The notes below the pieces were generated by a model. It was given only the letters and a program-made list of their open reading frames with translations, did no database searches and had not been told where the DNA came from. DNA of 62,529 nucleotides from Nitrospirota bacterium (GTDB lineage: Bacteria > Nitrospirota > Thermodesulfovibrionia > Thermodesulfovibrionales > UBA9159): NCBI GenBank assembly GCA_037441365.1, contig JBBISG010000005.1, positions 1 through 62,529 on the forward strand, in the 5' to 3' direction. Below, one piece after another: positions 1-62,529 of the stretch; position 1 is the stretch's first letter, and each line of letters begins with the position of its first letter. The position numbers were made by a program, and so were the translations under genes.

Positions 1-2
1 AT

Positions 3-287
3 CTGCCCAACTTCGGGACAAAGGACATGGTCGGCAAGATCAAGGCCGTGGAGGGCATGGCGCCGGGAGTGGTCGCTGTTTCCTGGCACTTCGGTCATTG
101 GGGTTACGGCGCGTCGGACGCCGTGATCGACGGCAAGACCATCAAGGGCGACAAGCGGCGCACCACGGGACTTTGTCCCAATGCCGCGATGAAGGTCGAC
201 CCAATACTCAAGAACTCCTGCATGACCGACCCGATCGGCGGCAGTTCCTCGTTCTACGACACAAGGGTAAAGCTCGTGAAGGCTTAG
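3..287 (+). CDS. Molybdopterin oxidoreductase catalytic subunit, C-terminal end (tetrathionate reductase TtrA-like; partial, begins upstream of window)
   Basis: Frame open from base 3. Sequence PGVVAVSWHFGHWGYG...DPIGGSSSFYDTRVKL resembles the molydopterin dinucleotide-binding C-terminus of TtrA/SrdA-type enzymes. Confidence 0.75.
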   Translation: MPNFGTKDMVGKIKAVEGMAPGVVAVSWHFGHWGYGASDAVIDGKTIKGDKRRTTGLCPNAAMKVDPILKNSCMTDPIGGSSSFYDTRVKLVKA

Positions 288-301
288 AATTTCAAAGGCT
301 G

Positions 302-327
302 AGGGGCAGGGATAATTCCCTGCCCCT
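302..327 (+). terminator. Probable intrinsic terminator hairpin
   Basis: AGGGGCAGGGA-TAAT-TCCCTGCCCCT, a perfect 11-bp stem 15 bp after the stop codon; the U-tract is weak. Confidence 0.65.
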
Positions 328-506
328 TGAAAATCAAAACAACGAAGAAAGTAAAAAAATATGGAGGTAGCAGAGAACAGCCTCTTTTTGATTTTGGATT
401 ACTCCTTGCGGAGTCTGAGCGAATTATGGTTACCCCTCCCCTCCACTTTTTTAGGCTAATTTAAAATTTACATGAAATTTACAGGCTAATGTGATAAAAT
501 TTTTTT

Positions 507-1115
507 ATGGAAGAAAGCAAATATCCCTTTGAGGATCTATTGGAAGAATCTGTGAGGCTCCATGGCCACCTTTGTCCCGGACAGGTTCTCGGCGTCAGGA
601 TGTCCATACTCGGATTATCGGAAATTGGAATAGAAGATCCTAAAGGCAGGGATAGGAAGAGTCTTATTGTCTTTGTTGAGATGGACAGGTGTGCAACAGA
701 TGCAGTCCAGTCTGTTACAGGCTGCAGTCTTGGCCACAGGACGATGAAATTCATGGATTACGGGAAGATGGCTGCAACATTTGTGAATCTTAAAACAGGC
801 AGGGCCATAAGGGTTCTCGCGAGAGAGGATGTGAGGGATAAGGCAAAGGAAATGTTTCCGCATATTGAGAACAAATATAAGGCGCAGCTTGAGGCATATA
901 AAGTAATGTCAGATCATGAACTCTTTGATTTGATGGATGTAAAGGTGGAATTAAGGCCTGAAGATATGCCCGGAAGACCATTAAGAAGGGTTAAATGTGA
1001 AGTATGTGGTGAATATATTCAGGACATGAGGGAGGTATATAGGGATGGAAGAATCCTTTGCAAGCCCTGTGACAGAGGTGGTTACTACAGGAATGCAGAC
1101 GACACTATTAGTTAA
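507..1115 (+). CDS. FmdE family protein with C-terminal TraR/DksA-type zinc finger
   Basis: HGHLCPGQVLG, RCATDAVQ..TGCSLG, and C-terminal CEVCGE...CKPC. Confidence 0.9.
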   Translation: MEESKYPFEDLLEESVRLHGHLCPGQVLGVRMSILGLSEIGIEDPKGRDRKSLIVFVEMDRCATDAVQSVTGCSLGHRTMKFMDYGKMAATFVNLKTGRAIRVLAREDVRDKAKEMFPHIENKYKAQLEAYKVMSDHELFDLMDVKVELRPEDMPGRPLRRVKCEVCGEYIQDMREVYRDGRILCKPCDRGGYYRNADDTIS

Positions 1116-1407
1116 TGATCAGGTTATCCCCCTTAATGATTTTACACAGAAATATCTCGGTAACGTGATTAGGGGGATAGTCCTGGCCCTTGGTCAAGAC
1201 TCTCAAGATATAAGGATATATATAGATGATTCAGGCCTGCGGCTTTATTCAGAGGTGGGAGAATTGCCGCTTCTCAGAGATTTTCCAAAAATAATAATTG
1301 AGAGCACTATTAAAGGTATGCTGTCGCCATTAAAGGGTATCTTCTGGTTCGGTAGGATCTCTATATCCTGCAAGAAGATTGAGGGTAAGGTTGAAATGAG
1401 CAATTAA
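1093..1407 (+). CDS. Small protein of two tandem MobB C-terminal-like repeats
   Basis: ATG at 1093 preferred. Two related halves: LLVNDQVIPLNDFTQKYLGNVIRGIV and LYSEVGELPLLRDFPKIIIESTIKGML. Lies in a Mo-cofactor context. Confidence 0.55.
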   Translation: MQTTLLVNDQVIPLNDFTQKYLGNVIRGIVLALGQDSQDIRIYIDDSGLRLYSEVGELPLLRDFPKIIIESTIKGMLSPLKGIFWFGRISISCKKIEGKVEMSN

Positions 1408-1421
1408 AAAAAATTATAATG

Positions 1422-1444
1422 CGTTATGCAAAAATGGCATAACG
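1422..1444. promoter_or_regulatory. ModE-box-like operator
   Basis: Perfect palindrome CGTTATGC-N7-GCATAACG upstream of a ModE-family gene, resembling the CGTTATA...TATAACG ModE consensus. Confidence 0.75.
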
Positions 1445-1477
1445 GTAATAATCAGTAATTGGGAAAGGATATAAAAA

Positions 1478-1825
1478 ATGGAGATCAAATCCAAACTCTG
1501 GATAGAGGTAGATGGAGAGCCAGTATTTGGCAGAGGAAGGAGATTCCTTCTTCAGGCAATAGACAGATACGGTTCAATAAATCAGGCTGCAAAAGAGATA
1601 AACATTTCTTATAGAAAGGCATGGAGCTATATAAAGGCGATGGAAGACAGGCTCGGTATCAAGTTAGTGGAGCGCCATGCTGGGGGTAAAAACGGAGGCG
1701 GTGCGGCTCTCACAGAGGGTGCCCGTAAATTTTTAAAGCAATATGAGCTTCTGGAAGATGGCATAAGGGAGATTGTTGATAAGAGATTTAAGAGCATATT
1801 TAATAAGAATGACATAGGAGGGTAG
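1478..1825 (+). CDS. modE: ModE-family winged-helix transcriptional regulator (DNA-binding domain only)
   Basis: FGRGRRFLLQAIDRYGSINQAAKEINISYRKAW...GGKNGGGAALT; no TOBE/Mop domains. Confidence 0.85.
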   Translation: MEIKSKLWIEVDGEPVFGRGRRFLLQAIDRYGSINQAAKEINISYRKAWSYIKAMEDRLGIKLVERHAGGKNGGGAALTEGARKFLKQYELLEDGIREIVDKRFKSIFNKNDIGG

Positions 1826-1826
1826 T

Positions 1827-2996
1827 ATGTGTGACATTCAAAACTCGGATACGAAGAACAGGCTCGGTGTCAAAACAATTCCTGTAGAAGAAGCCGTAGG
1901 AATGGTTCTGGCGCATGATATTACGGAGATAAGGAAGGACGAGTTTAAGGGTAGGGCATTCAAGAAGGGGCACATTGTCAGGCAGGAGGATATAAGTCAT
2001 CTCCAGAGGCTTGGGAAAGAACATCTCTTTGTCATTAATATCGCTGAAGATGAGATGCATGAAGACGATGCTGCCTATGCCCTTGCCAATGCCTTAATGG
2101 GTGAAGGCGTAAAGATGGAAGGAGAACCAAAGGAGGGGAAGATAAACATAATTGCCGACAGGGATGGGCTTTTAAAAATCAATAAACAGGCCCTCATTCA
2201 GTTCAATATGCTCGGAGATGTGATGTGTGCAACGCTTCATAATAATACTGTTGTGAGAAAGGGACAGATTGTTGCAGGCACGAGGGCAATACCACTTGTC
2301 GTGAAAAAGGAGATAGTGGAAAGGGCAGTCGAGATAGCAGAAAGCTGTAGATTCAAGAATCAAGAATCTTCAGCCTGTTCAGGGATTATTGAAGTCAGAG
2401 AGATTAGAAAACCAAAGGTAGGTGTTGTTATTACTGGCAATGAGGTCTATTACGGACGGATAAGGGATGCCTTTGCACCAATTGTAACAAAAAAGATTGA
2501 AGGTTTTGGCGGTGAGATAGTAGGAATTTATTACGCTCCCGATGATGAAAAAGTGATTGAAGACAGGCTCAGAGAACTCATAGACGCCGGCGCAGATTTG
2601 CTTATAACAACAGGAGGCATGTCTGTCGACCCTGACGATGTCACGAGGTTTGCCATTAGAAGGCTCGGTGCTGCCGACATCACATATGGCTCAGCAGTGC
2701 TGCCCGGTGCAATGTTTTTAGTAGCATATCTCCAGAAGACAGAACACAGAACACAGAACACAGACAAAAAAGAAAGTCTGTCCTCTGACTTCTGTCCTCT
2801 GTGTTCTGAATCTATTCCTGTTCTCGGCATTCCTGCCTGTGGTATGTATCATAAGACAACCGTATTTGATTTAATATTGCCGAGGGTTCTTGCAGGAGAA
2901 AGAATCGGCAGAAAGGAACTTGCAGAGCTCGGGCACGGTGGCCTCTGTATGAACTGCAAGGAATGCAGGTATCCCATTTGTCCATTCGGAAAGTAA
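1827..2996 (+). CDS. MoeA-like molybdopterin-binding protein
   Basis: VEEAVGMVLAHDITEI, ITGNEV, TTGGMSVDPDDVT, PGAMFL, C-terminal CMNCKECRYPICPF. Confidence 0.85.
   Translation: MCDIQNSDTKNRLGVKTIPVEEAVGMVLAHDITEIRKDEFKGRAFKKGHIVRQEDISHLQRLGKEHLFVINIAEDEMHEDDAAYALANALMGEGVKMEGEPKEGKINIIADRDGLLKINKQALIQFNMLGDVMCATLHNNTVVRKGQIVAGTRAIPLVVKKEIVERAVEIAESCRFKNQESSACSGIIEVREIRKPKVGVVITGNEVYYGRIRDAFAPIVTKKIEGFGGEIVGIYYAPDDEKVIEDRLRELIDAGADLLITTGGMSVDPDDVTRFAIRRLGAADITYGSAVLPGAMFLVAYLQKTEHRTQNTDKKESLSSDFCPLCSESIPVLGIPACGMYHKTTVFDLILPRVLAGERIGRKELAELGHGGLCMNCKECRYPICPFGK
2733..2808. repeat. Palindromic heptamer tandem repeat inserted in-frame in the MoeA-like gene
   Basis: CAGAAGA(CAGAACA)3CAGAC, A-rich loop, then GTCTG TCCTCTG ACTTCTG TCCTCTG TGTTCTG. 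Confidence 0.85.
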
Positions 2997-2998
2997 AA

Positions 2999-3383
2999 AT
3001 GAAGATAAAAGACCCCCTGAGGCTTACCCTGATATTCACACTTCTCAGGAGTTGCATGGTCTCTATCTAAGAGAATCACTAAGGATATAGAGAGGGAGAT
3101 AGAGCATAAGAGACTTAAGGCAGCTATTGAACTTGCAGGAGCTGCTGCACATGAAATCAGGCAGCCCCTGGCGATAATAACAGGCTTTGCAGAAATTGTG
3201 GAGACAAAGATAGCGAAAAACGAAATGCCCTTAAATGAGTTAGAAATAATTATCCAGCAATGCTGGAAAATTAATGAAATAATAAAAAAGATGACTAATA
3301 TAACAGTGTATAAGACAAAACCATATGTCGAAGGCACTGACATAATTGACCTTGGTGTGGATTCAAAAAACTCCGAGGATTAA
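2999..3383 (+). pseudogene. Frameshifted membrane-anchored HisKA-domain-only protein
   Basis: ATG 2999 gives MKIKDPLRLTLIFTLL then stops early. A second frame, open from 3033, gives SGVAWSLSK...AAIELAGAAAHEIRQPLAII (H-box) to the stop at 3383. Shift near 3045. Confidence 0.65.
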
Positions 3384-3469
3384 CAATTTTTCTCCTTCAG
3401 TTTTACCTTTGATGTCAGGGGTCTTGAATAATTATCTTTTTTTCATTATGATTATCTAAGGGAGATGGT

Positions 3470-3691
3470 ATGTTAAGGGAAAGAGTTGAAGAAGTTCTTG
3501 AAAAAATAAGGGACGGCCTGAGGAGAGAGGGTGGGGATATAGAGCTCATGGATGTGAGGGACGATGTTGTTTACGTTAGACTTAAGGGGGCTTGTGCCAC
3601 ATGCCCTATGTCTTTACTCACTATGAAGAACTGGGTTGAACAGAATCTCAAGAAGGAGATTCCGGAGATAGTTGCTGTCCAGACACTATGA
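3470..3691 (+). CDS. NifU/NfuA C-terminal-domain Fe-S scaffold protein
   Basis: EGGDIEL...LKGACATCPMS (CxxC). Confidence 0.9.
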   Translation: MLRERVEEVLEKIRDGLRREGGDIELMDVRDDVVYVRLKGACATCPMSLLTMKNWVEQNLKKEIPEIVAVQTL

Positions 3692-4899
3692 ACTATAAAA
3701 GAATAATTGCTATTTCACTCCTTTATCTCTGCCTTTCATCAAATGCAGAAGCAGAAATAGCCGAGGTCAGGGGCATTCGCCACTGGTCATCTTCGGGCCA
3801 CACAAGGGTAGTGGTAGACCTATCGCAACCTGTCGAATTTACCAAAAACCGCCTGTCAAATCCAGACAGGCTTTATTTTGACCTTAAGAATTCAAAAATT
3901 GCAAGGGAAATAAAACATAAGCTGCCTGTCGGAGATGGCATATTGAAGTCGGTAAGGGCGGGGCAGTTCAGCCCTGATACTGTGAGGGTAGTCCTCGATC
4001 TTGAGACTATTGAAGGCTATGATGTCTTTATCCTCGACGACCCGACAAGGCTTGTTATTGATGTAAATGCAAAGAAGGCAGAAAGGATAACAGCCAGAAA
4101 AGTAGTTATCATAGACCCGGGGCATGGCGGTCATGACCCTGGCGCTATAGGTCCGAGGGGGCTGCGCGAGAAGGATGTTGTTCTGGACATTGCCTTGAAG
4201 GTCAGGGATATCCTGTCAGATGAAGCATCTATCGAGGTGAGTCTTACAAGGGAGGCGGATGTATTCATACCACTTGAAGAGCGGACAGCTATAGCGAGGA
4301 ATAAGGATGCCGACCTATTTGTCTCCATCCATGCCAATGCGAGTCCAAAGAGGGTCGCAAGGGGGGTAGAGACATACCTTCTGAACTGGACAAATGATGA
4401 AGAGGCGATAAGGGTTGCGGCAAGGGAGAATCAGATATCCCTCAAGAGGATGAGGGAAAAAATGGAAAGGTATAAAAGAGATGTGGTTGACCTGATAAAA
4501 AGCGAACTGAGCAGGCAATACAATAGAGATGAATCGGTTGCCCTTGCCAACTATGTCCAGGGCTCTATCGTTTCGACTGTTAGGAGGATTCATAAGAACA
4601 TCCAGGATCTCGGGGTGAAACAGGCTCTATTTTATGTCCTTGTTGGTGCCTCTATGCCGTCGATCCTTGTGGAGGTCTCATTTATAAGCAATCCTGATGA
4701 GGAAAGGCTGCTCTCTGATGAGGGTTACCGCCGTCTCATCGCTGCTTCGATAGCCACAGGGATAAAGGAGTATCTCAGGTCGCAGTCCAATATACAGAAG
4801 GTCGCCGACAGCTGGGGTCTTCAGAAAGTCGCAGACTTTCGCTGGCAGAGCAATGGTGCCAATGGAGGTCTGCCTTTCGACGGTTCAGGTAGGCGGTGA
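3688..4899 (+). CDS. amiC: N-acetylmuramoyl-L-alanine amidase with AMIN domains
   Basis: Signal peptide, AMIN repeats (TRVVVDL, PDRLYFD), IDPGHGGHDPGA, SIHAN, LVEVSFISN. Confidence 0.9.
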   Translation: MNYKRIIAISLLYLCLSSNAEAEIAEVRGIRHWSSSGHTRVVVDLSQPVEFTKNRLSNPDRLYFDLKNSKIAREIKHKLPVGDGILKSVRAGQFSPDTVRVVLDLETIEGYDVFILDDPTRLVIDVNAKKAERITARKVVIIDPGHGGHDPGAIGPRGLREKDVVLDIALKVRDILSDEASIEVSLTREADVFIPLEERTAIARNKDADLFVSIHANASPKRVARGVETYLLNWTNDEEAIRVAARENQISLKRMREKMERYKRDVVDLIKSELSRQYNRDESVALANYVQGSIVSTVRRIHKNIQDLGVKQALFYVLVGASMPSILVEVSFISNPDEERLLSDEGYRRLIAASIATGIKEYLRSQSNIQKVADSWGLQKVADFRWQSNGANGGLPFDGSGRR

Positions 4900-5503
4900 T
4901 CGTCCCTTGTTACCTTTGCTTAAGATCTCTTTATATGTTGTTTTTGCATTAAGCCTTTTCTTCATCAGAAACATTTACAGCCATCTGTTCATTGCCCTTT
5001 CAGTCTCTTTCTTTTTATTGCTATTGCCTTTCAGGGCTATTAAGGGTGGCCTCATCCCGATAATCGTATTCTTGCTGTTTACCTTCGGAGGCAACATATT
5101 TTTTCACCCAGGCAGGATAATCTATGGTAATGGTTTTTTATCGATAACCGATGAGGGTATTCGCTTTGCCAGTATCAGGACATTGAGGGTCTTTTCTATG
5201 ATTGGGGGGGCAAAGATACTGACTTCCCTTCTTCCGCCAGGTGAGATGATCAAGGCCATGGACAGGATTCTGAGGCCGCTGGAGAGGATCGGACTGCCCG
5301 TAAGTGAATTTTTCTCGATCATGGGATTGACATTAAAATCCTTTCCCCTATTGACCGATTATCTTTTAAGGACATACAGGGAGGATATAAAGAAGAATGA
5401 GCTTCGCGGATTTCTGAGCCGTGTGAAGCACACGGCACTGTTTCTGATGCCTATTTTTGTTGAGAGCATCCGCTCACCAGAAAAATTTTTTGACACCAGA
5501 TAA
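4853..5503 (+). CDS. ECF transporter transmembrane component T (EcfT/CbiQ family)
   Basis: Hydrophobic protein with LRPLERIGLPV motif; start uncertain and may lie downstream. Confidence 0.7.
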   Translation: MVPMEVCLSTVQVGGDRPLLPLLKISLYVVFALSLFFIRNIYSHLFIALSVSFFLLLLPFRAIKGGLIPIIVFLLFTFGGNIFFHPGRIIYGNGFLSITDEGIRFASIRTLRVFSMIGGAKILTSLLPPGEMIKAMDRILRPLERIGLPVSEFFSIMGLTLKSFPLLTDYLLRTYREDIKKNELRGFLSRVKHTALFLMPIFVESIRSPEKFFDTR

Positions 5504-5505
5504 TA

Positions 5506-7098
5506 ATGGGGAAGAGGATAGACATTTTAATCAGGGGTGCCATGGTATATGACGGCACAGGCAACGAGCCGATAGCGGCTGATATAGCTATAAAGGGTGA
5601 TAGGATAGCAGCACTCTTTAAACCTGGTGAATTTGGCGGAGATGCTGAAAGGGTAATAGAGGCAGAAGGTCTTTCTGTTGCGCCAGGCTTTATAGACACA
5701 CATTCCCATTCAGAATTCACACTGCTTGCTGATAGCCGTGCTGAGGGGAAGGTGCTTCAGGGTATAACAACCGAGGTCAATGGCAATTGCGGCCTGTCAG
5801 CAGCCCCTGTTTATGGCGATGCGCTAAGGCAGCGTGAGAAAGACCTTGAGGAGTTTTGTATAAAGGAGAGGTGGTCCACATTCAGGGAATATTTCCGTAT
5901 CCTCGAGGATAAAGGGATTGCGGTAAACTTTGCCACACTCGCAGGCCATGGAAATTTAAGGGCATCTGTGATTGGTTACGATAACAGGGCACCCAATGAG
6001 GCTGAGCTCAGAGATATGGTCAGACTGCTCAGGGAGGCCATCGGTGATGGCGCCATAGGTATCTCCACAGGATTGATATACCCCCCAGGGGTATATGCAA
6101 AGACAGAAGAGATCATCGAGCTTACAGGAAGTATCAGGGATTGTATATACACCAGCCATATCCGGAGTGAGGGTAGTGAATTGATAGAGGCCGTGGAGGA
6201 GACAATAAGGATAGGAAGGGAATCGGGGATTGCTATTCATGTATCCCACATAAAGACTGCTGGAAAGGCCAACTGGCACAAGATAGATCAGGCCATATCC
6301 CTTATAGAAGATGCAGCTCAGGAAGGCATCAGGGTGACCTGTGATAGATACCCCTATACCGCTGCATCTACAGACCTCGATGCGATACTGCCTTCATGGG
6401 CATATATCGGAGGTAATGAGGAAGAACTGAATAAACTCAACGACCCTCGCATCAGGGCAGCAATAAGGCATGAGGTTCTGTCACAGCATCCATCTGGTGA
6501 TTACTGGAGCAGCATTAAGATAGCCTCTGTAAATTCAGGACCCAACAAATGGATGGAGGGCAAAGACCTGTCTTATATCTCGGAGAGGGCAGGAAAGATG
6601 CCTGTTGACCTCTTTCTTGATCTCCTGATCGAGGAAAGGCTCAGGGTGAGTGCGATCTTTCACTCAATGTGTGAGGAAAACCTGCTACGATTCCTTTCAC
6701 TACCCTGTGTGATGGTAGGCTCTGACAGTTCAGCCCGCTCCTTTGATGGCCCAACCCATAAAGGAAAGCCTCATCCGAGGGGCTTCGGGAGCTTCCCAAG
6801 GTTCATAGGCATGTATGTGAGGGATAAGGGGTTGATGAATTTAAGCGAGGCGATCCGCAAAACAACAATGCTTCCTGCCATGACATTCGGACTGAAAGAT
6901 AGAGGCCAGATAAGGAATGGTTTTTTTGCTGATATAGTGATCTTTGATGATGAGAGGATTATTGACAGGGCAACCTTTGACGACCCCTTTGTCAAACCTG
7001 ACGGGGTTTGCTGTGTGCTTGTCAATGGCTCACTTGCTGTATGGGATGCAGCTCCAACGGGCATTATGGCGGGAAGGGTATTAAGACATGGAGGATAA
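5506..7098 (+). CDS. N-acyl-D-amino-acid deacylase (D-aminoacylase)
   Basis: PGFIDTHSHSE, GITTEVNGNCG, HIRSE, PHPRGFGSFPR. Confidence 0.92.
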   Translation: MGKRIDILIRGAMVYDGTGNEPIAADIAIKGDRIAALFKPGEFGGDAERVIEAEGLSVAPGFIDTHSHSEFTLLADSRAEGKVLQGITTEVNGNCGLSAAPVYGDALRQREKDLEEFCIKERWSTFREYFRILEDKGIAVNFATLAGHGNLRASVIGYDNRAPNEAELRDMVRLLREAIGDGAIGISTGLIYPPGVYAKTEEIIELTGSIRDCIYTSHIRSEGSELIEAVEETIRIGRESGIAIHVSHIKTAGKANWHKIDQAISLIEDAAQEGIRVTCDRYPYTAASTDLDAILPSWAYIGGNEEELNKLNDPRIRAAIRHEVLSQHPSGDYWSSIKIASVNSGPNKWMEGKDLSYISERAGKMPVDLFLDLLIEERLRVSAIFHSMCEENLLRFLSLPCVMVGSDSSARSFDGPTHKGKPHPRGFGSFPRFIGMYVRDKGLMNLSEAIRKTTMLPAMTFGLKDRGQIRNGFFADIVIFDDERIIDRATFDDPFVKPDGVCCVLVNGSLAVWDAAPTGIMAGRVLRHGG

Positions 7099-7106
7099 GC
7101 CTTCCG

Positions 7107-7826
7107 ATGGTAATTAAAGTGAAGGATCGACCTGTTATAGGTATCACTATCGATATTGAAGGCGAATATCTGAGACTTAAGCATCAGTATCCATCAGCGG
7201 TGATGAGGGCAGGGGGGATGCCGGTCCTGATACCGCACAAAAGCGATACATCCTCTGTTGCAAGATTTATCGATGGTCTCCTTATACCAGGCGGCAATGA
7301 TATCGACCCGTCTTATTTTCATGAGCTCCCCCATCCTTCTGTGAGATTGACACTGAGGGAGAGGACTAACTTTGAGATAACTCTGCTGAGGTCTGTCATG
7401 GAACTCGGAAAACCAGTGCTTGGCATATGCTATGGTATGCAGCTTATAAATGTAACCCTCGGAGGAAGCCTTTACCAGGACATAGGGTCTCAGATCAGCG
7501 GTGCTATCGACCATAGAAATGGGCGGCATAATATAGAAATTGTCCAACCAGCGGCGGTGCACATCCTGAGACCTTTAATCGGCAAACTCACTGGAGTTGT
7601 CGTTGGGTCCTCCCATCATCAGGCAGTGAAAGGGCTTGGTGAGGGGCTGGAGGTCTTCGCAGTATCAGAGGAAGGGGTAATAGAAGGCTTCTTTAAGAAG
7701 GATTATCCCTTTCTTGTAGGTGTCCAGTGGCACCCCGAGAGGGTCTCGGAGTTTGAGGAAAAATATGATAAACTTTCTTCAGGGATATTTGAATTATTCA
7801 TAAAACATGCAGCAGGGGTTATTTAG
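7107..7826 (+). CDS. Gamma-glutamyl-gamma-aminobutyrate hydrolase family (peptidase C26)
   Basis: GICYGMQ, SHHQAV, GVQWHPE; ATG 7107 follows a GGAGG. Confidence 0.88.
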   Translation: MVIKVKDRPVIGITIDIEGEYLRLKHQYPSAVMRAGGMPVLIPHKSDTSSVARFIDGLLIPGGNDIDPSYFHELPHPSVRLTLRERTNFEITLLRSVMELGKPVLGICYGMQLINVTLGGSLYQDIGSQISGAIDHRNGRHNIEIVQPAAVHILRPLIGKLTGVVVGSSHHQAVKGLGEGLEVFAVSEEGVIEGFFKKDYPFLVGVQWHPERVSEFEEKYDKLSSGIFELFIKHAAGVI

Positions 7827-7832
7827 CCGTTT

Positions 7833-8879
7833 ATGGTAAACAGATTCTATTTTCTCATGCTTACTGCCCTGGTATTGCTCCTCGGCTATCTAAGCTACCA
7901 GATACTGAGGCCATTTCTGGCCCCGATTGCATGGGCCATTGTCCTTTCAATGGTATTCTATCCTGTATATGCCTTTATCCTGAGGCATATAAAAAGAAAG
8001 TCTGCGGCATCCCTGATCACACTCGGTTTGATAGTGGTAATAATCCTCGGTCCCTTCTCTTATCTCTTTTTCCTGCTCATCTCAGAACTGAGGGATGTAT
8101 CAGGGTATATAGAGGGTGGAAAGGTCGAGACATTAAAGGAGACATTAAGGCATCCTGCAGTAAAGGCAATAACCGACAAGATAATACCTCTGTTTAATAT
8201 GACCGAGGCCGAAATGGACAGGGCCATTGTGGATGGTATCTCAAAGGCAGGGAAAGAGTTTATGGGCAAGGCCACAAAGGGGGTTGGCAATATCCTGACC
8301 GGGACATTAAACTTCATATTCATGTCCTTCTCCATATTTTTCCTTTTAAGGGACGGCACAGGTTTTCTGGAGAGAATCAGAGACTATATGCCATTTTCAG
8401 AGGAACAGAAAGACAGACTGACGGCACAGATAAGGGATATCATAGTGTCAACGATATACGGTGGTATCATAGTCGCTATTATTCAGGGAGTGATCGGGGG
8501 TATCGCCTATTCTGTCCTTGGGATACCATCTCCTGTTATGTGGGGGATGGCCACATCGATCGCCTCTTTTATACCCCTTATTGGTGCATTCGCTGTATGG
8601 GGTCCTGCAACAGTTTATCTCTTTATTCAGGGTGCTACATTGAAGGGCATTGCACTTGCAATTATAGGCATATTTGGTATAAGCTTAATTGATAATGTTT
8701 TAAGGCCCATCATAATAGGTGGCAGGACAAAGATGCCGGTCCTCGCCATCTTCTTCAGTGTTTTGGGAGGGATAAAATTATTTGGATTGATAGGGCTTAT
8801 AATGGGGCCCCTGGTGCTGGCACTTTTTTTATCGGTAGTCGAGATATTCAGAAATATCGAAGGAGGACAGAATGCTTAG
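7833..8879 (+). CDS. AI-2E family transporter
   Basis: Multi-TM protein with DNVLRPIIIG and GGIKLFGLIGLIMGP. Confidence 0.9.
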   Translation: MVNRFYFLMLTALVLLLGYLSYQILRPFLAPIAWAIVLSMVFYPVYAFILRHIKRKSAASLITLGLIVVIILGPFSYLFFLLISELRDVSGYIEGGKVETLKETLRHPAVKAITDKIIPLFNMTEAEMDRAIVDGISKAGKEFMGKATKGVGNILTGTLNFIFMSFSIFFLLRDGTGFLERIRDYMPFSEEQKDRLTAQIRDIIVSTIYGGIIVAIIQGVIGGIAYSVLGIPSPVMWGMATSIASFIPLIGAFAVWGPATVYLFIQGATLKGIALAIIGIFGISLIDNVLRPIIIGGRTKMPVLAIFFSVLGGIKLFGLIGLIMGPLVLALFLSVVEIFRNIEGGQNA

Positions 8880-9993
8880 CAGTGCAGAGCTGAAAGAGAT
8901 TTCTTCTTTTGAAGGAAAGAATAGCTATTTTGTCAGTCTTTATCTTAATGTCGACCCGATGTTTAATAAAAGGGGCGACTATATGGTTCATTTCAAAAAC
9001 ATGATTAAGGATACAGTCGAGACACTTGACAGGGCAGTGTATAAGAGGGTGAGGGGCGATATAGAGAGGGTAGAAAACTATGTCCTCGCAAATAAGAGGA
9101 TGTTTAAAAAGGGTCTTGCCCTGTTCAGCTCTGAAGAGATTTCCTTCTGGAAGGAGTACCATCTCAACGTCCCTGTCAGAAACGAATTGATCATCGATAA
9201 GACCCCCTATACGAAACCCATGATGGATATCATGGACAATTACCAGAGGTATGCGGTACTGCTTGTGGATAAGGAATCTGCACGGATATTTGTGATTCAC
9301 CTTGGAGAGATCGTGGAGTATGGTGAGGTTCACACCCCTGATGTCCCTGGAAGGCACAAAAAGGGTGGGTGGTTTGCCCTTTCACAGAACCATTATGAAC
9401 GGCATATTGAACACCATGTCAGCCTTCATCTAAAGGATGTCGTTGAGAGGCTCGATTCCTTCATCACAGGAGAGTATATAGGGAGACTGATATTAGCGGG
9501 CTCTGACGAGACTGTCTCTGCGGTTAAGGGCATGCTGCACAGGACGGTGCGTGATAAAATCATCGGGGATGTAAAGTTAGAGATGTTTGCAAGGCCCGAT
9601 GAGGTGTTAAATAAGGTAGGGTCTGTTGTCCTTAACTTCGAGAAGATGAAAGAGGAAGAGACCGTCGAAAGCCTTATCGCACGGGCTATGAAGAATGAGG
9701 GCGCAGTACTGGGTCTCGAAAATGTGCTCAATGCCCTCCAGGAGCAAAGGGTGATGAAGCTTGTTTTAATAAAGGATTACAGGGCATCAGGGTATAACTG
9801 CACGTCATGCGGGTGTCTGAGCATTCAGCGGGTTGAGACGTGCCCTTACTGCGGCGGGAAGATTGATACCGTAGATTATATTGTTGATCTGGCAGGCGAA
9901 AGGGCGATTCAACAGGGCGCCCTTGTTGAGGTCGTTATTGAGAATAAAAGATTGTCAGATGCAGGCGGAATCGGTGCATTTCTGAGGTTTTGA
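8872..9993 (+). CDS. Bacterial archaeo-eukaryotic release factor (aeRF1/baeRF-like) family protein
   Basis: FVSLYLNVDP, GRHKKGGWFALSQNHYERH catalytic-loop-like segment, Zn ribbon CTSC...CPYC, C-terminal GGIGAFLRF. Confidence 0.85.
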   Translation: MLSSAELKEISSFEGKNSYFVSLYLNVDPMFNKRGDYMVHFKNMIKDTVETLDRAVYKRVRGDIERVENYVLANKRMFKKGLALFSSEEISFWKEYHLNVPVRNELIIDKTPYTKPMMDIMDNYQRYAVLLVDKESARIFVIHLGEIVEYGEVHTPDVPGRHKKGGWFALSQNHYERHIEHHVSLHLKDVVERLDSFITGEYIGRLILAGSDETVSAVKGMLHRTVRDKIIGDVKLEMFARPDEVLNKVGSVVLNFEKMKEEETVESLIARAMKNEGAVLGLENVLNALQEQRVMKLVLIKDYRASGYNCTSCGCLSIQRVETCPYCGGKIDTVDYIVDLAGERAIQQGALVEVVIENKRLSDAGGIGAFLRF

Positions 9994-9998
9994 AGATA

Positions 9999-10040
9999 AT
10001 ACAGCCCAGAAGGGCTATCTCATCCCTTCCTGGGCTGTAT
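9999..10040. terminator. Bidirectional hairpin between convergent genes
   Basis: ATACAGCCCAGAAGGG...CCCTTCCTGGGCTGTAT. Confidence 0.65.
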
Positions 10041-10057
10041 CCTGTCTGGCAAGCAAC

Positions 10058-11068
10058 CTACTTTATGAGTTTCTTCATCTGTTCCTGGAGTGCTTTTACA
10101 TCTCCCTCAAGTTTCTTGACCCTTGCAAAGTCAAACCATTGCTCATTTTCAACCGGATACTTTGTGAAGTGTGAACCCCATACTATCCAGGAATCGTCGT
10201 AGTTTGCAGGTTCCTTATAACCGAGGAGTCGCAGTTGAAGGTAAGTCTGTGTTGAGCGTGTCCCTGTCTGGCAGAGGGCTATTGTGCGCTTATTTTTGTC
10301 CAGGCTCTCATAATATTTTGCCACCCTGTCCGGGGACATAAATGGTGTCGGTACATCTTTGCCCGTCCTCGGGTCCTTCACATGGTCCCTCGTGTCTATA
10401 TGGGATACATTGATTGTTGTGTGAGGAATATGTCCTCCCCTCAGGGCGCGGATGTCTTCGCCATCATACTCAGCCTTTGTTCTGGCATCAATAACCTGAA
10501 TACCCTTTTTTGCACCCTTTGCTATCTGTAGCATCTCATCCGATGTGGCGATCCTGCTTTTTACAACCTTTGCCTTGAAGGCCTTTTCAGGCTTTATCGT
10601 CGGCTCTGTTGCAAGCTTCTTGCCTGCCTTTGTCCATGCATCAAGACCGCCATTTAAGACATGGGTCTTGCCGTCATGACCGAGATATTCAAGAACCCAG
10701 AATGCCACTGTTGCACTTTCCATAGTCTTTGCATCGCCATATGTAACAACATGGGTGTCGTTGCCTATACCGAGTTTGCCGAGTATCTTTTCGTATTTCG
10801 ATACATTATGAAAGACCCTTGATGTGCCGTCTCTCAGTGCCTTTGAGCATGGCTTGCCCATGCTTATAGCCCCTGGTATATGGCCCTTTGTGTAAGAGTC
10901 AAGATCCCTGCAGTCAATGACCACCCAGTCAGGTTTTGTGATATTCTTTTCGACCACATCGGGTGTCACGAGCAGGTCAGGGTGAGCCCACTGGGCAGCA
11001 TCGGCCATTCCGATGGATGCCACCAGCAAAATGCATAAAACAAATACCAAAACCAAACTGCGCCTCAT
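10058..11068 (-). CDS. Secreted tandem-domain rhodanese (thiosulfate/3-mercaptopyruvate sulfurtransferase family)
   Basis: Sec signal peptide, GHIPGA, LNGGLDAW, active-site CQTGTRS, YDDSW. Confidence 0.9.
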   Translation of the reverse strand: MRRSLVLVFVLCILLVASIGMADAAQWAHPDLLVTPDVVEKNITKPDWVVIDCRDLDSYTKGHIPGAISMGKPCSKALRDGTSRVFHNVSKYEKILGKLGIGNDTHVVTYGDAKTMESATVAFWVLEYLGHDGKTHVLNGGLDAWTKAGKKLATEPTIKPEKAFKAKVVKSRIATSDEMLQIAKGAKKGIQVIDARTKAEYDGEDIRALRGGHIPHTTINVSHIDTRDHVKDPRTGKDVPTPFMSPDRVAKYYESLDKNKRTIALCQTGTRSTQTYLQLRLLGYKEPANYDDSWIVWGSHFTKYPVENEQWFDFARVKKLEGDVKALQEQMKKLIK

Positions 11069-11181
11069 AACTTCTTACCTCCTTCTAAGTTTAAGATTCA
11101 GGTTCTCTAAATGAGAACTCTCTGGAATTTTATATCAGTATTATATCTGAGGTGCAACATTTTCTTATCATCCCTAGAGTA

Positions 11182-11197
11182 AGCAAGATTTATGCCA
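11182..11197 (-). promoter_or_regulatory. Sigma54 -24/-12 promoter of the rhodanese gene
   Basis: Minus strand TGGCATAAATCTTGCT matches TGGCA-N6-TTGC spacing. Confidence 0.8.
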
Positions 11198-11238
11198 TAT
11201 CAATACTATTCACCTTTCTGGTCTTTATTGTATATTAC

Positions 11239-11287
11239 CTGTTCTGAACGGCACAGAAGGGCTAACCTGCTGTGCTAAAAGGGACAG
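11239..11287. promoter_or_regulatory. Two enhancer (UAS) sites CTGT-N10-ACAG
   Basis: CTGTTCTGAACGGCACAG (11239-11256) and CTGTGCTAAAAGGGACAG (11270-11287). Confidence 0.65.
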
Positions 11288-11342
11288 TTATCTTCTCTTA
11301 TAACCGCTTACTGCCAGGCATCGGAGTATTTTATAATAAGAC

Positions 11343-12359
11343 ATGAATCGCTCCATATCTGTTATTATCCCGAACCGAAATGGCAGTGCTACAATTGAGA
11401 AGTGCCTCAATGCTGCCTTCTCGTCCAGGTATGATAACCTTGAGGTTATTGTAGTCGATGACTGTTCAGAGGACAGATCAGTAGAGGTGATAGAGAAATT
11501 CCCCTGCAGACTCATCAGGCTGGAGAGACATTCAGGTGCTGCCAGGGCGAGGAACATCGGGGCATCCAGCAGCAGTGGCGAGATACTCTTCTTTACCGAT
11601 TCCGATTGCCTCCTGATGGAAGATACCCTGTCTACCATCAACAGGGTTATCAATGCCAACGGCGGACATACCGTTGTCGGCGGAACATACACTAAAGAGC
11701 CCTACGATAAAGGGTTTTTCAGCCACTTTCAGTCTGTATTTATCAATTACTCCGAGACAAAGAGGCAGGATAATCCTGATTATATTGCTGCTCATGCCAT
11801 GGCGATCAGTGCCGAGACATTCAGGGAAAGCGGAGGATTTTCAGAGGACTTCCTGCCTATTGCCGAGGATGTGGAATTCAGCCACAGGCTGAGAAGGGGT
11901 GGCTATAAGCTGATTGTAAGTCCTGACATACTCGTCAGGCATATATTCAATTACACACTTAAAGGCTCCCTCATAAACGCCTTCAGGAAATCCATGTTCT
12001 GGACTATCTATTCGCTTAAAAACAGGGACCTGTTTGCAGACTCAGGCACAGCATCTATAGGGCTCAAGGCAAATGTGACATCATTCTTTATCAGCGTCTT
12101 TTTAATACTGTTATTTCTCATTTCTGATAAGGTCGTTTTCCTTTCCATGCTGCCTTTAATCCTTATTGCCAATCTCGCTACAAACAGTGCCCTGATCACC
12201 GCCTTTTACCGCGCTAAGGGTATCTTTTTTGCTATTGCTTCAGTGTTATACTACATGATGCTCTATCCTCTGCCTGTAGGGCTGGGTGCCATTGCTGGTG
12301 TATTAAAATACCCTTTCTCGAAGAATTTATTCGGCAGGACTAAGGGGTGTGAGGGCTGA
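11343..12359 (+). CDS. Glycosyltransferase family 2 with C-terminal TM helices
   Basis: ISVIIP, VVDDCSED, AARARNIG, FTDSD, AEDVEF. Confidence 0.9.
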   Translation: MNRSISVIIPNRNGSATIEKCLNAAFSSRYDNLEVIVVDDCSEDRSVEVIEKFPCRLIRLERHSGAARARNIGASSSSGEILFFTDSDCLLMEDTLSTINRVINANGGHTVVGGTYTKEPYDKGFFSHFQSVFINYSETKRQDNPDYIAAHAMAISAETFRESGGFSEDFLPIAEDVEFSHRLRRGGYKLIVSPDILVRHIFNYTLKGSLINAFRKSMFWTIYSLKNRDLFADSGTASIGLKANVTSFFISVFLILLFLISDKVVFLSMLPLILIANLATNSALITAFYRAKGIFFAIASVLYYMMLYPLPVGLGAIAGVLKYPFSKNLFGRTKGCEG

Positions 12360-12361
12360 AG

Positions 12362-13456
12362 ATGTATTCACCCTTCCGTCATATAGATTCGGTTCTCAGG
12401 AAGGATAAGATAATCCAGCTTACCTTCTTCTTAACGAAGAGATGCAATCTCAGATGTCCCTTCTGTTTCTATGTTAACGGCAGAAACATAAATAGTTCCG
12501 ATGAACTATCACTGGATGAAATTGAAAGGCTCTCACGCTCCATGGGTGATCTCCTCTGGCTCGCCTTTTCAGGAGGGGAGATTTATCTCAGAGATGACCT
12601 TGTCGAGGTAAGCAGGGTCTTCTACAGAAACAACAGGCCGGCCATAATGCTTTTTCCCACAAATGGGATGCTTCCCGGGCTTATAAGGGAAAAGACTGAA
12701 GAGATACTGCGAGAATGCAAAGAAAGTGTAATCGTTCTGAAGCTCTCACTCGACGGGCTGAATGAAAGACACGATGAACTACGCGGCAGGAGCGGCTGCT
12801 TTGATAATGTAATAACCACCTATAGGCTGCTCGAAGGACTGATAGATAAATACCCCAATTTCGAACTCGGGATCAACACGGTCTTCTGCTCTAAAAACCA
12901 GGATGACATGGGCGGGATAATCGATTTTGTGAGCAGCCTGAAGAATGTGAAGACCCACACAATCTCGATGGTCAGGGGAGATATCAGTGATGCGAGTTAT
13001 AGGGATGTGGATTATGAGAAGTACAAAGGTGCAATAGAGAGGCTTGAGAAGAATCTGAAGAATAAGCCCTCTAATAGATACCGCTTCAGGGGCGCCCGCA
13101 TCAAGGCTGCGCAGGATATCCTGCAGCGCCGTCTGATACATAAGACAGCAACCGAGAAAAAGAGGCCCATCCCATGTTATGCAGGCAGGCTGAATATCGT
13201 TCTGACAGAGACAGGAGATGTCTATCCCTGTGAGATAATCAGAGAATCCCTCGGCAATATAAAAGAGCATGGTTATGATATCGGCAATCTGATTCGGTCA
13301 GGTAGAACAGGAAGGGTCATTAACTCGATAAAAAACAACCAGTGCTACTGCACCCATGAATGTTACTTCATGACTAATATTCTTTTTAATCCCTTATTAT
13401 ACCCTGCGCTTTTAAAGGAATATATGGGGCTTATCCTCAGCCCTCTCCCCGACTGA
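12362..13456 (+). CDS. Radical SAM enzyme with twitch/SPASM-like auxiliary cluster domain
   Basis: CNLRCPFC, SGGE, C-terminal CYAG...VYPCE...CYCTHEC. Confidence 0.9.
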   Translation: MYSPFRHIDSVLRKDKIIQLTFFLTKRCNLRCPFCFYVNGRNINSSDELSLDEIERLSRSMGDLLWLAFSGGEIYLRDDLVEVSRVFYRNNRPAIMLFPTNGMLPGLIREKTEEILRECKESVIVLKLSLDGLNERHDELRGRSGCFDNVITTYRLLEGLIDKYPNFELGINTVFCSKNQDDMGGIIDFVSSLKNVKTHTISMVRGDISDASYRDVDYEKYKGAIERLEKNLKNKPSNRYRFRGARIKAAQDILQRRLIHKTATEKKRPIPCYAGRLNIVLTETGDVYPCEIIRESLGNIKEHGYDIGNLIRSGRTGRVINSIKNNQCYCTHECYFMTNILFNPLLYPALLKEYMGLILSPLPD

Positions 13457-14873
13457 AGACATCCCTCTTTACCCATAACCAGAAAAGGCTCCTGAGTCCT
13501 TTGAGGGTAGCCCTTAGATCATTGATATTTCTGGGGCCGAATATCCTCCTCAGGATAAATCTCGGTCTTGAGTAAAACCGCCTGAAGGCGATCTGCCTGA
13601 GTCTGACTATGTCTTCCTTTGTCATTGTATGAGGGATGAAGGCTGCACCCTGGTATGTAAAGTCAGTGAGGTCATCGGACATAGAGCCATATTTTTCGAT
13701 ATTGTCATGCAGCTCTGTGCCGGGGAATGGTGTAAGACAGTGGAAGTTTGCTACATCAGGGTCTAATTCGCATGCAAACTCTATAGTCTTGAGGGCGTCC
13801 TCATAGGTCTCACCCGGGATGCCGAAGATAAATGGGGTGAAGACCTTTAACCCAGCATCCTTAGCGGTCTTTACAGCCATGCGGGTCTGCTCAAGGGTTA
13901 TTCCTTTCCTGATCGCATTCAGGTTCTTCTGGACACCGCTCTCAGCCCCGAGGAGTATCGCCCAGCAGCCTGCCTCTTTAAATGCCCTCAGGAGCGGCTT
14001 ATCGACCTGATTGACACAGGCAGAGGCAAACCATGCGAAATCGAGCCTTCTTGCCTTTATCTCGAGGGCGAGGTTCATTGCACGCTCATAATCAGCGGCA
14101 AGGGTATCATCAATGAACTTTATCTCCCTGTAACCCTGACTCAGGCACAGATCTATCTCCTTCATAACATTTTCTATACTCCTGTATCTGATGCCGCTCT
14201 TCCTCTCTTTATCGATCTGGAAGCAGAACAGACACCTCCTGTTACACCCCCTGGATGTTATCATTACCGCAACTGGTCTTCTCCTGTATGTAGCAGGCGG
14301 GGGAATGTACCTGTCAGCATCATTCAGGAGTTCCCTGGCAGGGAAGGGGATTGAGTCAAGGTCTGTGATCAGCGGTCTTTCCGGATTCTTTATGATCCTG
14401 TCACCTTCCCTGAAGATCACACCCCTGACACCATTCAATCCACCGCCATTTGACAATCTATCTAAGACCTCTACAACGGTTATTTCACCCTCTCCTGTGA
14501 CGACTGCATCGACCCGCTCCGAATCCATAAGGCATTTATCCTTGACCGCTGTTGGGTAAGGGCCACCAACAGCAATGAATACATCGTCAAGTATTTCCTT
14601 TATATCCCTTGCGGTCATGACAGCCTTCTTCCATCCAAAGGTAGTCGAGTATATCCCCACAAAGGCAGGTCTGTATTCAGAGATAGAGCGTAGTATCCTG
14701 TCATGTGTCATAAATGCCCCATTAAGGAACCTGACATCATGCCCTGCCTTTAAAAGCGATGATGCGACATAGAGGGTTCCGAGCGGCTGCCAGTAATTTA
14801 TCTGGGAGCCTGCAGTCCTGGCAGGGAAGATATCCTCCGGCACCCACGATGGTATGATAAGGGCGCATTTCAT
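13437..14873 (-). CDS. Cobalamin-binding radical SAM enzyme (class B methyltransferase-like)
   Basis: PLGTLYVAS, VGGPYPT, GEGE, SRGCNRRCLFC. Confidence 0.9.
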   Translation of the reverse strand: MKCALIIPSWVPEDIFPARTAGSQINYWQPLGTLYVASSLLKAGHDVRFLNGAFMTHDRILRSISEYRPAFVGIYSTTFGWKKAVMTARDIKEILDDVFIAVGGPYPTAVKDKCLMDSERVDAVVTGEGEITVVEVLDRLSNGGGLNGVRGVIFREGDRIIKNPERPLITDLDSIPFPARELLNDADRYIPPPATYRRRPVAVMITSRGCNRRCLFCFQIDKERKSGIRYRSIENVMKEIDLCLSQGYREIKFIDDTLAADYERAMNLALEIKARRLDFAWFASACVNQVDKPLLRAFKEAGCWAILLGAESGVQKNLNAIRKGITLEQTRMAVKTAKDAGLKVFTPFIFGIPGETYEDALKTIEFACELDPDVANFHCLTPFPGTELHDNIEKYGSMSDDLTDFTYQGAAFIPHTMTKEDIVRLRQIAFRRFYSRPRFILRRIFGPRNINDLRATLKGLRSLFWLWVKRDVFSRGEG

Positions 14874-14875
14874 GC

Positions 14876-16270
14876 CTATGCCCCTGAAGGCAGGGGTTCC
14901 CTTTGCTGCCTTATTTTCAAGATGCCATTAGCTGCCTCGATGCCTGACTCTATTGCGTGGTCCATATTGAGGTATCTGAACATCCCTCCCCTGCCAGCGA
15001 TGTGGAGGTTTTTAAACTTACTCAAGTAATGGAGAACCCTGAGGCGGTGTTTGCCATAGTCGAGGTCTAAGAGGGGATATGCCTTAGGCACCCGGACAAC
15101 GCAACCGCCAATGACGTCATGCCTCATAATAAATCCTGATTTCTCAAGATAATCCACTGTAGTAGAGATCAGTTTTTCATCGTCACAGCTCCATATCTTA
15201 TCTCCTCTGAAGCAAAAATACTCTGCCACGAGGTGCGTCTTCCCCTCAGGCGCCATACATGGACTCCAGTTCTTCGGCTCATGTATCCTTCCAAACGGGA
15301 TGCCTCTCTCAGGCAAATACATCCATGTAAGGTCTGTGACCCTATCACAGTTAAGCATTATGGCCACAATTATGAGATCTCTATAATTAAGTCTGGCCGC
15401 TGCCTCCATCACATCTTCAGGTGCCGCTGGCTGAAGCCTCTCTATCAGGTTTGTGAGGGGGATGCTCGAAACAAACTCATCGCCTTCAATGCTGTACACC
15501 GATTTACCATCCCTGACAGTCACGCCTTTTATAGAGAAGTCTTTATGATAGACCCGTATAACACTGACATTTGTTAACAAACGGTTTCCCCTCTCGATTT
15601 GTTTCTTCAGACCCTCAGCGATCTGACCTATACCCATCCTCGGATAGATAAAACTATCAGCGAGGGTCGGTATCCCCCTTCCGCTAACCCTGAAAAAGGC
15701 ATTTTTAATCGCCTCCCATAGAGATAGCCCCTTAATCCTCTGAGCAACCCACTGCTTGCTTATGCAACTACAGTCCACCCCCCACACCTTTTCGCTGTAC
15801 TGTTTGAAATAGATATCAAACATCTTACGACCGAACTGATTTATAACCCAATCCTCAAGAGAAACGATTTCATGAGGCTTTACTGCATTCCTGAACTTCT
15901 CCTTAAAATAATCGTAGATGATCTTTAAGGTAGTAAAGGCCCCAAGGCCGAAGATGGCGTTCATGGGTTTTAGAGGATAGTCAAAGTACTTCCCGGACAT
16001 GTATATCTTGCTCTTTCGGTGGACAGTGAGGAAATCGTTTCTCAGGACATCCCTGACAAGTTGTTCTATTTCCCTGTTTTTTGTGAGAAACCTGTGACCC
16101 CCCAGGTCGAACCTGAAGCCGTTGTGATTTATGGTCTTTGCCAGACCACCCACAGAGGAATCCCTCTCAATGAGGATGACCTCACGTCCTGACCTGGAAA
16201 GGATGTAGCCTGCAGATAGACCTGATAGCCCCCCCCCGAAAATGACTATCTCGGTGTTTCTGTGGTGCAT
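14876..16270 (-). CDS. FAD-dependent oxidoreductase (protoporphyrinogen oxidase/UDP-galactopyranose mutase-like superfamily)
   Basis: GGGLSGLSAG, VGGLAKT, FDLGGHRF, GRGGMFRYLNMDHAI. Confidence 0.85.
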   Translation of the reverse strand: MHHRNTEIVIFGGGLSGLSAGYILSRSGREVILIERDSSVGGLAKTINHNGFRFDLGGHRFLTKNREIEQLVRDVLRNDFLTVHRKSKIYMSGKYFDYPLKPMNAIFGLGAFTTLKIIYDYFKEKFRNAVKPHEIVSLEDWVINQFGRKMFDIYFKQYSEKVWGVDCSCISKQWVAQRIKGLSLWEAIKNAFFRVSGRGIPTLADSFIYPRMGIGQIAEGLKKQIERGNRLLTNVSVIRVYHKDFSIKGVTVRDGKSVYSIEGDEFVSSIPLTNLIERLQPAAPEDVMEAAARLNYRDLIIVAIMLNCDRVTDLTWMYLPERGIPFGRIHEPKNWSPCMAPEGKTHLVAEYFCFRGDKIWSCDDEKLISTTVDYLEKSGFIMRHDVIGGCVVRVPKAYPLLDLDYGKHRLRVLHYLSKFKNLHIAGRGGMFRYLNMDHAIESGIEAANGILKIRQQREPLPSGA

Positions 16271-16348
16271 TGATTCAGGTTCTCAATCCGAGGTGCAAGG
16301 AGATAAACAGAAAGGGAATAGTATCTACCCCTCGCTTTAAATCAATAA

Positions 16349-16813
16349 TCATCTCGCTATCAATACTGAGACATCAGCATTATTTGCCACCTCTCTGCTG
16401 ACGCTTCCAAGAAGGAGCGAATGCATCCTCTTCCCCCTTGAGCCGATGATTATCATATCAGCGTCTTCTTCCTTTGCGGCGTTCAGGATCTCCTCTGCAG
16501 CATAGCCCCTTTTCACAAGGGTCTTAATTCCCGATACCCCGTGCTCTTCGAGGAATTTTTTTGCATACTCAAGGATCATTGCTGATTTTCTGTCCATCGC
16601 CTCCTTAACATCTGCACCCTCGAATGTCTCATTCAACATCTCATTCAGGGCAGACCAATCAGTGTCGCTGATATAATGCATCGCTGACCTGCCGCCAAGC
16701 TGCTGGACATTAAGGAGGACGACCGATTCCACGCACGGAGACATATCAAGGAATACCTCGAGGGCACGCTTGGAGCCCTTAAACTCGTCTATAGCGATCA
16801 ATAGCTTTTTCAT
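16349..16813 (-). CDS. Universal stress protein
   Basis: DMIIIGSRG...LLGSVSREV. Confidence 0.9.
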   Translation of the reverse strand: MKKLLIAIDEFKGSKRALEVFLDMSPCVESVVLLNVQQLGGRSAMHYISDTDWSALNEMLNETFEGADVKEAMDRKSAMILEYAKKFLEEHGVSGIKTLVKRGYAAEEILNAAKEEDADMIIIGSRGKRMHSLLLGSVSREVANNADVSVLIAR

Positions 16814-16837
16814 CCCACCTCCTTTTTAATTGGAAGG

Positions 16838-17092
16838 TTACTTGTATAGCTCCTTGTAGTATTCCTCCATATCCTTACTTATGCCCTTAGAAGGCGCTGC
16901 AGGCACCCCTGCCGGTGCCCCATAGCCGCCTGCAGAAGGTGTCCCTCCTGGTGCCCCATAACCCCCTGCGGCAGGCGCCCCTGCTCCCATACCTACCCTT
17001 TTGTAACCTGTGTATGAGGAGACGCTATAGCCTATCAAGAATCCTAAAAATGCCGCAACAATGACGATTATAACCCAGAGACTGTTTTTCAT
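16838..17092 (-). CDS. Small membrane-anchored Gly/Ala/Pro-rich protein with AGGYGAP repeats
   Basis: N-terminal TM helix, two AGGYGAP units, AGGAGG RBS upstream. Confidence 0.75.
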   Translation of the reverse strand: MKNSLWVIIVIVAAFLGFLIGYSVSSYTGYKRVGMGAGAPAAGGYGAPGGTPSAGGYGAPAGVPAAPSKGISKDMEEYYKELYK

Positions 17093-17111
17093 TTATCCTC
17101 CTTGAGAATCC

Positions 17112-17363
17112 TCATTTCTTTTTAATCTTCCACACAAATTTGCCGCTGTTAGAATGCCTTTCAACGATCTCATTACCGCTTGCATCGCACATTGCGGAAA
17201 TGGATTCCGCTGAAGAAGGGTTGTCGAATACAACCTCCAGAACATCTCCAGCCTTGATCTTTTCGAGGGCCTTCTTTGTGTATATCTGAGGATGGGGACA
17301 GACGTATCCCTGGACATCGAGCATATAAAGCCCTTCGCCTTTCTTCTCAAACTTCATCGCCAT
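17112..17363 (-). CDS. tusA: TusA family sulfur carrier
   Basis: LDVQGYVCPHP (CPxP), GDVLEV. Confidence 0.9.
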   Translation of the reverse strand: MAMKFEKKGEGLYMLDVQGYVCPHPQIYTKKALEKIKAGDVLEVVFDNPSSAESISAMCDASGNEIVERHSNSGKFVWKIKKK

Positions 17364-17398
17364 GGGTTACCTCCTTTATCACAGAATTTTAATTTATA

Positions 17399-18829
17399 CT
17401 AAAGCTCAAGTGCTGCCATCTCTCTTGCGAGTCTTCTCTCTGTATACCAGTTAAAAAACTTTACACCTATAAAGGCACCTGCTATCATACCTATGCCAAA
17501 TAACCAGCCTGATGGGTTCCCATTAGAAACCCTTATGAAGAATGCCCCCACATTGCATCCGAGGGCAAGTCTCGAACCTATGCCCATGAGTGCGCCACCA
17601 ATAACAGCCCAGACCACAAGTTCCCTTGTCGGCTTCTTCCATTTGAATTCATTAAAAAGAAGTGCCATTACAGCAGCTCCTCCGATGAGGGCGATTGTCA
17701 TCCAGTCAGCCGGATTAAAGAGGGGGTTTGGGATGCCATTGTTAAGTCCAAAGAAGATATTGTCCATATTGTTCCAGCCGAGTTTGTGCAGCACCCATCC
17801 GACCCACTGTGCCTCCTGCGTTGTGATATACCAGTACCCCGGGTCAAAGACAGTCCCGGCAATCGATAAACCGAAGTCTAATTTTAATTCTCTGAGAATA
17901 GCACCGAAGTTCTGGATGCCGAACTTAAGACGAAGACCCTGAATGACGAACATATGGAGTCCACTTGCAATCCCAAGAACAAGACCTGCAATGGCTGTCC
18001 TCTTTGATGCCGTTATCATGTTCCAGTAACCTGCGATGTCGTCCTTGAGGCCCCTCTTTCCACCTGCCACTTCCATCCTCTTCTTTAAGAAGTTTTTTCT
18101 TACCCAGATGAGATAGACGCCGAGGAGCAGGAGCGCTGCAGGTATGATAACGCCTATAAGAGTGTTTGCTATAAAGGCGCCTGTCAACGAAGTATCTGAC
18201 AGGCCCATGAAAGTGGCAAATGTGCCCTTAGGGTGATTCCAGACATAGCCGGCGAGATACTGGTCAACCCAGCCATCTAAGGGTGTGATAGATGCAGGCA
18301 GGTTTTTGGCCGCAGCAGATTCTGTCCATGATCTCGGGACGAGCTTGTTTGCCCAACCGCCGATATCCACAAATATCGCCTGGGTGATGCTGATTGAGAG
18401 TAAAACTACCATGGCGACGCCATTACCCTCCCCTGTCTTATAGAGGGACCCTGATGCGCATCCCCCGGCAAATACCATCCCGATCCCGAAAAAAAGCCCG
18501 CCTATTATCATAAAGATGCCAACTGGAGCGGAATGAAAGGTGCTCATCTCTGTGACGTTTACCGCTGCCGAGACAAAGGCAAAGAATACCATGGCTATCA
18601 TTATACCTACGACCATCCTCGGAACGCCTACAGCAAAGAGGTCTCTGAACGCAGAGGCAAAGCAGAACCTTCCGTACTGAAGGCACATGCCGTAGATAAA
18701 TCCGAACCAGAGATAGGCTATAAGATAGATATAAAACTCACTCAACGCATACGTCCACGCACTCACCAATATGAGGAACCCAACGATTATAAATGCCCAC
18801 CTTCGGTTCTTTCTCTCTTTTTCTTCCAT
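17399..18829 (-). CDS. YeeE/YedE family sulfur-compound (thiosulfate) transporter
   Basis: Three conserved Cys motifs: GRFCF, AGGCASG, ALGCNVG. Confidence 0.9.
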   Translation of the reverse strand: MEEKERKNRRWAFIIVGFLILVSAWTYALSEFYIYLIAYLWFGFIYGMCLQYGRFCFASAFRDLFAVGVPRMVVGIMIAMVFFAFVSAAVNVTEMSTFHSAPVGIFMIIGGLFFGIGMVFAGGCASGSLYKTGEGNGVAMVVLLSISITQAIFVDIGGWANKLVPRSWTESAAAKNLPASITPLDGWVDQYLAGYVWNHPKGTFATFMGLSDTSLTGAFIANTLIGVIIPAALLLLGVYLIWVRKNFLKKRMEVAGGKRGLKDDIAGYWNMITASKRTAIAGLVLGIASGLHMFVIQGLRLKFGIQNFGAILRELKLDFGLSIAGTVFDPGYWYITTQEAQWVGWVLHKLGWNNMDNIFFGLNNGIPNPLFNPADWMTIALIGGAAVMALLFNEFKWKKPTRELVVWAVIGGALMGIGSRLALGCNVGAFFIRVSNGNPSGWLFGIGMIAGAFIGVKFFNWYTERRLAREMAALEL

Positions 18830-18873
18830 ATGTGTTACCTCCTCCTTTTATGGCTTAGCCAGCTTTTTATAGA

Positions 18874-18889
18874 AGCAAGGTCCATGCCA
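18874..18889 (-). promoter_or_regulatory. Sigma54 -24/-12 promoter of the yeeE-tusA operon
   Basis: Minus strand TGGCATGGACCTTGCT. Confidence 0.8.
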
Positions 18890-18983
18890 ATACAGTCATA
18901 ATCTTTATAAATCTATCTTATCTGTACCTTGCCTGTCAATGATCCCGCTCAACCTGATGAATCGGTATAATAACGCCCATTGC

Positions 18984-19052
18984 CTGTCCCAAAGGAGATA
19001 AAATCCGATCACCGTGTCCTTTATGGATTGTCGCTGTCCCAAAAGGGACAGC
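18984..19052. promoter_or_regulatory. Enhancer (UAS) sites
   Basis: Perfect palindrome GCTGTCCC-AAAA-GGGACAGC (19033-19052) and degenerate CTGTCCCAAAGGAGATAA (18984-19001); same family as 11239-11287. Confidence 0.7.
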
Positions 19053-19060
19053 AAGGCTCC

Positions 19061-20746
19061 TCACTGTTCATCTATGGACAGGCAGCCTTTGCCAGCTATA
19101 ATGACAAAGGTCCTGAAGAGAAAGACGTCTGAGGCTGAAAATTCTTTCATCAGTTTGAGCTCCTGTTCGCCATTTACCATATCTCCCCTAAAACTGCCAG
19201 GCCTCTCACCTGACAGGATGGCAATAAGGGGGCCTCCTTTATTATCTGTTTCATAGTAGAACCGAGGCAGTTTAAGCTCATATGTAAAACGGAGGGGTGA
19301 GGTTTCGATGCCTTGTGATGGCAACATCTGTCCCTGACGATAGAGAATCCTTTTAGTTGTGAATAGGTCGAGAATCGGTATCGCAGCTTCTGTATTGCCG
19401 ATGGGGGTCTTCTGTGGAAGGGTATAGACCTCTACAGTTTCACACCCGAGGGTGTCGAGGTATCTGCCTGCATCTCTCAGGTTTATAGCACCTGCCCTGT
19501 TCAGAAATGGCAGAAAACCGAAAAACAGGGTAACAGCCGATGAGGCTGCAACACAGAAAACTATGAACCTTTTAATCTCCCTGTCCGCTATTATGTGAAG
19601 CCCGTATGAGGCCATGAGCGTGAAAAGCGGAAATAACGGAAGGATGTATCTAATCCGCTTAACATGAAGAGTGAGGATGAAGACAGCAAACCATCCTGCT
19701 ATGAGAAATCTCCAATCCCTTTTCTTGATGGCAATCGGTACTGCAATCAATGCAAGTATGGTGATGAATGGATGGCTCTGGAAAAGGAATGTGGAGCTAA
19801 AGCCTTCATGCCAGCGCTCCAGGCCAGGCCACTGATAAGAACTCAGTAGCGCTATCTGTGACCTGAAGACATCGTATTTTATCAGGAACAGAGACCCTGA
19901 AAGGATACAGACGATAAACATTATCATACACATGTTAAGGATGGCCTTCCTCCTGTCCTGTGCAGGGCAGACAATGGCTGCTACTGGTAAGATTGAGAGC
20001 ATCAACACTGCGGAGAACTTCGAAAAGATGGCAAGGAACACTGACAGTGAAGCCAGCAATATCCAGAGAATTCCACCCCCTCTGACGGACCTTATAAAAA
20101 CAAATATCGAAAGTGTTAAGAAAAACATGGTCGGGATGTCTACAAGCATAAGTGGAACCTGTGTCAGGAGATAAGGGATGCCGAGAAGCAATATCCCTGC
20201 AGAGAGGCCTGTTTCCCTGTCCCAGAGGAACCTGCCGAGGAGATAAGTTACCACGGCTGTAAGTGAAAAAAGAAGGGTATTAAAGAGCTGGATGAAGATT
20301 CTCGACTCTCCGAGGTATCTGAATATAATGCCATAAAAAAAGGGGACTACAGGCATGTCTGTCCAGGCAAATATTTCTCTCCCCCATTCCCTGAAGAAAT
20401 AGCTTATCCCGTAAAGCTCAAGATATTTTGCCTGAATAAAGTATCTCGAGGCATCAAGGATGACCTCGGGCTCTTCCCAGAGGGGCAGAACAGTTACAAA
20501 CGAGAGTATAAAGAGGAATGGGGCAGGGTGTCTTTCTGGGAAGGAGAGTTTCGAGAAAAAAAACGAAAGGACTATCCCGACGATGATGAAGGATAACACC
20601 CTTCCTATCCCCGTGTCTGAAAATACCCATCTCCAGCTTGTTAGGGTATTGTCATCAAGATTGCGAAGGGTGTAGAGAATTGGCAATATAATCAGTGTCA
20701 GAAACGAAACTATCAGGATAGAGTCTGTCTTTTCGAGCCTTCCCAA
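19061..20746 (-). CDS. GT-C fold membrane glycosyltransferase (ArnT/PMT, GT39/83-like)
   Basis: About 12 TM helices, ILDASRYF, DMPVVPF, AIFSKFS, RYILPLFP; TTG start. Confidence 0.8.
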   Translation of the reverse strand: MGRLEKTDSILIVSFLTLIILPILYTLRNLDDNTLTSWRWVFSDTGIGRVLSFIIVGIVLSFFFSKLSFPERHPAPFLFILSFVTVLPLWEEPEVILDASRYFIQAKYLELYGISYFFREWGREIFAWTDMPVVPFFYGIIFRYLGESRIFIQLFNTLLFSLTAVVTYLLGRFLWDRETGLSAGILLLGIPYLLTQVPLMLVDIPTMFFLTLSIFVFIRSVRGGGILWILLASLSVFLAIFSKFSAVLMLSILPVAAIVCPAQDRRKAILNMCMIMFIVCILSGSLFLIKYDVFRSQIALLSSYQWPGLERWHEGFSSTFLFQSHPFITILALIAVPIAIKKRDWRFLIAGWFAVFILTLHVKRIRYILPLFPLFTLMASYGLHIIADREIKRFIVFCVAASSAVTLFFGFLPFLNRAGAINLRDAGRYLDTLGCETVEVYTLPQKTPIGNTEAAIPILDLFTTKRILYRQGQMLPSQGIETSPLRFTYELKLPRFYYETDNKGGPLIAILSGERPGSFRGDMVNGEQELKLMKEFSASDVFLFRTFVIIAGKGCLSIDEQ

Positions 20747-20751
20747 TATCT

Positions 20752-21054
20752 CTACAGGATAATGACCCTGTCAGAATTATGGTTCATCGCGGCATTATTG
20801 TACTGGCTTCCGCAGATGATATCTTTTGATATACCTTCGGTCCTCACACCGAGCCTTTTTGCACTGTGGTCACAGAAACTCATGGTAACGCCTTGAAGGC
20901 TGCAGAGTTCGGTATATGAAGGGTTTTCGAGAAGCCTTGTTCCATCATCCATGGCGAATATCGAAACCTCATGCCCCTTTGATATGGCCGCCCTTGTGAG
21001 TCCTATCACTGCCTCGATGTTTTTATCTGTATTAACTAATATCCCGAGTTTCAT
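20752..21054 (-). CDS. DsrE-like sulfurtransferase family protein
   Basis: MKLGILV...GHEVSIFAMDDG...FCDHSA...SDRVIIL. Confidence 0.8.
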   Translation of the reverse strand: MKLGILVNTDKNIEAVIGLTRAAISKGHEVSIFAMDDGTRLLENPSYTELCSLQGVTMSFCDHSAKRLGVRTEGISKDIICGSQYNNAAMNHNSDRVIIL

Positions 21055-21066
21055 CTTTTGCCTCCA

Positions 21067-21240
21067 TCACCATGGTATTACCTTATCAGCCGTGGCGATA
21101 AGGTCTATAATCTGGTTGTAGTCTTTGTTGACTCTAATATCGACAACAGTAACCTCGTTATTTTTTCTATGCATATCCATGATCTTCTTAACCGTTTCGT
21201 CAGGGTCCTGTCTCAAAAGGTATAATATCTTCATGTCCAT
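21067..21240 (-). CDS. 57-aa DsrH/TusB-like protein (not in the ORF track)
   Basis: Manual translation: MDMKILYLLRQDPDETVKKIMDMHRKNNEVTVVDIRVNKDYNQIIDLIATADKVIPW*. AGAGGTG RBS; DY..IIDLI...DKVI.W C-terminus typical of DsrH. Confidence 0.8.
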   Translation of the reverse strand: MDMKILYLLRQDPDETVKKIMDMHRKNNEVTVVDIRVNKDYNQIIDLIATADKVIPW

Positions 21241-21258
21241 CACCTCTTTATCGATCTT

Positions 21259-21531
21259 TTAGTATGGTAATATATGATCATACTCAAGGAGCCTCTGGGC
21301 AATCTCCTCTGTGGAGATATACTCCAGTCCTTCATTCCCCCTGTGGTTTGTATACACACGCATATCCATTTCTCTCATCGTCTCGAGATTAAGCAGATTG
21401 TCCTCCGACTCTTCTACCTTCCTGTCAAGCACATATACATCGATCAGATCATCCATCAGTGTTATGCCCACCGCCATCCTCATGGCCTCGCCCTGTCTGT
21501 CCCTGACTAATACAGCTATCTTCTTTGCCAT
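21259..21531 (-). CDS. DsrF-like small protein
   Basis: MAKKIAVLVRDRQGEAMRMAVG...EEIAQRLLEYDHILPY; GGAGG RBS precedes ATG 21531. Confidence 0.7.
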   Translation of the reverse strand: MAKKIAVLVRDRQGEAMRMAVGITLMDDLIDVYVLDRKVEESEDNLLNLETMREMDMRVYTNHRGNEGLEYISTEEIAQRLLEYDHILPY

Positions 21532-21785
21532 CTTGCCGCCTCCTGTTTCTTTATCCTGAAACGGAATAATCCGTCTTCCTCGCCTATCCTGATCAGGCTG
21601 CACCCTGCCTTTGAGCACAGCATCGGTATGGCATCCCGCGTGCCGGTGTTATTCGTGATCACATCAAGGACACTCCCAGCATGCATCCCCTTTAATGTAT
21701 TGGCGATCACAATTGTCGACAGGGGACATGACATCCCCCTGACATCAAGCACCCTATCCACCCTATCGAGAGGTTCCTGACCCAT
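21516..21785 (-). CDS. tusA: Second TusA family sulfur carrier
   Basis: LDVRGMSCPLS, GSVLDVIT. Confidence 0.85.
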   Translation of the reverse strand: MGQEPLDRVDRVLDVRGMSCPLSTIVIANTLKGMHAGSVLDVITNNTGTRDAIPMLCSKAGCSLIRIGEEDGLFRFRIKKQEAARWQRR

Positions 21786-21799
21786 ATATTAGCATATAA

Positions 21800-21815
21800 T
21801 GCAAAGATGATGCCA
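21800..21815 (-). promoter_or_regulatory. Sigma54 -24/-12 promoter of tusA-dsrFHE-like-GT-C operon
   Basis: Minus strand TGGCATCATCTTTGCA; it would give a nearly leaderless transcript. Confidence 0.7.
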
Positions 21816-21869
21816 GAATCAGGAATTGAAAAATCTCTTTGATTATTTTTATATTATTGAGGGGAGGTT

Positions 21870-23534
21870 ATGGCGGGCTGGATATATTTCCATATCACTG
21901 AAGACTACTTTATCTTTCTGGTATGCGTGGTTATTGCTGCCAGGGTCGTAAGGATCCTTAAATCAAAAAACCAGAATTTAGATGCAGAGAAAAGGAGCAG
22001 GCTCTTTATCTTTGGTTCAGGCTTTGTGATCCTCGGTTTAAGCAGCTTTATCCATGCCTCGATCCACGCCCTGTCGCTTGATCCGAACTCCCTGTACCAG
22101 ACACTGTTTGGCTACTCCTTCGGCCTTTTTACACTCATAATCGCAATCTCTTCAGAGAGACCGTGGAAGATAAGGGCCCTGCCGCTGCTGTATCTTCCCA
22201 TGCTTTTACTCCTTATACCCGATGTCTTTGAGAAATTCCCCCTCTTTGTTCACTTCAGACCGCTTATGTGGGTTATAGTCTCTTTATCCTCGGGTATTGT
22301 ATGCATGCTCTACATAGCCACCTTTTACCGAACAAGGAATAGAAGGTTTCTCTATTCAGCCTCGGGCCATGCGATTGTCTGCCTCTCAGCCATAGTGCTG
22401 TTCTTTCCAGCAGCCATTGGAACGGGTGCGTGGATCTACGGCCACATATTGAGGCCACTCGGTTTCGGAATACTCTTATTCAGTGTGACGAGTAATGAGC
22501 TCATGGAACTTAAAGGCAGCATCCTCTACAAGGCTATATCCTCCTTCAGTCTCCTTGCAGCTATCCCGCTACTTGTCTTTGGCACAGTCATGCTTTATGA
22601 AAATATCAACCCTGTTAATGTCTTTGAGAAAAAGGTGATAGTATTCATGCTCTTGCTTGTGACGCTTGTTTCTGCACTCATATTCGGTCTCAGCATGATC
22701 ATAAGGCTGATACGGCCGATACTGAAACTTAAGAGCTCCGTTGATACCCTCGTTGAAGAAGGTTTTAACAAAAGGATAGAAATAAGCAGCAATGACGAGA
22801 TAGGGGAGCTGTCCAGCGCATTTAACGGGATGGTTGTCAAGCTCCGACAGGCCATTGCAGAGCAGGACAGGCTCAGCAGACTGGCTGCGACAGGCGAGCT
22901 TGCAGCCACTCTCGCCCACGAGATAAAAAACCCGCTCAATGCCATCAGCGGCTGCGCCACATATATCGGAAAGAACTTCAGGGGACATTTAATTGAGGAG
23001 TTTGTGAGTATAATTAATGATGAGGTGTCGAGGATAAACAAGCTCACAATGACACTGCTGAATTTTGCCAGGTCTGTAAAGCCTGACCTCCGGCCATCAG
23101 ATATAAACAAACTCGTCAATGAGACCATCACACTCCTGAGCGGCGAGTTCAGCGAGCGCGGTGTGAGTGTCGGCAAGGAACTCTCGGAGCGTATCCCGCT
23201 GATCAGCCTCGACTACAACCAGATAAAACAGGTGCTGATAAATCTCCTCGTCAACTCCTTTGATGCCGTAGAAAGGGGAGGCACAATTAAGGTAAGGACA
23301 TTTCTTTCGAATGGAAATGTGCACATCTCTGTAGAGGACAATGGTAAGGGCATCAGACAGGAGGATATAGGGAATATCTTCAACCCCTTTTTCACAACAA
23401 AAACGAGAGGAACAGGTCTCGGTCTTTCTATCTCGAGAAAGATTGCAAGGGAACATAATGGTGATATAATAGTTGAGAGTGTCCCGGGCATGGGGAGTAA
23501 GTTCACGATCCTTTTGCCGGCTGTAATAATATGA
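21870..23534 (+). CDS. Membrane sensor histidine kinase (multi-TM sensor, HAMP, HisKA, HATPase)
   Basis: About 8 TM helices, DEIGEL HAMP, AHEIKNPL, DNGKGI, GTGLGL. Confidence 0.92.
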   Translation: MAGWIYFHITEDYFIFLVCVVIAARVVRILKSKNQNLDAEKRSRLFIFGSGFVILGLSSFIHASIHALSLDPNSLYQTLFGYSFGLFTLIIAISSERPWKIRALPLLYLPMLLLLIPDVFEKFPLFVHFRPLMWVIVSLSSGIVCMLYIATFYRTRNRRFLYSASGHAIVCLSAIVLFFPAAIGTGAWIYGHILRPLGFGILLFSVTSNELMELKGSILYKAISSFSLLAAIPLLVFGTVMLYENINPVNVFEKKVIVFMLLLVTLVSALIFGLSMIIRLIRPILKLKSSVDTLVEEGFNKRIEISSNDEIGELSSAFNGMVVKLRQAIAEQDRLSRLAATGELAATLAHEIKNPLNAISGCATYIGKNFRGHLIEEFVSIINDEVSRINKLTMTLLNFARSVKPDLRPSDINKLVNETITLLSGEFSERGVSVGKELSERIPLISLDYNQIKQVLINLLVNSFDAVERGGTIKVRTFLSNGNVHISVEDNGKGIRQEDIGNIFNPFFTTKTRGTGLGLSISRKIAREHNGDIIVESVPGMGSKFTILLPAVII

Positions 23535-24880
23535 AGGGCAACATACTTGTAGTGGATGATGAAATTAACACACTGAAGGTGCTTTCAGCCACCCTCAGGA
23601 GAGAGATGTTTAATGTAGAGACGGCAAAAACTGGTGAAGATGCCCTTTTGCGGCTGGAAGGCAACCATTATGACCTCATCATCTCTGATTTCAAATTGCC
23701 AGGCATTGACGGAGAGGCCTTACTGGAGAGAGTGAGGTCCATGAACCCGGCAACTCCATTCATCCTCCTGACCGCCTACGGGACCATAGAGCGTGCAGTA
23801 AATGCAATGCGGAAGGGGGCATATACCTATCTCACAAAGCCCGTGGATATAGATCACCTTATTACGGTTGTGAAGGATGCATTGAGGGAGAGGATTTGTA
23901 AACCTGCTGATAAGGATGCAAATCAATTCCTTAATATCATCGGCAGGTCATCAGCCATGCAGGAGGTCTTCTCGCTCATCCATCGTGTGAGCAAGACCGA
24001 TGCAAATATTCTCATACTCGGCGAAAGCGGGACGGGCAAGGAGCTTGTAGCAAGGGCTATTCACTACACATCCATGAGGGCAGACAAACCCTTTATACCT
24101 ATAGACTGCACAACTATCCCTGCCGAGCTTATGGAAAGTGAACTCTTTGGATACGAAAAAGGCGCCTTTACCTGTGCCTATAATGCAAAGGTAGGTCTTA
24201 TAGAGATGGCGGATGGGGGCACTATCTTTTTTGACGAGATCGGAGACCTCGATTTTGTATTACAGAAAAAACTCCTGAGGTTTCTCCAGGAAAAGGAGTT
24301 TCACAGATTAGGAGGGAAAAACAGCATCAAGATCGATATAAGGATCCTTGCTGCAACCAACAGAAATATAGAAGATGCTGTAAAAGGGGGAAAGTTCAGG
24401 GCAGACCTTTATTATAGATTAAATGTTATCACTATACATATACCGCCCCTGAGGGAGAGGAAAGAGGACATCCCCTTGCTTGCCACACACTTCCTTCAGG
24501 TCTTCAGTGATAAAAATAAAAAGAATATCTACGGTTTTGACTCGAGGGTAATGGAGTCTCTGGTTAATTATGATTGGCCTGGCAATGTGAGAGAGCTCGA
24601 AAATGTAGTAGAACGGTCAGTTATCCTCTGCAGCAGCGATCAGATAAGCCTTGACTGTCTCCCGGGCAAGCTTAAAACCTTTACGAAAAATGAGCCTATT
24701 GATAATAACTTTAACCTCCTCGAAACAGAGAAAAGGGTCATTCTCAGGGCACTTAATGCTGCAGGATGGAATCAGACAAGGGCAGCAGAGATACTCGGCA
24801 TCACCCGCAAACAGCTCAGGACAAAGATGAAAAACCATAGATTGTTCCAGGACAGGGCTGCATCCGATCAAAGGGCCTGA
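23531..24880 (+). CDS. Sigma54-dependent response regulator (NtrC family: REC, AAA+, HTH)
   Basis: VVDDE, GESGTGKE, GAFTCA (variant of GAFTGA), FFDEI, WPGNVREL, NQTRAAEILG. Confidence 0.93.
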   Translation: MKGNILVVDDEINTLKVLSATLRREMFNVETAKTGEDALLRLEGNHYDLIISDFKLPGIDGEALLERVRSMNPATPFILLTAYGTIERAVNAMRKGAYTYLTKPVDIDHLITVVKDALRERICKPADKDANQFLNIIGRSSAMQEVFSLIHRVSKTDANILILGESGTGKELVARAIHYTSMRADKPFIPIDCTTIPAELMESELFGYEKGAFTCAYNAKVGLIEMADGGTIFFDEIGDLDFVLQKKLLRFLQEKEFHRLGGKNSIKIDIRILAATNRNIEDAVKGGKFRADLYYRLNVITIHIPPLRERKEDIPLLATHFLQVFSDKNKKNIYGFDSRVMESLVNYDWPGNVRELENVVERSVILCSSDQISLDCLPGKLKTFTKNEPIDNNFNLLETEKRVILRALNAAGWNQTRAAEILGITRKQLRTKMKNHRLFQDRAASDQRA

Positions 24881-26454
24881 TGCGTTTCTGTACAGCTATT
24901 GTCTGCCTTTTTGCAATCATATCCGTGCCCTCCTGCACATCCTCGAATCGTCTCGATGGGTATATATACTACAGGCTGAATGCGAATCCATCGACCCTTG
25001 ACCCTGCCCTGATAGTTGATGTGACAGGTGGCAGTATAGCAGCAAAGATCTTCAATGGACTTGTAAGACTCGATGAAGACCTCAGGGTTATACCAGATAT
25101 AGCAGAAGGATGGACTATATCTGATAATGGAATGACCTTCAGGTTCATACTCAGGCGTGGTGTAAGATTCTCTAATAATCGGGAAGTTAAAGCTTATGAC
25201 TTTAAGTATTCCTTTAAAAGAATTCTGGACCCTCAGGCCCGGTCACCGAACACATGGGTCTTTGAGAAGGTAAGGGGTGCAAGGGATTTCATGGAAGGAA
25301 GGGCAGGGGATGTCTCGGGCATAAAGGTCATTGATGATTATACCATCGAGATCAAATTGGAGAGGCCATTTTCCCCCTTTCTTTATCTCCTTACAATGAC
25401 CGCTGCTTATGTAGTTCCAGAAGAAGATGTTGTAAGGCTGGGCCCTGACTTCTCAAACCGCCCAACAGGCACAGGTCCGTTCATTCTGAGACAATGGGTG
25501 CCAAACAGGGAGATAAGGCTCGAAAAGAACAACGACTATTTTGGTGAAAAGGCAAAGGTGAAGGGGATCGTATACCGCATTATCTCGGAAGACCTGACAG
25601 CGATGACCGAGTTTGAACTCGGAAATCTTGATGTGATTACTATCCCTGCCTCAGGTCTGGACCGTTACAGGAGCGACTCGAAGTGGAAGCATCTTGTAAA
25701 TTCTGTAGAGGGGATCAACACCTATTATATCGGGATGAACTGCTCGAGGCCGCCATTTGATAATGTCAATCTCAGAAGGGCGATGAACCTCGCCATTGAC
25801 AGAGGAAAGATATTAGACACATTCTATGAAAAGAGGGGACGGCTCGCTGCAGGGCCTGTGCCAGACCTTTTGAGGAGATGGGGTAGACCTGCTTACTATG
25901 AGTACGACCCTGAAAGGGCGAGAGCGGTTGTCAGGGAAAACGGTCTAACAGGCACGACTGTGAATTTCTATATCACTGCTGACCAGGAGGTCGTGGATAT
26001 GGCAGAGTTTATCCAGTCTTATCTCAGGAAGGCAGGTCTAAATGTGAAGATAAGGCAGCTCGAATGGAGTGCTTACAAGGAGGCCATTAACAAGGGCGAG
26101 CCCGATATGTTCTGGCTGAGCTGGTGGGCAGACTATCCTGACCCTGAAAACTTCCTGTTTCCCCTCTTCCACTCATCCAACGTCGGAGCCGGAGGAAACA
26201 GGGCAAGATACAAAAACCCTGAGGTTGACAGGCTTATCGAGCTTGGACAGACAGCAGTGGATGAGAAGGAGAGGCATGCAGCCTATGAAAGGGCAGAGAG
26301 ATTGATAGTTGATGATGCACCATGGGTCTTTTTCTGGCACAGACAGGATTACACGCTCAGACAGCCGTGGATCAGGGGTTACAGGATTTATCCTGTATAC
26401 AACATTGATAAGGGGACGGGTATCGAGAAATCAGCATCAGGCATTAATAATTAA
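24880..26454 (+). CDS. ABC transporter substrate-binding lipoprotein (family 5, peptide/nickel)
   Basis: PSTLDPA, FNGLV, PTGTGPF, WWADYPDPENFL; no permease genes adjacent. Confidence 0.9.
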   Translation: MRFCTAIVCLFAIISVPSCTSSNRLDGYIYYRLNANPSTLDPALIVDVTGGSIAAKIFNGLVRLDEDLRVIPDIAEGWTISDNGMTFRFILRRGVRFSNNREVKAYDFKYSFKRILDPQARSPNTWVFEKVRGARDFMEGRAGDVSGIKVIDDYTIEIKLERPFSPFLYLLTMTAAYVVPEEDVVRLGPDFSNRPTGTGPFILRQWVPNREIRLEKNNDYFGEKAKVKGIVYRIISEDLTAMTEFELGNLDVITIPASGLDRYRSDSKWKHLVNSVEGINTYYIGMNCSRPPFDNVNLRRAMNLAIDRGKILDTFYEKRGRLAAGPVPDLLRRWGRPAYYEYDPERARAVVRENGLTGTTVNFYITADQEVVDMAEFIQSYLRKAGLNVKIRQLEWSAYKEAINKGEPDMFWLSWWADYPDPENFLFPLFHSSNVGAGGNRARYKNPEVDRLIELGQTAVDEKERHAAYERAERLIVDDAPWVFFWHRQDYTLRQPWIRGYRIYPVYNIDKGTGIEKSASGINN

Positions 26455-26464
26455 AGGCTGGCCA

Positions 26465-27424
26465 TTATATATCCTTATCTGCTTTAGCGCCTTCTTTCCT
26501 CCTGTCCTTTACCACCACGCTACCCGGGGTCATCTTGGCCAGCCTTTTTAGTTCTGCTGCAATATCAGAGACCTCTCCGACGTGCCTTATCTCCCTGTGT
26601 GTATTACTCACAACCGCGATCGATATGGACATGAGCGGAAACATGTTTTGCCTCCCCTGACGGTCAAATCCCTCTATAAAACCCTTCTCTCTCGCCTCCT
26701 TATCGTAGAAGTATGGGATGACCCTATCAAATGTCTCTGTGATTCTGTTGCAGATGGGGTCGACCTTCTCAGGCGTTGTTACAAGGATGAAGTCATCACC
26801 TCCTATATGACCGAGGAAGTCGTCACTGTTACCGAGGTCTTTTATCGCTTCCATAATGATCTGGGCTGTCAGCTTTATTACCCTGTCACCTTTAAAGAAC
26901 CCGTAGGTGTCGTTATATGCCTTGAAGTTATCGAGATCGCAGTAGCACGCCGCAAAAGGGGATCCCTTCTTTATCCTTTCTGATATAGCCTTCTCTATAG
27001 AGACATTACCAGGCAGTCTTGTGGTCGGGCTTGCGCTGTATCCCTCATCAGTCCGCTCAAGGAGCATCTCCACCCTTGCGCTGAATTCCAGAGGAGAAAA
27101 TGGTTTGGTTATATAATCAGAGGCGCCGAGGATGAGGCCTTTGGCCTTTTCCTCTGCCTTTTCGATGGCTGAAAGGAGGATCACAGGGATAGACCTGGTT
27201 CTTAAATCCCCCTTCAGCTCACCCAGTATCTTGAAACCATCGATGTCAGGCAGTATTATGTCGAGGATGATAAGGTCAGGCATCTCCCTATTTATTATTT
27301 TCATTGCCTCTGTGCCGCTCCTCGCCTCCAGCACCGCATATCCGAGATTCTCCACAACCCTTTTGCTCTGTCTCAGGGTGATCTCATCATCGTCTACAAT
27401 AAGGAGCCTTTTCCCCTTTTTCAT
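26465..27424 (-). CDS. Response regulator diguanylate cyclase (REC-GGDEF)
   Basis: IVDDD, LIILD, DLDNFKAYND, GGDDF. Confidence 0.9.
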   Translation of the reverse strand: MKKGKRLLIVDDDEITLRQSKRVVENLGYAVLEARSGTEAMKIINREMPDLIILDIILPDIDGFKILGELKGDLRTRSIPVILLSAIEKAEEKAKGLILGASDYITKPFSPLEFSARVEMLLERTDEGYSASPTTRLPGNVSIEKAISERIKKGSPFAACYCDLDNFKAYNDTYGFFKGDRVIKLTAQIIMEAIKDLGNSDDFLGHIGGDDFILVTTPEKVDPICNRITETFDRVIPYFYDKEAREKGFIEGFDRQGRQNMFPLMSISIAVVSNTHREIRHVGEVSDIAAELKRLAKMTPGSVVVKDRRKEGAKADKDI

Positions 27425-29346
27425 TGCATCTGGAGGTAAACTGCTTCTCTCATCAATGAAAGTGCAGTATTATATATGCCATCCGTATCAAGCTGATACT
27501 TCTCTCTCAGGATTCCCTGCGCACCATGCTCGACAAATTCGTCTGGAATTCCAAGGAGTTTTATCCTGCGACCTCTGATATCGAGGCTGCTGAGGTGTTC
27601 GAGGACAGCGCTTCCAAAACCTCCAGCAACTACATTTTCTTCTATTATCAGTATCCTCCGTACCCTCGATGCTATGGAATTCAGGAGATGGACGTCCAGA
27701 GGCTTTATAAAACGGGCATTAACAACAAGCGGACTCAAGCCGTCGCTCTTCAGCCTTTCTGCTGCCCTGATGGCTGGATAAACAGTGTTTCCTACCGCTA
27801 TGAGGGCGATATCTTCCCCGTCCATGAGTACCTCTGATTCCCCGATGCCGAACTCCATGGGGGGCGCGATAGCGGTTATTTCCTTCAGGGGGATCTTTCC
27901 CCTCGGATACCTTATGGCGGATGGTCCGTTATGTCTCAGGGCGATCTTCAACATCATCTTTAGCTCTATTCCGTCCTTTGGGGCCATAAGGACAAGATTC
28001 GGGATGTGCCTTAAATAGGATATATCGAATAGACCCTGGTGCGTTGCACCGTCCTCCCCAACAATACCTGCCCTGTCAATGGCAAAGACAACAGGTAGGT
28101 TCTGCAGGCAGACATCATGGACGATCTCGTCATAGGCCCTCTGCAGGAATGTGGAATATATGGCGACAACAGGTCTGAGTCCCTGACTGGCCAATCCAGC
28201 AGCAAAGGTTACGGCGTGTGGTTCGGCGATGCCTACATCATAAAACCTATCAGGATAACTATCTGCAAAGATATCGAGGCCGGTTCCCTCGCGCATGGCA
28301 GCAGAGACCGCCACGATCCTGCCGTCGCCCCTCGCAAGCGCTGTTAATGTCCTGCCGAAGACCTCACTATAGGTTGGGACTGAGGTATCAGATGTAACGA
28401 CCCCTGAGTCTGGGTCAAATGGGCCGACTCCATGAAATATGCAGGGGTCTTCCTCTGAGAACCTGTAGCCCCTGCCCTTTTTTGTTATCAGGTGTATCAG
28501 GATTGGTTCATTGGCAGTTTTTACCTTCCTGAAGGTCTCTATGAGAAGTTCGATATTATGGCCGTCTATGGGACCTATATAATTAAACCCGAGCTCCTCA
28601 AACAATACCCCCGGTAAAAATAACCCTTTTAATGTTTCCTCGGCCTTACGGGCCATCTTCGACATCGGACTTCCGAACATTGGCAGATTTTCGAGAAGGG
28701 ATTTCATCTCTCTTTTGAATCTCCTGTATATGTCGCCTGTGAGTATTCGGTTGAGGTATGAAGCAAGGGCACCCACATTCCTCGATATTGACATCTCATT
28801 GTCATTCAGGATGACAATGAGGTCCTTTTTGAGCTGACCTGCGTGGTTTAGTCCTTCAAAGGCGAGGCCTGAGGTCATTGCACCATCGCCTATGACAGCT
28901 ATAACCTTATCGGCAATTTGAGATTTTAAGTGTGACATCTGGTATCTTTTAATGATGTCCCTCGCCTCGATCATACCGGTGGCAGCCGATATGGAAGTGG
29001 AGCTGTGTCCTGTGCCAAAGGCATCGAACGGGCTCTCATCAATCCTCGGAAACCCTGAAATGCCCCTGTATTTCCTCAGTGTCTGGAATCTCTCGTATCT
29101 CCCTGTGAGGAGCTTATGGGAGTAAGATTGATGCCCCACATCCCAGATGATCCTGTCCTGAGGGGTATTGAAGACGTAATGGAGCGCTATGGTCAACTCC
29201 ACAACCCCTAAATTTGATGATAGGTGCCCTCCATTTATGGACACCCTCTCGATTATGAGGTTACGCAGCTCCTCGGCCAGGGATTTCAGGTCGCCTATCT
29301 TGAGGGCCTTCAGGTCTTCTGGAGATTTTATGTTCTCTATTAACAT
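27421..29346 (-). CDS. dxs: 1-deoxy-D-xylulose-5-phosphate synthase
   Basis: GGHLSSNLG, WDVGHQSY, GDGAMTSG, DRAGIVGEDG. Confidence 0.97.
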   Translation of the reverse strand: MLIENIKSPEDLKALKIGDLKSLAEELRNLIIERVSINGGHLSSNLGVVELTIALHYVFNTPQDRIIWDVGHQSYSHKLLTGRYERFQTLRKYRGISGFPRIDESPFDAFGTGHSSTSISAATGMIEARDIIKRYQMSHLKSQIADKVIAVIGDGAMTSGLAFEGLNHAGQLKKDLIVILNDNEMSISRNVGALASYLNRILTGDIYRRFKREMKSLLENLPMFGSPMSKMARKAEETLKGLFLPGVLFEELGFNYIGPIDGHNIELLIETFRKVKTANEPILIHLITKKGRGYRFSEEDPCIFHGVGPFDPDSGVVTSDTSVPTYSEVFGRTLTALARGDGRIVAVSAAMREGTGLDIFADSYPDRFYDVGIAEPHAVTFAAGLASQGLRPVVAIYSTFLQRAYDEIVHDVCLQNLPVVFAIDRAGIVGEDGATHQGLFDISYLRHIPNLVLMAPKDGIELKMMLKIALRHNGPSAIRYPRGKIPLKEITAIAPPMEFGIGESEVLMDGEDIALIAVGNTVYPAIRAAERLKSDGLSPLVVNARFIKPLDVHLLNSIASRVRRILIIEENVVAGGFGSAVLEHLSSLDIRGRRIKLLGIPDEFVEHGAQGILREKYQLDTDGIYNTALSLMREAVYLQMQ

Positions 29347-29363
29347 GGCTCAAATGGCATCTT

Positions 29364-30257
29364 CTAATTTTTTCTTTCCAGCATATACCTTGCAATCTCC
29401 TTCAACGGCCCTGCCTTTTCATCAAAGATCGCCAGTGATTTAATTGCATCATTAACTAATTCAACCGCTTTTTTCATGGAAAGTTCGATCCCGTAAAGGC
29501 AAGGGTAGGTCATCTTCTTCTTTTTCTCATCAGAGCCCCGCGGCTTGCCGAGCACACATGTCTCGCCCTCTACATCGAGTATATCATCGATGACCTGAAA
29601 TGCTAAACCGACATTCTCGCCATATTCTGTAAGAGCGGATAATTTTTCTTCGTCGCACCCTCCAAGTATCCCGCCAACCCTGACAGAGGCCGCTATGAGT
29701 GCAGCGGTTTTATGCCTGTGTATAAAGGTGAGCGTCTTGACATCGGGTTCAGCATCCTCAGACAAGAGGTCCTGTGACTGACCGGCAACCATTCCGCGCA
29801 TGCCTGCTGCATGGGCGACCTCAGTGATAACCCTCAGGATTTTAGATCGGGTATTAAGATCTCCAATCTTCAACCCACAATCAGCGATTAGATAGAATGC
29901 CTCTGTCAGAAGGGCGTCCCCCGCGAGGATCGCTATCCCTTCACCAAAGACCTTATGGTTTGTGGGTTTACCGCGCCTCAGGTCGTCATTGTCCATTGCA
30001 GGGAGGTCGTCATGGATTAATGAATAAGTGTGTATGAATTCGAGGGCGGCTGCACAGGGGAGTATATCCTCGGCCTTTCCGTCACACGTCTCGTATGAGG
30101 CAAGACAGAGGATCGGCCTTAGCCTCTTGCCGCCTGCTGAAAGCGAATACGTCATGGAATTTTTGAGCACATCAGGTATTACAGGCACATTAAAATATTC
30201 TTTGATAAATGCATCAATCATCTGGCGTTTACTGTTTAAATAGTTCTCTAAATCCAT
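29364..30257 (-). CDS. ispA: Farnesyl/geranylgeranyl diphosphate synthase
   Basis: GGKRLRP, HDDLPAMDNDDLRRG, FQVIDDILD. Confidence 0.95.
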   Translation of the reverse strand: MDLENYLNSKRQMIDAFIKEYFNVPVIPDVLKNSMTYSLSAGGKRLRPILCLASYETCDGKAEDILPCAAALEFIHTYSLIHDDLPAMDNDDLRRGKPTNHKVFGEGIAILAGDALLTEAFYLIADCGLKIGDLNTRSKILRVITEVAHAAGMRGMVAGQSQDLLSEDAEPDVKTLTFIHRHKTAALIAASVRVGGILGGCDEEKLSALTEYGENVGLAFQVIDDILDVEGETCVLGKPRGSDEKKKKMTYPCLYGIELSMKKAVELVNDAIKSLAIFDEKAGPLKEIARYMLERKN

Positions 30258-30308
30258 ATCAACCCTTCATAACTTCTCTGTTTTCTCCTGCCATCTTATC
30301 CTCGTCTA

Positions 30309-31847
30309 TCACTCCCACTCGATCGTCCCGGGGGGTTTTGAGGTGATATCATAAACAACCCTGTTGACCCCCTTCACCTCATTTATTATCCTGCTGGAGA
30401 CCCTCTCCATCACCTCATACGGTATCCTTGCCCAGTCAGCGGTCATGCCGTCCACGCTCTTGACGCCCCTGACGGCGATCACGTTTTCGTATGTCCTCAT
30501 ATCACCCATCACGCCTACGCTTTTTACAGGTAGCAACACTGCAAATGCCTGCCAGAGTGTCCCATAGAGCCTTGCCTTCTTTATCTCTTCAAGCACAATG
30601 GCATCAGCCTTCCTGAGGACCTCTATCCTGTCTTTAGTGACCTCACCGATACATCTTATCGCGAGGCCCGGGCCCGGGAATGGATGCCTGTAGATGACCT
30701 CATCGGGCATGCCGAGCTCTTTTCCCAGCAGTCTGACCTCGTCCTTAAAGAGCTCTCTCAGCGGCTCAAGAAGCCTCAGCCTCATTTTTTTAAGCAGGCC
30801 GCCGACATTGTGATGGCTTTTAATCGTTGCTGACGGCCCTTTAAATGAAGTGCTCTCTATGACATCTGGATACAATGTCCCCTGCGCGAGGAAGCCGACA
30901 TTCTCTATCTTCACCGCCTCCTCTTCAAAGACCCGTATGAATTCATTGCCTATTATCTTTCGCTTTCTCTCCGGGTCTGTCACACCCCTGAGCTTGCTGA
31001 GAAACCTGTCGGATGCATCCACACTTCGTATATCCATATGGAAGTTTCTCCTGAGGGTCTCTTCAACCTTCTTTGCCTCACCAGCCCTTAACAGGCCGTT
31101 GTCAACAAAGATACAGGTGAGGGCATTGCCAATGGCCTCCTGGACAAGGACTGCCGTGACAGAAGAGTCAACCCCTCCGCTTATGCCGCATACAACCCGC
31201 TTGTCCCCAACAGTTTTTTTAATCTCTTTCTTTGCTGTCTCGATAAATGACCTCATCGTCCATGTAGGTTTACAGCCGCATATCCTTAATACAAAGTTCC
31301 TGATTATCTTTTTCCCATGGAGGGTATGGACGACCTCTGGATGAAACTGCATGGCATAGAGCCTTCTCTTCCTGTCTGCCATTGCAGCTATGGGAGAGTT
31401 GTCTGTGTGGGCAATCCTGTCGAAACCCCTGGGGAGTTTCTCTATCCTGTCTCCATGGCTCATCCAGACAACGGTTCTCTCCGGAAGCCCCCGAAGGAGG
31501 TCTATGGTGTCATCAACAGAGAGTTCTGCCTTTCCGTATTCCCTCTTCTGGGCCTTGGCCACCTTCCCGCCAGGAAAGATATGGGCCATCAGCTGCATCC
31601 CATAACATATGCCGAGGATTGGAAGGCCGAGGGCAAAGACCCCTCTGTCAGGGATTGGCGCATCATGATCATACACGCTCGATGGGCCACCAGAGAGGAT
31701 GATCCCTTTGGGATTGAAGTTTTTTATCTTCTCGATAGGGACATTAAATGGGAATATCTCAGAGTAGACCCTGTTTTCCCTTACCCTGCGTGCTATGAGT
31801 TGTGTATACTGAGAACCGAAATCGAGGACTAATATCTTATCGGTCAT
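30309..31847 (-). CDS. guaA: GMP synthase (glutamine-hydrolysing)
   Basis: [34 protein letters not shown]. Confidence 0.98.
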
Positions 31848-31900
31848 TTTTGTCTATAATTTGAAAATCTGCAATTCGAAATCAACGACGTAAGATTTCT

Positions 31901-33376
<1,476 letters not shown>

Positions 33377-33558
33377 CTATTAATAAATTTGTGAAATTCT
33401 AACATTTTTATATCGGGTAATGCAATGAAAATAAGTAGGCTTGAGAAGGTCTATTTTGCTAAAAATGAAAATTCTGAGGGATAAACCCTAAAATCGACTT
33501 CGTAAAATCGCCGTAGAGCCTTTCTTTTAGACCATCCCATACCTGACTACCTCCCTCA

Positions 33559-33631
33559 TTCATAAAGATTTTTAAATGAGGCAATGATTCAGTTTCGTAA
33601 AGATTTTTGATAAGGCAATTCGAGGACTTGA
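33559..33631 (+). repeat. 73-bp repeat, copy A (two tandem TTCRTAAAGATTTTT..T(G/A)AGGCAA units)
   Basis: Reverse complement matches 54414-54486 at 70 of 73 positions by manual alignment. Confidence 0.9.
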
Positions 33632-33690
33632 ACTTTAAATGCATTTTATGCAAAATATACATACTTTCTTTCCCCTGCCTGATAAAGATT

Positions 33691-34722
33691 ATGGAAGGAC
33701 TCACATATAAGAGAGCGGGTGTTGATATCGATGAGGGTGAGAGGTTTGTGAGGATGATCTCTCCCCTTGTCAGGAAGACCTTCAGGGATGGGGTTCTTGC
33801 CGATATTGGGTCATTTGGTGCACTCTTCAGACTCGACACTAAGAGATACAAAGAGCCGGTTCTTGTGAGCGGGACAGACGGTGTGGGAACGAAGTTGAAG
33901 GTCGCCTTCATGATGGACAGGCATGATACAGTCGGGATCGACCTTGTTGCCATGTGTGTGAATGATATCTTGACCAATGGCGCAGAGCCTCTCTTTTTTC
34001 TGGATTATCTTGCTACTGGAAGGCTCGAACCTGAGAAGGCATCCGTGGTCATTGAGGGCATTGTCGAGGGCTGCAGAGAGGCAGGATGCGCCCTTATCGG
34101 AGGGGAGACTGCGGAGATGCCAGGATTCTATCGAGATGGTGAATATGACCTATCGGGTTTTGCCGTTGGTGTTGTGGACAGGGATGAGATAATCGATGGT
34201 TCTGGCATAAAGGCAGGCGATACCATTATCGGCCTTTCATCAAGCGGCCTTCACAGCAACGGCTACTCCCTTGTGAGGAAGATATTCTTTGATAACGAGG
34301 GGATGGATGTGTCGGCCTATATCCCTGAACTCGATACAATGCTCGGCGAAGAGCTTCTCAGACCCACAAGGATCTATGTAAAGGCATTTAATGCATTAAA
34401 CGGTAAGGTAAAGATAAAGGGGATCGCACATATTACGGGTGGAGGGATCCCGGGCAATCTTCCGAGGATACTCCCTGACGGGGTTATGGCCGTCCTCAGG
34501 GAAGGGTCATGGCCTGTCCACAGGATATTCAGGCTCATTCAGGAGATAGGCCATGTTCCTGTGGATGACATGAGGAGGACATTTAATATGGGGATAGGTT
34601 ATGTCATGGTCATTCCCGAAGGAGACGCCACAAGTGCAGTCTCCATTTTAAAAAGTGCTGGTTTTGATTCATACATTATAGGCAGTATAGAAAAGGGCTT
34701 TAAGGAGGTAAGGTATGATTAA
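33691..34722 (+). CDS. purM: Phosphoribosylformylglycinamidine cyclo-ligase
   Basis: LTYKRAGVDI, TDGVGTK, GGETAEMPG, HSNGYS; ATG 33691 preferred. Confidence 0.97.
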   Translation: MEGLTYKRAGVDIDEGERFVRMISPLVRKTFRDGVLADIGSFGALFRLDTKRYKEPVLVSGTDGVGTKLKVAFMMDRHDTVGIDLVAMCVNDILTNGAEPLFFLDYLATGRLEPEKASVVIEGIVEGCREAGCALIGGETAEMPGFYRDGEYDLSGFAVGVVDRDEIIDGSGIKAGDTIIGLSSSGLHSNGYSLVRKIFFDNEGMDVSAYIPELDTMLGEELLRPTRIYVKAFNALNGKVKIKGIAHITGGGIPGNLPRILPDGVMAVLREGSWPVHRIFRLIQEIGHVPVDDMRRTFNMGIGYVMVIPEGDATSAVSILKSAGFDSYIIGSIEKGFKEVRYD

Positions 34723-35542
34723 GAGGTTTTTGAGAAAGGCATTCACGCCCATAACAATAATGATTGTTCCTCACAGCAATACAGGACCCTTCAGTTTTAA
34801 GGTCCCATCTGTTGGGATAGTCCTCTCTGTTGCGCTGTGGCTGATAGGTTCTGTCTATGTATTGTCAGTCGCTGTAAGGGCATTTGAGTATCAGATGATG
34901 AAGGAACAGTTAAACTATTACTCAGGGCAGTTTACAGAACTGAAGGCGACCATAAATGCATTAAAGAGGGCGGAGTCTGAGTTCAGGAGGATATTCTCGC
35001 TCGGGACAAAGGAGAGGGTGCTTGAGAATATCCACACCTCTGATAGCGGCTCTATCGATATGGAGGCATTGAGGGACCAGATCAAGAATACGGTCGAGAG
35101 CGTAAAGGATATAAGGGAATACCTGAAAGAGCAAAAGGACATCTATATGGCAACCCCTAAGGGTTGGCCTGTAATGGGGAGGGTTACATCAACATACGGC
35201 AGAAGGGAAAACCCTGTTAATGGAGGAGAGGACTTTCATTCAGGCATAGATATAGCAGTCGAGCCAGGCACGCCGATCAGGGCAACTGCAGATGGCGTTG
35301 TGAGTTTTTCCGGGTGGAGTGGAGGCAGTGGAAACCTCGTAGTCCTGGAGCACGGCTTCGGGTATTCTACGTTCTATGCTCATAACAGGGCTATTCTGGT
35401 GAAGGTCGGTCAGCGTGTGAGGCGGGGAGATGTAATCGCCTATTCTGGCTCGACAGGGAATGCCACAGGACCCCATTCTCACTATGAGATATGGAAGGAT
35501 GGCAGGCATGTAAACCCCAGACCATTCATCGAAGGGAGGTAA
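34715..35542 (+). CDS. M23 family metallopeptidase
   Basis: HSGID, YAHN, GPHSHYE; N-terminal TM and coiled coil. Confidence 0.9.
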   Translation: MIKRFLRKAFTPITIMIVPHSNTGPFSFKVPSVGIVLSVALWLIGSVYVLSVAVRAFEYQMMKEQLNYYSGQFTELKATINALKRAESEFRRIFSLGTKERVLENIHTSDSGSIDMEALRDQIKNTVESVKDIREYLKEQKDIYMATPKGWPVMGRVTSTYGRRENPVNGGEDFHSGIDIAVEPGTPIRATADGVVSFSGWSGGSGNLVVLEHGFGYSTFYAHNRAILVKVGQRVRRGDVIAYSGSTGNATGPHSHYEIWKDGRHVNPRPFIEGR

Positions 35543-35544
35543 TC

Positions 35545-35931
35545 ATGTTTTCGAGAAATACTGAAAAACTTGAGTCATTTGTGGGCGCAAACAGTCATTT
35601 TAAAGGCGACATCAATACCAAAGGAACTCTGAGAATCGATGGAACGGTTAATGGAAATATTGAGGCAGACTGGCTTATCCTTGGAGAAAAGGCAAATCTC
35701 AAAGGTGATGTGGCATCAAGAGGGGTGATTGTGGGCGGCAGGATAGAGGGCAATGTCACGGCAAAGGAGATAATAGAGATTAAATCAAAGGGTCAGGTTA
35801 TAGGTGAGATAAAGACGCCCAAGCTTATGGTGGCAGAGGGGGGGGTACTCGAGGGCCGCTCCACAATGCAGAGAGGAGATTCTAAGGTCGTTGAACTCCA
35901 CCTGAAGGAGAGGGCAACGACAGATATTTGA
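35545..35931 (+). CDS. Bactofilin (polymer-forming cytoskeletal protein)
   Basis: GTLRIDG...GEKANLKGDV...GRIEGNV beta-helix repeats; GGAGG RBS; usual M23-bactofilin pairing. Confidence 0.9.
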   Translation: MFSRNTEKLESFVGANSHFKGDINTKGTLRIDGTVNGNIEADWLILGEKANLKGDVASRGVIVGGRIEGNVTAKEIIEIKSKGQVIGEIKTPKLMVAEGGVLEGRSTMQRGDSKVVELHLKERATTDI

Positions 35932-36071
35932 AATCATTACCGATATTTTGTTATATTAAAATTTTATTGTAAGAATTGACAGTCTCATTTGAAAGGATAT
36001 TCCTCGCTAACGCCTGGAATGATAGTTAGAATTCGATTCTCGTAAACCAGGGCAGGGGATGGCATCCCCTG

Positions 36072-36596
36072 ATGGTCTATAAGATGAAGATACTTCTATC
36101 TGACATAACCGAAGACGGGCTTGATTTAGACTTCGAGGAGGCCCTCGAGTCAGGGTCATTGAGGCTGCTCTCCCCTGTGAGGGCAATGCTGCGTGTCGAT
36201 AAGGTCGGTTCAGAGGTGCTCGTGAAAGGCGAGATCAGGGCCAGCGTCGGATTACAATGCAGCCGGTGCCTCAAGGATTTTTCAAGCGATGCGGATGTGA
36301 GCATAGATGTGGTATACCATCCTGTGGAGGAACTTAAGGGCGAAGAAAGGTATGAGGTAGGGAAAGATGAGCTTGACATGGACTTTTACAGAGGCGATGA
36401 GCTTGACATCGAGGGGCTGATGCTCGAACAGATACTGTTGAGCGTGCCGATGAAACCTCTCTGCAGCAGATCCTGTAAGGGCATATGCCCGAAATGCGGT
36501 GCAGATCTGAATGTAAAGACATGCAGTTGTGAGATCAGAGAGATAGATCCAAGGCTTGCGGTTTTGAAGAAAATTTATGGCGACAGAAAGGAGTAG
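36072..36596 (+). CDS. yceD: YceD/DUF177 family protein
   Basis: CSRCL, PMKPLC...CKGICPKCG, DPRLAVLK; upstream of rpmF. Confidence 0.9.
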   Translation: MVYKMKILLSDITEDGLDLDFEEALESGSLRLLSPVRAMLRVDKVGSEVLVKGEIRASVGLQCSRCLKDFSSDADVSIDVVYHPVEELKGEERYEVGKDELDMDFYRGDELDIEGLMLEQILLSVPMKPLCSRSCKGICPKCGADLNVKTCSCEIREIDPRLAVLKKIYGDRKE

Positions 36597-36599
36597 AGA

Positions 36600-36785
36600 G
36601 TGGCAAATCCTACACATAGGCATACGAGGTCAAGGAGAGACAAGAGAAGGGCAAACTGGAGGGGTCAGATGCCAGATCTCACTGTCTGCCCCGAGTGCAA
36701 GGAACTTAAGGAGTCCCACAGGGTATGCTTGAGCTGCGGCTCCTATAATGGCCGAAAGGTTCTTGAAATAGTTGAGAAGGAATGA
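36600..36785 (+). CDS. rpmF: 50S ribosomal protein L32
   Basis: SRRDKRR, CPEC...HRVCLSCGSY. Confidence 0.95.
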   Translation: MANPTHRHTRSRRDKRRANWRGQMPDLTVCPECKELKESHRVCLSCGSYNGRKVLEIVEKE

Positions 36786-37804
36786 GAGTTGCCCTTGATG
36801 CAATGGGGGGTGACTTTGCCCCTGCCGTCACTGTCGAGGGCGCTGTCGAGGCGGTTAAAGAGGGTGAAGACATCGAGATCATCCTTGTCGGCGATGAGGC
36901 CTCAATAAAGAGAGAACTTTCTGGTAAGAAATACCCCAAAAACAGGCTTCAGATAAGGCATGCATCCCAGACCATCGGGATGGATGAGCCAGCGCTTTCT
37001 GCCGTAAGAAAGAAGAAAGACTCATCCATAAGGAGGGCCGTCGAGCTTGTAAAGAACAGAGAGGCTGACGCTGCTGTGAGTGCGGGCCATTCAGGTGCAG
37101 CCATGGCAATAGCATTACTCATGCTCGGCGCATCAAGGGGTGTTGACAGGCCAGCCATTGCAACGATAATGCCCACATTAAAAGGACCCTTTGTGCTCAT
37201 TGATGCAGGCGCCAATGTCGATTGTGCTCCTGAGAATCTATTCCAGTTTGCCTTGATGGGCGATGCCTACTGCAGGGCGATGCTTGGCATGCAGGAGCCG
37301 CGGATCGCACTTTTGAGCATAGGAGAGGAGGATACCAAGGGCAATGTCCTCACAAAAGAGGCATTCGGTCTTCTCAGGGATTCAGGCATAAGGTTTATCG
37401 GGAATATCGAAGGGAAGGATATCTTTTCAGGCAATGCAGATGTGGTAGTCTGCGATGGTTTTATAGGGAACATAGTGCTTAAGACGAGTGAGGGACTTGC
37501 AGATGTCATACTAAAGATGCTGAGAAGGGAGATAGCAGATGTGGCCACAGGGAGGATCGGCTATCTCTTCATGAAACCTGCCCTCAGGAATTTCAAAAAG
37601 AAGACAGATTATGCTGAGTATGGAGGTGCACCTCTGCTCGGCATAAACGGCACATGCATAATAAGTCATGGAAGGTCTTCAGCAAAGGCCATAAGAAACG
37701 CTATAAAGGTTGCAGCAGAGTTCTCTAACAAAGGGGTGTATGAGGTCATAGCACAGGAGATAAGTAACTTCCATTCAAAGGTGGTTAAGGGTGATAAGGT
37801 CTAA
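36782..37804 (+). CDS. plsX: Phosphate acyltransferase
   Basis: ALDAMGGDFAP, DAGAN, CDGFIGN, GGAPLLG. Confidence 0.97.
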   Translation: MRVALDAMGGDFAPAVTVEGAVEAVKEGEDIEIILVGDEASIKRELSGKKYPKNRLQIRHASQTIGMDEPALSAVRKKKDSSIRRAVELVKNREADAAVSAGHSGAAMAIALLMLGASRGVDRPAIATIMPTLKGPFVLIDAGANVDCAPENLFQFALMGDAYCRAMLGMQEPRIALLSIGEEDTKGNVLTKEAFGLLRDSGIRFIGNIEGKDIFSGNADVVVCDGFIGNIVLKTSEGLADVILKMLRREIADVATGRIGYLFMKPALRNFKKKTDYAEYGGAPLLGINGTCIISHGRSSAKAIRNAIKVAAEFSNKGVYEVIAQEISNFHSKVVKGDKV

Positions 37805-38771
37805 GATCATATCTACAGGCTCTTACGCTCCTGAGAAGGTCCTCACAAACCTTGACCTCGAAAGGATGGTCGATACATCAGACGAATGGATCACCGAAAG
37901 GACCGGAATAAAGGAACGAAGAATCGCAAATGAAAACCAGGCAGCCTCGGACCTGGCCTATGAGGCATCGAAGGCAGCCCTTAAGAGCGCTGCCCTGAAG
38001 GCAAAAGATATCGATCTTATAATAGTCGCCACAGTGACAGGTGATATGCCAGTGCCATCGACTGCATGCATCCTGCAGGACAGGTTGGGTGCCAAAAGGG
38101 CAGCAGCCTTTGACATTAATGCCGCCTGCTCGGGGTTCATCTATGGCCTCTCCATTGCTGATGGCTTTATAAAGAGTAAGGCCTGCAGGAGGGTGCTTGT
38201 GATAGGTTCTGAGACCCTCTCCAAGTTTACAGACTGGAAGGACAGAACTACATGCGTATTATTCGGTGATGGAGCAGGCGCTGCGATACTCGATGCAACA
38301 GAGGAGGATAGGGGGATAATATCCACAAAGATTCATTCTGATGGCAGCCTGTGGGACCTGCTTCATATCCCGGGCGGCGGTTCAAGGCATCCTGCCTCTG
38401 GCGAGACAGTCAAAAAGAGACTCCACTCTGTAAAGATGAGGGGCAATGAGACATTCAAAGTAGCTGTAAGAACCCTTGAAGGCCTTGTTGTAGAAACCCT
38501 CGAGGAGAATAAGATAAAACCTTCACAACTTTCTCTTCTGATACCTCATCAGGCAAATCTAAGAATCATACAGGCAACAGCAAAGAGGCTGAATCTCCCT
38601 ATGGAAAGGGTGCTTGTAAATCTCGATAGATACGGCAATACATCTGCTGCATCAATCCCAATAGCCCTCGATGAGGCTGTGAGGACAGGAAGGGTCAGGG
38701 ATGGCGATTACATACTTCTTGAGGCATTTGGCGGTGGGCTCACATGGGCCTCTGCACTGATAAAGTGGTAG
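37791..38771 (+). CDS. fabH: 3-oxoacyl-ACP synthase III
   Basis: AACSGF, PHQAN, GNTSAAS. Confidence 0.97.
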   Translation: MIRSKIISTGSYAPEKVLTNLDLERMVDTSDEWITERTGIKERRIANENQAASDLAYEASKAALKSAALKAKDIDLIIVATVTGDMPVPSTACILQDRLGAKRAAAFDINAACSGFIYGLSIADGFIKSKACRRVLVIGSETLSKFTDWKDRTTCVLFGDGAGAAILDATEEDRGIISTKIHSDGSLWDLLHIPGGGSRHPASGETVKKRLHSVKMRGNETFKVAVRTLEGLVVETLEENKIKPSQLSLLIPHQANLRIIQATAKRLNLPMERVLVNLDRYGNTSAASIPIALDEAVRTGRVRDGDYILLEAFGGGLTWASALIKW

Positions 38772-40914
38772 TAGTAGGCTCTGTATCCAGAACTCTCCTC
38801 ACAACGGAAAGTAGATAAATGCCCTCAAAGGGCTTTCTGATGAAGGCGTCTATGTCTTTATTCTTCTTTCCTATGTTGTATATCTCATAACCGGAGATTG
38901 CGATTATCCTGGTAGAGGGCTTGGTCTTCTTGAAAAAACCGATCAGCTCCATGCCATTAACAAGAGGCATCACTATGTCTGTTATAACAAGGTCTATCTC
39001 AGCAGAAATCTCCTTGAATATCTCTTGGGCATACACCGGGTTGTCCGCAGCCAGGACCCTGTAACCCTGAGATTCGAGGACGCTCCTTATAAAGCTCAAT
39101 AAATCAGGCTCATCTTCTACCACCAATATCATTTCTCTTCCTGCCATTGTGTAATTAGCAGGTTTCTCAAATTTGGGAACTGTCCTGTCAGTGGCAGGCA
39201 GATAGATCTCAAAGGTTGTCCCCTTGCCCACTTCTGTTTTCAGGTTAATCGCACCATTGTGTGCCTTAACAATCCCGTAGACGATGGAAAGACCCAATCC
39301 TGTTCCTTTCCCGTGTTCCTTTGTCGTAAAGAAGGGGTCAAATATCCGCATTCTTATCTCATCGGGGATACCGGTTCCCGTATCAGATATCTCAAGGACT
39401 GCATACCTGCCTGGTTTCAGCAACGCATGGATGCTGGATGCCTCTTGTTTTAACTCTACAAGTGATGTCCTGATGGTTATGGTGCCTCCATCTGGCATGG
39501 CATCAGCAGCATTCACAAAGAGATTCATGATCACCTGTTCTATCTGGTTAGCATCGCTGAAAATAACCGGTGGTGGGCCTTCGCTGATCTCTGCCTTTAT
39601 CTCGATGTTCTTCTTAGTCATTATCCGCGCTGTGAGTTCAAGGGTATCCCTTATGACATCATTAAGATTAATTGGTACGGCTTCATGGTCTCCTCTGCGG
39701 ATAAAGCTCAGAATCTTTGAAACCATCTGGCCTGCCTTTCGCGCTGAATTTTCAATCGTCTTTACCTTCTGCTTTGCATCGGCCTCCAGATTGCCGAACT
39801 CGCTCAGCAGCTCAACATTGCCGAGGATTGATGATAGTATGTTGTTAAAGTCATGGGCGATGCCGCTGGCAAGCATCCCTATCGATTCCATCTTCTGCGA
39901 CTGGAATAACTGCTCCTGAAGTCTCTTCTTCTCGGTAATATCCCTGTGGAGTGACTGGATGTATAACTCACCGTCGATCTCTATCGCCTTTGAGCTCACC
40001 TCGAGAGAAATCTTGCTCCTGTCATTTCTGTAGTGCTGGGTCTCGAAGATAAGGGCCTCGCCATTTAAGATTCTGTTCATCCGCTCTTCCTTTTCCTTAT
40101 AGTCACCTGCCTCTAAGAGTCTGATGGGTGTTCCGAGCAATGCATTCTTTTCAAAACCATGGAGTTCACAGAACTTCATGTTAGCATCAACTATCGTTCC
40201 TTCTCTATTAAGAACAGCAACGCCATCATTCGAGTTGTCAAAAAGGGCAGTGTATTTCTGGTTCGAGATGGTGAGATCCTTCGTCCGTTGTGCCACCAAA
40301 TCTTCAAGCTGTGTGGAGTAGATTTTAAGTTTTTCCTTTTCCTGAGAAAGGTCATATTCGAGAGAGAGCTTGTTGATGAAAAGCGTATCGTTGTAATATC
40401 TCCAGGCAATGCCAATAAGAGCTGTAGTTAAAAGAAAAATATTATTGTTTATAAAAACTTGAACATTGCTGATGCTGTCAAAAATTAATATCGGCACCAA
40501 ATAAATAGAGTATATCATAATGGCCATAATTATAGTGTTTTTAACATTAAAAAGAGGGAGGAAGCCGAGGCAAAACATAAAGATAATAATTATACCAGCG
40601 TAATATATAGATTGATGACCGCCAAATGACAATATCATCAACTCGACCATTACTGAAACAACCGTGGCGCCTGAAAAATAGATGCCAATTTGAAAATATT
40701 TACTTTTTTTTAATTTGTTTAATAAATATATAATCATGAATAGAGAAGCTGTTATTAACCTGTATGCGAGGAATTTACGGAAATTTTCTGGAGTTACGAA
40801 ATAATCTAATACGCTCAATGAAATAATGACAAAAGCTCCAGCAATAAGAGCAAATGACGCCCAAGATCTAAGTAACGATAAAACCTCTTGTTCTATATAG
40901 CTCTTTTTATCCAT
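38740..40914 (-). CDS. Hybrid sensor kinase: 5-6 TM sensor, PAS, HisKA, HATPase, REC
   Basis: Hydrophobic N-terminus, QSQKMESIG..AHDFNN, GTGLGL, DLVITD; its 3' end overlaps the fabH 3' end by 32 bp. Confidence 0.92.
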   Translation of the reverse strand: MDKKSYIEQEVLSLLRSWASFALIAGAFVIISLSVLDYFVTPENFRKFLAYRLITASLFMIIYLLNKLKKSKYFQIGIYFSGATVVSVMVELMILSFGGHQSIYYAGIIIIFMFCLGFLPLFNVKNTIIMAIMIYSIYLVPILIFDSISNVQVFINNNIFLLTTALIGIAWRYYNDTLFINKLSLEYDLSQEKEKLKIYSTQLEDLVAQRTKDLTISNQKYTALFDNSNDGVAVLNREGTIVDANMKFCELHGFEKNALLGTPIRLLEAGDYKEKEERMNRILNGEALIFETQHYRNDRSKISLEVSSKAIEIDGELYIQSLHRDITEKKRLQEQLFQSQKMESIGMLASGIAHDFNNILSSILGNVELLSEFGNLEADAKQKVKTIENSARKAGQMVSKILSFIRRGDHEAVPINLNDVIRDTLELTARIMTKKNIEIKAEISEGPPPVIFSDANQIEQVIMNLFVNAADAMPDGGTITIRTSLVELKQEASSIHALLKPGRYAVLEISDTGTGIPDEIRMRIFDPFFTTKEHGKGTGLGLSIVYGIVKAHNGAINLKTEVGKGTTFEIYLPATDRTVPKFEKPANYTMAGREMILVVEDEPDLLSFIRSVLESQGYRVLAADNPVYAQEIFKEISAEIDLVITDIVMPLVNGMELIGFFKKTKPSTRIIAISGYEIYNIGKKNKDIDAFIRKPFEGIYLLSVVRRVLDTEPTTTTLSVQRPM

Positions 40915-40928
40915 GTTTAAACATTATA

Positions 40929-41783
40929 TCACTTTTTACATAAAAAGCGACTGTATCTAAGATAGTCATAATGCGTTCCGATCATAACTTTAAAGTAACG
41001 AATTGTCTTATAAAAGTATTCCTCCGAAGCTCCTTTCAGATACACCTTAGACATCTGAAGTTCGCGTAATCGTGCATGAAGGCCCCGATCTACTATATCA
41101 GTTGTATCTTCACAATGAAGCACAGTAAACCCTGCCTCTTCTAATAATTGTTTAGTTTCCGCAATATTGTTTTGAAACCATACACCTTCTGCGTAGGTGC
41201 CTGGGAAGTCACCACCGGCATCGTTAAGATCTCCCTTATCACCTCTTGCCCAGTCATGAAAGCCCATAATTCCGCCTTTTTTAAGTACTTTGTATAATTC
41301 TGCTAAAGCAAGTTTTTTATCCATCCAATGACAGATTGTTTCATTGTGGAAGATCTTATCAAATGTTTCTTCGGTAAAGTCCAGATTGTGAACGTCTTTA
41401 ATCTTTCTTTCTATTAAGTGATCTACGCCTTCAAGGTGGTCGCAGTTAATTGCTTTTTTTATCTGGTCTGGATTAATATCGAAACCTATAATCTTACAAC
41501 CACATAACTTAGCAATAAGTCTTGTCGGAGCGCCGTTTCCACAGCCAGCGTCTAATACTAAATCACCCTTAACAATACTCATCATTTTTATTAATTTAAT
41601 AACTTCTGCCTGAGTATGATGGGAAAGGCTTTCCGTATCGAAGACCCTTCTATCTATACTCTTTGGGTCTACGCCAAAAGCGTTATACATTCTTTGTAGT
41701 TCCTCTGCGTTATAAACTGGAAAACCTTTATTTTCGGAGAAACTTTTTATTATATTTTCTGTCACTCTTTGTTTATCAAGCAT
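40929..41783 (-). CDS. Class I SAM-dependent methyltransferase
   Basis: VLDAGCGNG, GFDIN, KVLKKGG; AT-rich. Confidence 0.85.
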   Translation of the reverse strand: MLDKQRVTENIIKSFSENKGFPVYNAEELQRMYNAFGVDPKSIDRRVFDTESLSHHTQAEVIKLIKMMSIVKGDLVLDAGCGNGAPTRLIAKLCGCKIIGFDINPDQIKKAINCDHLEGVDHLIERKIKDVHNLDFTEETFDKIFHNETICHWMDKKLALAELYKVLKKGGIMGFHDWARGDKGDLNDAGGDFPGTYAEGVWFQNNIAETKQLLEEAGFTVLHCEDTTDIVDRGLHARLRELQMSKVYLKGASEEYFYKTIRYFKVMIGTHYDYLRYSRFLCKK

Positions 41784-42012
41784 TTTTATTTAACCCCGGC
41801 TTATAATGCTGCTCGCATATAAGCACTTTCATCCCTGCCTTTGCGAGATAACACCCGCAGACAAGGCCTTTCAGATATTTCTCTAATGCCTGCTGTAGAT
41901 GAAAAGCAGCGCCTTCTGCATCATCATTTGCAAGAAGTATCTCCGATCGCCTCATGTCAAGGCCAGCTTTATGAAACCAGTCTCTTGGCAGAGGAGATTC
42001 TCTTTTTTTCAT
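41776..42012 (-). pseudogene. Truncated HEPN toxin fused to a fragment of a phytoene-dehydrogenase-like FAD oxidoreductase
   Basis: DWFHKA...AAFHLQQALEKYLKG (HEPN N-half) joined to GLVCGCYLAKAGMKVLICEQHYKPG (Rossmann fragment). Confidence 0.7.
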
Positions 42013-42338
42013 AAAGGACTTTTCCTTTGTTTGTAATCTCAACAAAAAAATCATCCCCTATCTGCAAACGACTTGTCAGCTCCTCAGGGGTTACAACTAA
42101 AGATGAAAAGGGTATTTTTTTTCCTTATATCTGACACTATTCTCCGCACTGCTACACGTCTATCTATAGGCCTGTCCTTCGTCTCCTTTATTATCAAAAG
42201 GTCAATGTCAGTTTCTTTGTTAGGCATGCCATAAGCATAAGAGCCATAGAGAATAATCTTATCAGGCAAGTACATTTTTTTAAGTCTCTCAACCATGCGT
42301 GAGATTACCTTAGCTATATACTCATCTCTCTTCTTCAT
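42000..42338 (-). pseudogene. Minimal nucleotidyltransferase (MNT antitoxin), frameshifted
   Basis: YGSYAYG...DIDLL. An A8 run (42115-42122) shifts the frame; removing one A restores VTPEEL...GKVLYE. Confidence 0.75.
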
Positions 42339-42421
42339 AGCGGCACGACAGCCTCCTTTTTTAAAAACAGTATATCACAATATCACAGAGTAGTAGTATT
42401 TTCCCGTCTTCTTCCAAAACA

Positions 42422-42715
42422 CTATGCTGTAGCATCAAATAGGAACCCAGCTCCTTTTAAATGGATAGCGAGCATATTCCTCGCAGCTTGCTGCGGGGTC
42501 AAGCTATCATCAATCCTTTTGTTGGTGTCGTCAATTCTCTTATTAGTCTCATCGATGCGTCTGCTATGGTCGATCAGACGGGCATTAATATCATCAAGCC
42601 TTTTGTTAGTTAGATGGAGCATCGCCTTAATCTCTACATTCTCCGCCCTTATCTAATCAAATTCAGGGACAACGATCTCCTGGATTATCTTTTTAATGGT
42701 TTCAGCAATTTCCAT
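42422..42715 (-). pseudogene. Coiled-coil repeat protein with in-frame stop and truncated end
   Basis: MEIAETIKKIIQEIVVPEFD*IRAEN...RIDETNKRIDDTNKRIDD; TAG at 42653-42655. Confidence 0.65.
42479..42498. repeat. IS200/IS605-end-like GC palindrome
   Basis: CCTCGCAGC-TT-GCTGCGGGG at the truncation point of the pseudogene. Confidence 0.45.
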
Positions 42716-42770
42716 ACAATTTCCATATAGCCATTTTCTGATGTCAGAATAACAAACAACTAAGGCTATG

Positions 42771-43985
42771 TCAAGGTGAGCCAGTGAACTTTTTCACCAC
42801 CAGGCAAGCATTGTTGCCTCCAAAGGCATACGAATTATTCAGGGCAATATTAACAATGTGTTGCCTTGCCTTGTTCGGGACGCAGTCAATATCGCATTCA
42901 GGGTCAGGGGTTTCAAAATTTATAGTCGGCGGGATAATATCATTTTTTACTGTCAGGGCACAGGCAATCGCCTCGAGGGCTGAGGCTGCGCCCATTGTAT
43001 GGCCGAGCATAGATTTTATTGAACTCACAGGTATTTTCCTATAAAGAGGGCCAAAGACCTCTTTGATTGCCGAACATTCGTTTTTATCGTTTGTCGGCGT
43101 TCCTGTTCCATGGGCAGAGATATAGTCAACATCCTCGGGTCCTATCCCTGCCTCTGTCATTGCCTTTCTCATACAGCTTACAATCCCTTCTACAGAGGAG
43201 CTTGTCATATGATGGGCATCGCAACTCAGACCATAGCCGAGGACCTCTGCATATATTGGAGCATTACGTCTGAGGGCACTCTCAAGAGTTTCGAGAATGA
43301 CTATTCCTGCTCCTTCAGCCACCATCATGCCTTTTCTGTTCTTATCAAATGGTTGGCACTTCTCTGGAGCAACGGCCTTGAATTGATTAAAGCCTGTAAA
43401 AGAGATCCTCGAAAATGGGTCAGAGGCGCCAGCAAGAACTCTCTCTGCAAGTCCGGCTGTTATCAGGTCAAATCCATATCCGATAGCATAATTGCCTGCT
43501 GCACAGGCTGTAGAAAAACTATAAGTTGGTCCCTTAATATTAAATTCATTTGAAATCGCTGCAGATGTGGAATGGACAGGGAGTTGACAGATCAAGTTTG
43601 TGCTGACATCTTCATTCCTGACGAGTTTATCATCGATATATTCAATTACCTGAATTGAGCCTGATGTAAGACCTATGCAGGTCCCTGTTTTTAAATCAGA
43701 AAGCTCTTTTAATGTTAATCCAGCATCCTCAACTGCAAGCCTTGCTGCTGCGAGGGCAAGCTGTGATGCCCTGCTCAGATAAGGAATGTAATTCTCTGTT
43801 ATAAATTCCTCTGGTCTGAAATCCTTTATCTCTCCTCCGTTATGTGTGAAGTGTTTTGATGTGTCAAAGGATGTGACAGGGCTTATGCCTGATCTGCCCC
43901 TAATCAGACTATCCCAGAATTCCCTCCATCCGATCCCGATGGATGAGACCACGCCAAGACCAGTTATGACGACCCTATTTTTCAT
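42771..43985 (-). CDS. fabF: Beta-ketoacyl-ACP synthase II-like (active KS)
   Basis: STACAAG (Cys), SAHGTGT, KSMLGH catalytic triad intact. Confidence 0.9.
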   Translation of the reverse strand: MKNRVVITGLGVVSSIGIGWREFWDSLIRGRSGISPVTSFDTSKHFTHNGGEIKDFRPEEFITENYIPYLSRASQLALAAARLAVEDAGLTLKELSDLKTGTCIGLTSGSIQVIEYIDDKLVRNEDVSTNLICQLPVHSTSAAISNEFNIKGPTYSFSTACAAGNYAIGYGFDLITAGLAERVLAGASDPFSRISFTGFNQFKAVAPEKCQPFDKNRKGMMVAEGAGIVILETLESALRRNAPIYAEVLGYGLSCDAHHMTSSSVEGIVSCMRKAMTEAGIGPEDVDYISAHGTGTPTNDKNECSAIKEVFGPLYRKIPVSSIKSMLGHTMGAASALEAIACALTVKNDIIPPTINFETPDPECDIDCVPNKARQHIVNIALNNSYAFGGNNACLVVKKFTGSP

Positions 43986-44436
43986 CCTTCATGCTGAATA
44001 CGAGTTCTGCCTCTGAGACTTTTCTTTCATCTACCGTGGCCTCAGCCGAGACAAAGGCACCGTTGGGCAGGCTCTTCACGTTAACAACCTTTATCCTTAA
44101 CTGATCACCTGGGAACACTGGATTTAAGAATCGTGCCTTTACAGAACCGAAATAATAGAGGGGTTTATTTTCAGTTTCTTCTTTCCCATATGCGAATAAT
44201 ACTATAGCGGTCTGAGCCATCGCCTCTATTATGGCTGCTCCAGGATAAACAGCCTTTTCTGGGAAATGGCCGAGGAAAATTATGTCATTGCCTGTGATGT
44301 TTTTTATGGCGATTGCATGACTGCCAGGCTCTATCTCAATGACCCTGTCAATCATGATGAAGGGAAATCGCTGTGGGATAAGCCTCTTGATTCCCTCAAA
44401 GTCTATAGTTATTTTATCCTCACTCATATCGTCCAA
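43975..44436 (-). CDS. fabZ: 3-hydroxyacyl-ACP dehydratase
   Basis: IPQRFPFIMID, GHFP...PGAAIIEAMAQ. Confidence 0.9.
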   Translation of the reverse strand: MDDMSEDKITIDFEGIKRLIPQRFPFIMIDRVIEIEPGSHAIAIKNITGNDIIFLGHFPEKAVYPGAAIIEAMAQTAIVLFAYGKEETENKPLYYFGSVKARFLNPVFPGDQLRIKVVNVKSLPNGAFVSAEATVDERKVSEAELVFSMKDEK

Positions 44437-45646
44437 TTATAATCGCTGCATTCTGACCATAAGGGTCTGCAGAAGTTATCAGTATATTTTTTATATCCTT
44501 CTTTCTTGGCACACCACTGACATAGTCAAGGTCACATTCTGGATCTCTTTCCTTGTAGTTAAGTGTGGGTGGTATAATGCATCTCTGAAGAACTCCAAGG
44601 GCAGCGGATAAGGAAAGGGCACCTGATGCTGAATAGGTCTCGCCTATCACGGACTTAATCGATGTCACAGGTATCCTGTATGCAAACTCTCCGAGGGCCT
44701 CCTTCAATGCCTTTGACTCTAACCTGTCAAGACCCCTTGTTGAATTGGCGCATGATATGACGCAATCTATCTCCTGAGGCATGATTAAGGCATCATTAAG
44801 GGCAATTTCGATCGCCTTTTTAAGACCCCTCCCATCATGATTGAATCCAATCTCGGCCTCAGGGTCAAAGGAATTCCCACAGCCCTTTAATACAGCAAGA
44901 ATATCAGCACCCCTTTCAATGGCATGGCCTTCTTCTTCAAGGATGATTACCCCGGCACTTTCTGAAAGAATTAGACCATTTCTCCTTGCATCAAAGGGAC
45001 AGCAGATGGGCTCTGAACCATCAATTCCTGATAGACAGCCAAGTTTATAAAAACCCATGAAGGTCTCCTCGCACAGCTCCTCAACACCTCCTGCAAGAAC
45101 GACCTTCGCCCGTTTCATTCTTATAAAATCTCCAGCATAGGATATTACATCGAGACTGGCACAGAACCCTGTAGAGATAGTCGTATTGAAGCCCTTGATA
45201 TAGAACCTTATTGATATCTGGCTTGCTGGAGAATTAATAACGGTATTCGGAAAGTGTGAGGGGTTTACAAATTTTGGTCCCTCAATAAGGCCGGTCCTAT
45301 CGAACTGTGAGATACTGTGAAGGCTGCCGAAGGTCGAGCCGATCGAGACGCCTGTTGAGTGAGTAGTATCTTCGTCAATAACAAGCCTGCTGTCATCAAT
45401 AGCCAGTCGGGCGGCAGAGCATACGAGTCTCGTGCTTCGATCGAGGTCTCTGAGGCCCTTCTTGCCGAGGAATTCAACAGGGTCGAAATCAACCTCTCCC
45501 CCGATATGAACCCTGAAAGGAGAGGTATCAAAGAGCGTTATCTCCCTGAAGCCGCTTTTGCCCATTGTCAGGGCCTCCCAGAAATTCTCCCTTCCTACCC
45601 CGATGGGCGAAAGGACGCCCATGCCTGTTATAACTATCCTCATCAT
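44420..45646 (-). CDS. Catalytically degenerate ketosynthase (chain-length-factor-like)
   Basis: KS fold with STGFCAS in place of STACAAG, SCANST in place of AHGTGT, and VIGE in place of LGH. Confidence 0.8.
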   Translation of the reverse strand: MMRIVITGMGVLSPIGVGRENFWEALTMGKSGFREITLFDTSPFRVHIGGEVDFDPVEFLGKKGLRDLDRSTRLVCSAARLAIDDSRLVIDEDTTHSTGVSIGSTFGSLHSISQFDRTGLIEGPKFVNPSHFPNTVINSPASQISIRFYIKGFNTTISTGFCASLDVISYAGDFIRMKRAKVVLAGGVEELCEETFMGFYKLGCLSGIDGSEPICCPFDARRNGLILSESAGVIILEEEGHAIERGADILAVLKGCGNSFDPEAEIGFNHDGRGLKKAIEIALNDALIMPQEIDCVISCANSTRGLDRLESKALKEALGEFAYRIPVTSIKSVIGETYSASGALSLSAALGVLQRCIIPPTLNYKERDPECDLDYVSGVPRKKDIKNILITSADPYGQNAAIIIGRYE

Positions 45647-46404
45647 TAACCTAAGAGACTCAATCCTCCATCAATCTCGATAGTCTGCCCTGTTAGATAC
45701 ATGGAATCCTCGCTGCAGAGGAACAATACAACCCTTGCTACCTCTTCGGGGCTTCCGAACCTTCCCACCGGGATTGTTTGAAGAAGTCTCTGCCTGTAAT
45801 CCTGATTCAGTTTCCCTGTCATGTCAGTATCAATGAAGCCAGGGGCGATGGCATTTACCCTTATGTTATATGGTGCAACCTCCTTTGCGAGGGCCTTTGT
45901 GAAACCTATTATGCCTGCCTTTGCAGCAGCGTAATTTGTCTGGCCAGGAAGTGGATGAAGCCCGCTTGAAGAGGAGATATTAACAATAATTCCGCTCTTC
46001 TGCTTCAGGAAGGTAATGATGCAAGATCGTGTCATATTAAATACACCTGTCAGATCTGTATCTATAACATCGGCCCATTCTCCCTTAGACATCATGAAGA
46101 GAGATTTGTCTTTCGTTATTCCTGCGTTGTTTATGACTATATCGAGCCTACCGAAGGCTCTCTTGACAGAATCGACAAAATCTCTTATACCTTCATAGTC
46201 ACGGACATCTACCTGTGCAGACATAACCTGCCTTCCCATAGCCTCTACTTCCATAGTAAGGGATTCAGCAAGGTCCTTCCTTGATGCATAGGTAAAGGCA
46301 CAGTCAGCCCCCTCCCTGCAAAGGGCAAGAGCAATTGCCCTTCCGATGCCCCTTGTCGCTCCTGTTACGATAGCTACCTTATCGAAAAGCAACCCCTTTT
46401 CCAT
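45646..46404 (-). CDS. fabG: 3-oxoacyl-ACP reductase
   Basis: TGATRGIG, NNAGITKD, YAAAK. Confidence 0.9.
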   Translation of the reverse strand: MEKGLLFDKVAIVTGATRGIGRAIALALCREGADCAFTYASRKDLAESLTMEVEAMGRQVMSAQVDVRDYEGIRDFVDSVKRAFGRLDIVINNAGITKDKSLFMMSKGEWADVIDTDLTGVFNMTRSCIITFLKQKSGIIVNISSSSGLHPLPGQTNYAAAKAGIIGFTKALAKEVAPYNIRVNAIAPGFIDTDMTGKLNQDYRQRLLQTIPVGRFGSPEEVARVVLFLCSEDSMYLTGQTIEIDGGLSLLG

Positions 46405-46426
46405 GATTGGTTAAGTATCTTATTTC

Positions 46427-46561
46427 TGTCATTCCCAATTTGATGGGAATCCAGTGCTTTATCCTATTTCCGGGTTCCTGCTTTCGCTCGAATGACAACT
46501 AACAGGATCCATTGTCGGGCAGATGCCTGCCCTACCAGTAGGACAGCCGAAACGGCTGTCC
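46427..46561. repeat. Cluster of REP-like palindromes
   Basis: TGTCATTCCC..GGGAATCCAG...GAATGACA element (46427-46497); GTCGGGCAG..CTGCCCTAC (46514-46535); GTAGGACAGCCG-AAA-CGGCTGTCC (46538-46561). Confidence 0.7.
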
Positions 46562-46578
46562 GAACTATCGCTACATGT

Positions 46579-47625
46579 TTACTTTGTTGCCGTATAGAAG
46601 ATTATCATTTCTGACCTGACACGGGTTACCGACAATGCACTATCAGGGATTCCAGCCTGTTTGAGCAATCTGTCGAAGTCATCCTTTGTTCGCTGCAGGA
46701 ATCCGTCCCAGTCAGCTATCCATTGGTATGGTTGAGGCTTGTAGTAATTTACATCCTTAAAGGCTGCTATGAGTTTTCCTCCGGGATTGAGCAGGGCATA
46801 CAGGGCATTCAGCAGCTTCACGAGGAAGTTATCAGGCAGGTAATCGAAGTAGCCCACGCTATAGATTACATCCTGCATGCCGAATTCCTCCATGTTCAGC
46901 TCGTGGTCGAACATCCTGAGGGCATTGTATTTAAGGAATTGAATATGGTCAGATGGAATATCGGTATATCCTAAACGGTTGAGGGCGAAATTCAGGGCAT
47001 CAGAGTCAAGGTCGATGCATGTAAACCTTGCGCCAGACTCTTCAATATCAGGGGCCAGTTCAAAAACCTCACGGCATGAACCACACGCTATATCGAGGAC
47101 CCTCGGGTTCTTCCTGTCAGCCAGCTCTTCTTCAAGCAGGTCCCTGAGTTTTGCTATCCTCTCCCTGACGCCGATTGCGAGTGGTGTGGAAAGCATATAT
47201 CTGTCCAGATAGTATCCTATGCCCTCTGATATAGGTGTGTTCCTGTATATGATCTCCAGGGTCTTATAATCCCCCTGATAACCCTGTGGCCATGTCCTTG
47301 CCCGGTTTATGCAATAGCTTTTAGACAGGATGGAATCTGTCTTTTCGCGGAATCTGACCCGGGCATCCTTTACGACCTGTTTATCAAGAACCCCTTGCTC
47401 GAATTCTTCAAAGACATCGGTCATCTCTGTAAAGGCTGCTACTATTGCATCTAAGAGTTCACCGGGATTCTCTGCAGGATCGGAACATCTCTTCTCGATC
47501 TCCTTTATTTGTTTGTTGAATCGTTCTGTTGCACTATCGAGTATTGTGATATATCTTTCTCTCTCCTCACCGACAAACAGAACATTTCCTTTGATCTCCT
47601 CATTCGGGTAGGTTAAGTTTTGCAT
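46579..47625 (-). CDS. PhcB-like SAM-dependent methyltransferase (3-hydroxy fatty acid methyl ester synthase family)
   Basis: RARTWPQGYQGDYKTLEIIY resembles the PhcB-family P.GY.GD motif; VLDIACGSCRE, IYSVGYFDYL, LNPGG; AAGGAGG RBS. Confidence 0.75.
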   Translation of the reverse strand: MQNLTYPNEEIKGNVLFVGEERERYITILDSATERFNKQIKEIEKRCSDPAENPGELLDAIVAAFTEMTDVFEEFEQGVLDKQVVKDARVRFREKTDSILSKSYCINRARTWPQGYQGDYKTLEIIYRNTPISEGIGYYLDRYMLSTPLAIGVRERIAKLRDLLEEELADRKNPRVLDIACGSCREVFELAPDIEESGARFTCIDLDSDALNFALNRLGYTDIPSDHIQFLKYNALRMFDHELNMEEFGMQDVIYSVGYFDYLPDNFLVKLLNALYALLNPGGKLIAAFKDVNYYKPQPYQWIADWDGFLQRTKDDFDRLLKQAGIPDSALSVTRVRSEMIIFYTATK

Positions 47626-47826
47626 GGGTCCTCCTTTAAGGCTTGTCTTGTTTTAGCTTTAATGAATGGTATGCCTGCCTGGCTTATCAGGCCGGACAAC
47701 ATAGTTTTTGAAAAGCTAATCCCTAATGGATCCTCCCTGTAGATCCCAAACACCGAGCCCTGCAGATATCTTGCAGAACCTACTGCCCCCTCACCTCCTT
47801 TCGTTGTATTTATTGTATCTTACCAA

Positions 47827-47855
47827 ATTAAAGCACGATATGTTGTGCCTGTCAA
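47827..47855 (-). promoter_or_regulatory. Sigma70-type promoter for the phcB-like operon
   Basis: TTGACA-17 bp-TTTAAT on the minus strand; the spacer contains a GCAC-N8-GTGC dyad. Confidence 0.6.
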
Positions 47856-47865
47856 TGGTTTTTCT

Positions 47866-49347
47866 TCATCCTGCAAGTTCCTGTTCCAACCACCTCGTGG
47901 GAAGGATGAGTCGGAAGGTGCTTCCTCTTTCCACTTCGCTTTCAACAATAATGTCGCCTTTATGTTCCTCTACGATCTGTTTTACCAGTGGTAGACCCAT
48001 ACCTATTCTGTGCCTTTTTGTGCTGTAGAAGAGGCTGAATATCTTCGATATGTCTTCCTTTGGAATGCCTTTGCCGGTGTCGGTTACACTGATGATCACA
48101 CGATCCTGGTCAGAAGCTGTCAATATTGTTATCGTGCCCTCAGGAGGTGTTGCTTCTATTGCATTCTTAATCACATGGAGTATGGCAACTCGCAGGAGTT
48201 GTCTGTTTGCCACAAATCTCAGGGGGGATTCAGAGAGTTTTACAGAAAGGTTAATATTTTTTCCTCTCCTCTCGCTTTCAATCAAAGGTAGAACACTCTG
48301 GACTATCTCGTTCATATCCTCAACCCTGAACATGATCTGTCTGTTTTTCAGGATTGTCTCGTAATCCCTGACGATGGAATCGAGCTTCTGTGCTTCGATC
48401 AGCAGGTCTGTCATTCTCTCCTTAAGGGGTTCTGATATAGCCTCTTTTTTGAGGATGCGGTTGAATGTCCCTGCTATTGCTGTTACAGGATTCCTGACAC
48501 GGTCTGCCACGCTGAGGGCTATTAAGTTCAGCGTCCTCTCTGCACATATCGATTCCATATCGCGGTTCAGGTTCATAAGCTCGAGGTTTATTTCCTCGAT
48601 CCTCTTCCTATCAGAGTCTATCCGGTTGTAAAGCCCTGTAAAACGCATATCTATTATGAGAAAGATAATGCCGAATAGTAACGTGTAGATTCCGATGAAT
48701 ACTGCCACAACCTTTCTCGATGCAGCAAGGGGCATACCGATAGGTATATATACAAATTTAGCATCTACTAACTCACCGATCTTTCTATCAAAACCTGCTG
48801 TCGGGCCGTATCTCTCTACCAGTTCCTTGGGGGCCACAGCAGGGCTGCCGTGGCATGACAGACAATCAGCGGTGAAGGATTCGCCTGCCCTTGCAATCAC
48901 ATAATACTCTCCATCAGGTCTTGTCCTGAATCCCCGCCACTCCTTTAATTCCCTGTTCCCTATAAAGGTATCTATAATCCTTGACTCGAATTCATCGGCA
49001 GCATTAGCCGGATTTCTCGGACTTAATGATGCATTTTTATACACATAACCGGGCTGCTCTTTCTGAACCCTGCGGGCGATATCACCTGCCACATAAGACC
49101 TCGACATCCCCTCAAGGATGAATCTACCCGGCATCTCCTTGTACAGTGTTGGTCTAAGTTCCTCAGCAACATAGTGCTTTATGGCTTCTATTGTCGATAG
49201 ATGAAGCCTCCCTGCATCATAGGCATCTCTAACAGCATTGTCCTTCAAGATGATATAAGTGAGAGTGGATATAATCGGGAGGGATATGGCATAGATGGCG
49301 ATCAGCATCAGGCCAAATTTTCTTTTTGGACTGAGATTTTTAAACAT
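47866..49347 (-). CDS. Sensor kinase-like protein with periplasmic heme-c (DUF3365/Tll0287-like) domain
   Basis: Two TM helices, PRNPANAADEFE, CLSCH; HATPase motifs DTGKGI and GMGL; H-box reads ADRVRNP. ATG 49347 preferred. Confidence 0.85.
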   Translation of the reverse strand: MFKNLSPKRKFGLMLIAIYAISLPIISTLTYIILKDNAVRDAYDAGRLHLSTIEAIKHYVAEELRPTLYKEMPGRFILEGMSRSYVAGDIARRVQKEQPGYVYKNASLSPRNPANAADEFESRIIDTFIGNRELKEWRGFRTRPDGEYYVIARAGESFTADCLSCHGSPAVAPKELVERYGPTAGFDRKIGELVDAKFVYIPIGMPLAASRKVVAVFIGIYTLLFGIIFLIIDMRFTGLYNRIDSDRKRIEEINLELMNLNRDMESICAERTLNLIALSVADRVRNPVTAIAGTFNRILKKEAISEPLKERMTDLLIEAQKLDSIVRDYETILKNRQIMFRVEDMNEIVQSVLPLIESERRGKNINLSVKLSESPLRFVANRQLLRVAILHVIKNAIEATPPEGTITILTASDQDRVIISVTDTGKGIPKEDISKIFSLFYSTKRHRIGMGLPLVKQIVEEHKGDIIVESEVERGSTFRLILPTRWLEQELAG

Positions 49348-49355
49348 CTTATTTC

Positions 49356-50036
49356 CTATGTTACGCTGTCTTTCTGTTTCACCCTTTTCGCCTTCTTCCG
49401 TCTGTATTCTATGATATGCCATTTTCTGAGCATCCTCTCGATCTTATCCCTGTATGCCATGGCAATAAAGACCACTATTATCGCGATTCCCACGAGTATA
49501 GAGAATCTCCCATATTGATGGTGCCTTATGTAACTGCCGCCAAGGGTCAGGAGAATAGTGCCGAAGAGCCTTCCCGTGCCTCCGATTACGATGAATTCGG
49601 TGGTCGAGAGGTGTCCAAGGCCGAGGATATAACAGAGATAATCCTTGGGGAATCCTGGTATAAGAAATAAAAGGAAGATCAAGAATGCACCTTTATGATG
49701 GAGAAGGTAATCGAATCGTTTCAGTGTCTTTTTATCCACAATCCTATCCACAAAGGGTCTTCCGAATGCCCTTGAAAGGGCAAAGGCTATGTAAGAACCT
49801 GTTGTGAGACCTATGGTAGAGAGCACCACACCTAAAAGCGGGCCGTAAAGAAAACCACCAAGCAAACCTGTAACCTCCCCGGGTATGGGAGCTGCAACCA
49901 CCTGTATGGTCTGCAGGAGTATGAAACCTATGAATGACAACGGCCCCAGGGTATCGAGGAAATGGAGGAGGCGTTTTTTATCGAGAAAGAAACGGACTAA
50001 ACCAGTCTCATAGAGTATCAGTGTTAGGCCTCCCAC
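49356..50036 (-). CDS. TVP38/TMEM64 (DedA superfamily) membrane protein
   Basis: QVVAAPIPGE, LIPGFPKDYLCY; frame is open to about 50117, so the true start may be non-canonical (ATT 50099). Confidence 0.85.
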   Translation of the reverse strand: MGGLTLILYETGLVRFFLDKKRLLHFLDTLGPLSFIGFILLQTIQVVAAPIPGEVTGLLGGFLYGPLLGVVLSTIGLTTGSYIAFALSRAFGRPFVDRIVDKKTLKRFDYLLHHKGAFLIFLLFLIPGFPKDYLCYILGLGHLSTTEFIVIGGTGRLFGTILLTLGGSYIRHHQYGRFSILVGIAIIVVFIAMAYRDKIERMLRKWHIIEYRRKKAKRVKQKDSVT

Positions 50037-50187
50037 TACGAGCAGGAGTATTAAAGGCTTAATCCATATCCTATTTTTCGATCTTTCTTCTCTTTTAATC
50101 GCTTTATTACCTTTTACTTATCTGTTAGGGATTCACAGAGCCGTAGAGACCCCTCTGACCCTGTGTCCGTTTGGCCTGATACATAAA

Positions 50188-50958
50188 CTATTTTTTCTCA
50201 AGTCTCTCGATGAAGGGCTTGATCAGGTCTATTGGAACAGGGAAGATCGTTGTGGAGTTCTTCTCTGCCGCAACCTCAACCAGCGTCTGGAGATACCTCA
50301 GTTGCAAGGCCATAGGCTGAGACGCTATAATCTGTGCTGCCTCAGACAGCTTCTGGGCTGCCTGATACTCGCCCTCGGCATGTATCACCTTTGCCCTTCT
50401 CTCCCTCTCTGCCTCTGCCTGTTTTGCAATGGCACGTTGCATTTCTACAGGGAGGTCCACATTTTTTACTTCCACAGTAGTTACCTTTACCCCCCACGGC
50501 TCTGTCTGGAAGTCTATCACCTTCTGGAGTTCTGCATTGAGCTCATCCCTCTTTGTGAGTAGGTCATCAAGCTGACTCTGACCGAGTATCGACCTCAACG
50601 TGGTCTGTGCTATCATAGATGTGGCATAGAAAAAGTCTTCTACCGCTGTGATGGCCTTTATGGGATCAATGACCCTGAAATATACAACTGCATTGACCTT
50701 GACCGTAATGTTGTCCTTCGTGATTATGTCCTGGGTCGGGACATCGAATGTCACGGTTCGCAGGCTGACCCTGACGAGTTTGTCTATTATTGGCCAGATA
50801 ATGACAAGGCCAGGCCCTTTCACAGGGATAACCCTGCCAAGCCTGAAGACAACGCCCCTTTCGTATTCCTTCAGTATCTTGATGGCGCTGGACAGAAAGT
50901 AGATCACGAGAAAGATTACGAATAAGAAGCTCAAAAACGATGGTGCTAATCCTGGCAT
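50188..50958 (-). CDS. SPFH/stomatin (slipin) family protein
   Basis: [29 protein letters not shown]. Confidence 0.93.
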
Positions 50959-50959
50959 A

Positions 50960-52258
50960 TCAACCTCCTTCTAATTTACGGACCTTGATTTTTAATCCCG
51001 AAACACCCTCAACTACCACCTTGTTTCCCTTTGCGATCATTTCGTCAGAGTAGGCTGACCATAACTCTCCATGGAGAGATACCATGCCTCCGTCCGTTGT
51101 TATATCTGTCCTTGCAATTCCCTCCATGCCGAGGAGCTCTTCCTTTCCTGTAACAGGCTTTCTCCTGTAGGCCTTCAATGCAAGGCCGATGGTGAGGGTG
51201 AAGAATAGCGCGGTGATTATCACAGCGGGCAGTATCAGGTAAAGTGATAATTTTACGAATGGCCCTGGCGATTCAAACAGCATAAGAGAGCCTATAACCA
51301 TCGCTATTACCCCACCTATGGTCAGGACTCCATGGGAAACGACCTTTACCTCCAGTATAAAGAGTATGATTGCAAGGATGATGAGGAGCAACCCTGCATA
51401 ATTGACGGGTAGCGTCTGAAAGGCATAGAAGGCAAGGATCAGGCAGATCCCGCCGAGGACGCCGGGAAAGATTGCCCCTGGGTTTGTCAGTTCAAAGAAG
51501 AGACCGTAAAACCCGAGAAGCATCAGTATATATGCCACATTCGGATCGCTTATGAGATTGAGCACCTTCTGCCTCAATCCCATCTCTTCCCTTACGATGG
51601 TTGCTCCCCTTGTCCTCAGGACCCTCTCTGCAAATGCGGTCTGGACCTTTCTGCCATCAATATCTGCAAGGAGTGAGTTTATATCGTTTGAAATGAGGTC
51701 TATCACATGCCCTTTCAATGCCTCGGTTTCGGTAGCAGATATGCTTTTTCTAACAGCATTCTCTGCCCATCCTGCATTCCTTCCGCGCCTCTCTGCAAGG
51801 GATTTTATATAGGCAGCCGCATCGTTTGTCGCCTTCTCTGCCATGGTCTTATCCATTTTCTCTCCGATAGTCACAGGGTGCGCAGCACCGATATTTGTTC
51901 CCGGCGCCATGGCTGCTATGTGCGCCGCAAGGGTGATGAACACCCCTGCAGATGCTGCCCTCGCTCCGCTCGGGGCAACATAGACCACCACTGGAACCTC
52001 GCTGCCAACAATATCCTTGACAGCACTCCTCATAGATGTATCAAGGCCCCCCGGTGTATCAAGTTCTATAATCAGTGCCTCTGCGTTTATCTTCTGGGCC
52101 TTTCTTATGCCCTTCCCTATGTATTCTGCCGAGACAGGATTGATTATCCCGTTTACAGTTATGACCACCACCTCCTTCCGGGTTTCCTTTGAAGATAGAG
52201 GCGGTATAAAGGATGTTAAAAGAAAGATGAATATCAATGGTGCAAGACTTCGATACAT
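50960..52258 (-). CDS. nfeD: NfeD family membrane-bound serine protease
   Basis: LDTPGG, AASAG, GAAHP, C-terminal GELWSA OB fold. Confidence 0.93.
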
Positions 52259-52280
52259 TGTTTAACATTATAACATAAAA

Positions 52281-53201
52281 CTATGACTTCCTTCTGTCCA
52301 TCTTGTAGCAACTCCCTTTGAATTTTTTGGCATATCTCTTCATCTCTGTTGCTATCTCGCTCGCCTGGCCATAATGAGAAAACCCCCTATATTTATTATG
52401 GGCAACCCCGATGGAAAGCGTAAGCAAAGGGAATCTTTTTTTGTTGCCCTCCCTGTCTATCGACTCTATAAAGCCCCTTTCTCTATCGCCTGAATCGTAA
52501 AAACTCGGAATTATGTCGTCAAAATTTGCCATCAGTTCTTTGCATACGGCCTCTGCGCTGTCTGCAGAAACAATGAAAACAAAATCATCACCACCGATAT
52601 GTCCCACAAAACCATCAGCTGGGGATAATATCTTTATGATATTGGTAATAAGTCTGCCGGTCATCCTTATCACTTCATCACCCCTCGAAAAACCATAGCT
52701 ATCATTAAATGGTTTAAAATAGTCAATATCCGTGTATGCAAGGGCAAAGACAGAGTTAGAGTCGATTCTCCGCTGTATCTCCTTGATGATTGTCACATTG
52801 CCGGGCAGCATTGTTAATGGATTAATCTCGAGGGCCTTCTTTGCACGGGTTATGCACAGGTCTATCCTGAATGCCAGATCACTGCTGTCAAAAGGGGTTT
52901 TGATGTAGTCATCGATGACTGTATCGAGATGAAATTCCTTCAGGACTTCTGTATCATCAATGACAGCCATGACAGGTAGATGACCGAATAATGGGTCAGA
53001 CTTTATGGCGGATGTTATCTTTGCAGCATCTTCACTAATAACATCAGCACTGAGCACGATCAGGTCAGGGGTTGTGGTGAAACAAAAATCGAACAGGTGA
53101 TTGACCCTGTCCAGACTGACTGTACCGTACCTATCCATGAGGCTATCAGCGATCTTCATCCTCATGGTGCTGTCGTTGCTGATCAACAGGATTGTCTTCA
53201 T
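52281..53201 (-). CDS. Pseudo-receiver-GGDEF diguanylate cyclase
   Basis: DIDYFKPFND, GGDDF; receiver domain lacks the acidic pocket and phospho-Asp (ISND, LIVLS). Confidence 0.85.
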   Translation of the reverse strand: MKTILLISNDSTMRMKIADSLMDRYGTVSLDRVNHLFDFCFTTTPDLIVLSADVISEDAAKITSAIKSDPLFGHLPVMAVIDDTEVLKEFHLDTVIDDYIKTPFDSSDLAFRIDLCITRAKKALEINPLTMLPGNVTIIKEIQRRIDSNSVFALAYTDIDYFKPFNDSYGFSRGDEVIRMTGRLITNIIKILSPADGFVGHIGGDDFVFIVSADSAEAVCKELMANFDDIIPSFYDSGDRERGFIESIDREGNKKRFPLLTLSIGVAHNKYRGFSHYGQASEIATEMKRYAKKFKGSCYKMDRRKS

Positions 53202-54028
53202 CAGACGATGATTTCTTCTGCCTCCTGAACGGCGTCCTCTATTACCATAAGTGTATCCCTGATGTCAGATTCTGATAAGGATAAACAATCCCAGACCCTA
53301 TTATTTACTCGGGGAACGAGATCGTCGCCTGCAAAGCCGACGCCCCTTGCCCTCACAAGGATGTCTGATAGATGCACTACTGCTGTCTGGATCGGTGCAT
53401 GTTTTGCAAGATTCGGCCTGTGGTGATAGGCGATGGGTTCAAGCAGCGTCTTCGGGAAATTCCATTTCTGGGCAAGCCATCCACCTGCTTCAGCGTGGCT
53501 TACAGTGAATATCCTTTCTTCGGAATTCCTTATCGGTACCCCTTCCTTTTCAGCAATAGAGAGGGCTGATTCATATTTCTCAACAAATCTTATCTTCAGG
53601 GCAACCTTTCCTATGTCGTGAAGAAGGGCAGATACCATTACCTCTTCAGGCTCACCAAGACCCTTTTTATTCGCAATTGTCCTTGCTGCCATGGCTGCAC
53701 AGATGGAATGCTCCCACAATCCAACCATCGTTTTCTCCATCATCTCAAATACAGATACACCGAGCAGCATACCCTTTACAACACTAAGACCGAGGAGTAT
53801 TAATGCCTGTGACACTGATGATATCCTTCCGGGGAAACCATAGAATGGCGAGTTTACCATCTTTAAAAGTCTTGCTGTAAGGGCCTGGTCTTTGGATACA
53901 AAACCACCTATCTCACTGAGTGAGAGTTTAGGCGAGTCGATGGTCCCGAGCAATTTTCTAACAACAGGCGGTATTGTTGGAAGGCTGTCAAGCTGCTCGA
54001 TCTGGCTCCGAATCTGATGGATGTCCAT
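53201..54028 (-). CDS. HDOD domain protein
   Basis: LPTIP, DQALTARLLKMVNS, LLHDIGK, HAEAG. Confidence 0.92.
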   Translation of the reverse strand: MDIHQIRSQIEQLDSLPTIPPVVRKLLGTIDSPKLSLSEIGGFVSKDQALTARLLKMVNSPFYGFPGRISSVSQALILLGLSVVKGMLLGVSVFEMMEKTMVGLWEHSICAAMAARTIANKKGLGEPEEVMVSALLHDIGKVALKIRFVEKYESALSIAEKEGVPIRNSEERIFTVSHAEAGGWLAQKWNFPKTLLEPIAYHHRPNLAKHAPIQTAVVHLSDILVRARGVGFAGDDLVPRVNNRVWDCLSLSESDIRDTLMVIEDAVQEAEEIIV

Positions 54029-54031
54029 TCC

Positions 54032-54328
54032 TTATCCGTATAGCGACTGAATATGCTCTTTCAGCAGCCTTTTTAAGGTCTCCATGTGGGGTTCTCCTTC
54101 TGACCCTCTAAATCTCGCATCCAGCATGGATAATTCATCCTCCAGAGGCCTCTTCGGGACAGAGGCGCCCTCTATATAGACGGGGCCGAGATTCATAGAC
54201 CTCATCCTCTCGATCATCTGTTCGGTGACAGTAGCACCCTCACCAAACAGGGTGATGCCTGCTTCATTCAGGATGGCCTTTGCAAGTCTCATTCCAGGCT
54301 GGACAGAGTCTAAAGAAACCCTTCTCAA
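54032..54328 (-). CDS. Hypothetical protein resembling the N-terminal domain of HD-GYP proteins
   Basis: VQPGMRLAK...G..L...G; TTG start after GGGAG. Confidence 0.65.
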   Translation of the reverse strand: MRRVSLDSVQPGMRLAKAILNEAGITLFGEGATVTEQMIERMRSMNLGPVYIEGASVPKRPLEDELSMLDARFRGSEGEPHMETLKRLLKEHIQSLYG

Positions 54329-54413
54329 TTGTTCTCCCTTGTGGTAGATATACCTTTATCAGAAGGCTGCCTATAAAATCCTCTTCCATTATAAGGTTTT
54401 CAGATGAGAAACA

Positions 54414-54486
54414 TCAAGACCTCGAATTGCCTCATCAAAAATCTTTACGAAACTGAATCATAGCCTCATTTAAAAATCTTTATGAA
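54414..54486 (-). repeat. 73-bp repeat, copy B (inverted relative to copy A)
   Basis: 70/73 identity to the reverse complement of 33559-33631. Confidence 0.9.
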
Positions 54487-54560
54487 GGACAATCACAATA
54501 CTTCAGGATAAACCTGTAAGATTGGCAACCTCAAAAACAAAAGTAAACAAAGACAGAGAT

Positions 54561-54622
54561 TTCGTATATAATTTTTGTGAGGCAACCACTGATCATTTTA
54601 TAAAGATTTTTACGTGAGGCAA
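54561..54622 (+). repeat. Two further degenerate units of the same ~25-bp motif, opposite orientation to copy B
   Basis: TTCGTATATAATTTTTGTGAGGCAA and TTTATAAAGATTTTTACGTGAGGCAA. Confidence 0.75.
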
Positions 54623-54742
54623 CGGGTACCTCATTCCACAAAGAATCATAAGGGACCGTCTGTTTGAATTCTTCTATAACAGGAGATGGCCGATAGTTTA
54701 TAATATAGGCAGGTATTCCAAAAAGTGTTATTATAATCTAAT

Positions 54743-55351
54743 ATGGTTCAAGATATAATCCTTTGGCTTGTACAAACAGTCGGAGAACTCGGCTATCCAG
54801 GCATCTTTGTGATGATGGCGCTTGAAAGCACCTTTATGCCTATACCGAGCGAGGCCGTAATGATACCTGCAGGCTATCTTATTCAAAGAGGGGTTATGAA
54901 TTTTCCTCTGAGCCTGTTATGCGGCGTAACAGGAAGCGTAGCAGGCGCTTATCTCAATTATTATATTGCATTGCGGCTCGGCAGGCCGTTTCTGCTGAGA
55001 TACGGTAAATATGCTGGCATATCAAGGGAGAGGTTCTTGAAGGTCGACGAATACTTCCACAGACACGGCGAGATAACGATATTCATCGGCAGGCTCATCC
55101 CTGTTGTAAGGCATATCATCTCTTTTCCTGCAGGCATTGGCAGGATGAATCACCTCAGATTTACAGCATACACCGCCTTTGGTGCTGCCTTATGGGTCAC
55201 CATTCTTCTTGGACTGGGCTACCTGATAGGAGAAAATGAGGGCCTTATAAGGGAGTATCTCTCACATATAACGATCTATCTCATAGTCTTCTCAGCGGCG
55301 CTGGCAGCTGTTTACATATACCTCAAAAAGAGGTATCTCCAGGCCCGATGA
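54743..55351 (+). CDS. DedA family protein
   Basis: MALESTFMPIPSE, GRLIPVVRH. Confidence 0.92.
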   Translation: MVQDIILWLVQTVGELGYPGIFVMMALESTFMPIPSEAVMIPAGYLIQRGVMNFPLSLLCGVTGSVAGAYLNYYIALRLGRPFLLRYGKYAGISRERFLKVDEYFHRHGEITIFIGRLIPVVRHIISFPAGIGRMNHLRFTAYTAFGAALWVTILLGLGYLIGENEGLIREYLSHITIYLIVFSAALAAVYIYLKKRYLQAR

Positions 55352-55398
55352 TGGGGTTTTAATACATGGGCTGGCAGAAGGCGTGAGAAGGTTGCATC

Positions 55399-56280
55399 AT
55401 GGATGAGTACGTTGAAAGATTTCTGCGCTATATCGAGACCGAAAGGGGCGCCTCGAGACACACTGTCAGGGCCTATAGAAAAGACCTTGAGACATTTTTT
55501 AAATGCATTAGCTCCAGGGCCGAGGCCGTGGAATCGACGGATGTCCGTGGTTTTATTGCAGGACAGATAGGCAGCGGTCTCAGAAAGAGCACTGTCAGCA
55601 GGAGGCTGGCAACGGTCAGGTCATTCTTCAGATTTCTCCGCAGGGAAGGATATGTGAAGGCTAACCCTGCAAGGCTCGTTAACACGCCTAAATTGCCAAG
55701 ATTGCTCCCGAAATTTTTGAGTGTCGATGAAGTCTTTTCCCTTGTGGAGAAGCCAGAGGGCATAGGCTTTCTGGTTGTAAGGGATAGGGCGATACTTGAG
55801 CTTCTCTATGCAAGCGGTCTGAGGGTGAGCGAGCTGTCAGGACTGAATATCGATGACCTGAATATGAATGAGGGTCTGGTCAAGGCAAGGGGTAAGGGTA
55901 AGAAGGAGCGGATTGTGCCTGTCGGGAAAAAGGCGATAGATGCGCTCAAGGCTTATTTGATTGAAAGGGTCCTTTTACAGAAAAAGGATAGGGCGCTTTT
56001 CCTTAATCGCAATGGCGGGAGATTGACAGACCGGGGCATAAGGCGTATAGTAGTAAAGTATGCAAGGGCGATGCTGCTCGATAGTAAGATAGGGCCTCAC
56101 ACCCTCAGGCATACATTTGCAACCCATCTCCTTCAGGGAGGTGCGGATTTAAGAGTAATCCAGGAACTCCTGGGACACTCATCACTTTCAACAACCCAGA
56201 GGTACACCCATCTGGATGTAACGCATTTGATGGACATATATGACAAGGCGCATCCCCTCGCAAAAGACAGGAAGGAATAA
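55399..56280 (+). CDS. xerC: Tyrosine recombinase XerC
   Basis: SGLRVSE, KGKKER, HTLRH, LLGH, TQRY; upstream of hslVU. Confidence 0.9.
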
Positions 56281-56306
56281 TGCGAGGTGAAGAAGGAGAC
56301 GAGTTG

Positions 56307-56834
56307 ATGTTTAGAGGGACGACGATCCTGTGTGTCAGACGGAACGGGAAGGTGGCTATTGCAGGTGACGGCCAGGTGACCTTCGGCAATACGGTTCTCA
56401 AACAAAATGCGAGAAAGATAAGGAGGATGTTCAATGAGAGGGTCATTGCAGGCTTCTCAGGTGCCACTGCCGATGCCTTTACCCTTTTTGAAAAATTCGA
56501 GGGAAAGCTCGAATCTTACAGGGGTAATATGACAAGGGCCGCTGTTGAGCTTGCAAAGGACTGGAGGACCGATAAGATACTGAGAAGGCTTGAGGCCTTA
56601 CTGTTGATTGCTGATGCTGAACATACATTTATAATCTCAGGAAGCGGCGATGTCATAGAGCCCGAAGGTGGTGTTGCAGCCATCGGTTCGGGGGGGCCTT
56701 ATGCACAGGCTGCGGCGACAGCACTCTATGAAAACACAGACCTATCAGCAAGGGAGATAGTGGAGAAGGCCATGCAGATAGCTGCATCTATATGCATATA
56801 TACAAATAAGATTCTGACAGTAGAGGAGCTATGA
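56307..56834 (+). CDS. hslV: ATP-dependent protease subunit HslV
   Basis: GTTIL N-terminal nucleophile, GDGQVT, AIGSGG; AGGAG RBS before ATG 56307. Confidence 0.96.
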
Positions 56835-56862
56835 AGGATTCAAGAAACGGAGGCCTGAATTG

Positions 56863-58200
56863 ATGGATGATTTAACACCGAGGAAAATAGTGGAGGAGCT
56901 TGACCGTTACATAATAGGGCAGAACAGGGCTAAAAAGGCGGTTGCGATTGCCCTGAGGAATAGATGGAGACGCCAGAGGCTATCGCCGGATATAAGGGAT
57001 GAGGTCTTGCCAAAGAATATCATCATGATAGGGCCCACAGGTGTTGGTAAGACCGAGATTGCCAGAAGGCTCGCAAGGCTTGCCAATGCGCCATTTCTAA
57101 AGGTCGAGGCATCAAAGTTCACAGAGGTCGGTTACGTAGGCAGGGATGTAGAGTCGATGATAAGAGACATTACAGAGATATCGGTCAATATGGTCAAGAC
57201 AGAACATATAGAGAAGGTCCAGGAGAAGGCCAAGGCACTGGCTGAAGATAGACTCCTTGATTACCTCCTTCCACAGCCACGCCAGGTCAGGGGTGCTGAT
57301 ATGGAAGATGAAAGAGAGAGGTACAGGCAGACAAGGGAAAGACTGAGACAGCAGCTTCACGAGGGCAAACTCAATTCGAGATATGTAGATATCGAGGTGA
57401 GAGAAAAGGCCATGCCCTTTGGTATCGTCTCGAATGTTGGACTTGAAGAGCTCGAGATAAACCTCAAGGAGATGCTCGGCAACTTCCTCCCTGAGAAGTC
57501 GAAGAGAAAGAAGGTTAAGGTTCCAGAGGCATTAACAATCATCACCCAGGAAGAGGCAAACAAACTCATAGACATGGACAAGGTCACAAAGGAGGCCGTC
57601 GAGAGGGTAGAACAGACAGGGATTGTCTTTATAGATGAGATAGACAAGGTAGCAAGCAGGGGTGCTACCTATGGCCCCGATGTCTCGAGAGAAGGAGTGC
57701 AGAGAGACCTCCTGCCTATTGTTGAGGGCTCTACGGTCTCGACAAAGTATGGGCCTGTAAGAACAGACCACATCCTTTTTATTGCAGCAGGCGCCTTTCA
57801 CATGACCAAACCGTCTGACCTTATACCCGAGCTGCAGGGCAGGTTCCCGATAAGGGTCGAGCTCGACCCGCTCGGTAAGGACGATTTTGTGCGCATCCTT
57901 AAAGAGCCGTACAATGCCCTCACGAAACAGTACATAGCCCTTATGGCAACAGAAGATATAACCCTTGAATTCACCGAGGATGCCATTGAGGAGATAGCAG
58001 ACATCGCAGCGACAGTGAATGAAAGGACAGAGAATATAGGTGCAAGAAGGCTGCATACAGTTTTAGAAAGACTGCTTGAGGATATCTCCTTCGAGGCACC
58101 TGAGAGGCGAAACGGGAGACTCGTCATTGATAAGGATTATGTGAAGATCAAACTCACCGATATAGTCAAGGACGAGGACCTCAGCAGATATATCCTTTAG
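56863..58200 (+). CDS. hslU: ATP-dependent protease ATPase subunit HslU
   Basis: [28 protein letters not shown]. Confidence 0.97.
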
Positions 58201-58228
58201 CAATGGTAACAATTTACAGGCGCCGGGT

Positions 58229-58918
58229 ATGATACCAACGACCAGGCCTTTCAGGTTTTTATTAGAGACTCTTGCCCGCTCCCTTTTGCCTGTAACATTT
58301 CTTGCCATCGCCTCCTGCGCCACTGTCCACCGTGAAACATATCCAGAATCAAGCTATGCGGTTGCGTCATGGTATGGCCCAGAATTCCACGGCAGACTTA
58401 CGGCATCGGGAGAGAGATTCGATATGCATGCACTGACCTGCGCTCACAGGGAACTCCCATTCGGCACCATGTTGAAGGTGACGAGCATCTCCAGCGGCAG
58501 GTCTGTCAGGTGCATTGTCAATGACAGGGGGCCCTTTGTATCAGGAAGGGACATTGACCTCTCTTATGCTGCTGCAAAGGAGATCGGCCTGATCGGCCCC
58601 GGCACTGTAAGTGTGAGGATAGAATATCTCGGGCGTGATGTGAGTTATATAAAGGAGGTCAGATATATCTCATCAAAGGGCCCATATACGATACAGATCG
58701 GCTCCTTCAGAGAGATCGACAATGCGAGACACCTCAGGTCGAGCCTCGAGCTGAAATACAGAGGGGTATATATGATAGAGACGGTGATTAACGGCGTCAC
58801 TTATTACAGGGTGAGGATAGGCAAATTCCTGAAGATGGAGGATGCCCATCGCCTCGCAAACACCGTTGCTGAGGAGGGATACAGTCCCTTAATAATGCAT
58901 TACGATGAGCAGGCATGA
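58229..58918 (+). CDS. rlpA: Septal ring lytic transglycosylase RlpA lipoprotein with SPOR domain
   Basis: Lipobox IASC, ASWYG, TASGE, NDRGPF, IQIGSF SPOR. Confidence 0.92.
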   Translation: MIPTTRPFRFLLETLARSLLPVTFLAIASCATVHRETYPESSYAVASWYGPEFHGRLTASGERFDMHALTCAHRELPFGTMLKVTSISSGRSVRCIVNDRGPFVSGRDIDLSYAAAKEIGLIGPGTVSVRIEYLGRDVSYIKEVRYISSKGPYTIQIGSFREIDNARHLRSSLELKYRGVYMIETVINGVTYYRVRIGKFLKMEDAHRLANTVAEEGYSPLIMHYDEQA

Positions 58919-58963
58919 GACCATCTTTCCCATCAGCACATATCATTTATGTTAAATTAAATT

Positions 58964-60535
58964 ATGTCAAAGAAGATACTGGTCAGGGGCGTAAACTGGA
59001 TAGGCGATGCTGTAATGTCGCTGCCTGCATTGAAGGCATTGAGAAAGGCATGCCCTGAATCCTCCATCTCCCTTCTTGTAAGACCCTCCATCGCACCCAT
59101 CTTTGATAGAAACCCGGATATTGATGAGATTATATTGTATGGTGAGGAGTTTAAAGGGATAACCGGAAGGCTCAGGCTTGCGGGGGTATTGAGAGGGAAG
59201 GGTTTTTCAAAAGCTATCCTATTTCAGAATGCCTTTGACGCAGCTTTAATAGCCTTTCTTGCAGGAATCCCCGAAAGGGTAGGGTATAACAGGGATGGAA
59301 GGGGACTGCTTTTGACAGGGCCTATCACCTTTGACAATGAAGATAGGCGGGTGCACCACAGAGATTATTATCTCGATCTCCTGACAAAGGCAGGCATCTC
59401 AGATTCAAAACCGAATCCCCCTATTGCACCATGGATTTATCTGTCCTTAGAAGAACGGTTGTCGGCGCGGAATGTCCTGTCCCGATTGAAAAGACCGATA
59501 CTCGGGATAAACCCCGGCGCTGCCTATGGCCCTGCAAAACGCTGGTATCCTGAAAGGTTTGCGAGGGTAGCGAATTGGTTCATTAACGATACGGGCGGAG
59601 GTGTGGTAATCTTTGGAGGTAAAGATGATCTCAGTACTGCTGAGGAAATAGAAATTAAAATAAGAGTTTGGAGTGATCAGAGTTCTGTCCGTCGGCCTCA
59701 TAACTTCCTAACATCCCATCTCCTGAATCTATCAGGGAAAACATCCCTCAGAGGGCTCATCTCTCTGATCTCGGAATGCGATATCCTCCTTTCAAATGAT
59801 TCTGGTCCCATGCACATCGCCTATGCGGTCGGGACACCCTTAGCAGTCATATTCGGCTCTACGGACCCGAAACTGACCGGCCCTGTGAATGGGGCTAATG
59901 TTGTGCTCAAGGCTGATCTCGCCTGCAGTCCCTGTTTTGAGCGGACCTGCAGGAATAATGATATGAGGTGCATGAACGATATAACCCCGGATGATGCCTG
60001 CTCAGCCATCAAAAGGCTATTGCCAGAGAGACCTGCTGTCTTTTTTGACAGGGATGGTACATTATGTAGAGATACAGGTTATCTAAACAGATGGGAAGAT
60101 TTTAAAGTATTTCCTGAAATTAGTAGCATTAATATCCTGAAAAATAAGGGTTTTCTTCTAATTGGTGTTAGCAATCAATCGGGTGTGGCGAAGGGGCTTG
60201 TTGATGAGTCCTTTGTAAAAATGGTAAACAGGGTTTTCATTGAAGGGTATGGCTTTGATGATTTTTATTATTGTCCCCATCATCCTGATGAGCACTGCCC
60301 GTGCAGAAAGCCTGAGCCAGGTATGCTTTTTGAGGCGAGGGAAGGACACAGAATTGATCTAAAAGCATCCTATGTTGTTGGAGACAAGGACTCAGATATG
60401 ATTCTTGCGAAGTCTGTGGGTGCTAAGGGCATCTTTGTCCTGACAGGACAGCAAGAAGAATCATCCCATGCTGATTTTGTTGCAAAAGACTTAAAAGTTG
60501 CGGTAGATTTTATTGTCAGGGATAGAGGATTGTGA
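58964..60535 (+). CDS. waaF: LPS heptosyltransferase II fused to D,D-heptose 1,7-bisphosphate phosphatase (WaaF-GmhB)
   Basis: NWIGDAVM, NDSGPMH; then FFDRDGT, SNQSG, CPHHP..CPCRKP, VGDK. Confidence 0.9.
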   Translation: MSKKILVRGVNWIGDAVMSLPALKALRKACPESSISLLVRPSIAPIFDRNPDIDEIILYGEEFKGITGRLRLAGVLRGKGFSKAILFQNAFDAALIAFLAGIPERVGYNRDGRGLLLTGPITFDNEDRRVHHRDYYLDLLTKAGISDSKPNPPIAPWIYLSLEERLSARNVLSRLKRPILGINPGAAYGPAKRWYPERFARVANWFINDTGGGVVIFGGKDDLSTAEEIEIKIRVWSDQSSVRRPHNFLTSHLLNLSGKTSLRGLISLISECDILLSNDSGPMHIAYAVGTPLAVIFGSTDPKLTGPVNGANVVLKADLACSPCFERTCRNNDMRCMNDITPDDACSAIKRLLPERPAVFFDRDGTLCRDTGYLNRWEDFKVFPEISSINILKNKGFLLIGVSNQSGVAKGLVDESFVKMVNRVFIEGYGFDDFYYCPHHPDEHCPCRKPEPGMLFEAREGHRIDLKASYVVGDKDSDMILAKSVGAKGIFVLTGQQEESSHADFVAKDLKVAVDFIVRDRGL

Positions 60536-61557
60536 AAATTGTTCTGCCCAGGAAAATTCTAATTGTCAAACCGAGTTCTCTCGGTGATATAGTCCACAGC
60601 CTGCCAGTTTTAAATACCCTTAACAGATGTTTCCCTGATGCAGAGATACACTGGGTTGTAGCGAGAGGATTCGAGGGCATCCTCGAAGGCCACCCTATGG
60701 TAAAAAGGCTCTGGATCATTAACAAGGATGGGTGGAGGAATATTAAAAGGACCGGTGCTACGATTTCAGAATTAAGAAGGCTCTTTAAAGACCTGAAGGG
60801 TGAGAGGTTCGATTATGTCATCGACCTTCAGGGACTCTTCAGAAGCGGACTCATCACGAAGGCAACAGGGGCACCAGTCCGCATTGGTTTTATGGAGGCG
60901 AGGGAGGGTAGCACTGTATTCTATACACATACAGTTGCAGGAGGCAGGGATATTCATGCGGTCGACAGATATCTCAAGATAGTGGGTTTCCTCGGATGCA
61001 CTATAAATAGCGTGCGGTTTCCCTTCCCACCCACTTCAAACTCGCTATCTATTACCCTTTATTCTTTACTTTCCGGAGATTATGCAGTTATCGCCCCTGC
61101 TGCACGGAGGCAGGCCAACAGATGGCCTGCTGTCAGATTTGGAGAGGTGGCATCGCTTCTGCCAGTTAAGACAGTGGTTATAGGCAGCGAGAGTGATAGG
61201 TCTCTTGCCGATAAGGTTGTTGCTGCATCGAAGGGGATGTCGGTCTCTATTGCAGGAAGGACAGATCTGAAAGGTCTGATCGAGGTCATTAAAGGTGCCA
61301 GGTTTATGGTCTGTAATGATTCAGGCCCGATGCATATTGCAGCGGCCCTCGGTATCCGTGTCTTCGCGATATTCGGGCCAACCAATCCTGTCAGGACAGG
61401 CCCGTATGGTAATAACCATGTCATCTTTCGAAGGGAACTTTTCTGTTCTCCATGTTATAAAAAGACTTGCAAAACTCATAAATGCCTTGATATGATTGAT
61501 GCTATGGAGGTCGCTGATACAATAAATAAATTTTTAGAAGGAGATAGGGATAAATGA
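60532..61557 (+). CDS. waaC: LPS heptosyltransferase I (GT9)
   Basis: KPSSLGDIVH, DLQGLFRS, NDSGPMH. Confidence 0.8.
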   Translation: MKIVLPRKILIVKPSSLGDIVHSLPVLNTLNRCFPDAEIHWVVARGFEGILEGHPMVKRLWIINKDGWRNIKRTGATISELRRLFKDLKGERFDYVIDLQGLFRSGLITKATGAPVRIGFMEAREGSTVFYTHTVAGGRDIHAVDRYLKIVGFLGCTINSVRFPFPPTSNSLSITLYSLLSGDYAVIAPAARRQANRWPAVRFGEVASLLPVKTVVIGSESDRSLADKVVAASKGMSVSIAGRTDLKGLIEVIKGARFMVCNDSGPMHIAAALGIRVFAIFGPTNPVRTGPYGNNHVIFRRELFCSPCYKKTCKTHKCLDMIDAMEVADTINKFLEGDRDK

Positions 61558-62003
61558 AGAAACCGCATGTTTTATCGATAGTATTTGTTTTAGCTATGTT
61601 TTCCCTGCTCTTTGCATCTATCGAAATAAGATGGTTCTCGCTTAAGGAAGGCATGGAAAAAGCAAGGGCTGAAAAAAAACCTGTAATTGTTGATTTCTTT
61701 TTTGGGAAAGGGTGCCCGAGATGCGAGGCTATTCAAAAGGCAGTATACGAAAATCCATCTATTGCCAAGAAGATAATGGATGACTTTATCCCGGTAAAGA
61801 TTGATCTGACAGGGAAACTTACAGAGGAAGAGGAAAGACTTGGAAATCAATATGACTTTAAGAACGACTGCCTACTGCTGTTCCTTGACCACAATGGCAA
61901 TGTCATTAAAGACCCTCTCGGAAAGAGACTATGCTTTGTTGACAACATAGAGCCTGAGTGGTTTGTCAGATACCTTGACACGGTAATGTCAAATTATAGA
62001 TAA
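61554..62003 (+). CDS. Secreted thioredoxin-family protein
   Basis: Signal peptide, KPVIVDF...CPRC. Confidence 0.8.
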   Translation: MKKPHVLSIVFVLAMFSLLFASIEIRWFSLKEGMEKARAEKKPVIVDFFFGKGCPRCEAIQKAVYENPSIAKKIMDDFIPVKIDLTGKLTEEEERLGNQYDFKNDCLLLFLDHNGNVIKDPLGKRLCFVDNIEPEWFVRYLDTVMSNYR

Positions 62004-62101
62004 TTACTGCCGAGGCAAAAATTAATGAATGGGAGTCCTTGACTCTCAGCGGCTGCTACTGGGGGGGAGCGGCCTTCAGTAAAATTCCTATGGAGGGTCT
62101 C

Positions 62102-62529
62102 ATGGAAGAGGTTCAGTCAGGGAGTATTTTAATCCTGCTAACAGGTGTTCTTGTTGGTGTTGCATTCGGGTTTGTGCTCCAGCGTGGTCGTTACTGTTCA
62201 AATTCGGCCTTTCGAGACATAATCTTTATTAACGATTACACACTTTTCAGGGCCTATCTACTTGCTCTGATGATAGCGATACTCGGAGCAAACCTCTTAG
62301 AAGACTTGGGTTTTATGGGTGATGGCCTGAGGAGACAGGTCTTTGCTCCGGTAGGAAACATCATCGGTGGGTATCTCTTTGGAATGGGGATTGTGCTTGC
62401 AGGAGGATGTGGTAGTGGTGTCCTCTACAGGATCGGAGAAGGTCTCGTAGCAGCCCTTTTTGCCACTCTCGGATTTGTTATCGGAATAGTAACAACTACA
62501 AAGGGAGTCTTGAGCCCAGTCTACAAATT
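62102..62529 (+). CDS. Second YeeE/YedE family protein (partial, runs off window)
   Basis: Manual translation MEEVQSG...FGFVLQRGRYCSNSAFRD...LAGGCGSGVLYRIGEG; GGAGG RBS. Confidence 0.88.
   Translation, partial: MEEVQSGSILILLTGVLVGVAFGFVLQRGRYCSNSAFRDIIFINDYTLFRAYLLALMIAILGANLLEDLGFMGDGLRRQVFAPVGNIIGGYLFGMGIVLAGGCGSGVLYRIGEGLVAALFATLGFVIGIVTTTKGVLSPVYK

What the first reader, a model, noticed from the sequence alone, without database searches (positions are those of the whole stretch)
10058..24880. Sigma54-controlled sulfur-relay cluster fused with a glycosylation/radical-SAM module (candidate new pathway)
Seen: secreted rhodanese, YeeE (3 Cys), two TusA and DsrE/F/H-like genes are interleaved with GT2, a twitch/SPASM radical SAM, a B12 radical SAM, an FAD oxidoreductase and a GT-C transferase, plus a dedicated kinase and NtrC regulator. 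The GT-C gene follows dsrE directly, and the oxidoreductase and B12-rSAM follow yeeE-tusA in the same direction. Known: YeeE-TusA-DsrE (YTD) clusters occur in sulfur disproportionators; GT2 plus GT-C pairs build and transfer lipid-linked sugars. Inference: imported sulfur is relayed by persulfide carriers to make a sulfur-containing or methylated sugar that is attached to a lipid or envelope protein, or the envelope is remodelled during growth on sulfur compounds. I know of no described pathway with this combination.
Basis: partly seen in the sequence, partly recalled or inferred. Interest (0 to 1): 0.85.

Follow-up and report, generated by a model that had tools for sequence, protein, structure and literature searches.

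The report
Sulfur relay genes interleaved with glycosylation
A known sulfur import-and-relay gene set sits interleaved with genes for building and exporting an unusual sugar, and this pairing recurs in many sulfur-cycling bacteria from several phyla, which points to an undescribed envelope component of sulfur metabolism.

Summary
Window 10058-24880 holds a YTD-type sulfur set: a secreted rhodanese, YeeE-TusA, and TusA with a DsrE type II-like protein and two small proteins. It also holds a glycosylation set: GT2 plus a SPASM/twitch radical SAM, a UDP-galactopyranose-mutase-like flavoenzyme plus a B12 radical SAM, and a GT-C transferase. A histidine kinase and an NtrC-type regulator flank them.

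Of 82 related loci with enough flank, 62 keep GT-C and 68 keep a YeeE-family gene beside the B12 radical SAM. This holds in Nitrospirota, in Desulfobulbales and in records labelled as other phyla, and in several different gene orders.

The glycosylation genes also occur alone as a five-gene module. In the phylum sample, 80 of 87 genomes carrying it also have dsrA.

Strict sigma-54 promoter motifs lie only before sulfur genes, never before the glycosylation or radical SAM genes.

Best reading: a polyprenyl-phosphate-linked, radical-tailored furanose-type sugar is transferred in the periplasm onto an envelope acceptor that serves dissimilatory sulfur uptake. A sulfur-containing sugar stays possible but less likely. 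Product, acceptor and expression are untested. I found no published description.

The parts
10058..11068 (-). Secreted tandem-domain rhodanese (336 aa)
   Evidence: Pfam Rhodanese 5.6e-29 with 2 stretches. N-terminal hydrophobic segment 1-28. Orthologs flank the cluster in many loci.
11182..11197 (-). Sigma-54 -24/-12 motif upstream of the rhodanese gene
   Evidence: TGGCAT-N5-TTGCT, 114 nt before the start codon. One of 15 strict sites in the 1.81-Mb genome.
11343..12359 (+). GT2 glycosyltransferase with C-terminal membrane segments (338 aa)
   Evidence: Pfam Glycos_transf_2 1.8e-28. Hydrophobic segments 237-312. Weak PDB sequence matches include dolichol-P-mannose synthase 5mlz, E 3e-7. The gap to the next gene is 2 nt.
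12362..13456 (+). SPASM/twitch-class radical SAM enzyme (364 aa)
   Evidence: Pfam Radical_SAM. Invariant C28, C32, C35 plus C119, C272, C290, C328, C330, C334 in 40 sequences. Model pLDDT 88.8. VIA Z scores: SkfB 23.4, BlsE 22.0, anSME 20.2, DesII 19.2.
13437..14873 (-). B12-binding (class B) radical SAM enzyme (478 aa), marker of the module
   Evidence: Pfam B12-binding plus Radical_SAM. Best NCBIfam hit is HpnJ, 210 bits, below the 577.6 cut-off. Best PDB sequence hit is AprD4 6fd2, E 1.4e-26. It forms a tight orthogroup: one full-length 50% cluster at 66% identity, and the next at 43-46%.
14876..16270 (-). UDP-galactopyranose-mutase-like FAD enzyme (464 aa)
   Evidence: NCBIfam NF005548 449.9 bits, above the 389 cut-off. 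The profile matches T. cruzi UGM 4dsg at E 2.3e-35 over residues 7-460, with the GGH loop and the Arg/Tyr/Trp motifs aligned. The gap to the B12 radical SAM is 2 nt here; the median is 4 nt in 109 pairs.
16349..16813 (-). Universal stress protein (154 aa)
   Evidence: Pfam Usp 1.6e-21. Present at this place in 45 of 82 loci.
16838..17092 (-). 84-aa protein with an N-terminal membrane segment and a Gly/Ala/Pro/Tyr-rich tail (GGYGAP-type repeats)
   Evidence: No Pfam or NCBIfam hit. 57 distinct ORFs of this kind lie directly downstream of tusA in other loci. It is the only such ORF in the own genome and none occurs in the 11 module-only loci scanned.
17112..17363 (-). TusA-family sulfur carrier (83 aa) partnered with YeeE
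   Evidence: Pfam TusA 1.5e-19. CPHP motif. The median gap from yeeE is 36 nt in 81 pairs.
17399..18829 (-). YeeE/YedE-family sulfur transporter, long form (476 aa)
   Evidence: Pfam Sulf_transp 1.1e-37. It scores below the cut-offs of the TsuA and YedE equivalogs. Orthologs at 50-73% identity lie next to TusA and GT-C.
18874..18889 (-). Sigma-54 -24/-12 motif upstream of yeeE
   Evidence: TGGCAT-N5-TTGCT, 45 nt before the start codon. The same position carries a strict motif in 15 distinct loci.
19061..20746 (-). GT-C fold glycosyltransferase (561 aa)
   Evidence: Pfam PMT_2 5.9e-9. Model pLDDT 90.5. VIA Z scores: AglB 26.4, ArnT 24.5 (442 residues aligned), ALG12 24.3, STT3 24.2, Pmt4 22.7; the first unrelated fold scores 8.7 or less. 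Invariant D31, D130, D203, R364, R366, Y367 in 53 sequences.
20752..21054 (-). DsrE type II-like sulfur transferase subunit (100 aa)
   Evidence: Pfam DsrE 3e-7, 31 bits, above the 22.7 cut-off. Invariant Cys61 in 24 sequences. Weak profile hit to A. vinosum DsrE 2hy5, E 0.18.
21067..21243 (-). 58-aa conserved small protein, in the position of a YTD 'Chp' (DsrF/H type II candidate)
   Evidence: No Pfam hit. Conserved next to the dsrE-like gene in many loci. The identity rests on the published description of the YTD cluster (passages). Its fold was not tested here.
21259..21531 (-). 90-aa conserved small protein, in the position of a YTD 'Chp' (DsrF/H type II candidate)
   Evidence: No Pfam hit. 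28-sequence alignment with 68% mean column identity. No PDB hit and no profile relation to the DsrE-like protein.
21516..21785 (-). Second TusA-family protein (89 aa), first gene of the tusA-dsrEFH-like-GT-C string
   Evidence: Pfam TusA 1.5e-16. It overlaps the next gene by 16 nt.
21800..21815 (-). Sigma-54 -24/-12 motif upstream of tusA2
   Evidence: TGGCAT-N5-TTGCA, 15 nt before the annotated start codon. 6 distinct loci carry a strict motif before tusA2 and 3 before the 90-aa gene.
21870..23534 (+). Membrane histidine kinase (about 8 hydrophobic segments, HAMP, HisKA, HATPase)
   Evidence: Pfam. Hydrophobic segments 4-287. Orthologs at 54-61% identity lie next to the cluster in some loci, for example L026, L073, L076, L118.
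23531..24880 (+). NtrC-type sigma-54 enhancer-binding response regulator
   Evidence: Pfam Response_reg, Sigma54_activat and HTH_8. rpoN is present in the genome, 442.7 bits, above the 277 cut-off.

Best explanation
The region is one copy of a conserved, widely shared composite gene cluster made of two interleaved sets.

SHOWN
(1) A YTD-type dissimilatory sulfur import and relay set. It comprises a secreted rhodanese, a YeeE-family channel with TusA, a small GGYG-repeat membrane protein, Usp, and a second TusA with a DsrE type II-like protein and two small proteins. In this genome it has three sigma-54 promoter motifs and sits beside a membrane kinase and an NtrC-type regulator.
(2) A five-gene glycosylation module. 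It comprises a UDP-galactopyranose-mutase-like flavoenzyme tightly coupled to a B12 radical SAM enzyme, a membrane-anchored GT2 tightly coupled to a SPASM/twitch radical SAM enzyme, and a GT-C fold transferase.
(3) The two sets stay together in several different gene orders in Nitrospirota, in Desulfobulbales and in records labelled as other phyla. The module also occurs alone, and in the phylum sample it is nearly confined to genomes with dsrA.

INFERRED
- In the cytoplasm a nucleotide sugar is contracted to a furanose form by the mutase-like enzyme.
- The two radical SAM enzymes then rework it, for example by C-methylation, rearrangement or deoxygenation.
- GT2 loads the sugar on polyprenyl phosphate.
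- After flipping, GT-C transfers it at the periplasmic face onto an envelope acceptor. Candidate acceptors are lipid A or the LPS core, the secreted rhodanese, or the GGYG-repeat protein.
- The resulting glycoconjugate serves the periplasmic side of sulfur acquisition, by capturing or handing over polysulfide, S0 or thiosulfate to YeeE, or by protecting the envelope.
- The sulfur itself travels from YeeE to TusA to DsrE type II to DsrC. The sugar need not contain sulfur.
For: Gene identities.

Sugar chemistry:
- The flavoenzyme profile matches UGM 4dsg over its full length at E 2.3e-35, with the catalytic-site motifs aligned.
- The best solved relative of the B12 radical SAM is the aminoglycoside enzyme AprD4, and its best family is HpnJ, though below the cut-off.
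- The fold neighbours of the other radical SAM include the sugar or nucleoside enzymes BlsE (Z 22.0) and DesII (Z 19.2).
- GT2 has C-terminal membrane segments.
- GT-C fold: ArnT Z 24.5, AglB Z 26.4, Pmt4 Z 22.7.

Linkage:
- There are 131 distinct B12 radical SAM ortholog copies. Of the 82 with at least 9 kb on the upstream side, 69 have the flavoenzyme, 68 a Sulf_transp gene (54 at 45% identity or more), 54 TusA, 62 GT-C and 49 DsrE-like. Nine have neither GT-C nor a close YeeE.
- Ten of 15 further YeeE loci chosen away from the B12 radical SAM hits still have GT-C next to yeeE.
- Other gene orders keep the same set: L144, L147, L152, L143, L153, L157. In 14 of 20 Desulfobulbales loci, tusA and dsrE-like genes are followed by GT2 and the radical SAM in the same direction.

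Phyletic pattern in 401 phylum genomes:
- The B12 radical SAM ortholog is in 87 and the YeeE ortholog in 64. Sixty of those 64 also have the B12 radical SAM.
- dsrA is in 80 of the 87 carriers against 119 of the other 314.
- In the order of Desulfurivibrio, 36 of 151 genomes carry the ortholog.
- 24 of the 80 best public loci carry non-Nitrospirota labels. Sixteen of those 24 show both a YeeE-family gene and GT-C.

Operon structure:
- Median gap from flavoenzyme to B12 radical SAM is 4 nt (83 of 109 pairs at 30 nt or less).
- Median gap from GT2 to the radical SAM is -1 nt (37 of 42 at 30 nt or less).
- In the window GT-C starts 5 nt after the dsrE-like gene.

The relay destination, TusA to DsrE type II to DsrC, was shown in vitro for cable-bacterial homologs (passages).
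Against: - No sigma-54 motif precedes any GT or radical SAM gene: 0 of 48 distinct strict sites.
- The joints between the two sets are usually wide. The median gap is 136 nt from usp to the flavoenzyme (12 of 69 at 30 nt or less), 257 nt from the dsrE-like gene to GT-C (6 of 36), and 207 nt from GT-C to yeeE. Separate transcription is therefore possible.
- Each set can stand alone. 27 of 87 module-bearing genomes have no match to this YeeE. Published YTD clusters are described as five contiguous genes (passages).
- GT2 and the radical SAM lie within reach in only 39 of 92 loci.
- The flavoenzyme is missing from 11 of 20 Desulfobulbales loci, one of which is truncated.
- No flippase or nucleotide-sugar synthase gene recurs in the neighbourhood.
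- The product, the acceptor and expression are all untested.
- Related genomes are not independent, and labels of metagenome-assembled records can be wrong.
Confidence: 0.5

Rival explanations
1. Thiosugar pathway. Sulfane sulfur imported by YeeE is passed through TusA and the DsrE-like proteins to one of the radical SAM enzymes. That enzyme inserts it into the sugar, and the sulfur-containing sugar is then exported by GT2 and GT-C.
For: - tusA and dsrE-like genes directly precede GT2 and the radical SAM gene in the same direction in 14 of 20 Desulfobulbales loci and in Desulfurivibrio.
- The 90-aa DsrF/H candidate sits next to GT2 in many Nitrospirota loci.
- The radical SAM enzyme has six invariant Cys besides the SAM cluster, enough for an auxiliary cluster.
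- From established knowledge (recalled): the E. coli TusA-TusBCD-TusE relay, homologous to DsrEFH, feeds a biosynthetic thiolation, and radical SAM enzymes with auxiliary clusters insert sulfur.
Against: - The module works in genomes and loci with no relay beside it: 27 of 87 genomes, and loci L048, L054, L056, L061-L063, L065.
- The invariant Cys pattern is the same in those loci.
- No family signature of sulfur-inserting enzymes appears. MiaB/RimO score 44.5 bits at best for the B12 enzyme, and BioB and LipA are not among the listed hits.
- DsrE type II passes sulfur to DsrC in vitro.
Confidence: 0.17
2. Neighbours without a shared pathway. The glycosylation module is a general envelope (for example LPS) decoration system of Dsr-bearing anaerobes. 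It travels together with the sulfur genes on a transferable block, or is merely co-located, with no direct functional dependence.
For: - Promoter motifs lie only before sulfur genes.
- The gaps at the joints are wide.
- Each set occurs alone.
- LPS heptosyltransferase genes recur nearby, in 14 loci and in L012.
- High identity (65-72%) across phylum labels suggests lateral transfer of the block.
Against: - The set is kept through at least five different gene orders. A frozen transferred block would not show that.
- GT-C accompanies yeeE one-to-one, even in second copies away from the rest of the module.
- Sixty of 64 YeeE-bearing genomes carry the module.
- Sulfur genes are inserted inside the module, between the flavoenzyme and GT-C.
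Confidence: 0.18
3. Selenium (or another chalcogen or metalloid) handling. YedE/YedF-like proteins import and carry selenium, and the module makes a seleno- or arseno-sugar.
For: - The best NCBIfam hits of the transporter and of TusA1 are the selenium-type YedE/FdhT (141 bits) and YedF (48.6 bits).
- The second-best hit of GT2 is the arsenosugar glycosyltransferase family (87 bits).
- selD, with an in-frame TGA, is present in the genome.
Against: - All these scores lie below the curated cut-offs of 350, 79 and 182 bits.
- selD is on another contig.
- The cluster carries a DsrE type II-like set and co-occurs with dsrA.
- The published relay is sulfur-specific.
Confidence: 0.04

Closest known systems
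[quoted passage not shown]
   Same: A YeeE-family transporter next to TusA. A DsrE-like protein with a conserved Cys plus two small conserved proteins. Co-occurrence with reductive-type dsr genes. A secreted rhodanese nearby.
   Different: Here, and in most related loci, a GT-C gene sits between the dsrE-like genes and yeeE. A mutase-like flavoenzyme plus a B12 radical SAM follow yeeE-tusA, and GT2 plus a radical SAM converge on them. There are two TusA genes. None of the passages I read mention glycosyltransferases or radical SAM genes: 0 occurrences in the five YTD-related papers searched for these terms.
Three-component periplasmic glycosylation systems: polyprenyl-phosphate GT2 plus flippase plus GT-C, for example ArnC/ArnT, GtrA/B/C, Ppm1/Pmt (recalled knowledge)
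   Same: A GT2 with C-terminal membrane helices paired with a GT-C fold enzyme (ArnT Z 24.5, Pmt4 Z 22.7).
   Different: No GtrA-like flippase recurs in the neighbourhood. The sugar is apparently tailored by a mutase-like flavoenzyme and two radical SAM enzymes. The system is embedded in a sulfur relay cluster. The acceptor is unknown.
Eukaryotic-type UDP-galactopyranose mutase (PDB 4dsg, 3ute)
   Same: Full-length profile match at E 2.3e-35. The GGH loop and the Arg/Tyr/Trp motifs are aligned.
   Different: The score is far below the bacterial Glf equivalog cut-off (60.2 against 303.75 bits). It belongs to the unnamed NCBIfam family NF005548. It is always coupled to a B12 radical SAM gene. 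Its substrate is unknown.
HpnI/HpnJ of hopanoid cyclitol-ether synthesis, and AprD4 of apramycin synthesis
   Same: A B12-domain radical SAM enzyme acting, in those systems, on a sugar moiety. A GT2 is in the same cluster. HpnJ is the best NCBIfam hit (210 bits) and AprD4 the best solved relative.
   Different: The score is below the HpnJ cut-off of 577.6 bits. No hopene cyclase was found in the genome, which is 91% complete. GT2 scores only 21.7 bits with HpnI.
Sulfur globule envelope proteins SgpA-D of Allochromatium (PMC10386293, passages)
   Same: The 84-aa protein family is small, has an N-terminal hydrophobic leader, and has a repetitive sequence with regularly spaced Pro. It is encoded beside sulfur genes.
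   Different: No sequence relation was tested. The repeats here are of the GGYGAP type. The topology is uncertain. The carriers include sulfate reducers and disproportionators that are not known for globules.

Membership tests
YTD / yeeE-tusA-dsrEFH type II cluster | YeeE/YedE-family (Sulf_transp) transporter gene adjacent to a TusA gene | tested here: met
   Pfam Sulf_transp 1.1e-37 and TusA 1.5e-19, 35 nt apart.
YTD / yeeE-tusA-dsrEFH type II cluster | DsrE-like protein with a conserved sulfur-binding Cys | tested here: met
   Pfam DsrE 31 bits, above the 22.7 cut-off. Cys61 is invariant in 24 sequences. Equivalence to the published Cys67 is inferred.
YTD / yeeE-tusA-dsrEFH type II cluster | Two small conserved proteins that fold as DsrF- and DsrH-like subunits | tested here: inconclusive
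   Two conserved small ORFs of 58 and 90 aa are in the right place. They have no Pfam, PDB or profile relation. No structure prediction was run.
YTD / yeeE-tusA-dsrEFH type II cluster | Co-occurrence with dsrAB | tested here: met
   dsrA scores 560.8 bits, above the 392.85 cut-off, in the own genome.
GT-C glycosyltransferases (ArnT/PMT/STT3 class) | Multi-helix GT-C membrane fold with a periplasmic C-terminal domain | tested here: met
   Model pLDDT 90.5. All of the top 20 VIA matches are GT-C enzymes with Z from 9.9 to 26.4; the next fold scores 8.7 or less. Foldseek agrees.
GT-C glycosyltransferases (ArnT/PMT/STT3 class) | Catalytic acidic residue in the first periplasmic loop | tested here: inconclusive
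   Asp31 lies directly after the first helix and is invariant in 53 sequences. Structural equivalence to the catalytic Asp was not checked.
Polyprenyl-phosphate glycosyltransferases (GtrB/ArnC/DPMS type GT2) | GT-A domain followed by C-terminal membrane helices; specific family score | tested here: inconclusive
   The architecture is met. ArnC scores 17.5 bits against a 529 cut-off. DPMS 5mlz matches at E 3e-7 over the N-terminal part only.
UDP-galactopyranose mutase | FAD fold with the UGM active-site motifs over the full length | tested here: met
   Profile against 4dsg: E 2.3e-35, residues 7-460. The GGH, EWVxxR, WxYxPE...R, YP and GRxGxxRY motifs are aligned. GxGxxG is invariant. The residue roles are recalled, not tested.
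UDP-galactopyranose mutase | Score above the curated Glf equivalog cut-off (TIGR00031) | tested here: not met
   60.2 bits against 303.75. It is a member of NF005548, 'hypothetical protein' (449.9 bits, above 389).
HpnJ (hopanoid cyclitol-ether radical SAM) | Score above the TIGR03471 cut-off, and a hopanoid pathway in the genome | tested here: not met
   210 bits against 577.6. No hopene cyclase match in the own genome, which is 91% complete.
Class B (B12-binding) radical SAM | N-terminal B12-binding domain plus CxxxCxxC radical SAM core | tested here: met
   Pfam B12-binding 4.7e-18 and Radical_SAM 6.4e-24. C210, C214 and C217 are invariant.
SPASM/twitch radical SAM | Radical SAM core plus a C-terminal Cys-rich auxiliary-cluster domain | tested here: met
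   Invariant C272, C290, C328, C330, C334. Fold neighbours are SkfB, BlsE, SuiB, anSME and PqqE with Z from 19.9 to 23.4. The number of clusters was not determined.
Sigma-54 regulon | -24/-12 promoter motif upstream of the gene, with rpoN and an enhancer-binding protein present | tested here: met
   Met for rhodanese, yeeE and tusA2 only. No motif lies before GT2, the flavoenzyme, the B12 radical SAM or GT-C, here or in any other locus.
Sulfur globule proteins (for the 84-aa protein) | Sequence or structural homology to SgpA-D; location on sulfur globules | not tested
   Only a resemblance in size, leader and repetitiveness (PMC10386293 passages).

The most novel reading that the evidence does not exclude
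The cluster encodes a so far unknown 'glyco-sulfur' step of dissimilatory sulfur metabolism. A radical-SAM-tailored furanose-type sugar, possibly thiol-bearing, is carried on polyprenyl phosphate and attached by GT-C to a periplasmic lipid or to the GGYG-repeat protein. That glycoconjugate would be the long-sought periplasmic handle that binds zero-valent sulfur or polysulfide and feeds it to YeeE, TusA, DsrEFH type II and DsrC.
Probability: 0.15. Interest if true: 0.9.

Novelty: new variant of a known kind. Interest (0 to 1): 0.72.

Why it matters
The YTD / DsrEFH type II cluster is at the centre of current work on sulfur disproportionation and on sulfide oxidation by 'sulfate reducers' and cable bacteria (papers from 2020 to 2026).

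That work treats the cluster as five genes acting in the membrane and cytoplasm. How insoluble or polymeric sulfur is captured in the periplasm and handed to YeeE remains open.

In many carriers the relay genes are embedded in a conserved module that builds and exports a sugar, and the module is almost restricted to Dsr-bearing genomes. This gives concrete, testable candidates for that missing periplasmic step: GT-C, the B12 radical SAM, the mutase-like enzyme and the GGYG-repeat protein.

It also flags two radical SAM enzymes and a bacterial relative of eukaryotic-type UGM that have no assigned reaction.

Cultured Desulfurivibrio strains carry the cluster (L144), so the idea can be tested with existing strains and possibly with existing omics data.

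Tried and rejected
- The protein atlas search with the B12 radical SAM gave only generic B12/radical SAM clusters.
- Sequencing runs: no RNA holder was listed. The DNA holders are subsurface and hot-spring metagenomes. I did not lay reads.
- GT-C had no sequence match in the PDB at E up to 0.1. Its fold was settled with a model instead.
- Complex prediction of the flavoenzyme with the B12 radical SAM gave no answer.
- The 90-aa protein had no PDB hit and no profile relation to the DsrE-like protein.
- No Rfam family matched in 9500-25500 at E up to 0.1.
- Relaxed sigma-54 pattern: 29 matches with up to 2 mismatches against 28 expected. It was not informative, so I used the strict pattern.
- Hopanoid (HpnI/HpnJ) reading: rejected.
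- Recoding: in-frame stops in a few related ORFs were read-through of my ORF extension or N runs, not recoding.
- A literature search for sulfur globule proteins with glycine and tyrosine found nothing. A looser search gave one usable paper.
- Literature searches for the combination found nothing. A looser search listed no paper holding both radical SAM and the relay terms in a relevant way.
They include synteny tables and figures of PMC13293266, PMC9751629 and PMC13047784, and the proteome table of PMC12142623. They might list these neighbours or their expression.

Full report
OBSERVATION

On the minus strand, read in the direction of transcription:
- tusA2 (21516-21785).
- A 90-aa ORF (21259-21531) and a 58-aa ORF (21067-21243).
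- A DsrE-like gene (20752-21054).
- GT-C (19061-20746).
- yeeE (17399-18829).
- tusA1 (17112-17363).
- An 84-aa membrane protein gene (16838-17092).
- usp (16349-16813).
- An FAD enzyme gene (14876-16270).
- A B12 radical SAM gene (13437-14873).

On the plus strand, GT2 (11343-12359) and a second radical SAM gene (12362-13456) converge on that string. A secreted tandem rhodanese (10058-11068, minus) lies beyond them. A membrane histidine kinase and an NtrC-type activator (21870-24880, plus) diverge from tusA2.

Gaps in the window are 5 nt from the dsrE-like gene to GT-C, 231 nt from GT-C to yeeE, 78 nt from usp to the FAD enzyme gene, 2 nt from the FAD enzyme gene to the B12 radical SAM, and 2 nt from GT2 to the radical SAM.

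SIGMA-54

Three strict -24/-12 motifs (TGGCAT-N5-TTGCW) lie on the minus strand before rhodanese, yeeE and tusA2. The whole 1.81-Mb genome has 15 such sites, against 3.4 expected from base composition, and three of them fall in this 10.7-kb stretch. rpoN is present.

Across all fetched loci there are 48 distinct strict sites. Thirty-one lie less than 300 nt upstream of mapped cluster genes: yeeE 15, tusA2 6, the 90-aa gene 3, usp 3, rhodanese 2, kinase 2. None lies before GT2, either radical SAM gene, the FAD enzyme gene or GT-C. Seventeen lie elsewhere.

So the sulfur genes are sigma-54 targets. The glycosylation genes could be reached only by read-through. No Rfam element was found.

WHAT THE PROTEINS ARE

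FAD enzyme.
- It is a member of the unnamed NCBIfam family NF005548 (449.9 bits, cut-off 389).
- A profile of 37 orthologs matches Trypanosoma cruzi UDP-galactopyranose mutase over residues 7-460 at E 2.3e-35.
- The printed alignment pairs the GGH loop, the EWVxxR arginine, the WxYxPE...R stretch, YP and GRxGxxRY. The roles of those residues are recalled, not tested.
- It does not reach the bacterial Glf equivalog cut-off.

B12 radical SAM.
- It is closest to HpnJ (210 bits, below the cut-off) and BchE among families, and to AprD4 among solved proteins.
- No hopene cyclase is found in the genome.
- In a library of 1.84 billion cluster representatives it has one full-length relative at 66% identity. 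The next relatives lie at 43-46%, so it marks a tight orthogroup.

Second radical SAM.
- It has the SAM-cluster cysteines plus six invariant cysteines.
- Its confident model (pLDDT 88.8) is nearest to SkfB, BlsE, SuiB, anSME, PqqE, viperin-like enzymes and DesII. That places it in the SPASM/twitch class.

GT2. It has a GT-A domain and C-terminal hydrophobic segments.

GT-C candidate.
- It has no PDB sequence match.
- Its model (pLDDT 90.5) aligns with AglB (Z 26.4), ArnT (Z 24.5, 442 residues), ALG12, STT3, Pmt4, Pmt1/2 and PglB. Unrelated folds start at Z 8.7.
- An aspartate directly after the first helix is invariant.

Sulfur genes.
- They match the published YTD cluster: yedE-related gene, tusA, dsrE-like gene and two conserved hypothetical proteins.
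- Two 2026 papers identify the latter three as DsrEFH type II. [quoted passage not shown]
- Here the DsrE-like protein has an invariant Cys61.
- The two small proteins could not be tied to DsrF/H by sequence.
- The genome has dsrA.

IS THE LINKAGE CONSERVED?

Relatives in the same order. The B12 radical SAM has clear orthologs (59-79% identity) in 29 of 60 relatives, and the next matches are at 38% or less. I fetched up to 20 kb around each ortholog and mapped the window's proteins by tblastn. The same string recurs across families of the order.

The wider phylum. In a sample of 401 genomes the ortholog is in 87, including other orders and classes. Thirty-seven further loci show the same arrangement.

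Other phyla. A scan of one genome per GTDB species returned 113 relatives, of which the best 80 (65-79% identity) were kept. Forty-nine carry Nitrospirae/Nitrospirota/Thermodesulfovibrio-type labels, 7 carry no taxon label, and 24 carry other labels. The other labels include:
- Desulfobulbaceae, Desulfurivibrio (among them an isolate record) and Desulfarculaceae.
- Rokubacteria, Actinomycetes and Acidobacteria.
- Gamma- and Betaproteobacteria, Acidiferrobacteraceae and Thalassospiraceae.

Sixteen of those 24 show both a YeeE-family gene and GT-C beside the B12 radical SAM. Most of the rest are short contigs.

Pooled and de-duplicated counts. There are 131 distinct ortholog copies, of which 82 have at least 9 kb on the upstream side. 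Among those 82:
- 69 have the FAD enzyme gene.
- 68 have a Sulf_transp gene, 54 of them at 45% identity or more.
- 54 have TusA, 45 have Usp, 62 have GT-C and 49 have the DsrE-like gene.
- 9 have neither GT-C nor a close YeeE.

A weak 'YeeE-like' hit that I checked is a full 362-aa Sulf_transp protein.

GT2 and the second radical SAM are within reach in 39 of 92 loci with enough downstream sequence.

A second lineage. In the order of Desulfurivibrio (Desulfobulbales by NCBI taxonomy), 36 of 151 genomes have the ortholog. Of 20 fetched loci, 19 have GT-C, 16 have a Sulf_transp gene, and 3 are module-only. In 14 of them tusA and dsrE-like genes are followed in the same direction by GT2 and the radical SAM.

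Gene order differs between lineages while the set is kept. Examples are L144, L147 and L152; L143; L153; L156; and L157, which has eleven co-directional genes.

A MODULE THAT ALSO STANDS ALONE

In L048, L054, L056, L057, L061-L063 and L065 the order is GT2, radical SAM, then convergent B12 radical SAM, FAD enzyme, GT-C, with no sulfur gene between.

Compared with that state, the window's arrangement looks like yeeE-tusA-usp inserted between the FAD enzyme gene and GT-C, with the dsrE-like genes placed after GT-C.

Conversely, I chose 15 YeeE loci because they were not next to the B12 radical SAM hit. Ten of them still have GT-C directly beside yeeE.

Phyletic pattern in the 401 genomes:
- 87 have the B12 radical SAM and 64 have this YeeE.
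- 60 have both, 4 have YeeE only, 27 have the module marker only, and 310 have neither.
- dsrA (E of 1e-100 or better) is in 199 genomes. That is 80 of the 87 marker genomes against 119 of the other 314.
- Five module-only genomes all have dsrA, four of them above the cut-off.

Related genomes are not independent, so I give these as counts, not as tests.

OPERON STRUCTURE ACROSS LOCI

- FAD enzyme to B12 radical SAM: median gap 4 nt, 83 of 109 pairs at 30 nt or less.
- GT2 to radical SAM: median -1 nt, 37 of 42 at 30 nt or less.
- yeeE to tusA: median 36 nt.
- usp to FAD enzyme: median 136 nt, 12 of 69 at 30 nt or less.
- dsrE-like to GT-C: median 257 nt, 6 of 36 at 30 nt or less.
- GT-C to yeeE: median 207 nt.

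The cluster is therefore a string of small units that are kept adjacent and mostly co-directional. It is not one obligatory operon.

OTHER RECURRENT NEIGHBOURS

I clustered all ORFs of 146 non-redundant loci without reference to the window. The recurrent neighbours are:
- An alternative 363-aa Sulf_transp gene (22 loci) with a 76-aa partner (17 loci).
- A single-domain secreted rhodanese (18 loci).
- An ABC ATPase (20 loci) with an FtsX-type permease (19 loci).
- LPS heptosyltransferase (14 loci).
- U32 peptidase (13 loci).
- An OprO/P-like porin (11 loci).

No flippase and no nucleotide-sugar synthase recur.

The 84-aa protein belongs to a family of small proteins with an N-terminal hydrophobic segment and tandem GGYGAP-type repeats. 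Members lie directly downstream of tusA (57 distinct ORFs). It is absent from the 11 module-only loci scanned and unique in the own genome. In size, leader and repetitiveness it resembles sulfur globule envelope proteins as described in PMC10386293 (passages). That is a lead, not a test.

MECHANISM

Shown: the gene identities, the folds, the coupling of gene pairs, the conserved and rearranged neighbourhood, the restriction to Dsr-bearing genomes, and the placement of the promoter motifs.

Inferred, as my best explanation (about 0.5):
- The module makes an unusual furanose-derived, radical-tailored sugar.
- GT2 loads it on polyprenyl phosphate.
- GT-C transfers it in the periplasm to an envelope acceptor that serves sulfur capture or hand-over to YeeE.
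- The sulfur follows the published route from YeeE to TusA to DsrE type II to DsrC.

Rivals:
- A sulfur-containing sugar fed by the relay, about 0.17. It is favoured by tusA and dsrE-like genes running into GT2 and the radical SAM. It is weakened by module-only genomes and by the DsrC destination.
- Neighbours without a shared pathway, about 0.18.
- Selenium or arsenic handling, about 0.04. All family scores for it lie below the cut-offs, and selD is elsewhere in the genome.

KNOWN OR NEW

Four full-text searches for the combination found no relevant paper. Two returned 0 papers, and two looser ones listed none that joins radical SAM with the relay terms in a relevant way. The five YTD-related papers I searched for these terms hold 0 occurrences of 'radical SAM' and of 'glycosyl' or 'glycosyltransferase' in their main text.

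I saw only passages of these papers. I saw neither their supplements nor Umezawa 2020 itself.

I rate the finding as a new variant of known kinds: the YTD relay plus a GT2/GT-C periplasmic glycosylation system. It carries unassigned radical SAM chemistry.

LIMITS

- There are no expression data; no RNA holder was listed.
- The product and the acceptor are unknown.
- Taxon labels of metagenome-assembled records may be wrong.
- The loci were chosen through the B12 radical SAM or through YeeE. The counts therefore describe those genes' surroundings, not all YTD clusters.

Noticed in passing
window 16838-17092 (-); e.g. L006, L020, L033, L084 downstream of tusA: A family of small proteins (about 60-130 aa) with an N-terminal hydrophobic segment and tandem GGYGAP-type repeats is encoded directly after yeeE-tusA in many genomes. 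It has no Pfam hit. It resembles sulfur globule envelope proteins in size, leader and repetitiveness.
   Followed up: partly
L012:7908-9326 (-), and 22 or 17 other loci: Many related clusters carry a standard-length (about 363 aa) Sulf_transp gene in place of the long YeeE. Its partner is a 76-aa protein ending in Cys-Gly-Cys-Ala that is not recognised as TusA by Pfam.
   Followed up: partly
window 42771-47625 (-): A second lipid-type gene set: two beta-ketoacyl synthases, a FabA-like dehydratase, an SDR reductase and a methyltransferase. It is separate from the plsX-fabH pair at 36782-38771.
   Followed up: no
window 40001-42100: G+C drops to 0.375 against about 0.46-0.49 around it. The stretch covers a methyltransferase gene (40929-41783) and a short HEPN-domain ORF (41776-42054). 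It may be acquired DNA.
   Followed up: no
window 8872-9993 (+): A bacterial eRF1-like protein (baeRF family 10, E 2.3e-30) follows an AI-2E family transporter gene. The same pair lies next to the cluster in L018.
   Followed up: no
window 27421-30257 (-): DXP synthase and a polyprenyl synthetase lie about 2.5 kb beyond the NtrC gene, separated from it by a solute-binding protein gene and a GGDEF regulator gene. They are a possible source of the polyprenyl carrier. This is not conserved in the other loci examined.
   Followed up: no
G000 C48:2680-4864 and 10285-10821; C17:24992-27113: The genome has one dsrAB pair above the dsrA cut-off and a second, lower-scoring dsrAB-like pair. A selD with an in-frame TGA lies on the dsrAB contig.
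   Followed up: no
L054:13620-19237; L056:1198-2511; 11 to 20 loci: Module-only and composite loci often carry an OprO/P-like porin gene and an ABC ATPase with an FtsX-type permease nearby. LPS heptosyltransferase genes recur in 14 loci and also lie at window 58964-61557.
   Followed up: partly
L082, L137 (record titles): Some public records that carry this cluster have species-level labels that look unlikely for it, namely a Nitrospira species name and a Bacteroides label. Taxon labels of these assemblies should be read with care.
   Followed up: no

Follow-up and report, generated by a model that had tools for sequence, protein, structure and literature searches.

A conserved Nitrospirota operon combines a PhcB-like methyltransferase, a ladderane Cluster I-type synthase module and a membrane hybrid kinase

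Hot-spring and subsurface Nitrospirota share a conserved operon whose first gene encodes a PhcB-like methyltransferase (MT1) and whose last gene encodes a membrane hybrid kinase of the MASE8 type. In most sampled Thermodesulfovibrionales loci, a small type II FAS/PKS module sits between the two genes. We give roughly even odds (about 0.5) to the reading, made from sequence comparison, that a short-chain acyl product would be methylated by MT1 and sensed by the co-transcribed kinase. One copy was analysed in detail in a DNA stretch of 62,529 nucleotides (the window), where the following features were found.

47866-49422, minus strand: Tll0287-like sensor kinase, 5' of MT1 (Pfam)
46579-47625, minus strand: MT1, class I SAM-dependent methyltransferase of the PhcB-like family with a helical lid, 348 aa (Pfam Methyltransf_12/25/20)
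45646-46404, minus strand: FabG-type 3-oxoacyl-ACP reductase (TIGR01830, 302.4 bits, cut-off 297.75)
44420-45646, minus strand: CLF, a KS homologue without the Cys-His-His triad, presumed partner of KS (alignment with KS)
43975-44436, minus strand: FabZ-type dehydratase of the amxFabZ kind (the top five solved relatives are the five amxFabZ entries)
42771-43985, minus strand: KS, active ketosynthase (Cys-His-His retained)
41784-42770, minus strand: stretch of debris between KS and MT2 (Pfam and NCBIfam scans)
40929-41783, minus strand: MT2, second class I methyltransferase, an occasional accessory (Methyltransf_11; CMAS, 39 bits)
38740-40914, minus strand: hybrid histidine kinase with a MASE8-like 5-TM sensor (about 40360-40914), PAS, HisKA, HATPase and REC (Pfam, hydropathy)

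The minus-strand run from the methyltransferase through fabG, the CLF-like KS, fabZ, KS and the second methyltransferase to the kinase was found as originally predicted, with the hybrid kinase as the last gene. All these genes are full-length open frames with intact motifs. Contigs from a second run of the same study span the locus and carry the same allele, thus the arrangement is not an assembly artefact. The Tll0287-like kinase is a neighbour only, outside the conserved unit; among the related loci it adjoins MT1 only in L034, L038 and L046/L098, the window's own family.

Dozens of genomes and metagenome contigs share the order MT1-(FabG)-CLF-(FabZ)-KS-ACP-(flavoprotein)-kinase, and thus the grouping is not due to chance. 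The proposed linkage of the kinase holds in other genomes: it was observed downstream of MT1 in 39 of 43 related loci collected with MT1 as the seed, and loci collected with KS contain MT1 in 24 of 24 cases and the kinase in 18 of 19. Where KS and CLF are absent (13 loci), the kinase lies 17-172 nt from MT1 in all but one. No conserved genes were observed before MT1, any one gene being common to at most 6 of 39 loci, or after the kinase in the related loci.

Many relatives of MT1 carry a PilZ domain; the window MT1 is of the short form that lacks it. By sequence comparison MT1 is related to the PhcB kind. The reference for this comparison is formed by JGI names and by a Phc-like operon on a plasmid of Paraburkholderia graminis, which is itself not annotated as Phc and stands in for Ralstonia PhcB/PhcS. 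The operon has the order methyltransferase, histidine kinase and two response regulators, the middle regulator being only 134 aa long; this matches the reported order phcB, phcS, phcQ. Its methyltransferase carries Arg22, which is given as conserved in PhcB homologues of Ralstonia, Cupriavidus and Paraburkholderia in PMC6989110. The MT1 family profile aligns with this 468-aa protein with an hhalign probability of 99.8% (E 1.6e-27, 270 columns), and the alignment takes in the lid motif KP(R/L)GY(P/A)GDY. BLASTP yields 25% over 232 aa (E 3e-14), with a further BLASTP E-value of 4e-21. The name "EF 3-hydroxypalmitic acid methyl ester biosynthesis protein" is borne by 15 of the 32 JGI-named close homologues among the 120 matches listed. 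The predicted likeness to PhcB is thus supported, and the original prediction as a whole is supported in part. The AlphaFold model of MT1 has a pLDDT of 93.8. The fold search is led by C-methyltransferases (SgvM, CurJ), followed by other natural-product methyltransferases, and thus lends no structural support to the formation of an O-methyl ester.

The kinase, predicted to have five or six transmembrane segments, has five hydrophobic segments in residues 13-148. Its N-terminus, scanned alone, matches Pfam MASE8 with 27.2 bits (cut-off 26.2). The suggested similarity to PhcS is supported for the sensor domain, which is 24% identical to that of the Paraburkholderia kinase over 200 aa (E 7e-11). 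The Smith-Waterman score of this pair is 133, compared with 35.3 +/- 6.1 in 300 shuffles (z 16; two membrane controls had z -0.9 and 0.8), and both sensors touch MASE8. Judged by sequence, homology to the Phc-like operon thus holds for MT1 as well as for the kinase sensor. Unlike the situation with phcR and phcQ, no response regulator or Hpt gene is linked to the unit in the related loci.

As predicted, one ketosynthase homologue is active and the other CLF-like: in the alignment, KS keeps Cys-His-His (motifs TACAAG, HGTGT, GHTMGAAS) and CLF has lost all three residues (F, then CANST and GETYSAS). KS, CLF and FabZ are closest in sequence to the proteins of the anammox "ladderane Cluster I", a described kind that the original prediction overlooked. 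The best solved relative of KS is 9s5h_B (amxFabF2, 486 bits), followed by 6kxd_A (353 bits), which we take to be Iga11 (see also the legend to Fig. 1e of the anammox-enzyme preprint), and by FabF entries with at most 318 bits. For CLF it is 9s5h_C (amxFabFmut, 364 bits; next 242), and F132 and V136 of CLF align with the tunnel motif DFPNTV described for 9s5h_C in the preprint. FabZ has Ile at the position of the tunnel-blocking Ile69 of amxFabZ; at positions 96 and 115, it has Leu instead of the Lys/Arg of canonical FabZ. The Ile69 equivalent and the F/V tunnel residues of CLF point to short chains. The cluster FabG is the sole FabG found in the source assembly (91% complete). All five relatives searched have a housekeeping FabG elsewhere (328-348 bits), and three of them also have the cluster FabG (302-312 bits), thus carrying both; of the 29 loci with KS/CLF, 13 have FabG. 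The unit includes no release enzyme such as a thioesterase.

In relatives, the ACP and the CrtI-like flavoprotein of Cluster I are encoded in the same run (28 and 25, respectively, of 29 related KS/CLF loci). The window copy is a reduced allele that has lost the flavoprotein and the linked ACP and gained MT2; these losses, and the merely occasional presence of MT2, had escaped the original prediction. A cluster-type ACP is encoded on another contig of the source genome (C6), unlinked to the locus, where it precedes an acyl-ACP synthetase/acyltransferase fusion. Only 27 codons of the flavoprotein remain in the window, as tblastn with the relatives' protein finds only residues 17-43 (41794-41874), fused to a HEPN fragment in a 92-aa ORF (41776-42054). 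The debris also contains an 84-aa MntA-like nucleotidyltransferase fragment (42084-42338) and a 66-aa ORF without a family. The decayed genes noted earlier are thus real. In a near-identical hot-spring strain, 41869-42506 is replaced by 144 letters. This strain is 98.8% identical from KS to MT1, lacks MT2, and has 1833 other letters exactly at the MT2 and sensor domain of the window; the window sensor differs in type from that of its closest relatives. MT2 homologues occur inside the cluster in 3 of 29 loci of one set and in 4 of 80 loci of another, and L064 and L080 (two of 29 long MT1-seeded loci) together with L034 have MT2 and ACP without the flavoprotein. MT2 scores 74 bits with the DVU_1556 family (cut-off 155). 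With its flavoprotein gone and its dedicated ACP encoded elsewhere, the window copy may have lost some of its function.

MT1 and the sensor domain have a common history, which is rejected by the kinase core. The MT1s of 12 loci without KS/CLF form one clade (support 99.7), and so do the sensors of their kinases (support 89.6, one change), whereas the kinase-core data reject this clade (four changes, p-AU 4.8e-87). The window kinase core is 63-66% identical to those of L098, L038 and L034, but its sensor only 39-48%; the latter is 60-64% identical to the sensors of L060, L071 and L056, 59% to L066 and 57% to L058. As MT1 and the sensor are neighbours, physical linkage alone could cause their co-inheritance. 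The sensor type does not cleanly track MT2 versus the flavoprotein: only three of five MT2 loci cluster, in a group named post hoc with the tree seen.

Several known systems resemble parts of the unit. In Phc of Ralstonia (phcB, phcS, phcR, phcQ), seen through the Paraburkholderia operon, the methyltransferase agrees with MT1 in lid and catalytic domain, and the next gene encodes a kinase whose multi-TM sensor is homologous to that of the unit; 12 related loci show just this arrangement of two genes. However, the unit has a hybrid kinase that includes PAS and REC, linked regulators are missing, and many MT1 homologues have PilZ. In most loci, the two genes are separated by a KS/CLF/ACP module belonging to the locus itself; PhcB, by contrast, uses intermediates of general fatty acid metabolism. 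Anammox Cluster I (KustE3603-3608) encodes amxACP, amxFabZ, amxFabF2, amxFabFmut, a phytoene dehydrogenase homologue and a B12 radical SAM enzyme, and is termed unique or exclusive to ladderane producers in anammox papers. Its proteins are the best solved relatives of KS, CLF and FabZ, its FabZ and CLF tunnel marks are retained in the window, and relatives of the locus also encode an ACP and a CrtI-like flavoprotein. On the other hand, the locus has no radical SAM enzyme, and the described anammox cluster does not include MT1, FabG and the kinase. We know of no report of ladderanes in Nitrospirota. Highly reducing type II PKS such as Iga (ishigamide) also combine KS/CLF with KR, DH and ACP in a cluster without an enoyl reductase, and Iga11 is the second-best solved relative of KS; KS-CLF pairs of Nitrospirae and Planctomycetes are catalogued in a non-actinobacterial clade in PMC10132072. 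Unlike Iga, the unit lacks amide-forming or aromatic tailoring genes, and has short-chain marks and constant methyltransferase and kinase partners. In the DSF (RpfF/RpfC) and CAI-1 (CqsA/CqsS) systems, the synthase of a lipid-derived signal is encoded beside a multi-TM hybrid kinase. In contrast, the unit has no crotonase (RpfF) or PLP-dependent acyl transferase (CqsA), and its sensor is of the MASE8-like family.

One alternative, rather unlikely but to be taken seriously, is that the product of the unit is a metabolite that the cell itself uses, such as a specialised membrane lipid, and that the kinase is a co-transcribed regulator that responds to membrane state or provides product feedback, not a cell-to-cell receptor. 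The KS/CLF/FabZ/ACP/flavoprotein set is of the kind proposed for ladderane membrane lipids, MASE-type domains have no ligand known to us, and the ACP on C6 precedes the acyltransferase fusion. Moreover, the window's family and several others adjoin NfeD, SPFH and DedA/VTT membrane proteins and plsX-fabH. However, other families drop the NfeD/SPFH/plsX context and keep MT1 to kinase, 12 loci retain MT1 and kinase alone, the enzyme marks indicate chains too short for bilayer lipids, and methyltransferase and sensor are each homologous to the Phc-like pair. It is less probable still that the window copy is a decaying, non-functional remnant, as the shortened flavoprotein, the inserted toxin-antitoxin fragments and the missing ACP, in view of its presence in nearly all related loci, might suggest. 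The intact frames from MT1 to kinase, the ACP on C6, the presence of MT2 and an ACP without the flavoprotein in L064, L080 and L034, and the same allele in the second run argue against it.

Two other roles for MT1 have little to recommend them. It is very unlikely that MT1 acts like BioC, methylating malonyl-ACP into a disguised primer that KS/CLF would extend to a dicarboxylate monoester, e.g. pimelate for biotin. A methyltransferase beside KS, FabG and FabZ recalls this route and the fatty-acid-like genes of Desulfovibrio bio operons, and MT2 matches BioC weakly (44 bits, cut-offs 185 and 342). However, MT1 has no BioC match, no bio gene was found among the window ORFs scanned (26465-62003), 12 loci have MT1 and kinase without KS, and a cofactor route would not predict a kinase as the constant partner. 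We give hardly any credence to MT1 being a protein methyltransferase that modifies the kinase in CheR-like adaptation. The adjacency of MT1 and kinase is constant, and MT1 relatives have weak matches to the CheR SAM domain (18.8-20.5 bits, below the cut-off of 27). On the other hand, the fold search is headed by small-molecule methyltransferases that have a helical lid, with no CheR entry among the best 50, and the ACP-based synthase between MT1 and kinase makes a small-molecule substrate far more likely.

Under the preferred reading, that of a methylated and sensed acyl product, the KS/CLF heterodimer with FabG and FabZ would build a short hydroxy- or enoyl-acyl chain, of about C6-C8 if the anammox enzymes are a guide, on a dedicated ACP, supplied in the source genome from contig C6. 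In relatives, the CrtI-like flavoprotein would desaturate the chain, and MT2 might sometimes modify it. MT1 would then methylate the product, most simply at the carboxyl as PhcB does, giving a small, neutral lipid able to cross membranes. This lipid would be sensed by the co-transcribed kinase through its transmembrane MASE8 domain, and the kinase would pass phosphate via its own receiver domain to unlinked partners. In MT1 forms with a PilZ domain, c-di-GMP would gate the synthesis.

Since the operon joins a PhcB-like methyltransferase, a PhcS-like kinase and a Cluster I-type module, it suggests a lipid-type signal, not described so far, together with its sensor. A small machinery for building fatty acids, until now regarded as peculiar to anammox bacteria that make ladderanes, is found here in an operon of Nitrospirota.

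The gene run described in the original prediction was confirmed on the minus strand, with all its methyltransferase, fabG, fabZ, ketosynthase and kinase genes at 38740-47625. Its features are as follows.

38740-47625, minus strand: whole run, in order of transcription MT1, FabG, CLF, FabZ, KS, debris, MT2, kinase
46579-47625, minus strand: MT1, PhcB-like methyltransferase, first gene of the run
45646-46404, minus strand: FabG
44420-45646, minus strand: CLF, a ketosynthase homologue with Cys-His-His all lost
43975-44436, minus strand: FabZ
42771-43985, minus strand: KS, ketosynthase with Cys-His-His retained
between KS and MT2, about 1 kb, minus strand: debris
40929-41783, minus strand: MT2, second methyltransferase
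38740-40914, minus strand: hybrid kinase, 724 aa, with PAS, HisKA, HATPase and REC domains after the membrane part

The FabG, CLF, FabZ and KS genes overlap or abut, and MT2 and the kinase are separated by 14 nt. The proposed pair of one active and one CLF-like ketosynthase is borne out by the catalytic residues, all three of which are present in KS and absent from CLF. Five hydrophobic segments in residues 13-148 of the kinase precede its PAS, HisKA, HATPase and REC domains, in line with the five or six transmembrane segments predicted. Scanned alone, residues 1-190 pass the Pfam model MASE8 (27.2 bits, cut-off 26.2). The decayed genes are a fragment of an MntA-like nucleotidyltransferase and a HEPN fragment fused to residues 17-43 of a CrtI-like flavoprotein. 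The surroundings are ordinary chromosome: rpmF, plsX and fabH lie on one flank, convergent with the kinase, and a Tll0287-type kinase, DedA/VTT, SPFH and NfeD genes on the other. The promoter and terminator scan gave no excess over shuffles (19 vs 22.3; 9 vs 9.7). Further along the window, a 149-aa ORF (61554-62003) resembles the C-terminal part of the model of the rhodanese/DsbD fusion-like selenoprotein TsoB, at 61 bits, far below the cut-off of 805.

In a sample of 151 genomes of the order, 59 have an MT1 homologue, and these cover 36 of the 79 genera. The closest homologues with a named organism belong to Thermodesulfovibrionales and other Nitrospirota, and the organism of the window is placed there on this ground. 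In 20 neighbourhoods from MT1-bearing genomes of the order, the gene order MT1-(FabG)-CLF-(FabZ)-(MT2)-KS-x-kinase recurs, and persists where the NfeD/SPFH and plsX/fabH context is gone. The position x is occupied by an acyl carrier protein (ACP) of 77-87 aa and a CrtI-family flavoprotein of about 470 aa, whose best solved relative is CrtI 4dgk (64 bits) and which scores 142 bits, below the cut-off, with TIGR02734.

A scan of species-representative genomes with an 11-row MT1 alignment, a 31-row one being too diverse for this purpose, gave at least 559 relatives. From the best 80 loci we counted the 43 with at least 9 kb downstream of MT1; since the loci are kin, the counts describe one clade and not independent events. 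A kinase homologue follows MT1 on the same strand in 39 of the 43, and both KS and CLF are present in 29. Among these 29, ACP was found in 28, the kinase in 26, the flavoprotein in 25, FabZ in 23, FabG in 13 and MT2 in three. Thirteen loci have neither KS nor CLF, and in 12 of them the kinase still comes after MT1, the listed gaps being 17-172 nt in 11 cases and 1192 nt in locus L097; one locus has just one of KS and CLF. KS was the seed of another sample, drawn from metagenome contigs (best 80 of at least 557 relatives). Here MT1 and CLF are upstream of KS in all 24 loci with sufficient room, and the 19 loci with room downstream contain ACP (19), kinase (18) and flavoprotein (15). The linkage of kinase and methyltransferase in other genomes, on which the original prediction depended, is therefore observed in both samples (39/43 and 18/19).

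The conserved region ends at the unit itself. Upstream of MT1 no further gene family is common, at most six of 39 loci in other contexts sharing one; no conserved response regulator or other gene was found beside the unit among the neighbouring genes of relatives scanned, and the genes past the kinase are convergent or unrelated housekeeping ones. Several relatives carry irregularities of their own. Small mobile or toxin-antitoxin-like genes (DUF559 endonuclease-like, GIY-YIG, UPF0150) lie between cluster genes in L038 (4355-4738, 6516-6803) and L046 (14715-15290); this is the same kind of intergenic place as that of the MntA and HEPN fragments in the window, and looks like an insertion hot spot. 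The hybrid kinase is present in two tandem copies after the flavoprotein in L146 (10929-15233) and L114 (6772-11067). Additional, more distant matches to KS, CLF and ACP within the same 20 kb of L071 and L077 suggest duplicated modules. In the close relative L034 (11329-12550, genome G148) the match to CLF is split in two across reading frames, suggestive of a frameshift or an error in sequencing. The idea that MT2 and the flavoprotein are mutually exclusive was dropped, as both occur in L079, L142, L187 and L208.

To our knowledge, Phc-type signalling is known only from Ralstonia and its kin. A full-text literature search returned nothing relevant on phcB in Nitrospirota or on PhcB with a PilZ domain. 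NCBIfam contains no named PhcB model matching MT1, a PDB sequence search with MT1 gave 0 matches, the look-alikes of MT1 in the Atlas bear generic names only, and the cluster members of 10 long-form representatives have no informative names. Of the best 120 MT1 homologues, 32 are named by JGI: 15 bear the name of the PhcB orthology group, [quoted passage not shown], and 17 that of "SAM-dependent methyltransferase".

For a direct comparison we used an operon on a plasmid of Paraburkholderia graminis, found as match H14 of a tblastn search of plasmids with MT1. Its genes encode, in this order, a methyltransferase (468 aa), a kinase (445 aa) and a pair of response regulators (134 aa, 344 aa). This is the order given for phcB (RSc2735), phcS (RSc2736) and phcQ (RSc2738) in PMC6989110. 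The same source states that Arg22 is conserved in PhcB homologues of Ralstonia, Cupriavidus and Paraburkholderia, and the P. graminis methyltransferase has Arg at position 22. Since its record gives no Phc name, we call the operon Phc-like only.

The P. graminis methyltransferase is matched by the 31-row profile of the MT1 family (probability 99.8%, E 1.6e-27); the 270 aligned columns begin at the lid motif and run to the C-terminus. BLASTP gave 25% identity over 232 aa for MT1 itself (E 3e-14) and 27% over 268 aa for a long-form relative (E 4e-21). The kinase cores of the window and Paraburkholderia proteins are 30% identical (E 2e-30). Their membrane sensors, residues 15-209 and 16-214, can also be aligned (24% over 200 aa, E 7e-11), with a Smith-Waterman score of 133 vs 35.3 +/- 6.1 for 300 shuffles (z 16); two other membrane proteins of the window, taken as controls, gave z of -0.9 and 0.8. 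The Paraburkholderia sensor is weakly similar to MASE8 (17.6 bits). Both partners are therefore of the Phc-like kind, and not the methyltransferase alone. With the Paraburkholderia pair as a stand-in for the Ralstonia proteins PhcB and PhcS, the comparison proposed originally shows clear homology of MT1 and the sensor to that pair, and MT1 may be a homologue of PhcB itself. As in Phc-type systems, the methyltransferase gene is followed by a membrane sensor kinase gene in the same direction. However, the linked response regulators phcR and phcQ have no counterpart after the kinase of the unit, and the window kinase carries a REC domain itself. The DSF (Rpf) system is different, as its synthase RpfF is of the crotonase family and the unit contains no crotonase domain.

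About 1 kb upstream of the P. graminis methyltransferase, at L216:3418-4440, there is a gene of the cyclopropane-fatty-acyl-phospholipid synthase family (CMAS model, 228 bits). The same model picks up MT2 of the window at 39 bits, a weak pass; the likeness may be due to chance.

The MT1 family is large, with 3629 proteins at E <= 0.001 and 211 at E <= 1e-30 in a representative library. A PilZ domain, recognisable by RxxxR and D/NxSxxG-like motifs, stands at the N-terminus of many members and is absent from MT1 of the window and some of its relatives; fusions with cNMP-binding domains also occur among the Atlas look-alikes. Two proteins of the receiver-GGDEF type are encoded in the window (26465-27424 and 52281-53201). 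They are of interest because relatives of MT1 bear PilZ domains; they are not conserved beside the unit in the loci of relatives searched.

In the structure predicted for MT1, with high confidence (pLDDT 93.8), a long helical lid covers a Rossmann methyltransferase fold. Its best fold matches in Foldseek are SgvM, an unnamed Bordetella protein (3ocj), the C-methyltransferase of CurJ and Rv2258c, a generic outcome that does not distinguish O- from C-methylation. Carboxyl methylation by MT1 therefore stays an analogy with PhcB. A BioC-type pimelate route finds no counterpart here: MT1 does not match the BioC models, MT2 scores 44 bits vs cut-offs of 185 and 342, and no bio genes were found among the window ORFs scanned (26465-62003).

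The acyl-building genes have close solved relatives. The best one of KS is chain B of 9s5h (486 bits) and that of CLF is chain C of the same entry (364 bits), both well above other solved ketosynthases. The second-best relative of KS is 6kxd_A (353 bits), FabF entries scoring 318 bits or less. We take 6kxd_A to be the ishigamide ketosynthase Iga11, partly from the legend to Fig. 1e of the anammox preprint. The entry 9s5h is the amxFabF2/amxFabFmut heterodimer of Brocadia fulgida, in which mutation of Phe135 and Val139 is reported to change the chain-length preference (bioRxiv 10.64898/2026.05.19.726425). Phe and Val of the DFPNTV motif are kept in CLF and, numbered with an assumed offset of one, would correspond to these residues. 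For FabZ, the top five solved relatives are the five amxFabZ entries. In an alignment to 7qv0_A, with a one-residue offset fixed by His48, FabZ of the window has Ile at the position of amxFabZ Ile69, where canonical FabZ has Gly, and Leu at 96 and 115 instead of the Lys or Arg of canonical FabZ, so that the basic ACP patch is lost. Ile69 and the loss of this patch are among the amxFabZ features described in PMC10139942.

Cluster I of anammox bacteria consists, according to the two anammox studies, of amxACP, amxFabZ, two FabF homologues, a phytoene-dehydrogenase homologue and a B12 radical SAM enzyme, and is there called unique or exclusive to ladderane producers (bioRxiv 10.64898/2026.05.19.726425; PMC10139942). 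In relatives of the window locus, five of these six gene types occur in one run, and the window pairs KS with a triad-less homologue as Cluster I does. The relatives add MT1, the kinase and often FabG; on the other hand, no cobalamin-dependent radical SAM domain was found among the scanned ORFs of the window locus or of the relatives. Cluster I also contains the ACP and the phytoene-dehydrogenase homologue, present in 28/29 and 25/29 relatives, respectively, whereas the window locus has no ACP and its flavoprotein is down to a remnant of 27 codons. KS-CLF pairs of Nitrospirae and Planctomycetes fall in an uncharacterised clade of a 2023 catalogue (PMC10132072). A literature search of a limited library found no paper linking these pairs to a PhcB-like gene or a kinase. 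The unit thus combines a Phc-like methyltransferase and kinase with a dedicated, presumably short-chain, KS/CLF line of the kind seen in anammox Cluster I.

The window copy is a reduced allele of this unit. The single free-standing ACP of the assembly (66 contigs, 91% complete) is on another contig, C6, at 7152-7400. It is 65-72% identical to the cluster ACPs of relatives, a cluster ACP being the best match in five of five relatives (57-73%), and just 36-39% identical to their housekeeping AcpP, encoded beside the housekeeping FabG; therefore the dedicated ACP has moved. At its new place (G000:C6:3774-7400) it precedes the genes for a HEAT-repeat protein and for an Aas-like fusion (874 aa) of AMP-binding, PP-binding and PlsC-type acyltransferase domains. 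Five relatives have a separate housekeeping fabG beside acpP. This pair is absent from the assembly, so that the cluster FabG is the only FabG-like gene found; the pair is probably in the unassembled part of the genome. A second flavoprotein gene was not found in the assembly.

The window arrangement was seen on contigs of two subsurface runs of one study, one of which may be the source of this DNA. A near-identical strain occurs in two hot-spring runs of two studies; since their contigs are equally long, the two may be one data set. From KS to MT1 it differs from the window at 62 of 5119 bases (98.8% identity). Where the window has 41869-42506, this strain carries a stretch of 144 letters, and 40372-41793, which holds MT2 and the first 181 kinase codons, is replaced by 1833 letters. 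Judged by typical relatives, 1833 letters would be the length of the remainder of an intact flavoprotein gene plus a sensor domain.

A similar break was found deep in the tree. Before any tree was made, the window and 36 related loci were assigned to types by their gene content; the kinases were then aligned, and the trees were quick ones, without mixture models. The core and REC of the window kinase are 63-66% identical to those of the window's family (L098, L038, L034), the sensor domain only 39-48%. For L060, L071 and L056 the relation is the other way round, with 60-64% identity in the sensor domain, and likewise for L058 and L066 (57-59%); in the core, these five reach only 43-50% identity to the window. 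The clade of the window with L098, L038 and L034 is rejected by the sensor-domain data (p-AU 4.4e-96). The 12 kinases of loci without KS and CLF are a single clade in the sensor tree (SH-aLRT 89.6), which takes one change; with the kinase core four changes are needed, and the clade is rejected (delta lnL 167.5, p-AU 4.8e-87). In the MT1 tree, too, these 12 loci are a single clade (99.7), and the window joins L034 and the L056/L060/L071 group, apart from L098 and L038. A clade of three sensors from MT2 loci was named only after the tree had been seen and counts for little. The suggestion that the sensor type tracks MT2 vs flavoprotein was not borne out, L066 and the window having other positions in the tree.

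A synthase and receptor that are matched would be expected to show such a break between sensor and core, which is seen here both deep in the tree and between two strains that are nearly identical; physical linkage alone could also lead MT1 and the neighbouring sensor domain to be exchanged jointly. The original observation is confirmed, and its lipid-signal interpretation is supported in part. That the unit makes a short-chain lipid signal, methylated and perceived by the kinase linked to it, has, in our estimate, about an even chance (0.5). We consider it rather unlikely that the route serves a lipid or metabolite for the cell itself, with the kinase as a regulator; other rival readings share the rest. 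Decay of the window copy is a still less probable account and is compatible with either main reading. The unit may represent a new, widespread family of lipid quorum sensing in anaerobic members of Nitrospirota and some neighbouring groups. The PhcB-like methyltransferase, gated by c-di-GMP, would draw on a KS/CLF line of its own for a methyl compound with a short acyl chain, and the synthase genes and the kinase sensor domain would be exchanged together between strains as specificity cassettes (pherotypes), as between the window and the 98.8% hot-spring strain. This extended scheme is tentative, and we would sooner doubt it than rely on it.

If true, the Cluster I fatty acid synthesis module is not special to ladderanes and derives from, or shares, a general short-chain acyl-building module. 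The Nitrospirota relatives of five of the six Cluster I gene types, standing beside a methyltransferase and a kinase, are a new handle for the ladderane field and a comparison set for anammox work, without the radical SAM enzyme and from genomes of hot springs and the subsurface. The split history of sensor and core offers a testable case of receptor-synthase co-exchange. A homologous methyltransferase-kinase pair in hundreds of uncultured anaerobes (at least 559 genome and at least 557 metagenome stretches) would greatly widen the Phc signal class and add to it a dedicated acyl-building line.

Follow-up and report, generated by a model that had tools for sequence, protein, structure and literature searches.

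An AT-rich cassette comprising a methyltransferase gene and the membrane-sensor codons of a hybrid histidine kinase, exchanged as one unit in uncultured Nitrospirota

The locus described here raises the question of whether the membrane-sensor part of a hybrid histidine kinase and the neighbouring methyltransferase (MTase) gene were acquired together, independently of the rest of the kinase. The window, i.e., the whole stretch of DNA analysed, comprises 62,529 nt of contig JBBISG010000005.1 from a Nitrospirota bacterium (assembly GCA_037441365.1, here G000; 1,807,667 nt, 66 contigs). A preliminary description of these letters had placed an AT-rich cassette at 40420..41790, with a composition break inside the kinase gene near the junction of its transmembrane (TM) and PAS parts, and had likened it to the joint exchange of signal-tailoring genes and sensor domain in agr and comQXP loci.

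The composition of the block agrees with that description. Its GC content is 34.35%, against 47.14% for the genome, and a scan by 1371-nt windows with a step of 50 nt found only 50 of 34,375 windows (0.145%) as low, many of them overlapping the locus, which places the cassette among the lowest 0.15% of genome windows. The lowest 1-kb bin of the window is 40001-41000 (GC 35.6%), and the GC counts first made by hand were all exact (17, 9 and 17 of 60 at 40441, 40681 and 41281; 30 and 31 of 60 at 39481 and 39841). Upstream of the block, lowered GC runs on to ~42770 over toxin-antitoxin debris (40.2% in 41784-42770), and the GC3 of KS1 is mildly low (0.41). The exchanged tract proper is ~40320-41868, nearly the interval first proposed.

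For each gene, an expected GC3 was derived from its own residues and the codon usage of the genome. Kinase codons 1-180 have a GC3 of 0.333 for an expected 0.504, whereas codons 181-724 match the genome (0.535 versus 0.521). The soluble MTase is AT-rich as well (0.317 versus 0.529). Among the ORFs of G000, the 757 with a length of 300 aa or more have a mean GC3 of 0.524 (sd 0.053, 1st percentile 0.36). As the deficit is found at synonymous sites, amino-acid composition is not the cause of the break. Within the kinase, the best GC3 change-point is codon 167 (support interval 162-197), with a likelihood ratio reached in 0 of 2000 permutations, and the break thus falls where it had been announced.

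The idea that nothing foreign is involved, the AT-richness coming from T-rich membrane coding and a lowly expressed enzyme, can be given hardly any probability. Indeed, second codon positions of the sensor are AT-rich as hydrophobic residues predict (GC2 0.283), and 7 of 13 orthologous kinases of relatives show a sensor GC3 deficit of at least 0.10. However, the deficit is synonymous, and hydrophobic 170-codon windows elsewhere in G000 show none: those with a Kyte-Doolittle value >0.4 have a mean observed-minus-expected GC3 of +0.010 to +0.014 (sd ~0.055), and only 46 of 3514 hydrophobic windows attain -0.17. Moreover, the G008, G032 and G022 kinases, which have no lipid genes upstream, display little or no deficit. 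Together with the identity and dS values towards the distant genome L040 and the replacement of the tract in a near-identical contig, both detailed below, these controls refute the idea.

The features of the locus are collected in Table 1. The kinase qualifies as a hybrid histidine kinase, HisKA (41.1 bits, cut-off 26.9), HATPase_c (90.3, cut-off 26.4) and the receiver (Response_reg, 62.6, cut-off 30.2) all being above cut-off; PAS_9 scores 47. The membrane domain displays six hydrophobic segments with short loops and scores 23.0 bits against MASE8 (PF20968), below the cut-off of 26.2, most relatives carrying a precomputed PF20968 match. Full-length orthologues of the kinase were found across the order, and the convergent arrangement of fabH/plsX and kinase recurs in G001, G029 and L042.

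Table 1. Coordinates of the features at the locus, with the evidence or description attached to each
Feature	Coordinates	Strand	Evidence or description
plsX	36782-37804		Pfam; same convergent core-gene anchor as fabH
fabH	37791..38771	+	Pfam; core gene converging on kinase, conserved anchor on far side
Hybrid sensor histidine kinase, 724 aa	38740..40914	-	Membrane domain (MASE8-like, six helices), then PAS, HisKA, HATPase_c and receiver
Resident signalling core: linker, PAS, HisKA, HATPase, receiver	38740..40371	-	Genome-like GC3; 98.4% nt identity to X3/X4 contig
Downstream recombination junction: coiled linker between last membrane helix and PAS, codons ~181-205	40300..40371	.	L040 identity drop (0.81-0.96 to 0.54-0.72), X3/X4 match end at 40371, GC3 change-point
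Exchanged sensor module: kinase codons 1-181, membrane domain to linker helix	40372..40914	-	GC3, L040 and P0213 identities; replaced in X3/X4 contig
Class I SAM methyltransferase, 284 aa, CMAS/CFA-synthase-like	40929..41783	-	Pfam Methyltransf_11, CMAS
Fusion ORF: truncated HEPN toxin-like fragment in frame with oxidoreductase remnant, join 41868/41869	41776..42054	-	Pfam HEPN profile 2-43 of 117; NAD_binding_8 also matched
Remnant (25 codons, residues 17-41) of the CrtI-like FAD oxidoreductase belonging to the cluster, upstream end of shared tract	41794..41868	-	tblastn
Nucleotidyltransferase fragment, MNT-type antitoxin-like, frameshifted in A-run near 42115	42084..42338	-	Pfam NTP_transf_2 profile 1-43 of 93
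Small repeat-containing ORF, 66 aa (orf66)	42422..42622	-	No Pfam match; homology to the alternative allele starts again at 42507
FAS-II-like lipid cluster, conserved	42771..47625	-	Pfam, NCBIfam, synteny across order
KS1	42771-43985	-	FAS-II-like cluster member
FabZ-like	43975-44436	-	FAS-II-like cluster member
KS2	44420-45646	-	FAS-II-like cluster member
FabG	45646-46404	-	FAS-II-like cluster member
Second methyltransferase MT2	46579-47625	-	FAS-II-like cluster member

The MTase matches Methyltransf_11 at 71.7 bits and CMAS (PF02353) at 39.2 bits (cut-off 27, residues 55-260); no NCBIfam equivalog reached its cut-off. At an identity of at least 56%, its family counts 92 proteins, some of which bear the name CFA-synthase-like in their sources, and its closest solved structure by sequence is the phosphoethanolamine N-methyltransferase 5wp4 (E 1.8e-19). 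The FAS-II-like context and the names given by the sources suggest a putative action on unsaturated acyl chains of lipids, and the protein looks like a lipid-tailoring enzyme. Just upstream, the oxidoreductase remnant is 96% identical to residues 17-41 of the oxidoreductase of G026 (tblastn), a protein scoring 131.7 against TIGR02734, below the cut-off of 238. The full-length oxidoreductase, whose gene the cassette replaced, is absent from the G000 locus, with no other copy detected by tblastn in the assembly (91% complete), and the ACP of the cluster is also missing there; the lipid pathway may therefore be impaired in G000. An intact MNT-HEPN toxin-antitoxin pair was ruled out since both genes are fragments and the nucleotidyltransferase one has a frameshift in the A-run near 42115, a position at which X2 and X5 contigs are one base shorter.

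The history of the block was first read from L040, another Thermodesulfovibrionales MAG with an identical order of KS1, ACP, oxidoreductase stump, MTase and kinase (P0002). In 90-nt bins, nucleotide identity to L040 amounts to 0.82-0.96 from ~41860 to ~40310 and falls to 0.54-0.72 beyond, downstream, with a gradual decay over 40350-40290. The cassette, i.e., MTase and sensor, is ~90% identical to that of L040, whereas the kinase core reaches ~66% (59-61% at the amino acid level) and KS1 76%; the proteins are 90% (MTase) and 86% (sensor) identical. Synonymous divergence (dS) stands at 0.33 in the MTase and at 0.45 in sensor codons 1-198, against saturated values in the flanks (KS1 1.87, core codons 199-590 2.27, fabH 2.06), and the dN/dS of the cassette, 0.14-0.17, indicates purifying selection. 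The TM sensor and the MTase thus share a history apart from the core, as the preliminary description held. The junction between remnant and MTase is the same in L040, homology being lost upstream of 41868; in G000, the HEPN/MNT insertion-deletion overwrites the upstream boundary of the original tract.

The converse situation, i.e., another allele on near-identical flanks, is found in a 17,522-nt metagenome contig present in X3 and X4, which may be one data set filed twice as contig size and depth are identical. This contig matches 38000-40371 at 98.4% and 42507-44000 at 98.8%, and carries 1833 other letters across 40371-41794 and 144 other letters across 41868-42507. Its kinase, P0213, is 97-99% identical to that of G000 in residues 201-720 but only 51% in residues 1-180, and shares 77% sensor identity with G001, a genome in which the oxidoreductase lies upstream. 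Judged from insert length and P0213 only, the alternative insert is consistent with a full FAD oxidoreductase standing where G000 has the MTase. Another kinase, P0214, combines a core 86-94% identical to that of G000 with a sensor 40% identical. The junctions of G000 defined against L040 and against P0213 lie within ~70 nt of each other. Relatives with a different sensor at this position, which the preliminary description had proposed to look for, thus exist, and the cassette is not identical in all relatives.

A MAG contig might join two co-occurring strains at the conserved linker, the chimeric kinase then existing in no cell. Such an artefact is very improbable, even though the Logan contigs of X2, a data set sharing its study with the probable source, break exactly at the cassette edges (40348/40377 and 41857/41867), which indicates that the assembly graph branches there. 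A second X2 contig extends beyond the stump into sequence resembling the oxidoreductase, and both allele forms, known from Logan contigs only, seem present in that study. However, the X2 flanks are deeper (9.2-9.7) than the contigs of either allele (5.7-7.5 and 2.8-4.8), which, although contig depths are coarse, fits alleles sharing flanks. L040, besides G000 the one genome in which this sensor type is known, has too different a core (~66% DNA identity) for any confusion; the reading frame is intact, the L040 identity fades gradually instead of stopping, and 99% of the words of the stretch are present in X1.

Trees of 38 kinases gave incongruent topologies for the TM and kinase domains, compared separately as the preliminary description had suggested (p-AU ~1e-4 both ways). 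The sensor tree joins G000 and L040 with support 100/99, a clade rejected by the core data (delta lnL 54.2, p-AU 1e-4); conversely, the clade G001+G011+G013+G017 of the core tree is rejected by the sensor data (delta lnL 130.9, p-AU 1e-4). In G001, G011, G013, G017, L042, G000 and L040, the GC3 of the oxidoreductase or MTase resembles that of the sensor, while that of the core resembles the host. The sensors of arrangements A, C and E form one clade each, and the adjacency of kinase and lipid cluster is conserved across the order. Across this order, composition and phylogeny link the sensor to the lipid genes upstream rather than to its own core.

The MTase itself varies in position. In seven other distinct loci (G017, G029, L042/L047, L045, L046, L049, L050), it occupies the FabZ-like/KS1 interval, or stands directly upstream of KS1 where the contig ends, and in three (L041, L044, L048; arrangement B) it lies upstream of a full oxidoreductase, making three different positions within the cluster. 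Most genomes of this set carry the oxidoreductase without this MTase; G000, L040, G017 and G029 carry the MTase without the oxidoreductase. The sensors of G017 and G029 are only 48-49% identical to that of G000 although both genomes carry the MTase. As the sensors of MTase-bearing genomes differ and the MTase lies elsewhere in other loci, the association of MTase and sensor is not a general one.

Taken together, these data show that the block ~40320-41868 is an allelic replacement cassette formed by recombination, including the oxidoreductase stump, the MTase and the six-helix sensor codons. It moved as one unit between uncultured Nitrospirota lineages, and the kinase is a chimera of an imported sensor on a resident PAS-HisKA-ATPase-receiver core. 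The donor was a lower-GC Thermodesulfovibrionales lineage. One crossover falls where the oxidoreductase gene encodes its conserved FAD-binding start and the other in the linker helix just ahead of PAS, the sensor part amounting to the first 181-200 codons, and close kin with a 97-99% identical core have the alternative allele with another sensor type. Taken whole, this explanation is probably correct.

Why enzyme and sensor travel together is a separate matter. A tentative reading, somewhat short of an even chance, is that they co-travel since they function together, the sensor having to match the adjoining tailoring enzyme. The MTase would alter the acyl chains that the neighbouring KS/FabZ/FabG/ACP genes produce, and the loop-less membrane domain would read that lipid, or the resulting bilayer state, from within the membrane. 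This coupling is favoured because the CMAS cut-off is passed, the six segments have short loops, the adjacency is conserved and the dN/dS is low. Nevertheless, physical linkage alone predicts the co-inheritance of neighbours, which is therefore no proof of a functional match.

Linkage without any such match has a real chance, albeit a limited one. The lipid cluster would be a variable island replaced by homologous recombination and the sensor simply carried along, its coding part being too divergent for crossovers, so that the first usable homology would be the kinase linker and PAS. In most pairs, the sensor is indeed less conserved than the core (36-56% versus 45-64% amino acid identity to G000). 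The low-GC3 zone has a left edge varying by genome from KS2 to the oxidoreductase and only a fixed right edge, as expected of an island abutting a conserved anchor, and fabH and plsX are core anchors just past the kinase; the three positions of the MTase also accord with simple carriage. However, although 1.6 kb of conserved core is open to crossovers, 8 of 16 kinases have their strong GC3 change-point (log-likelihood ratio of at least 12) at codons 161-209, and the two junctions of G000 nearly coincide. The purifying selection on the cassette also argues against mere carriage, as does the occurrence of at least three sensor types on cores 86-99% identical, which looks like maintained diversity.

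It is quite unlikely that the system serves pherotype-like cell-cell signalling, in which the product of the FAS-II-like genes would be a diffusible signal derived from fatty acids, desaturation or methylation would set its variant, and the six-helix hybrid kinase would be the receptor, defining private groups. Precedents exist in CqsA/CqsS and RpfF/RpfC, and two alleles with different sensors on near-identical flanks apparently occur together in one sample (X2). The layout is also like the polymorphic comQXP region, with its variable 5' and conserved 3' parts of the kinase gene, as outlined in passages of PMC12935306. However, the locus includes no peptide precursor, thioesterase or exporter gene, nor any cognate response regulator or Hpt adjacent to the kinase. 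The MTase family is CFA-synthase-like, a type acting on membrane phospholipids, and the neighbours further upstream are membrane-organisation genes (DedA/VTT, SPFH, NfeD). Returning to the coupled enzyme and sensor, an extension, itself unlikely, would be 'lipotypes': the tailoring of the acyl product (the CFA-synthase-like enzyme methylating it, or the CrtI-like flavoenzyme desaturating or reducing it) and a matched plug-in six-helix sensor would be exchanged jointly at the same linker joint, giving several private lipid-sensing or signalling groups per conserved core.

For two-component kinases, sensor swapping is mostly deduced by comparing domain architectures at great evolutionary depth and, to our knowledge, swaps caught in the act are essentially limited to Gram-positive peptide systems. 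The locus provides a dated, base-resolved sensor swap in an uncultured diderm phylum: one core (97-99%) carries sensors of 51% and 40% identity, and one sensor (86%) is found on a 60% core. The joint being always the linker before PAS, it offers a recipe for swapping intramembrane sensors without breaking signalling, of use in kinase engineering. The fidelity of the sensor to the adjoining lipid enzymes provides a testable clue as to which class of ligand the uncharacterised MASE8 domain recognises and, if the alleles prove maintained in populations, pherotype-like diversification would extend to lipid chemistry.

Among known systems, agr has a variable block made of receptor-adjacent genes and the 5' stretch of the kinase gene that encodes the membrane sensor. 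In passages of PMC12935306, comQXP is termed 'highly polymorphic', with a 3' part of comP that is conserved and a 5' part that diverges. As in both, the block here includes a neighbour gene and, of the kinase gene, just the 5' stretch encoding the membrane sensor; the 3' part is conserved and alleles cross lineages. The joint exchange announced by analogy with these loci is thus borne out for neighbour gene and sensor on a conserved core (P0213, L040), but its signal-peptide component is not: no agrD- or comX-like precursor was found in 40300-42800, where the ORFs are the MTase, the HEPN and MNT fragments and orf66, and only 14 nt separate MTase and kinase start. Further differences from agr and comQXP concern the partner, here a CFA-synthase-like methyltransferase or a CrtI-like oxidoreductase within a FAS-II-like lipid cluster, and the kinase, a hybrid combining PAS-HisKA with a receiver; moreover, the host phylum is Nitrospirota, and exchange is seen between genera and families as well as near-identical strains. 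The agr/comQXP-like architecture is real; a pherotype function would be a putative addition to it.

Multi-helix hybrid kinases beside fatty-acyl signal synthases are known in CqsA/CqsS and RpfF/RpfC. As in CqsS and RpfC, an N-terminal multi-helix sensor without a large outside domain precedes kinase and receiver, with acyl-chemistry genes adjacent. Compared with these systems as commonly described, a PAS intervenes here, and the neighbours are KS, FabZ, FabG, ACP and tailoring enzymes, with no CqsA- or RpfF-type synthase; we know of no modular sensor swap in either system. Membrane-state kinases of the DesK type resemble the proposed system in intramembrane sensing by a helix bundle with minimal loops and in linkage to acyl-chain modification, but kinase subfamily and architecture differ here and, as far as we know, DesK is not a swappable module.

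The BfaB/BfaA pair for 10-methyl fatty acids, as described in parts of PMC5660069 and PMC7791843, likewise sets a SAM methyltransferase next to a FAD-binding oxidoreductase for acyl chains, a likeness by description to arrangement B, whose MTase sits directly upstream of the oxidoreductase. Unlike in that description, the oxidoreductase stands here mostly without this MTase, and the MTase alone in four genomes. Finally, the replacement of capsule and O-antigen loci, as generally understood, similarly involves a low-GC variable block, mosaic boundaries in conserved flanking genes and alleles shared across lineages. Unlike in those loci, one boundary falls here within a sensor kinase, where two domains join, so that each exchange rebuilds a signalling protein.

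The cassette at about 40320-41868, made up of an oxidoreductase stump, a methyltransferase (MTase) and the sensor part (the first ~181-200 codons) of the hybrid kinase, has been swapped through recombination, and its joint is fixed at the linker between sensor and PAS domain. The exchange yields chimeric kinases, and it has done so repeatedly across the order. The taxon labels of relatives put the organism in Nitrospirota / Thermodesulfovibrionales. The kinase is built of a membrane part, with six hydrophobic segments, short loops and a sub-threshold MASE8 score (23.0 bits, cut-off 26.2), and of a core with PAS, HisKA, HATPase_c and receiver domains. The fabH and plsX genes lie on the plus strand, convergent toward it.

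Features of the lipid cluster and of the cassette
Feature	Position	Strand	Remarks
MT2 (second methyltransferase)	46579-47625	minus	
FabG	45646-46404	minus	
KS2	44420-45646	minus	
FabZ-like	43975-44436	minus	
KS1	42771-43985	minus	
66-aa repeat ORF	42422-42622	minus	NKRIDDT-like repeats, no family match
MNT-type nucleotidyltransferase fragment	42084-42338	minus	
HEPN fragment	41776-42054	minus	continues in frame into a 25-codon piece of a CrtI-like FAD oxidoreductase
Oxidoreductase remnant	41794-41868	minus	25 codons
MTase (class I SAM methyltransferase)	40929-41783	minus	284 aa, above the Pfam CMAS cut-off
Hybrid kinase	38740-40914	minus	724 aa, 14-nt gap after MTase

The best structure match of the MTase is a phosphoethanolamine N-methyltransferase. 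MT2 matched nothing in the PDB sequence set, although the deposited AmxMT1 is among its entries, and a resemblance of the lipid cluster to anammox ladderane clusters (for those clusters, PMC9821293) is no more than a possible lead. No full oxidoreductase is found anywhere in the assembly of the genome under study (G000), and its sole cluster-type ACP (83 aa) stands on another contig (C6:7149-7400), where an integrase-core fragment (C6:7967-8338) adjoins it, which suggests that the cluster was split by a rearrangement. The locus itself lacks both of these genes, so the lipid pathway may be impaired in G000. The MNT-type gene is out of frame, with an A-run near 42115, and the covering contigs of the metagenome runs X2 and X5 are one base shorter at 42115. 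An X2 contig carrying the MNT-type module runs into unrelated sequence on both sides, so this module also occurs elsewhere in that community. Another side observation is that the match of an X2 contig steps back by 38 between 42556 and 42519, inside the 66-aa repeat ORF, so the number of repeats varies. Upstream of the lipid cluster, 47866-54028 is a membrane-organisation and signalling neighbourhood with a Tll0287-like histidine kinase, a DedA/VTT protein, an SPFH/NfeD pair, GGDEF and HDOD. Promoters and terminators scanned over 38500-43000 showed no excess over shuffles, and Tandem Repeats Finder returned two trivial repeats only.

The preliminary description had reported an AT-rich block over the sensor and the methyltransferase, and its five hand GC counts all proved exact on recount. 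The GC content of 40420-41790 is 34.35%, against 47.14% for the MAG (1.81 Mb, 66 contigs), a value equally low in only 50 of 34,375 genome windows of the same length, and 40001-41000 is the lowest-GC 1-kb bin of the window. The GC3 predicted from the residues of a segment and the genome codon usage is 0.529 for the MTase (observed 0.317) and 0.504 for kinase codons 1-180 (observed 0.333), whereas codons 181-724 show 0.535 for a predicted 0.521; the genome reference is 0.524 (sd 0.053, 757 long ORFs). The break claimed inside the kinase gene is indeed there: a two-segment model places it at codon 167 (interval 162-197), a fit that was not equalled in any of 2000 permutations. Other hydrophobic windows of 170 codons in G000 have no GC3 deficit (mean +0.01; -0.17 reached by 46 of 3514), and therefore membrane coding as such is not the cause. 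This control, together with observed against predicted GC3, rules out amino-acid composition as the source of the dip, and a block that is AT-rich through composition alone is unlikely. GC3 is also lowered, less sharply, in KS1, KS2 and the FabZ-like gene (0.40-0.46 in G000, 0.38-0.42 in the relative G013). From this milder reduction, considered for G000, G013, L042 and G011, it may be that the entire middle of the cluster was exchanged in larger, older tracts.

The comparison took in 40 relatives that represent 13 families of the order and that are, like every genome compared here, MAGs or metagenome contigs; in them, orthologues of the kinase are full-length, sensor included. Their common layout is MT2, FabG, KS2, FabZ-like, KS1, ACP, a 472-aa FAD oxidoreductase and the kinase. 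The MTase is patchy, with orthologues in only 2 of the 40 (G029, 79%; G017, 70%), and when public loci are included it is found at three alternative places. In arrangement A (G017, G029, L042, L045, L046), it stands between FabZ-like and KS1; L047 is apparently the same contig as L042, and L049 and L050 show just the MTase-KS1 half. In arrangement B (L041, L048 with the ACP further upstream, and L044, where just the MTase-oxidoreductase junction is visible), it lies directly upstream of the oxidoreductase. In arrangement C (G000 and L040), it follows the oxidoreductase stump directly before the kinase. Three relatives (G008, G032 and G022; loci L031, L035 and L037) have MT2 directly upstream of the kinase and lack KS, FabZ, ACP and oxidoreductase; their sensors form one clade. 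A tandem pair of MASE8-PAS-kinase-receiver genes, with sensors from very different clades, occurs in L033 (G015, 7210-11490) and L034 (G004, 193-3944). A distant MTase homologue with a single in-frame TGA, present in 13 genomes (e.g. G005:C264:1833-2333 and G013:C53:31496-32002), is probably a selenoprotein methyltransferase; such families are present in the NCBIfam listing.

The exchanged tract is shared with L040, a 9.4-kb contig of another Nitrospirae MAG with the order KS1, ACP, 42-codon stump, MTase and kinase. Nucleotide identity in 90-nt bins is 0.82-0.96 from ~41860 to ~40310 and down to 0.54-0.72 through the PAS and kinase domains; KS1 shows 76%. The dS is 0.33 for the MTase and 0.45 for sensor codons 1-198, against 1.87 for KS1, 2.27 for core codons 199-590 and 2.06 for fabH. 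The G000 ACP on the other contig is 73% identical in amino acids to the cluster ACP of L040. G000 and L040 have the same stump-MTase junction, so arrangement C has a single origin. Homology is lost on the upstream side of 41868, since the stump there meets the HEPN fragment; in G000, toxin-antitoxin debris has overwritten that edge of the original tract. At the downstream edge, identity declines between 40350 and 40290, within the linker helix. GC3 in L040 is distributed as in G000 (MTase 0.30, sensor 0.29-0.32, core 0.53). Its kinase (2829-4616, 595 aa) stops after the ATPase domain, without receiver, and Zn-ribbon, RNase H, LysR and GH57 genes come next in place of fabH-plsX, the fabH of that genome being on another contig.

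Separate phylogenies of sensor and core, the check proposed at the outset, were built from an identical set of 38 kinases and conflict in both directions. G000 and L040 are sisters in the sensor tree (100/99) and are parted by a branch with support of 99 in the core tree. Their union is rejected by the core data (delta lnL 54.2, p-AU 1e-4), and the core clade of G001, G011, G013 and G017 is rejected by the sensor data (delta lnL 130.9, p-AU 1e-4). For 118 proteins chosen by sensor similarity, sensor and core identities to G000 are nearly uncorrelated (r = 0.11). The GC3 pattern also recurs in relatives, the sensor resembling the enzyme encoded upstream (oxidoreductase or MTase) and the core resembling the host (upstream enzyme, sensor and core: 0.26, 0.27 and 0.65 in G001; 0.25, 0.28 and 0.68 in G011; 0.41, 0.40 and 0.69 in G013; 0.22, 0.30 and 0.50 in L042). 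A sensor deficit of at least 0.10 is found in 7 of 13 orthologous kinases of relatives, one of 0.07-0.10 in 4, and none or a reversed one in 2; the step is slight or absent in G008, G032 and G022. In 8 of 16 kinases, a change-point with a log-likelihood ratio of at least 12 falls within codons 161-209. A tree of 18 sensors whose context is known recovers a separate clade for each of the arrangements A, C and E (84/79, 93/92 and 83/74) and scatters the common arrangement, the groups being named post hoc and the kin not independent. The sensor sisters G017 and L042 have no sharp recent tract; their identity is 0.53-0.78 throughout, so that exchange is old.

An alternative allele on the same flanks, with the divergent membrane part that had been proposed as a check, is carried by a 17,522-nt contig in X3 and X4, two runs labelled hot-spring metagenomes from two studies, in which it is equal in length and depth, so that they are possibly one data set. 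Three stretches match G000: 38000-40371 (39 differences and 3 gaps in 2372 nt), 41794-41868, and 42507-44000 (18 differences in 1494 nt), the last restarting inside the 66-aa repeat ORF. Other sequence links 40371 to 41794 (1833 letters) and 41868 to 42507 (144 letters). The encoded kinase, P0213, is 97-99% identical to that of G000 over residues 201-720, 85% over 181-200 and 51% over 1-180, and its sensor shares 77% identity with the sensor of G001, where an oxidoreductase lies upstream of the kinase. Since the 1833 letters fit ~178 sensor codons, oxidoreductase codons 42-472, a stop and a spacer, the allele is most simply of the common layout, judged by insert length. In another kinase, P0214, with a third type of sensor, identity to G000 is 86-94% for the core and 40% for the sensor (37% to the P0213 sensor); genome contigs searched with it gave no close locus. 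In X2, whose study also includes the probable source, contigs break at the cassette edges, and a second contig (depth 4.8) passes from the stump into oxidoreductase-like sequence; depths, which are coarse, are 7.5 for the MTase contig and 9.2-9.7 for the flanks. These observations would fit a single community in which the two alleles share their flanks. Junctions created by assembly error are unlikely. Parts of the window that X5 leaves uncovered were not counted as evidence, nor were the low word shares found for X5, X6 and X7.

We tentatively prefer the reading that sensor and enzyme travel together as a matched pair. In this view the adjoining genes make acyl chains that the CFA-synthase-like enzyme or the flavoenzyme would alter, and the altered lipid or the membrane state is what the loop-less sensor would read. 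Neutral hitch-hiking of the sensor with a neighbouring enzyme is nearly as likely, and is favoured by the variable left edge and by the three positions of the MTase. Of a few literature searches, the one on recombination of kinase sensor domains gave nothing on this kind of locus, the one on Thermodesulfovibrionales with fatty acid and phytoene desaturase gave no papers, and the one on MASE8 gave one relevant preprint. The block had initially been read as a pherotype-like swap after the manner of agr and comQXP. A diffusible lipid signal with true pherotypes is possible but rather unlikely, and it is the layout that stands in this comparison. The agr system has the same cassette layout. That of comQXP is likewise the layout of the cassette (PMC12935306).
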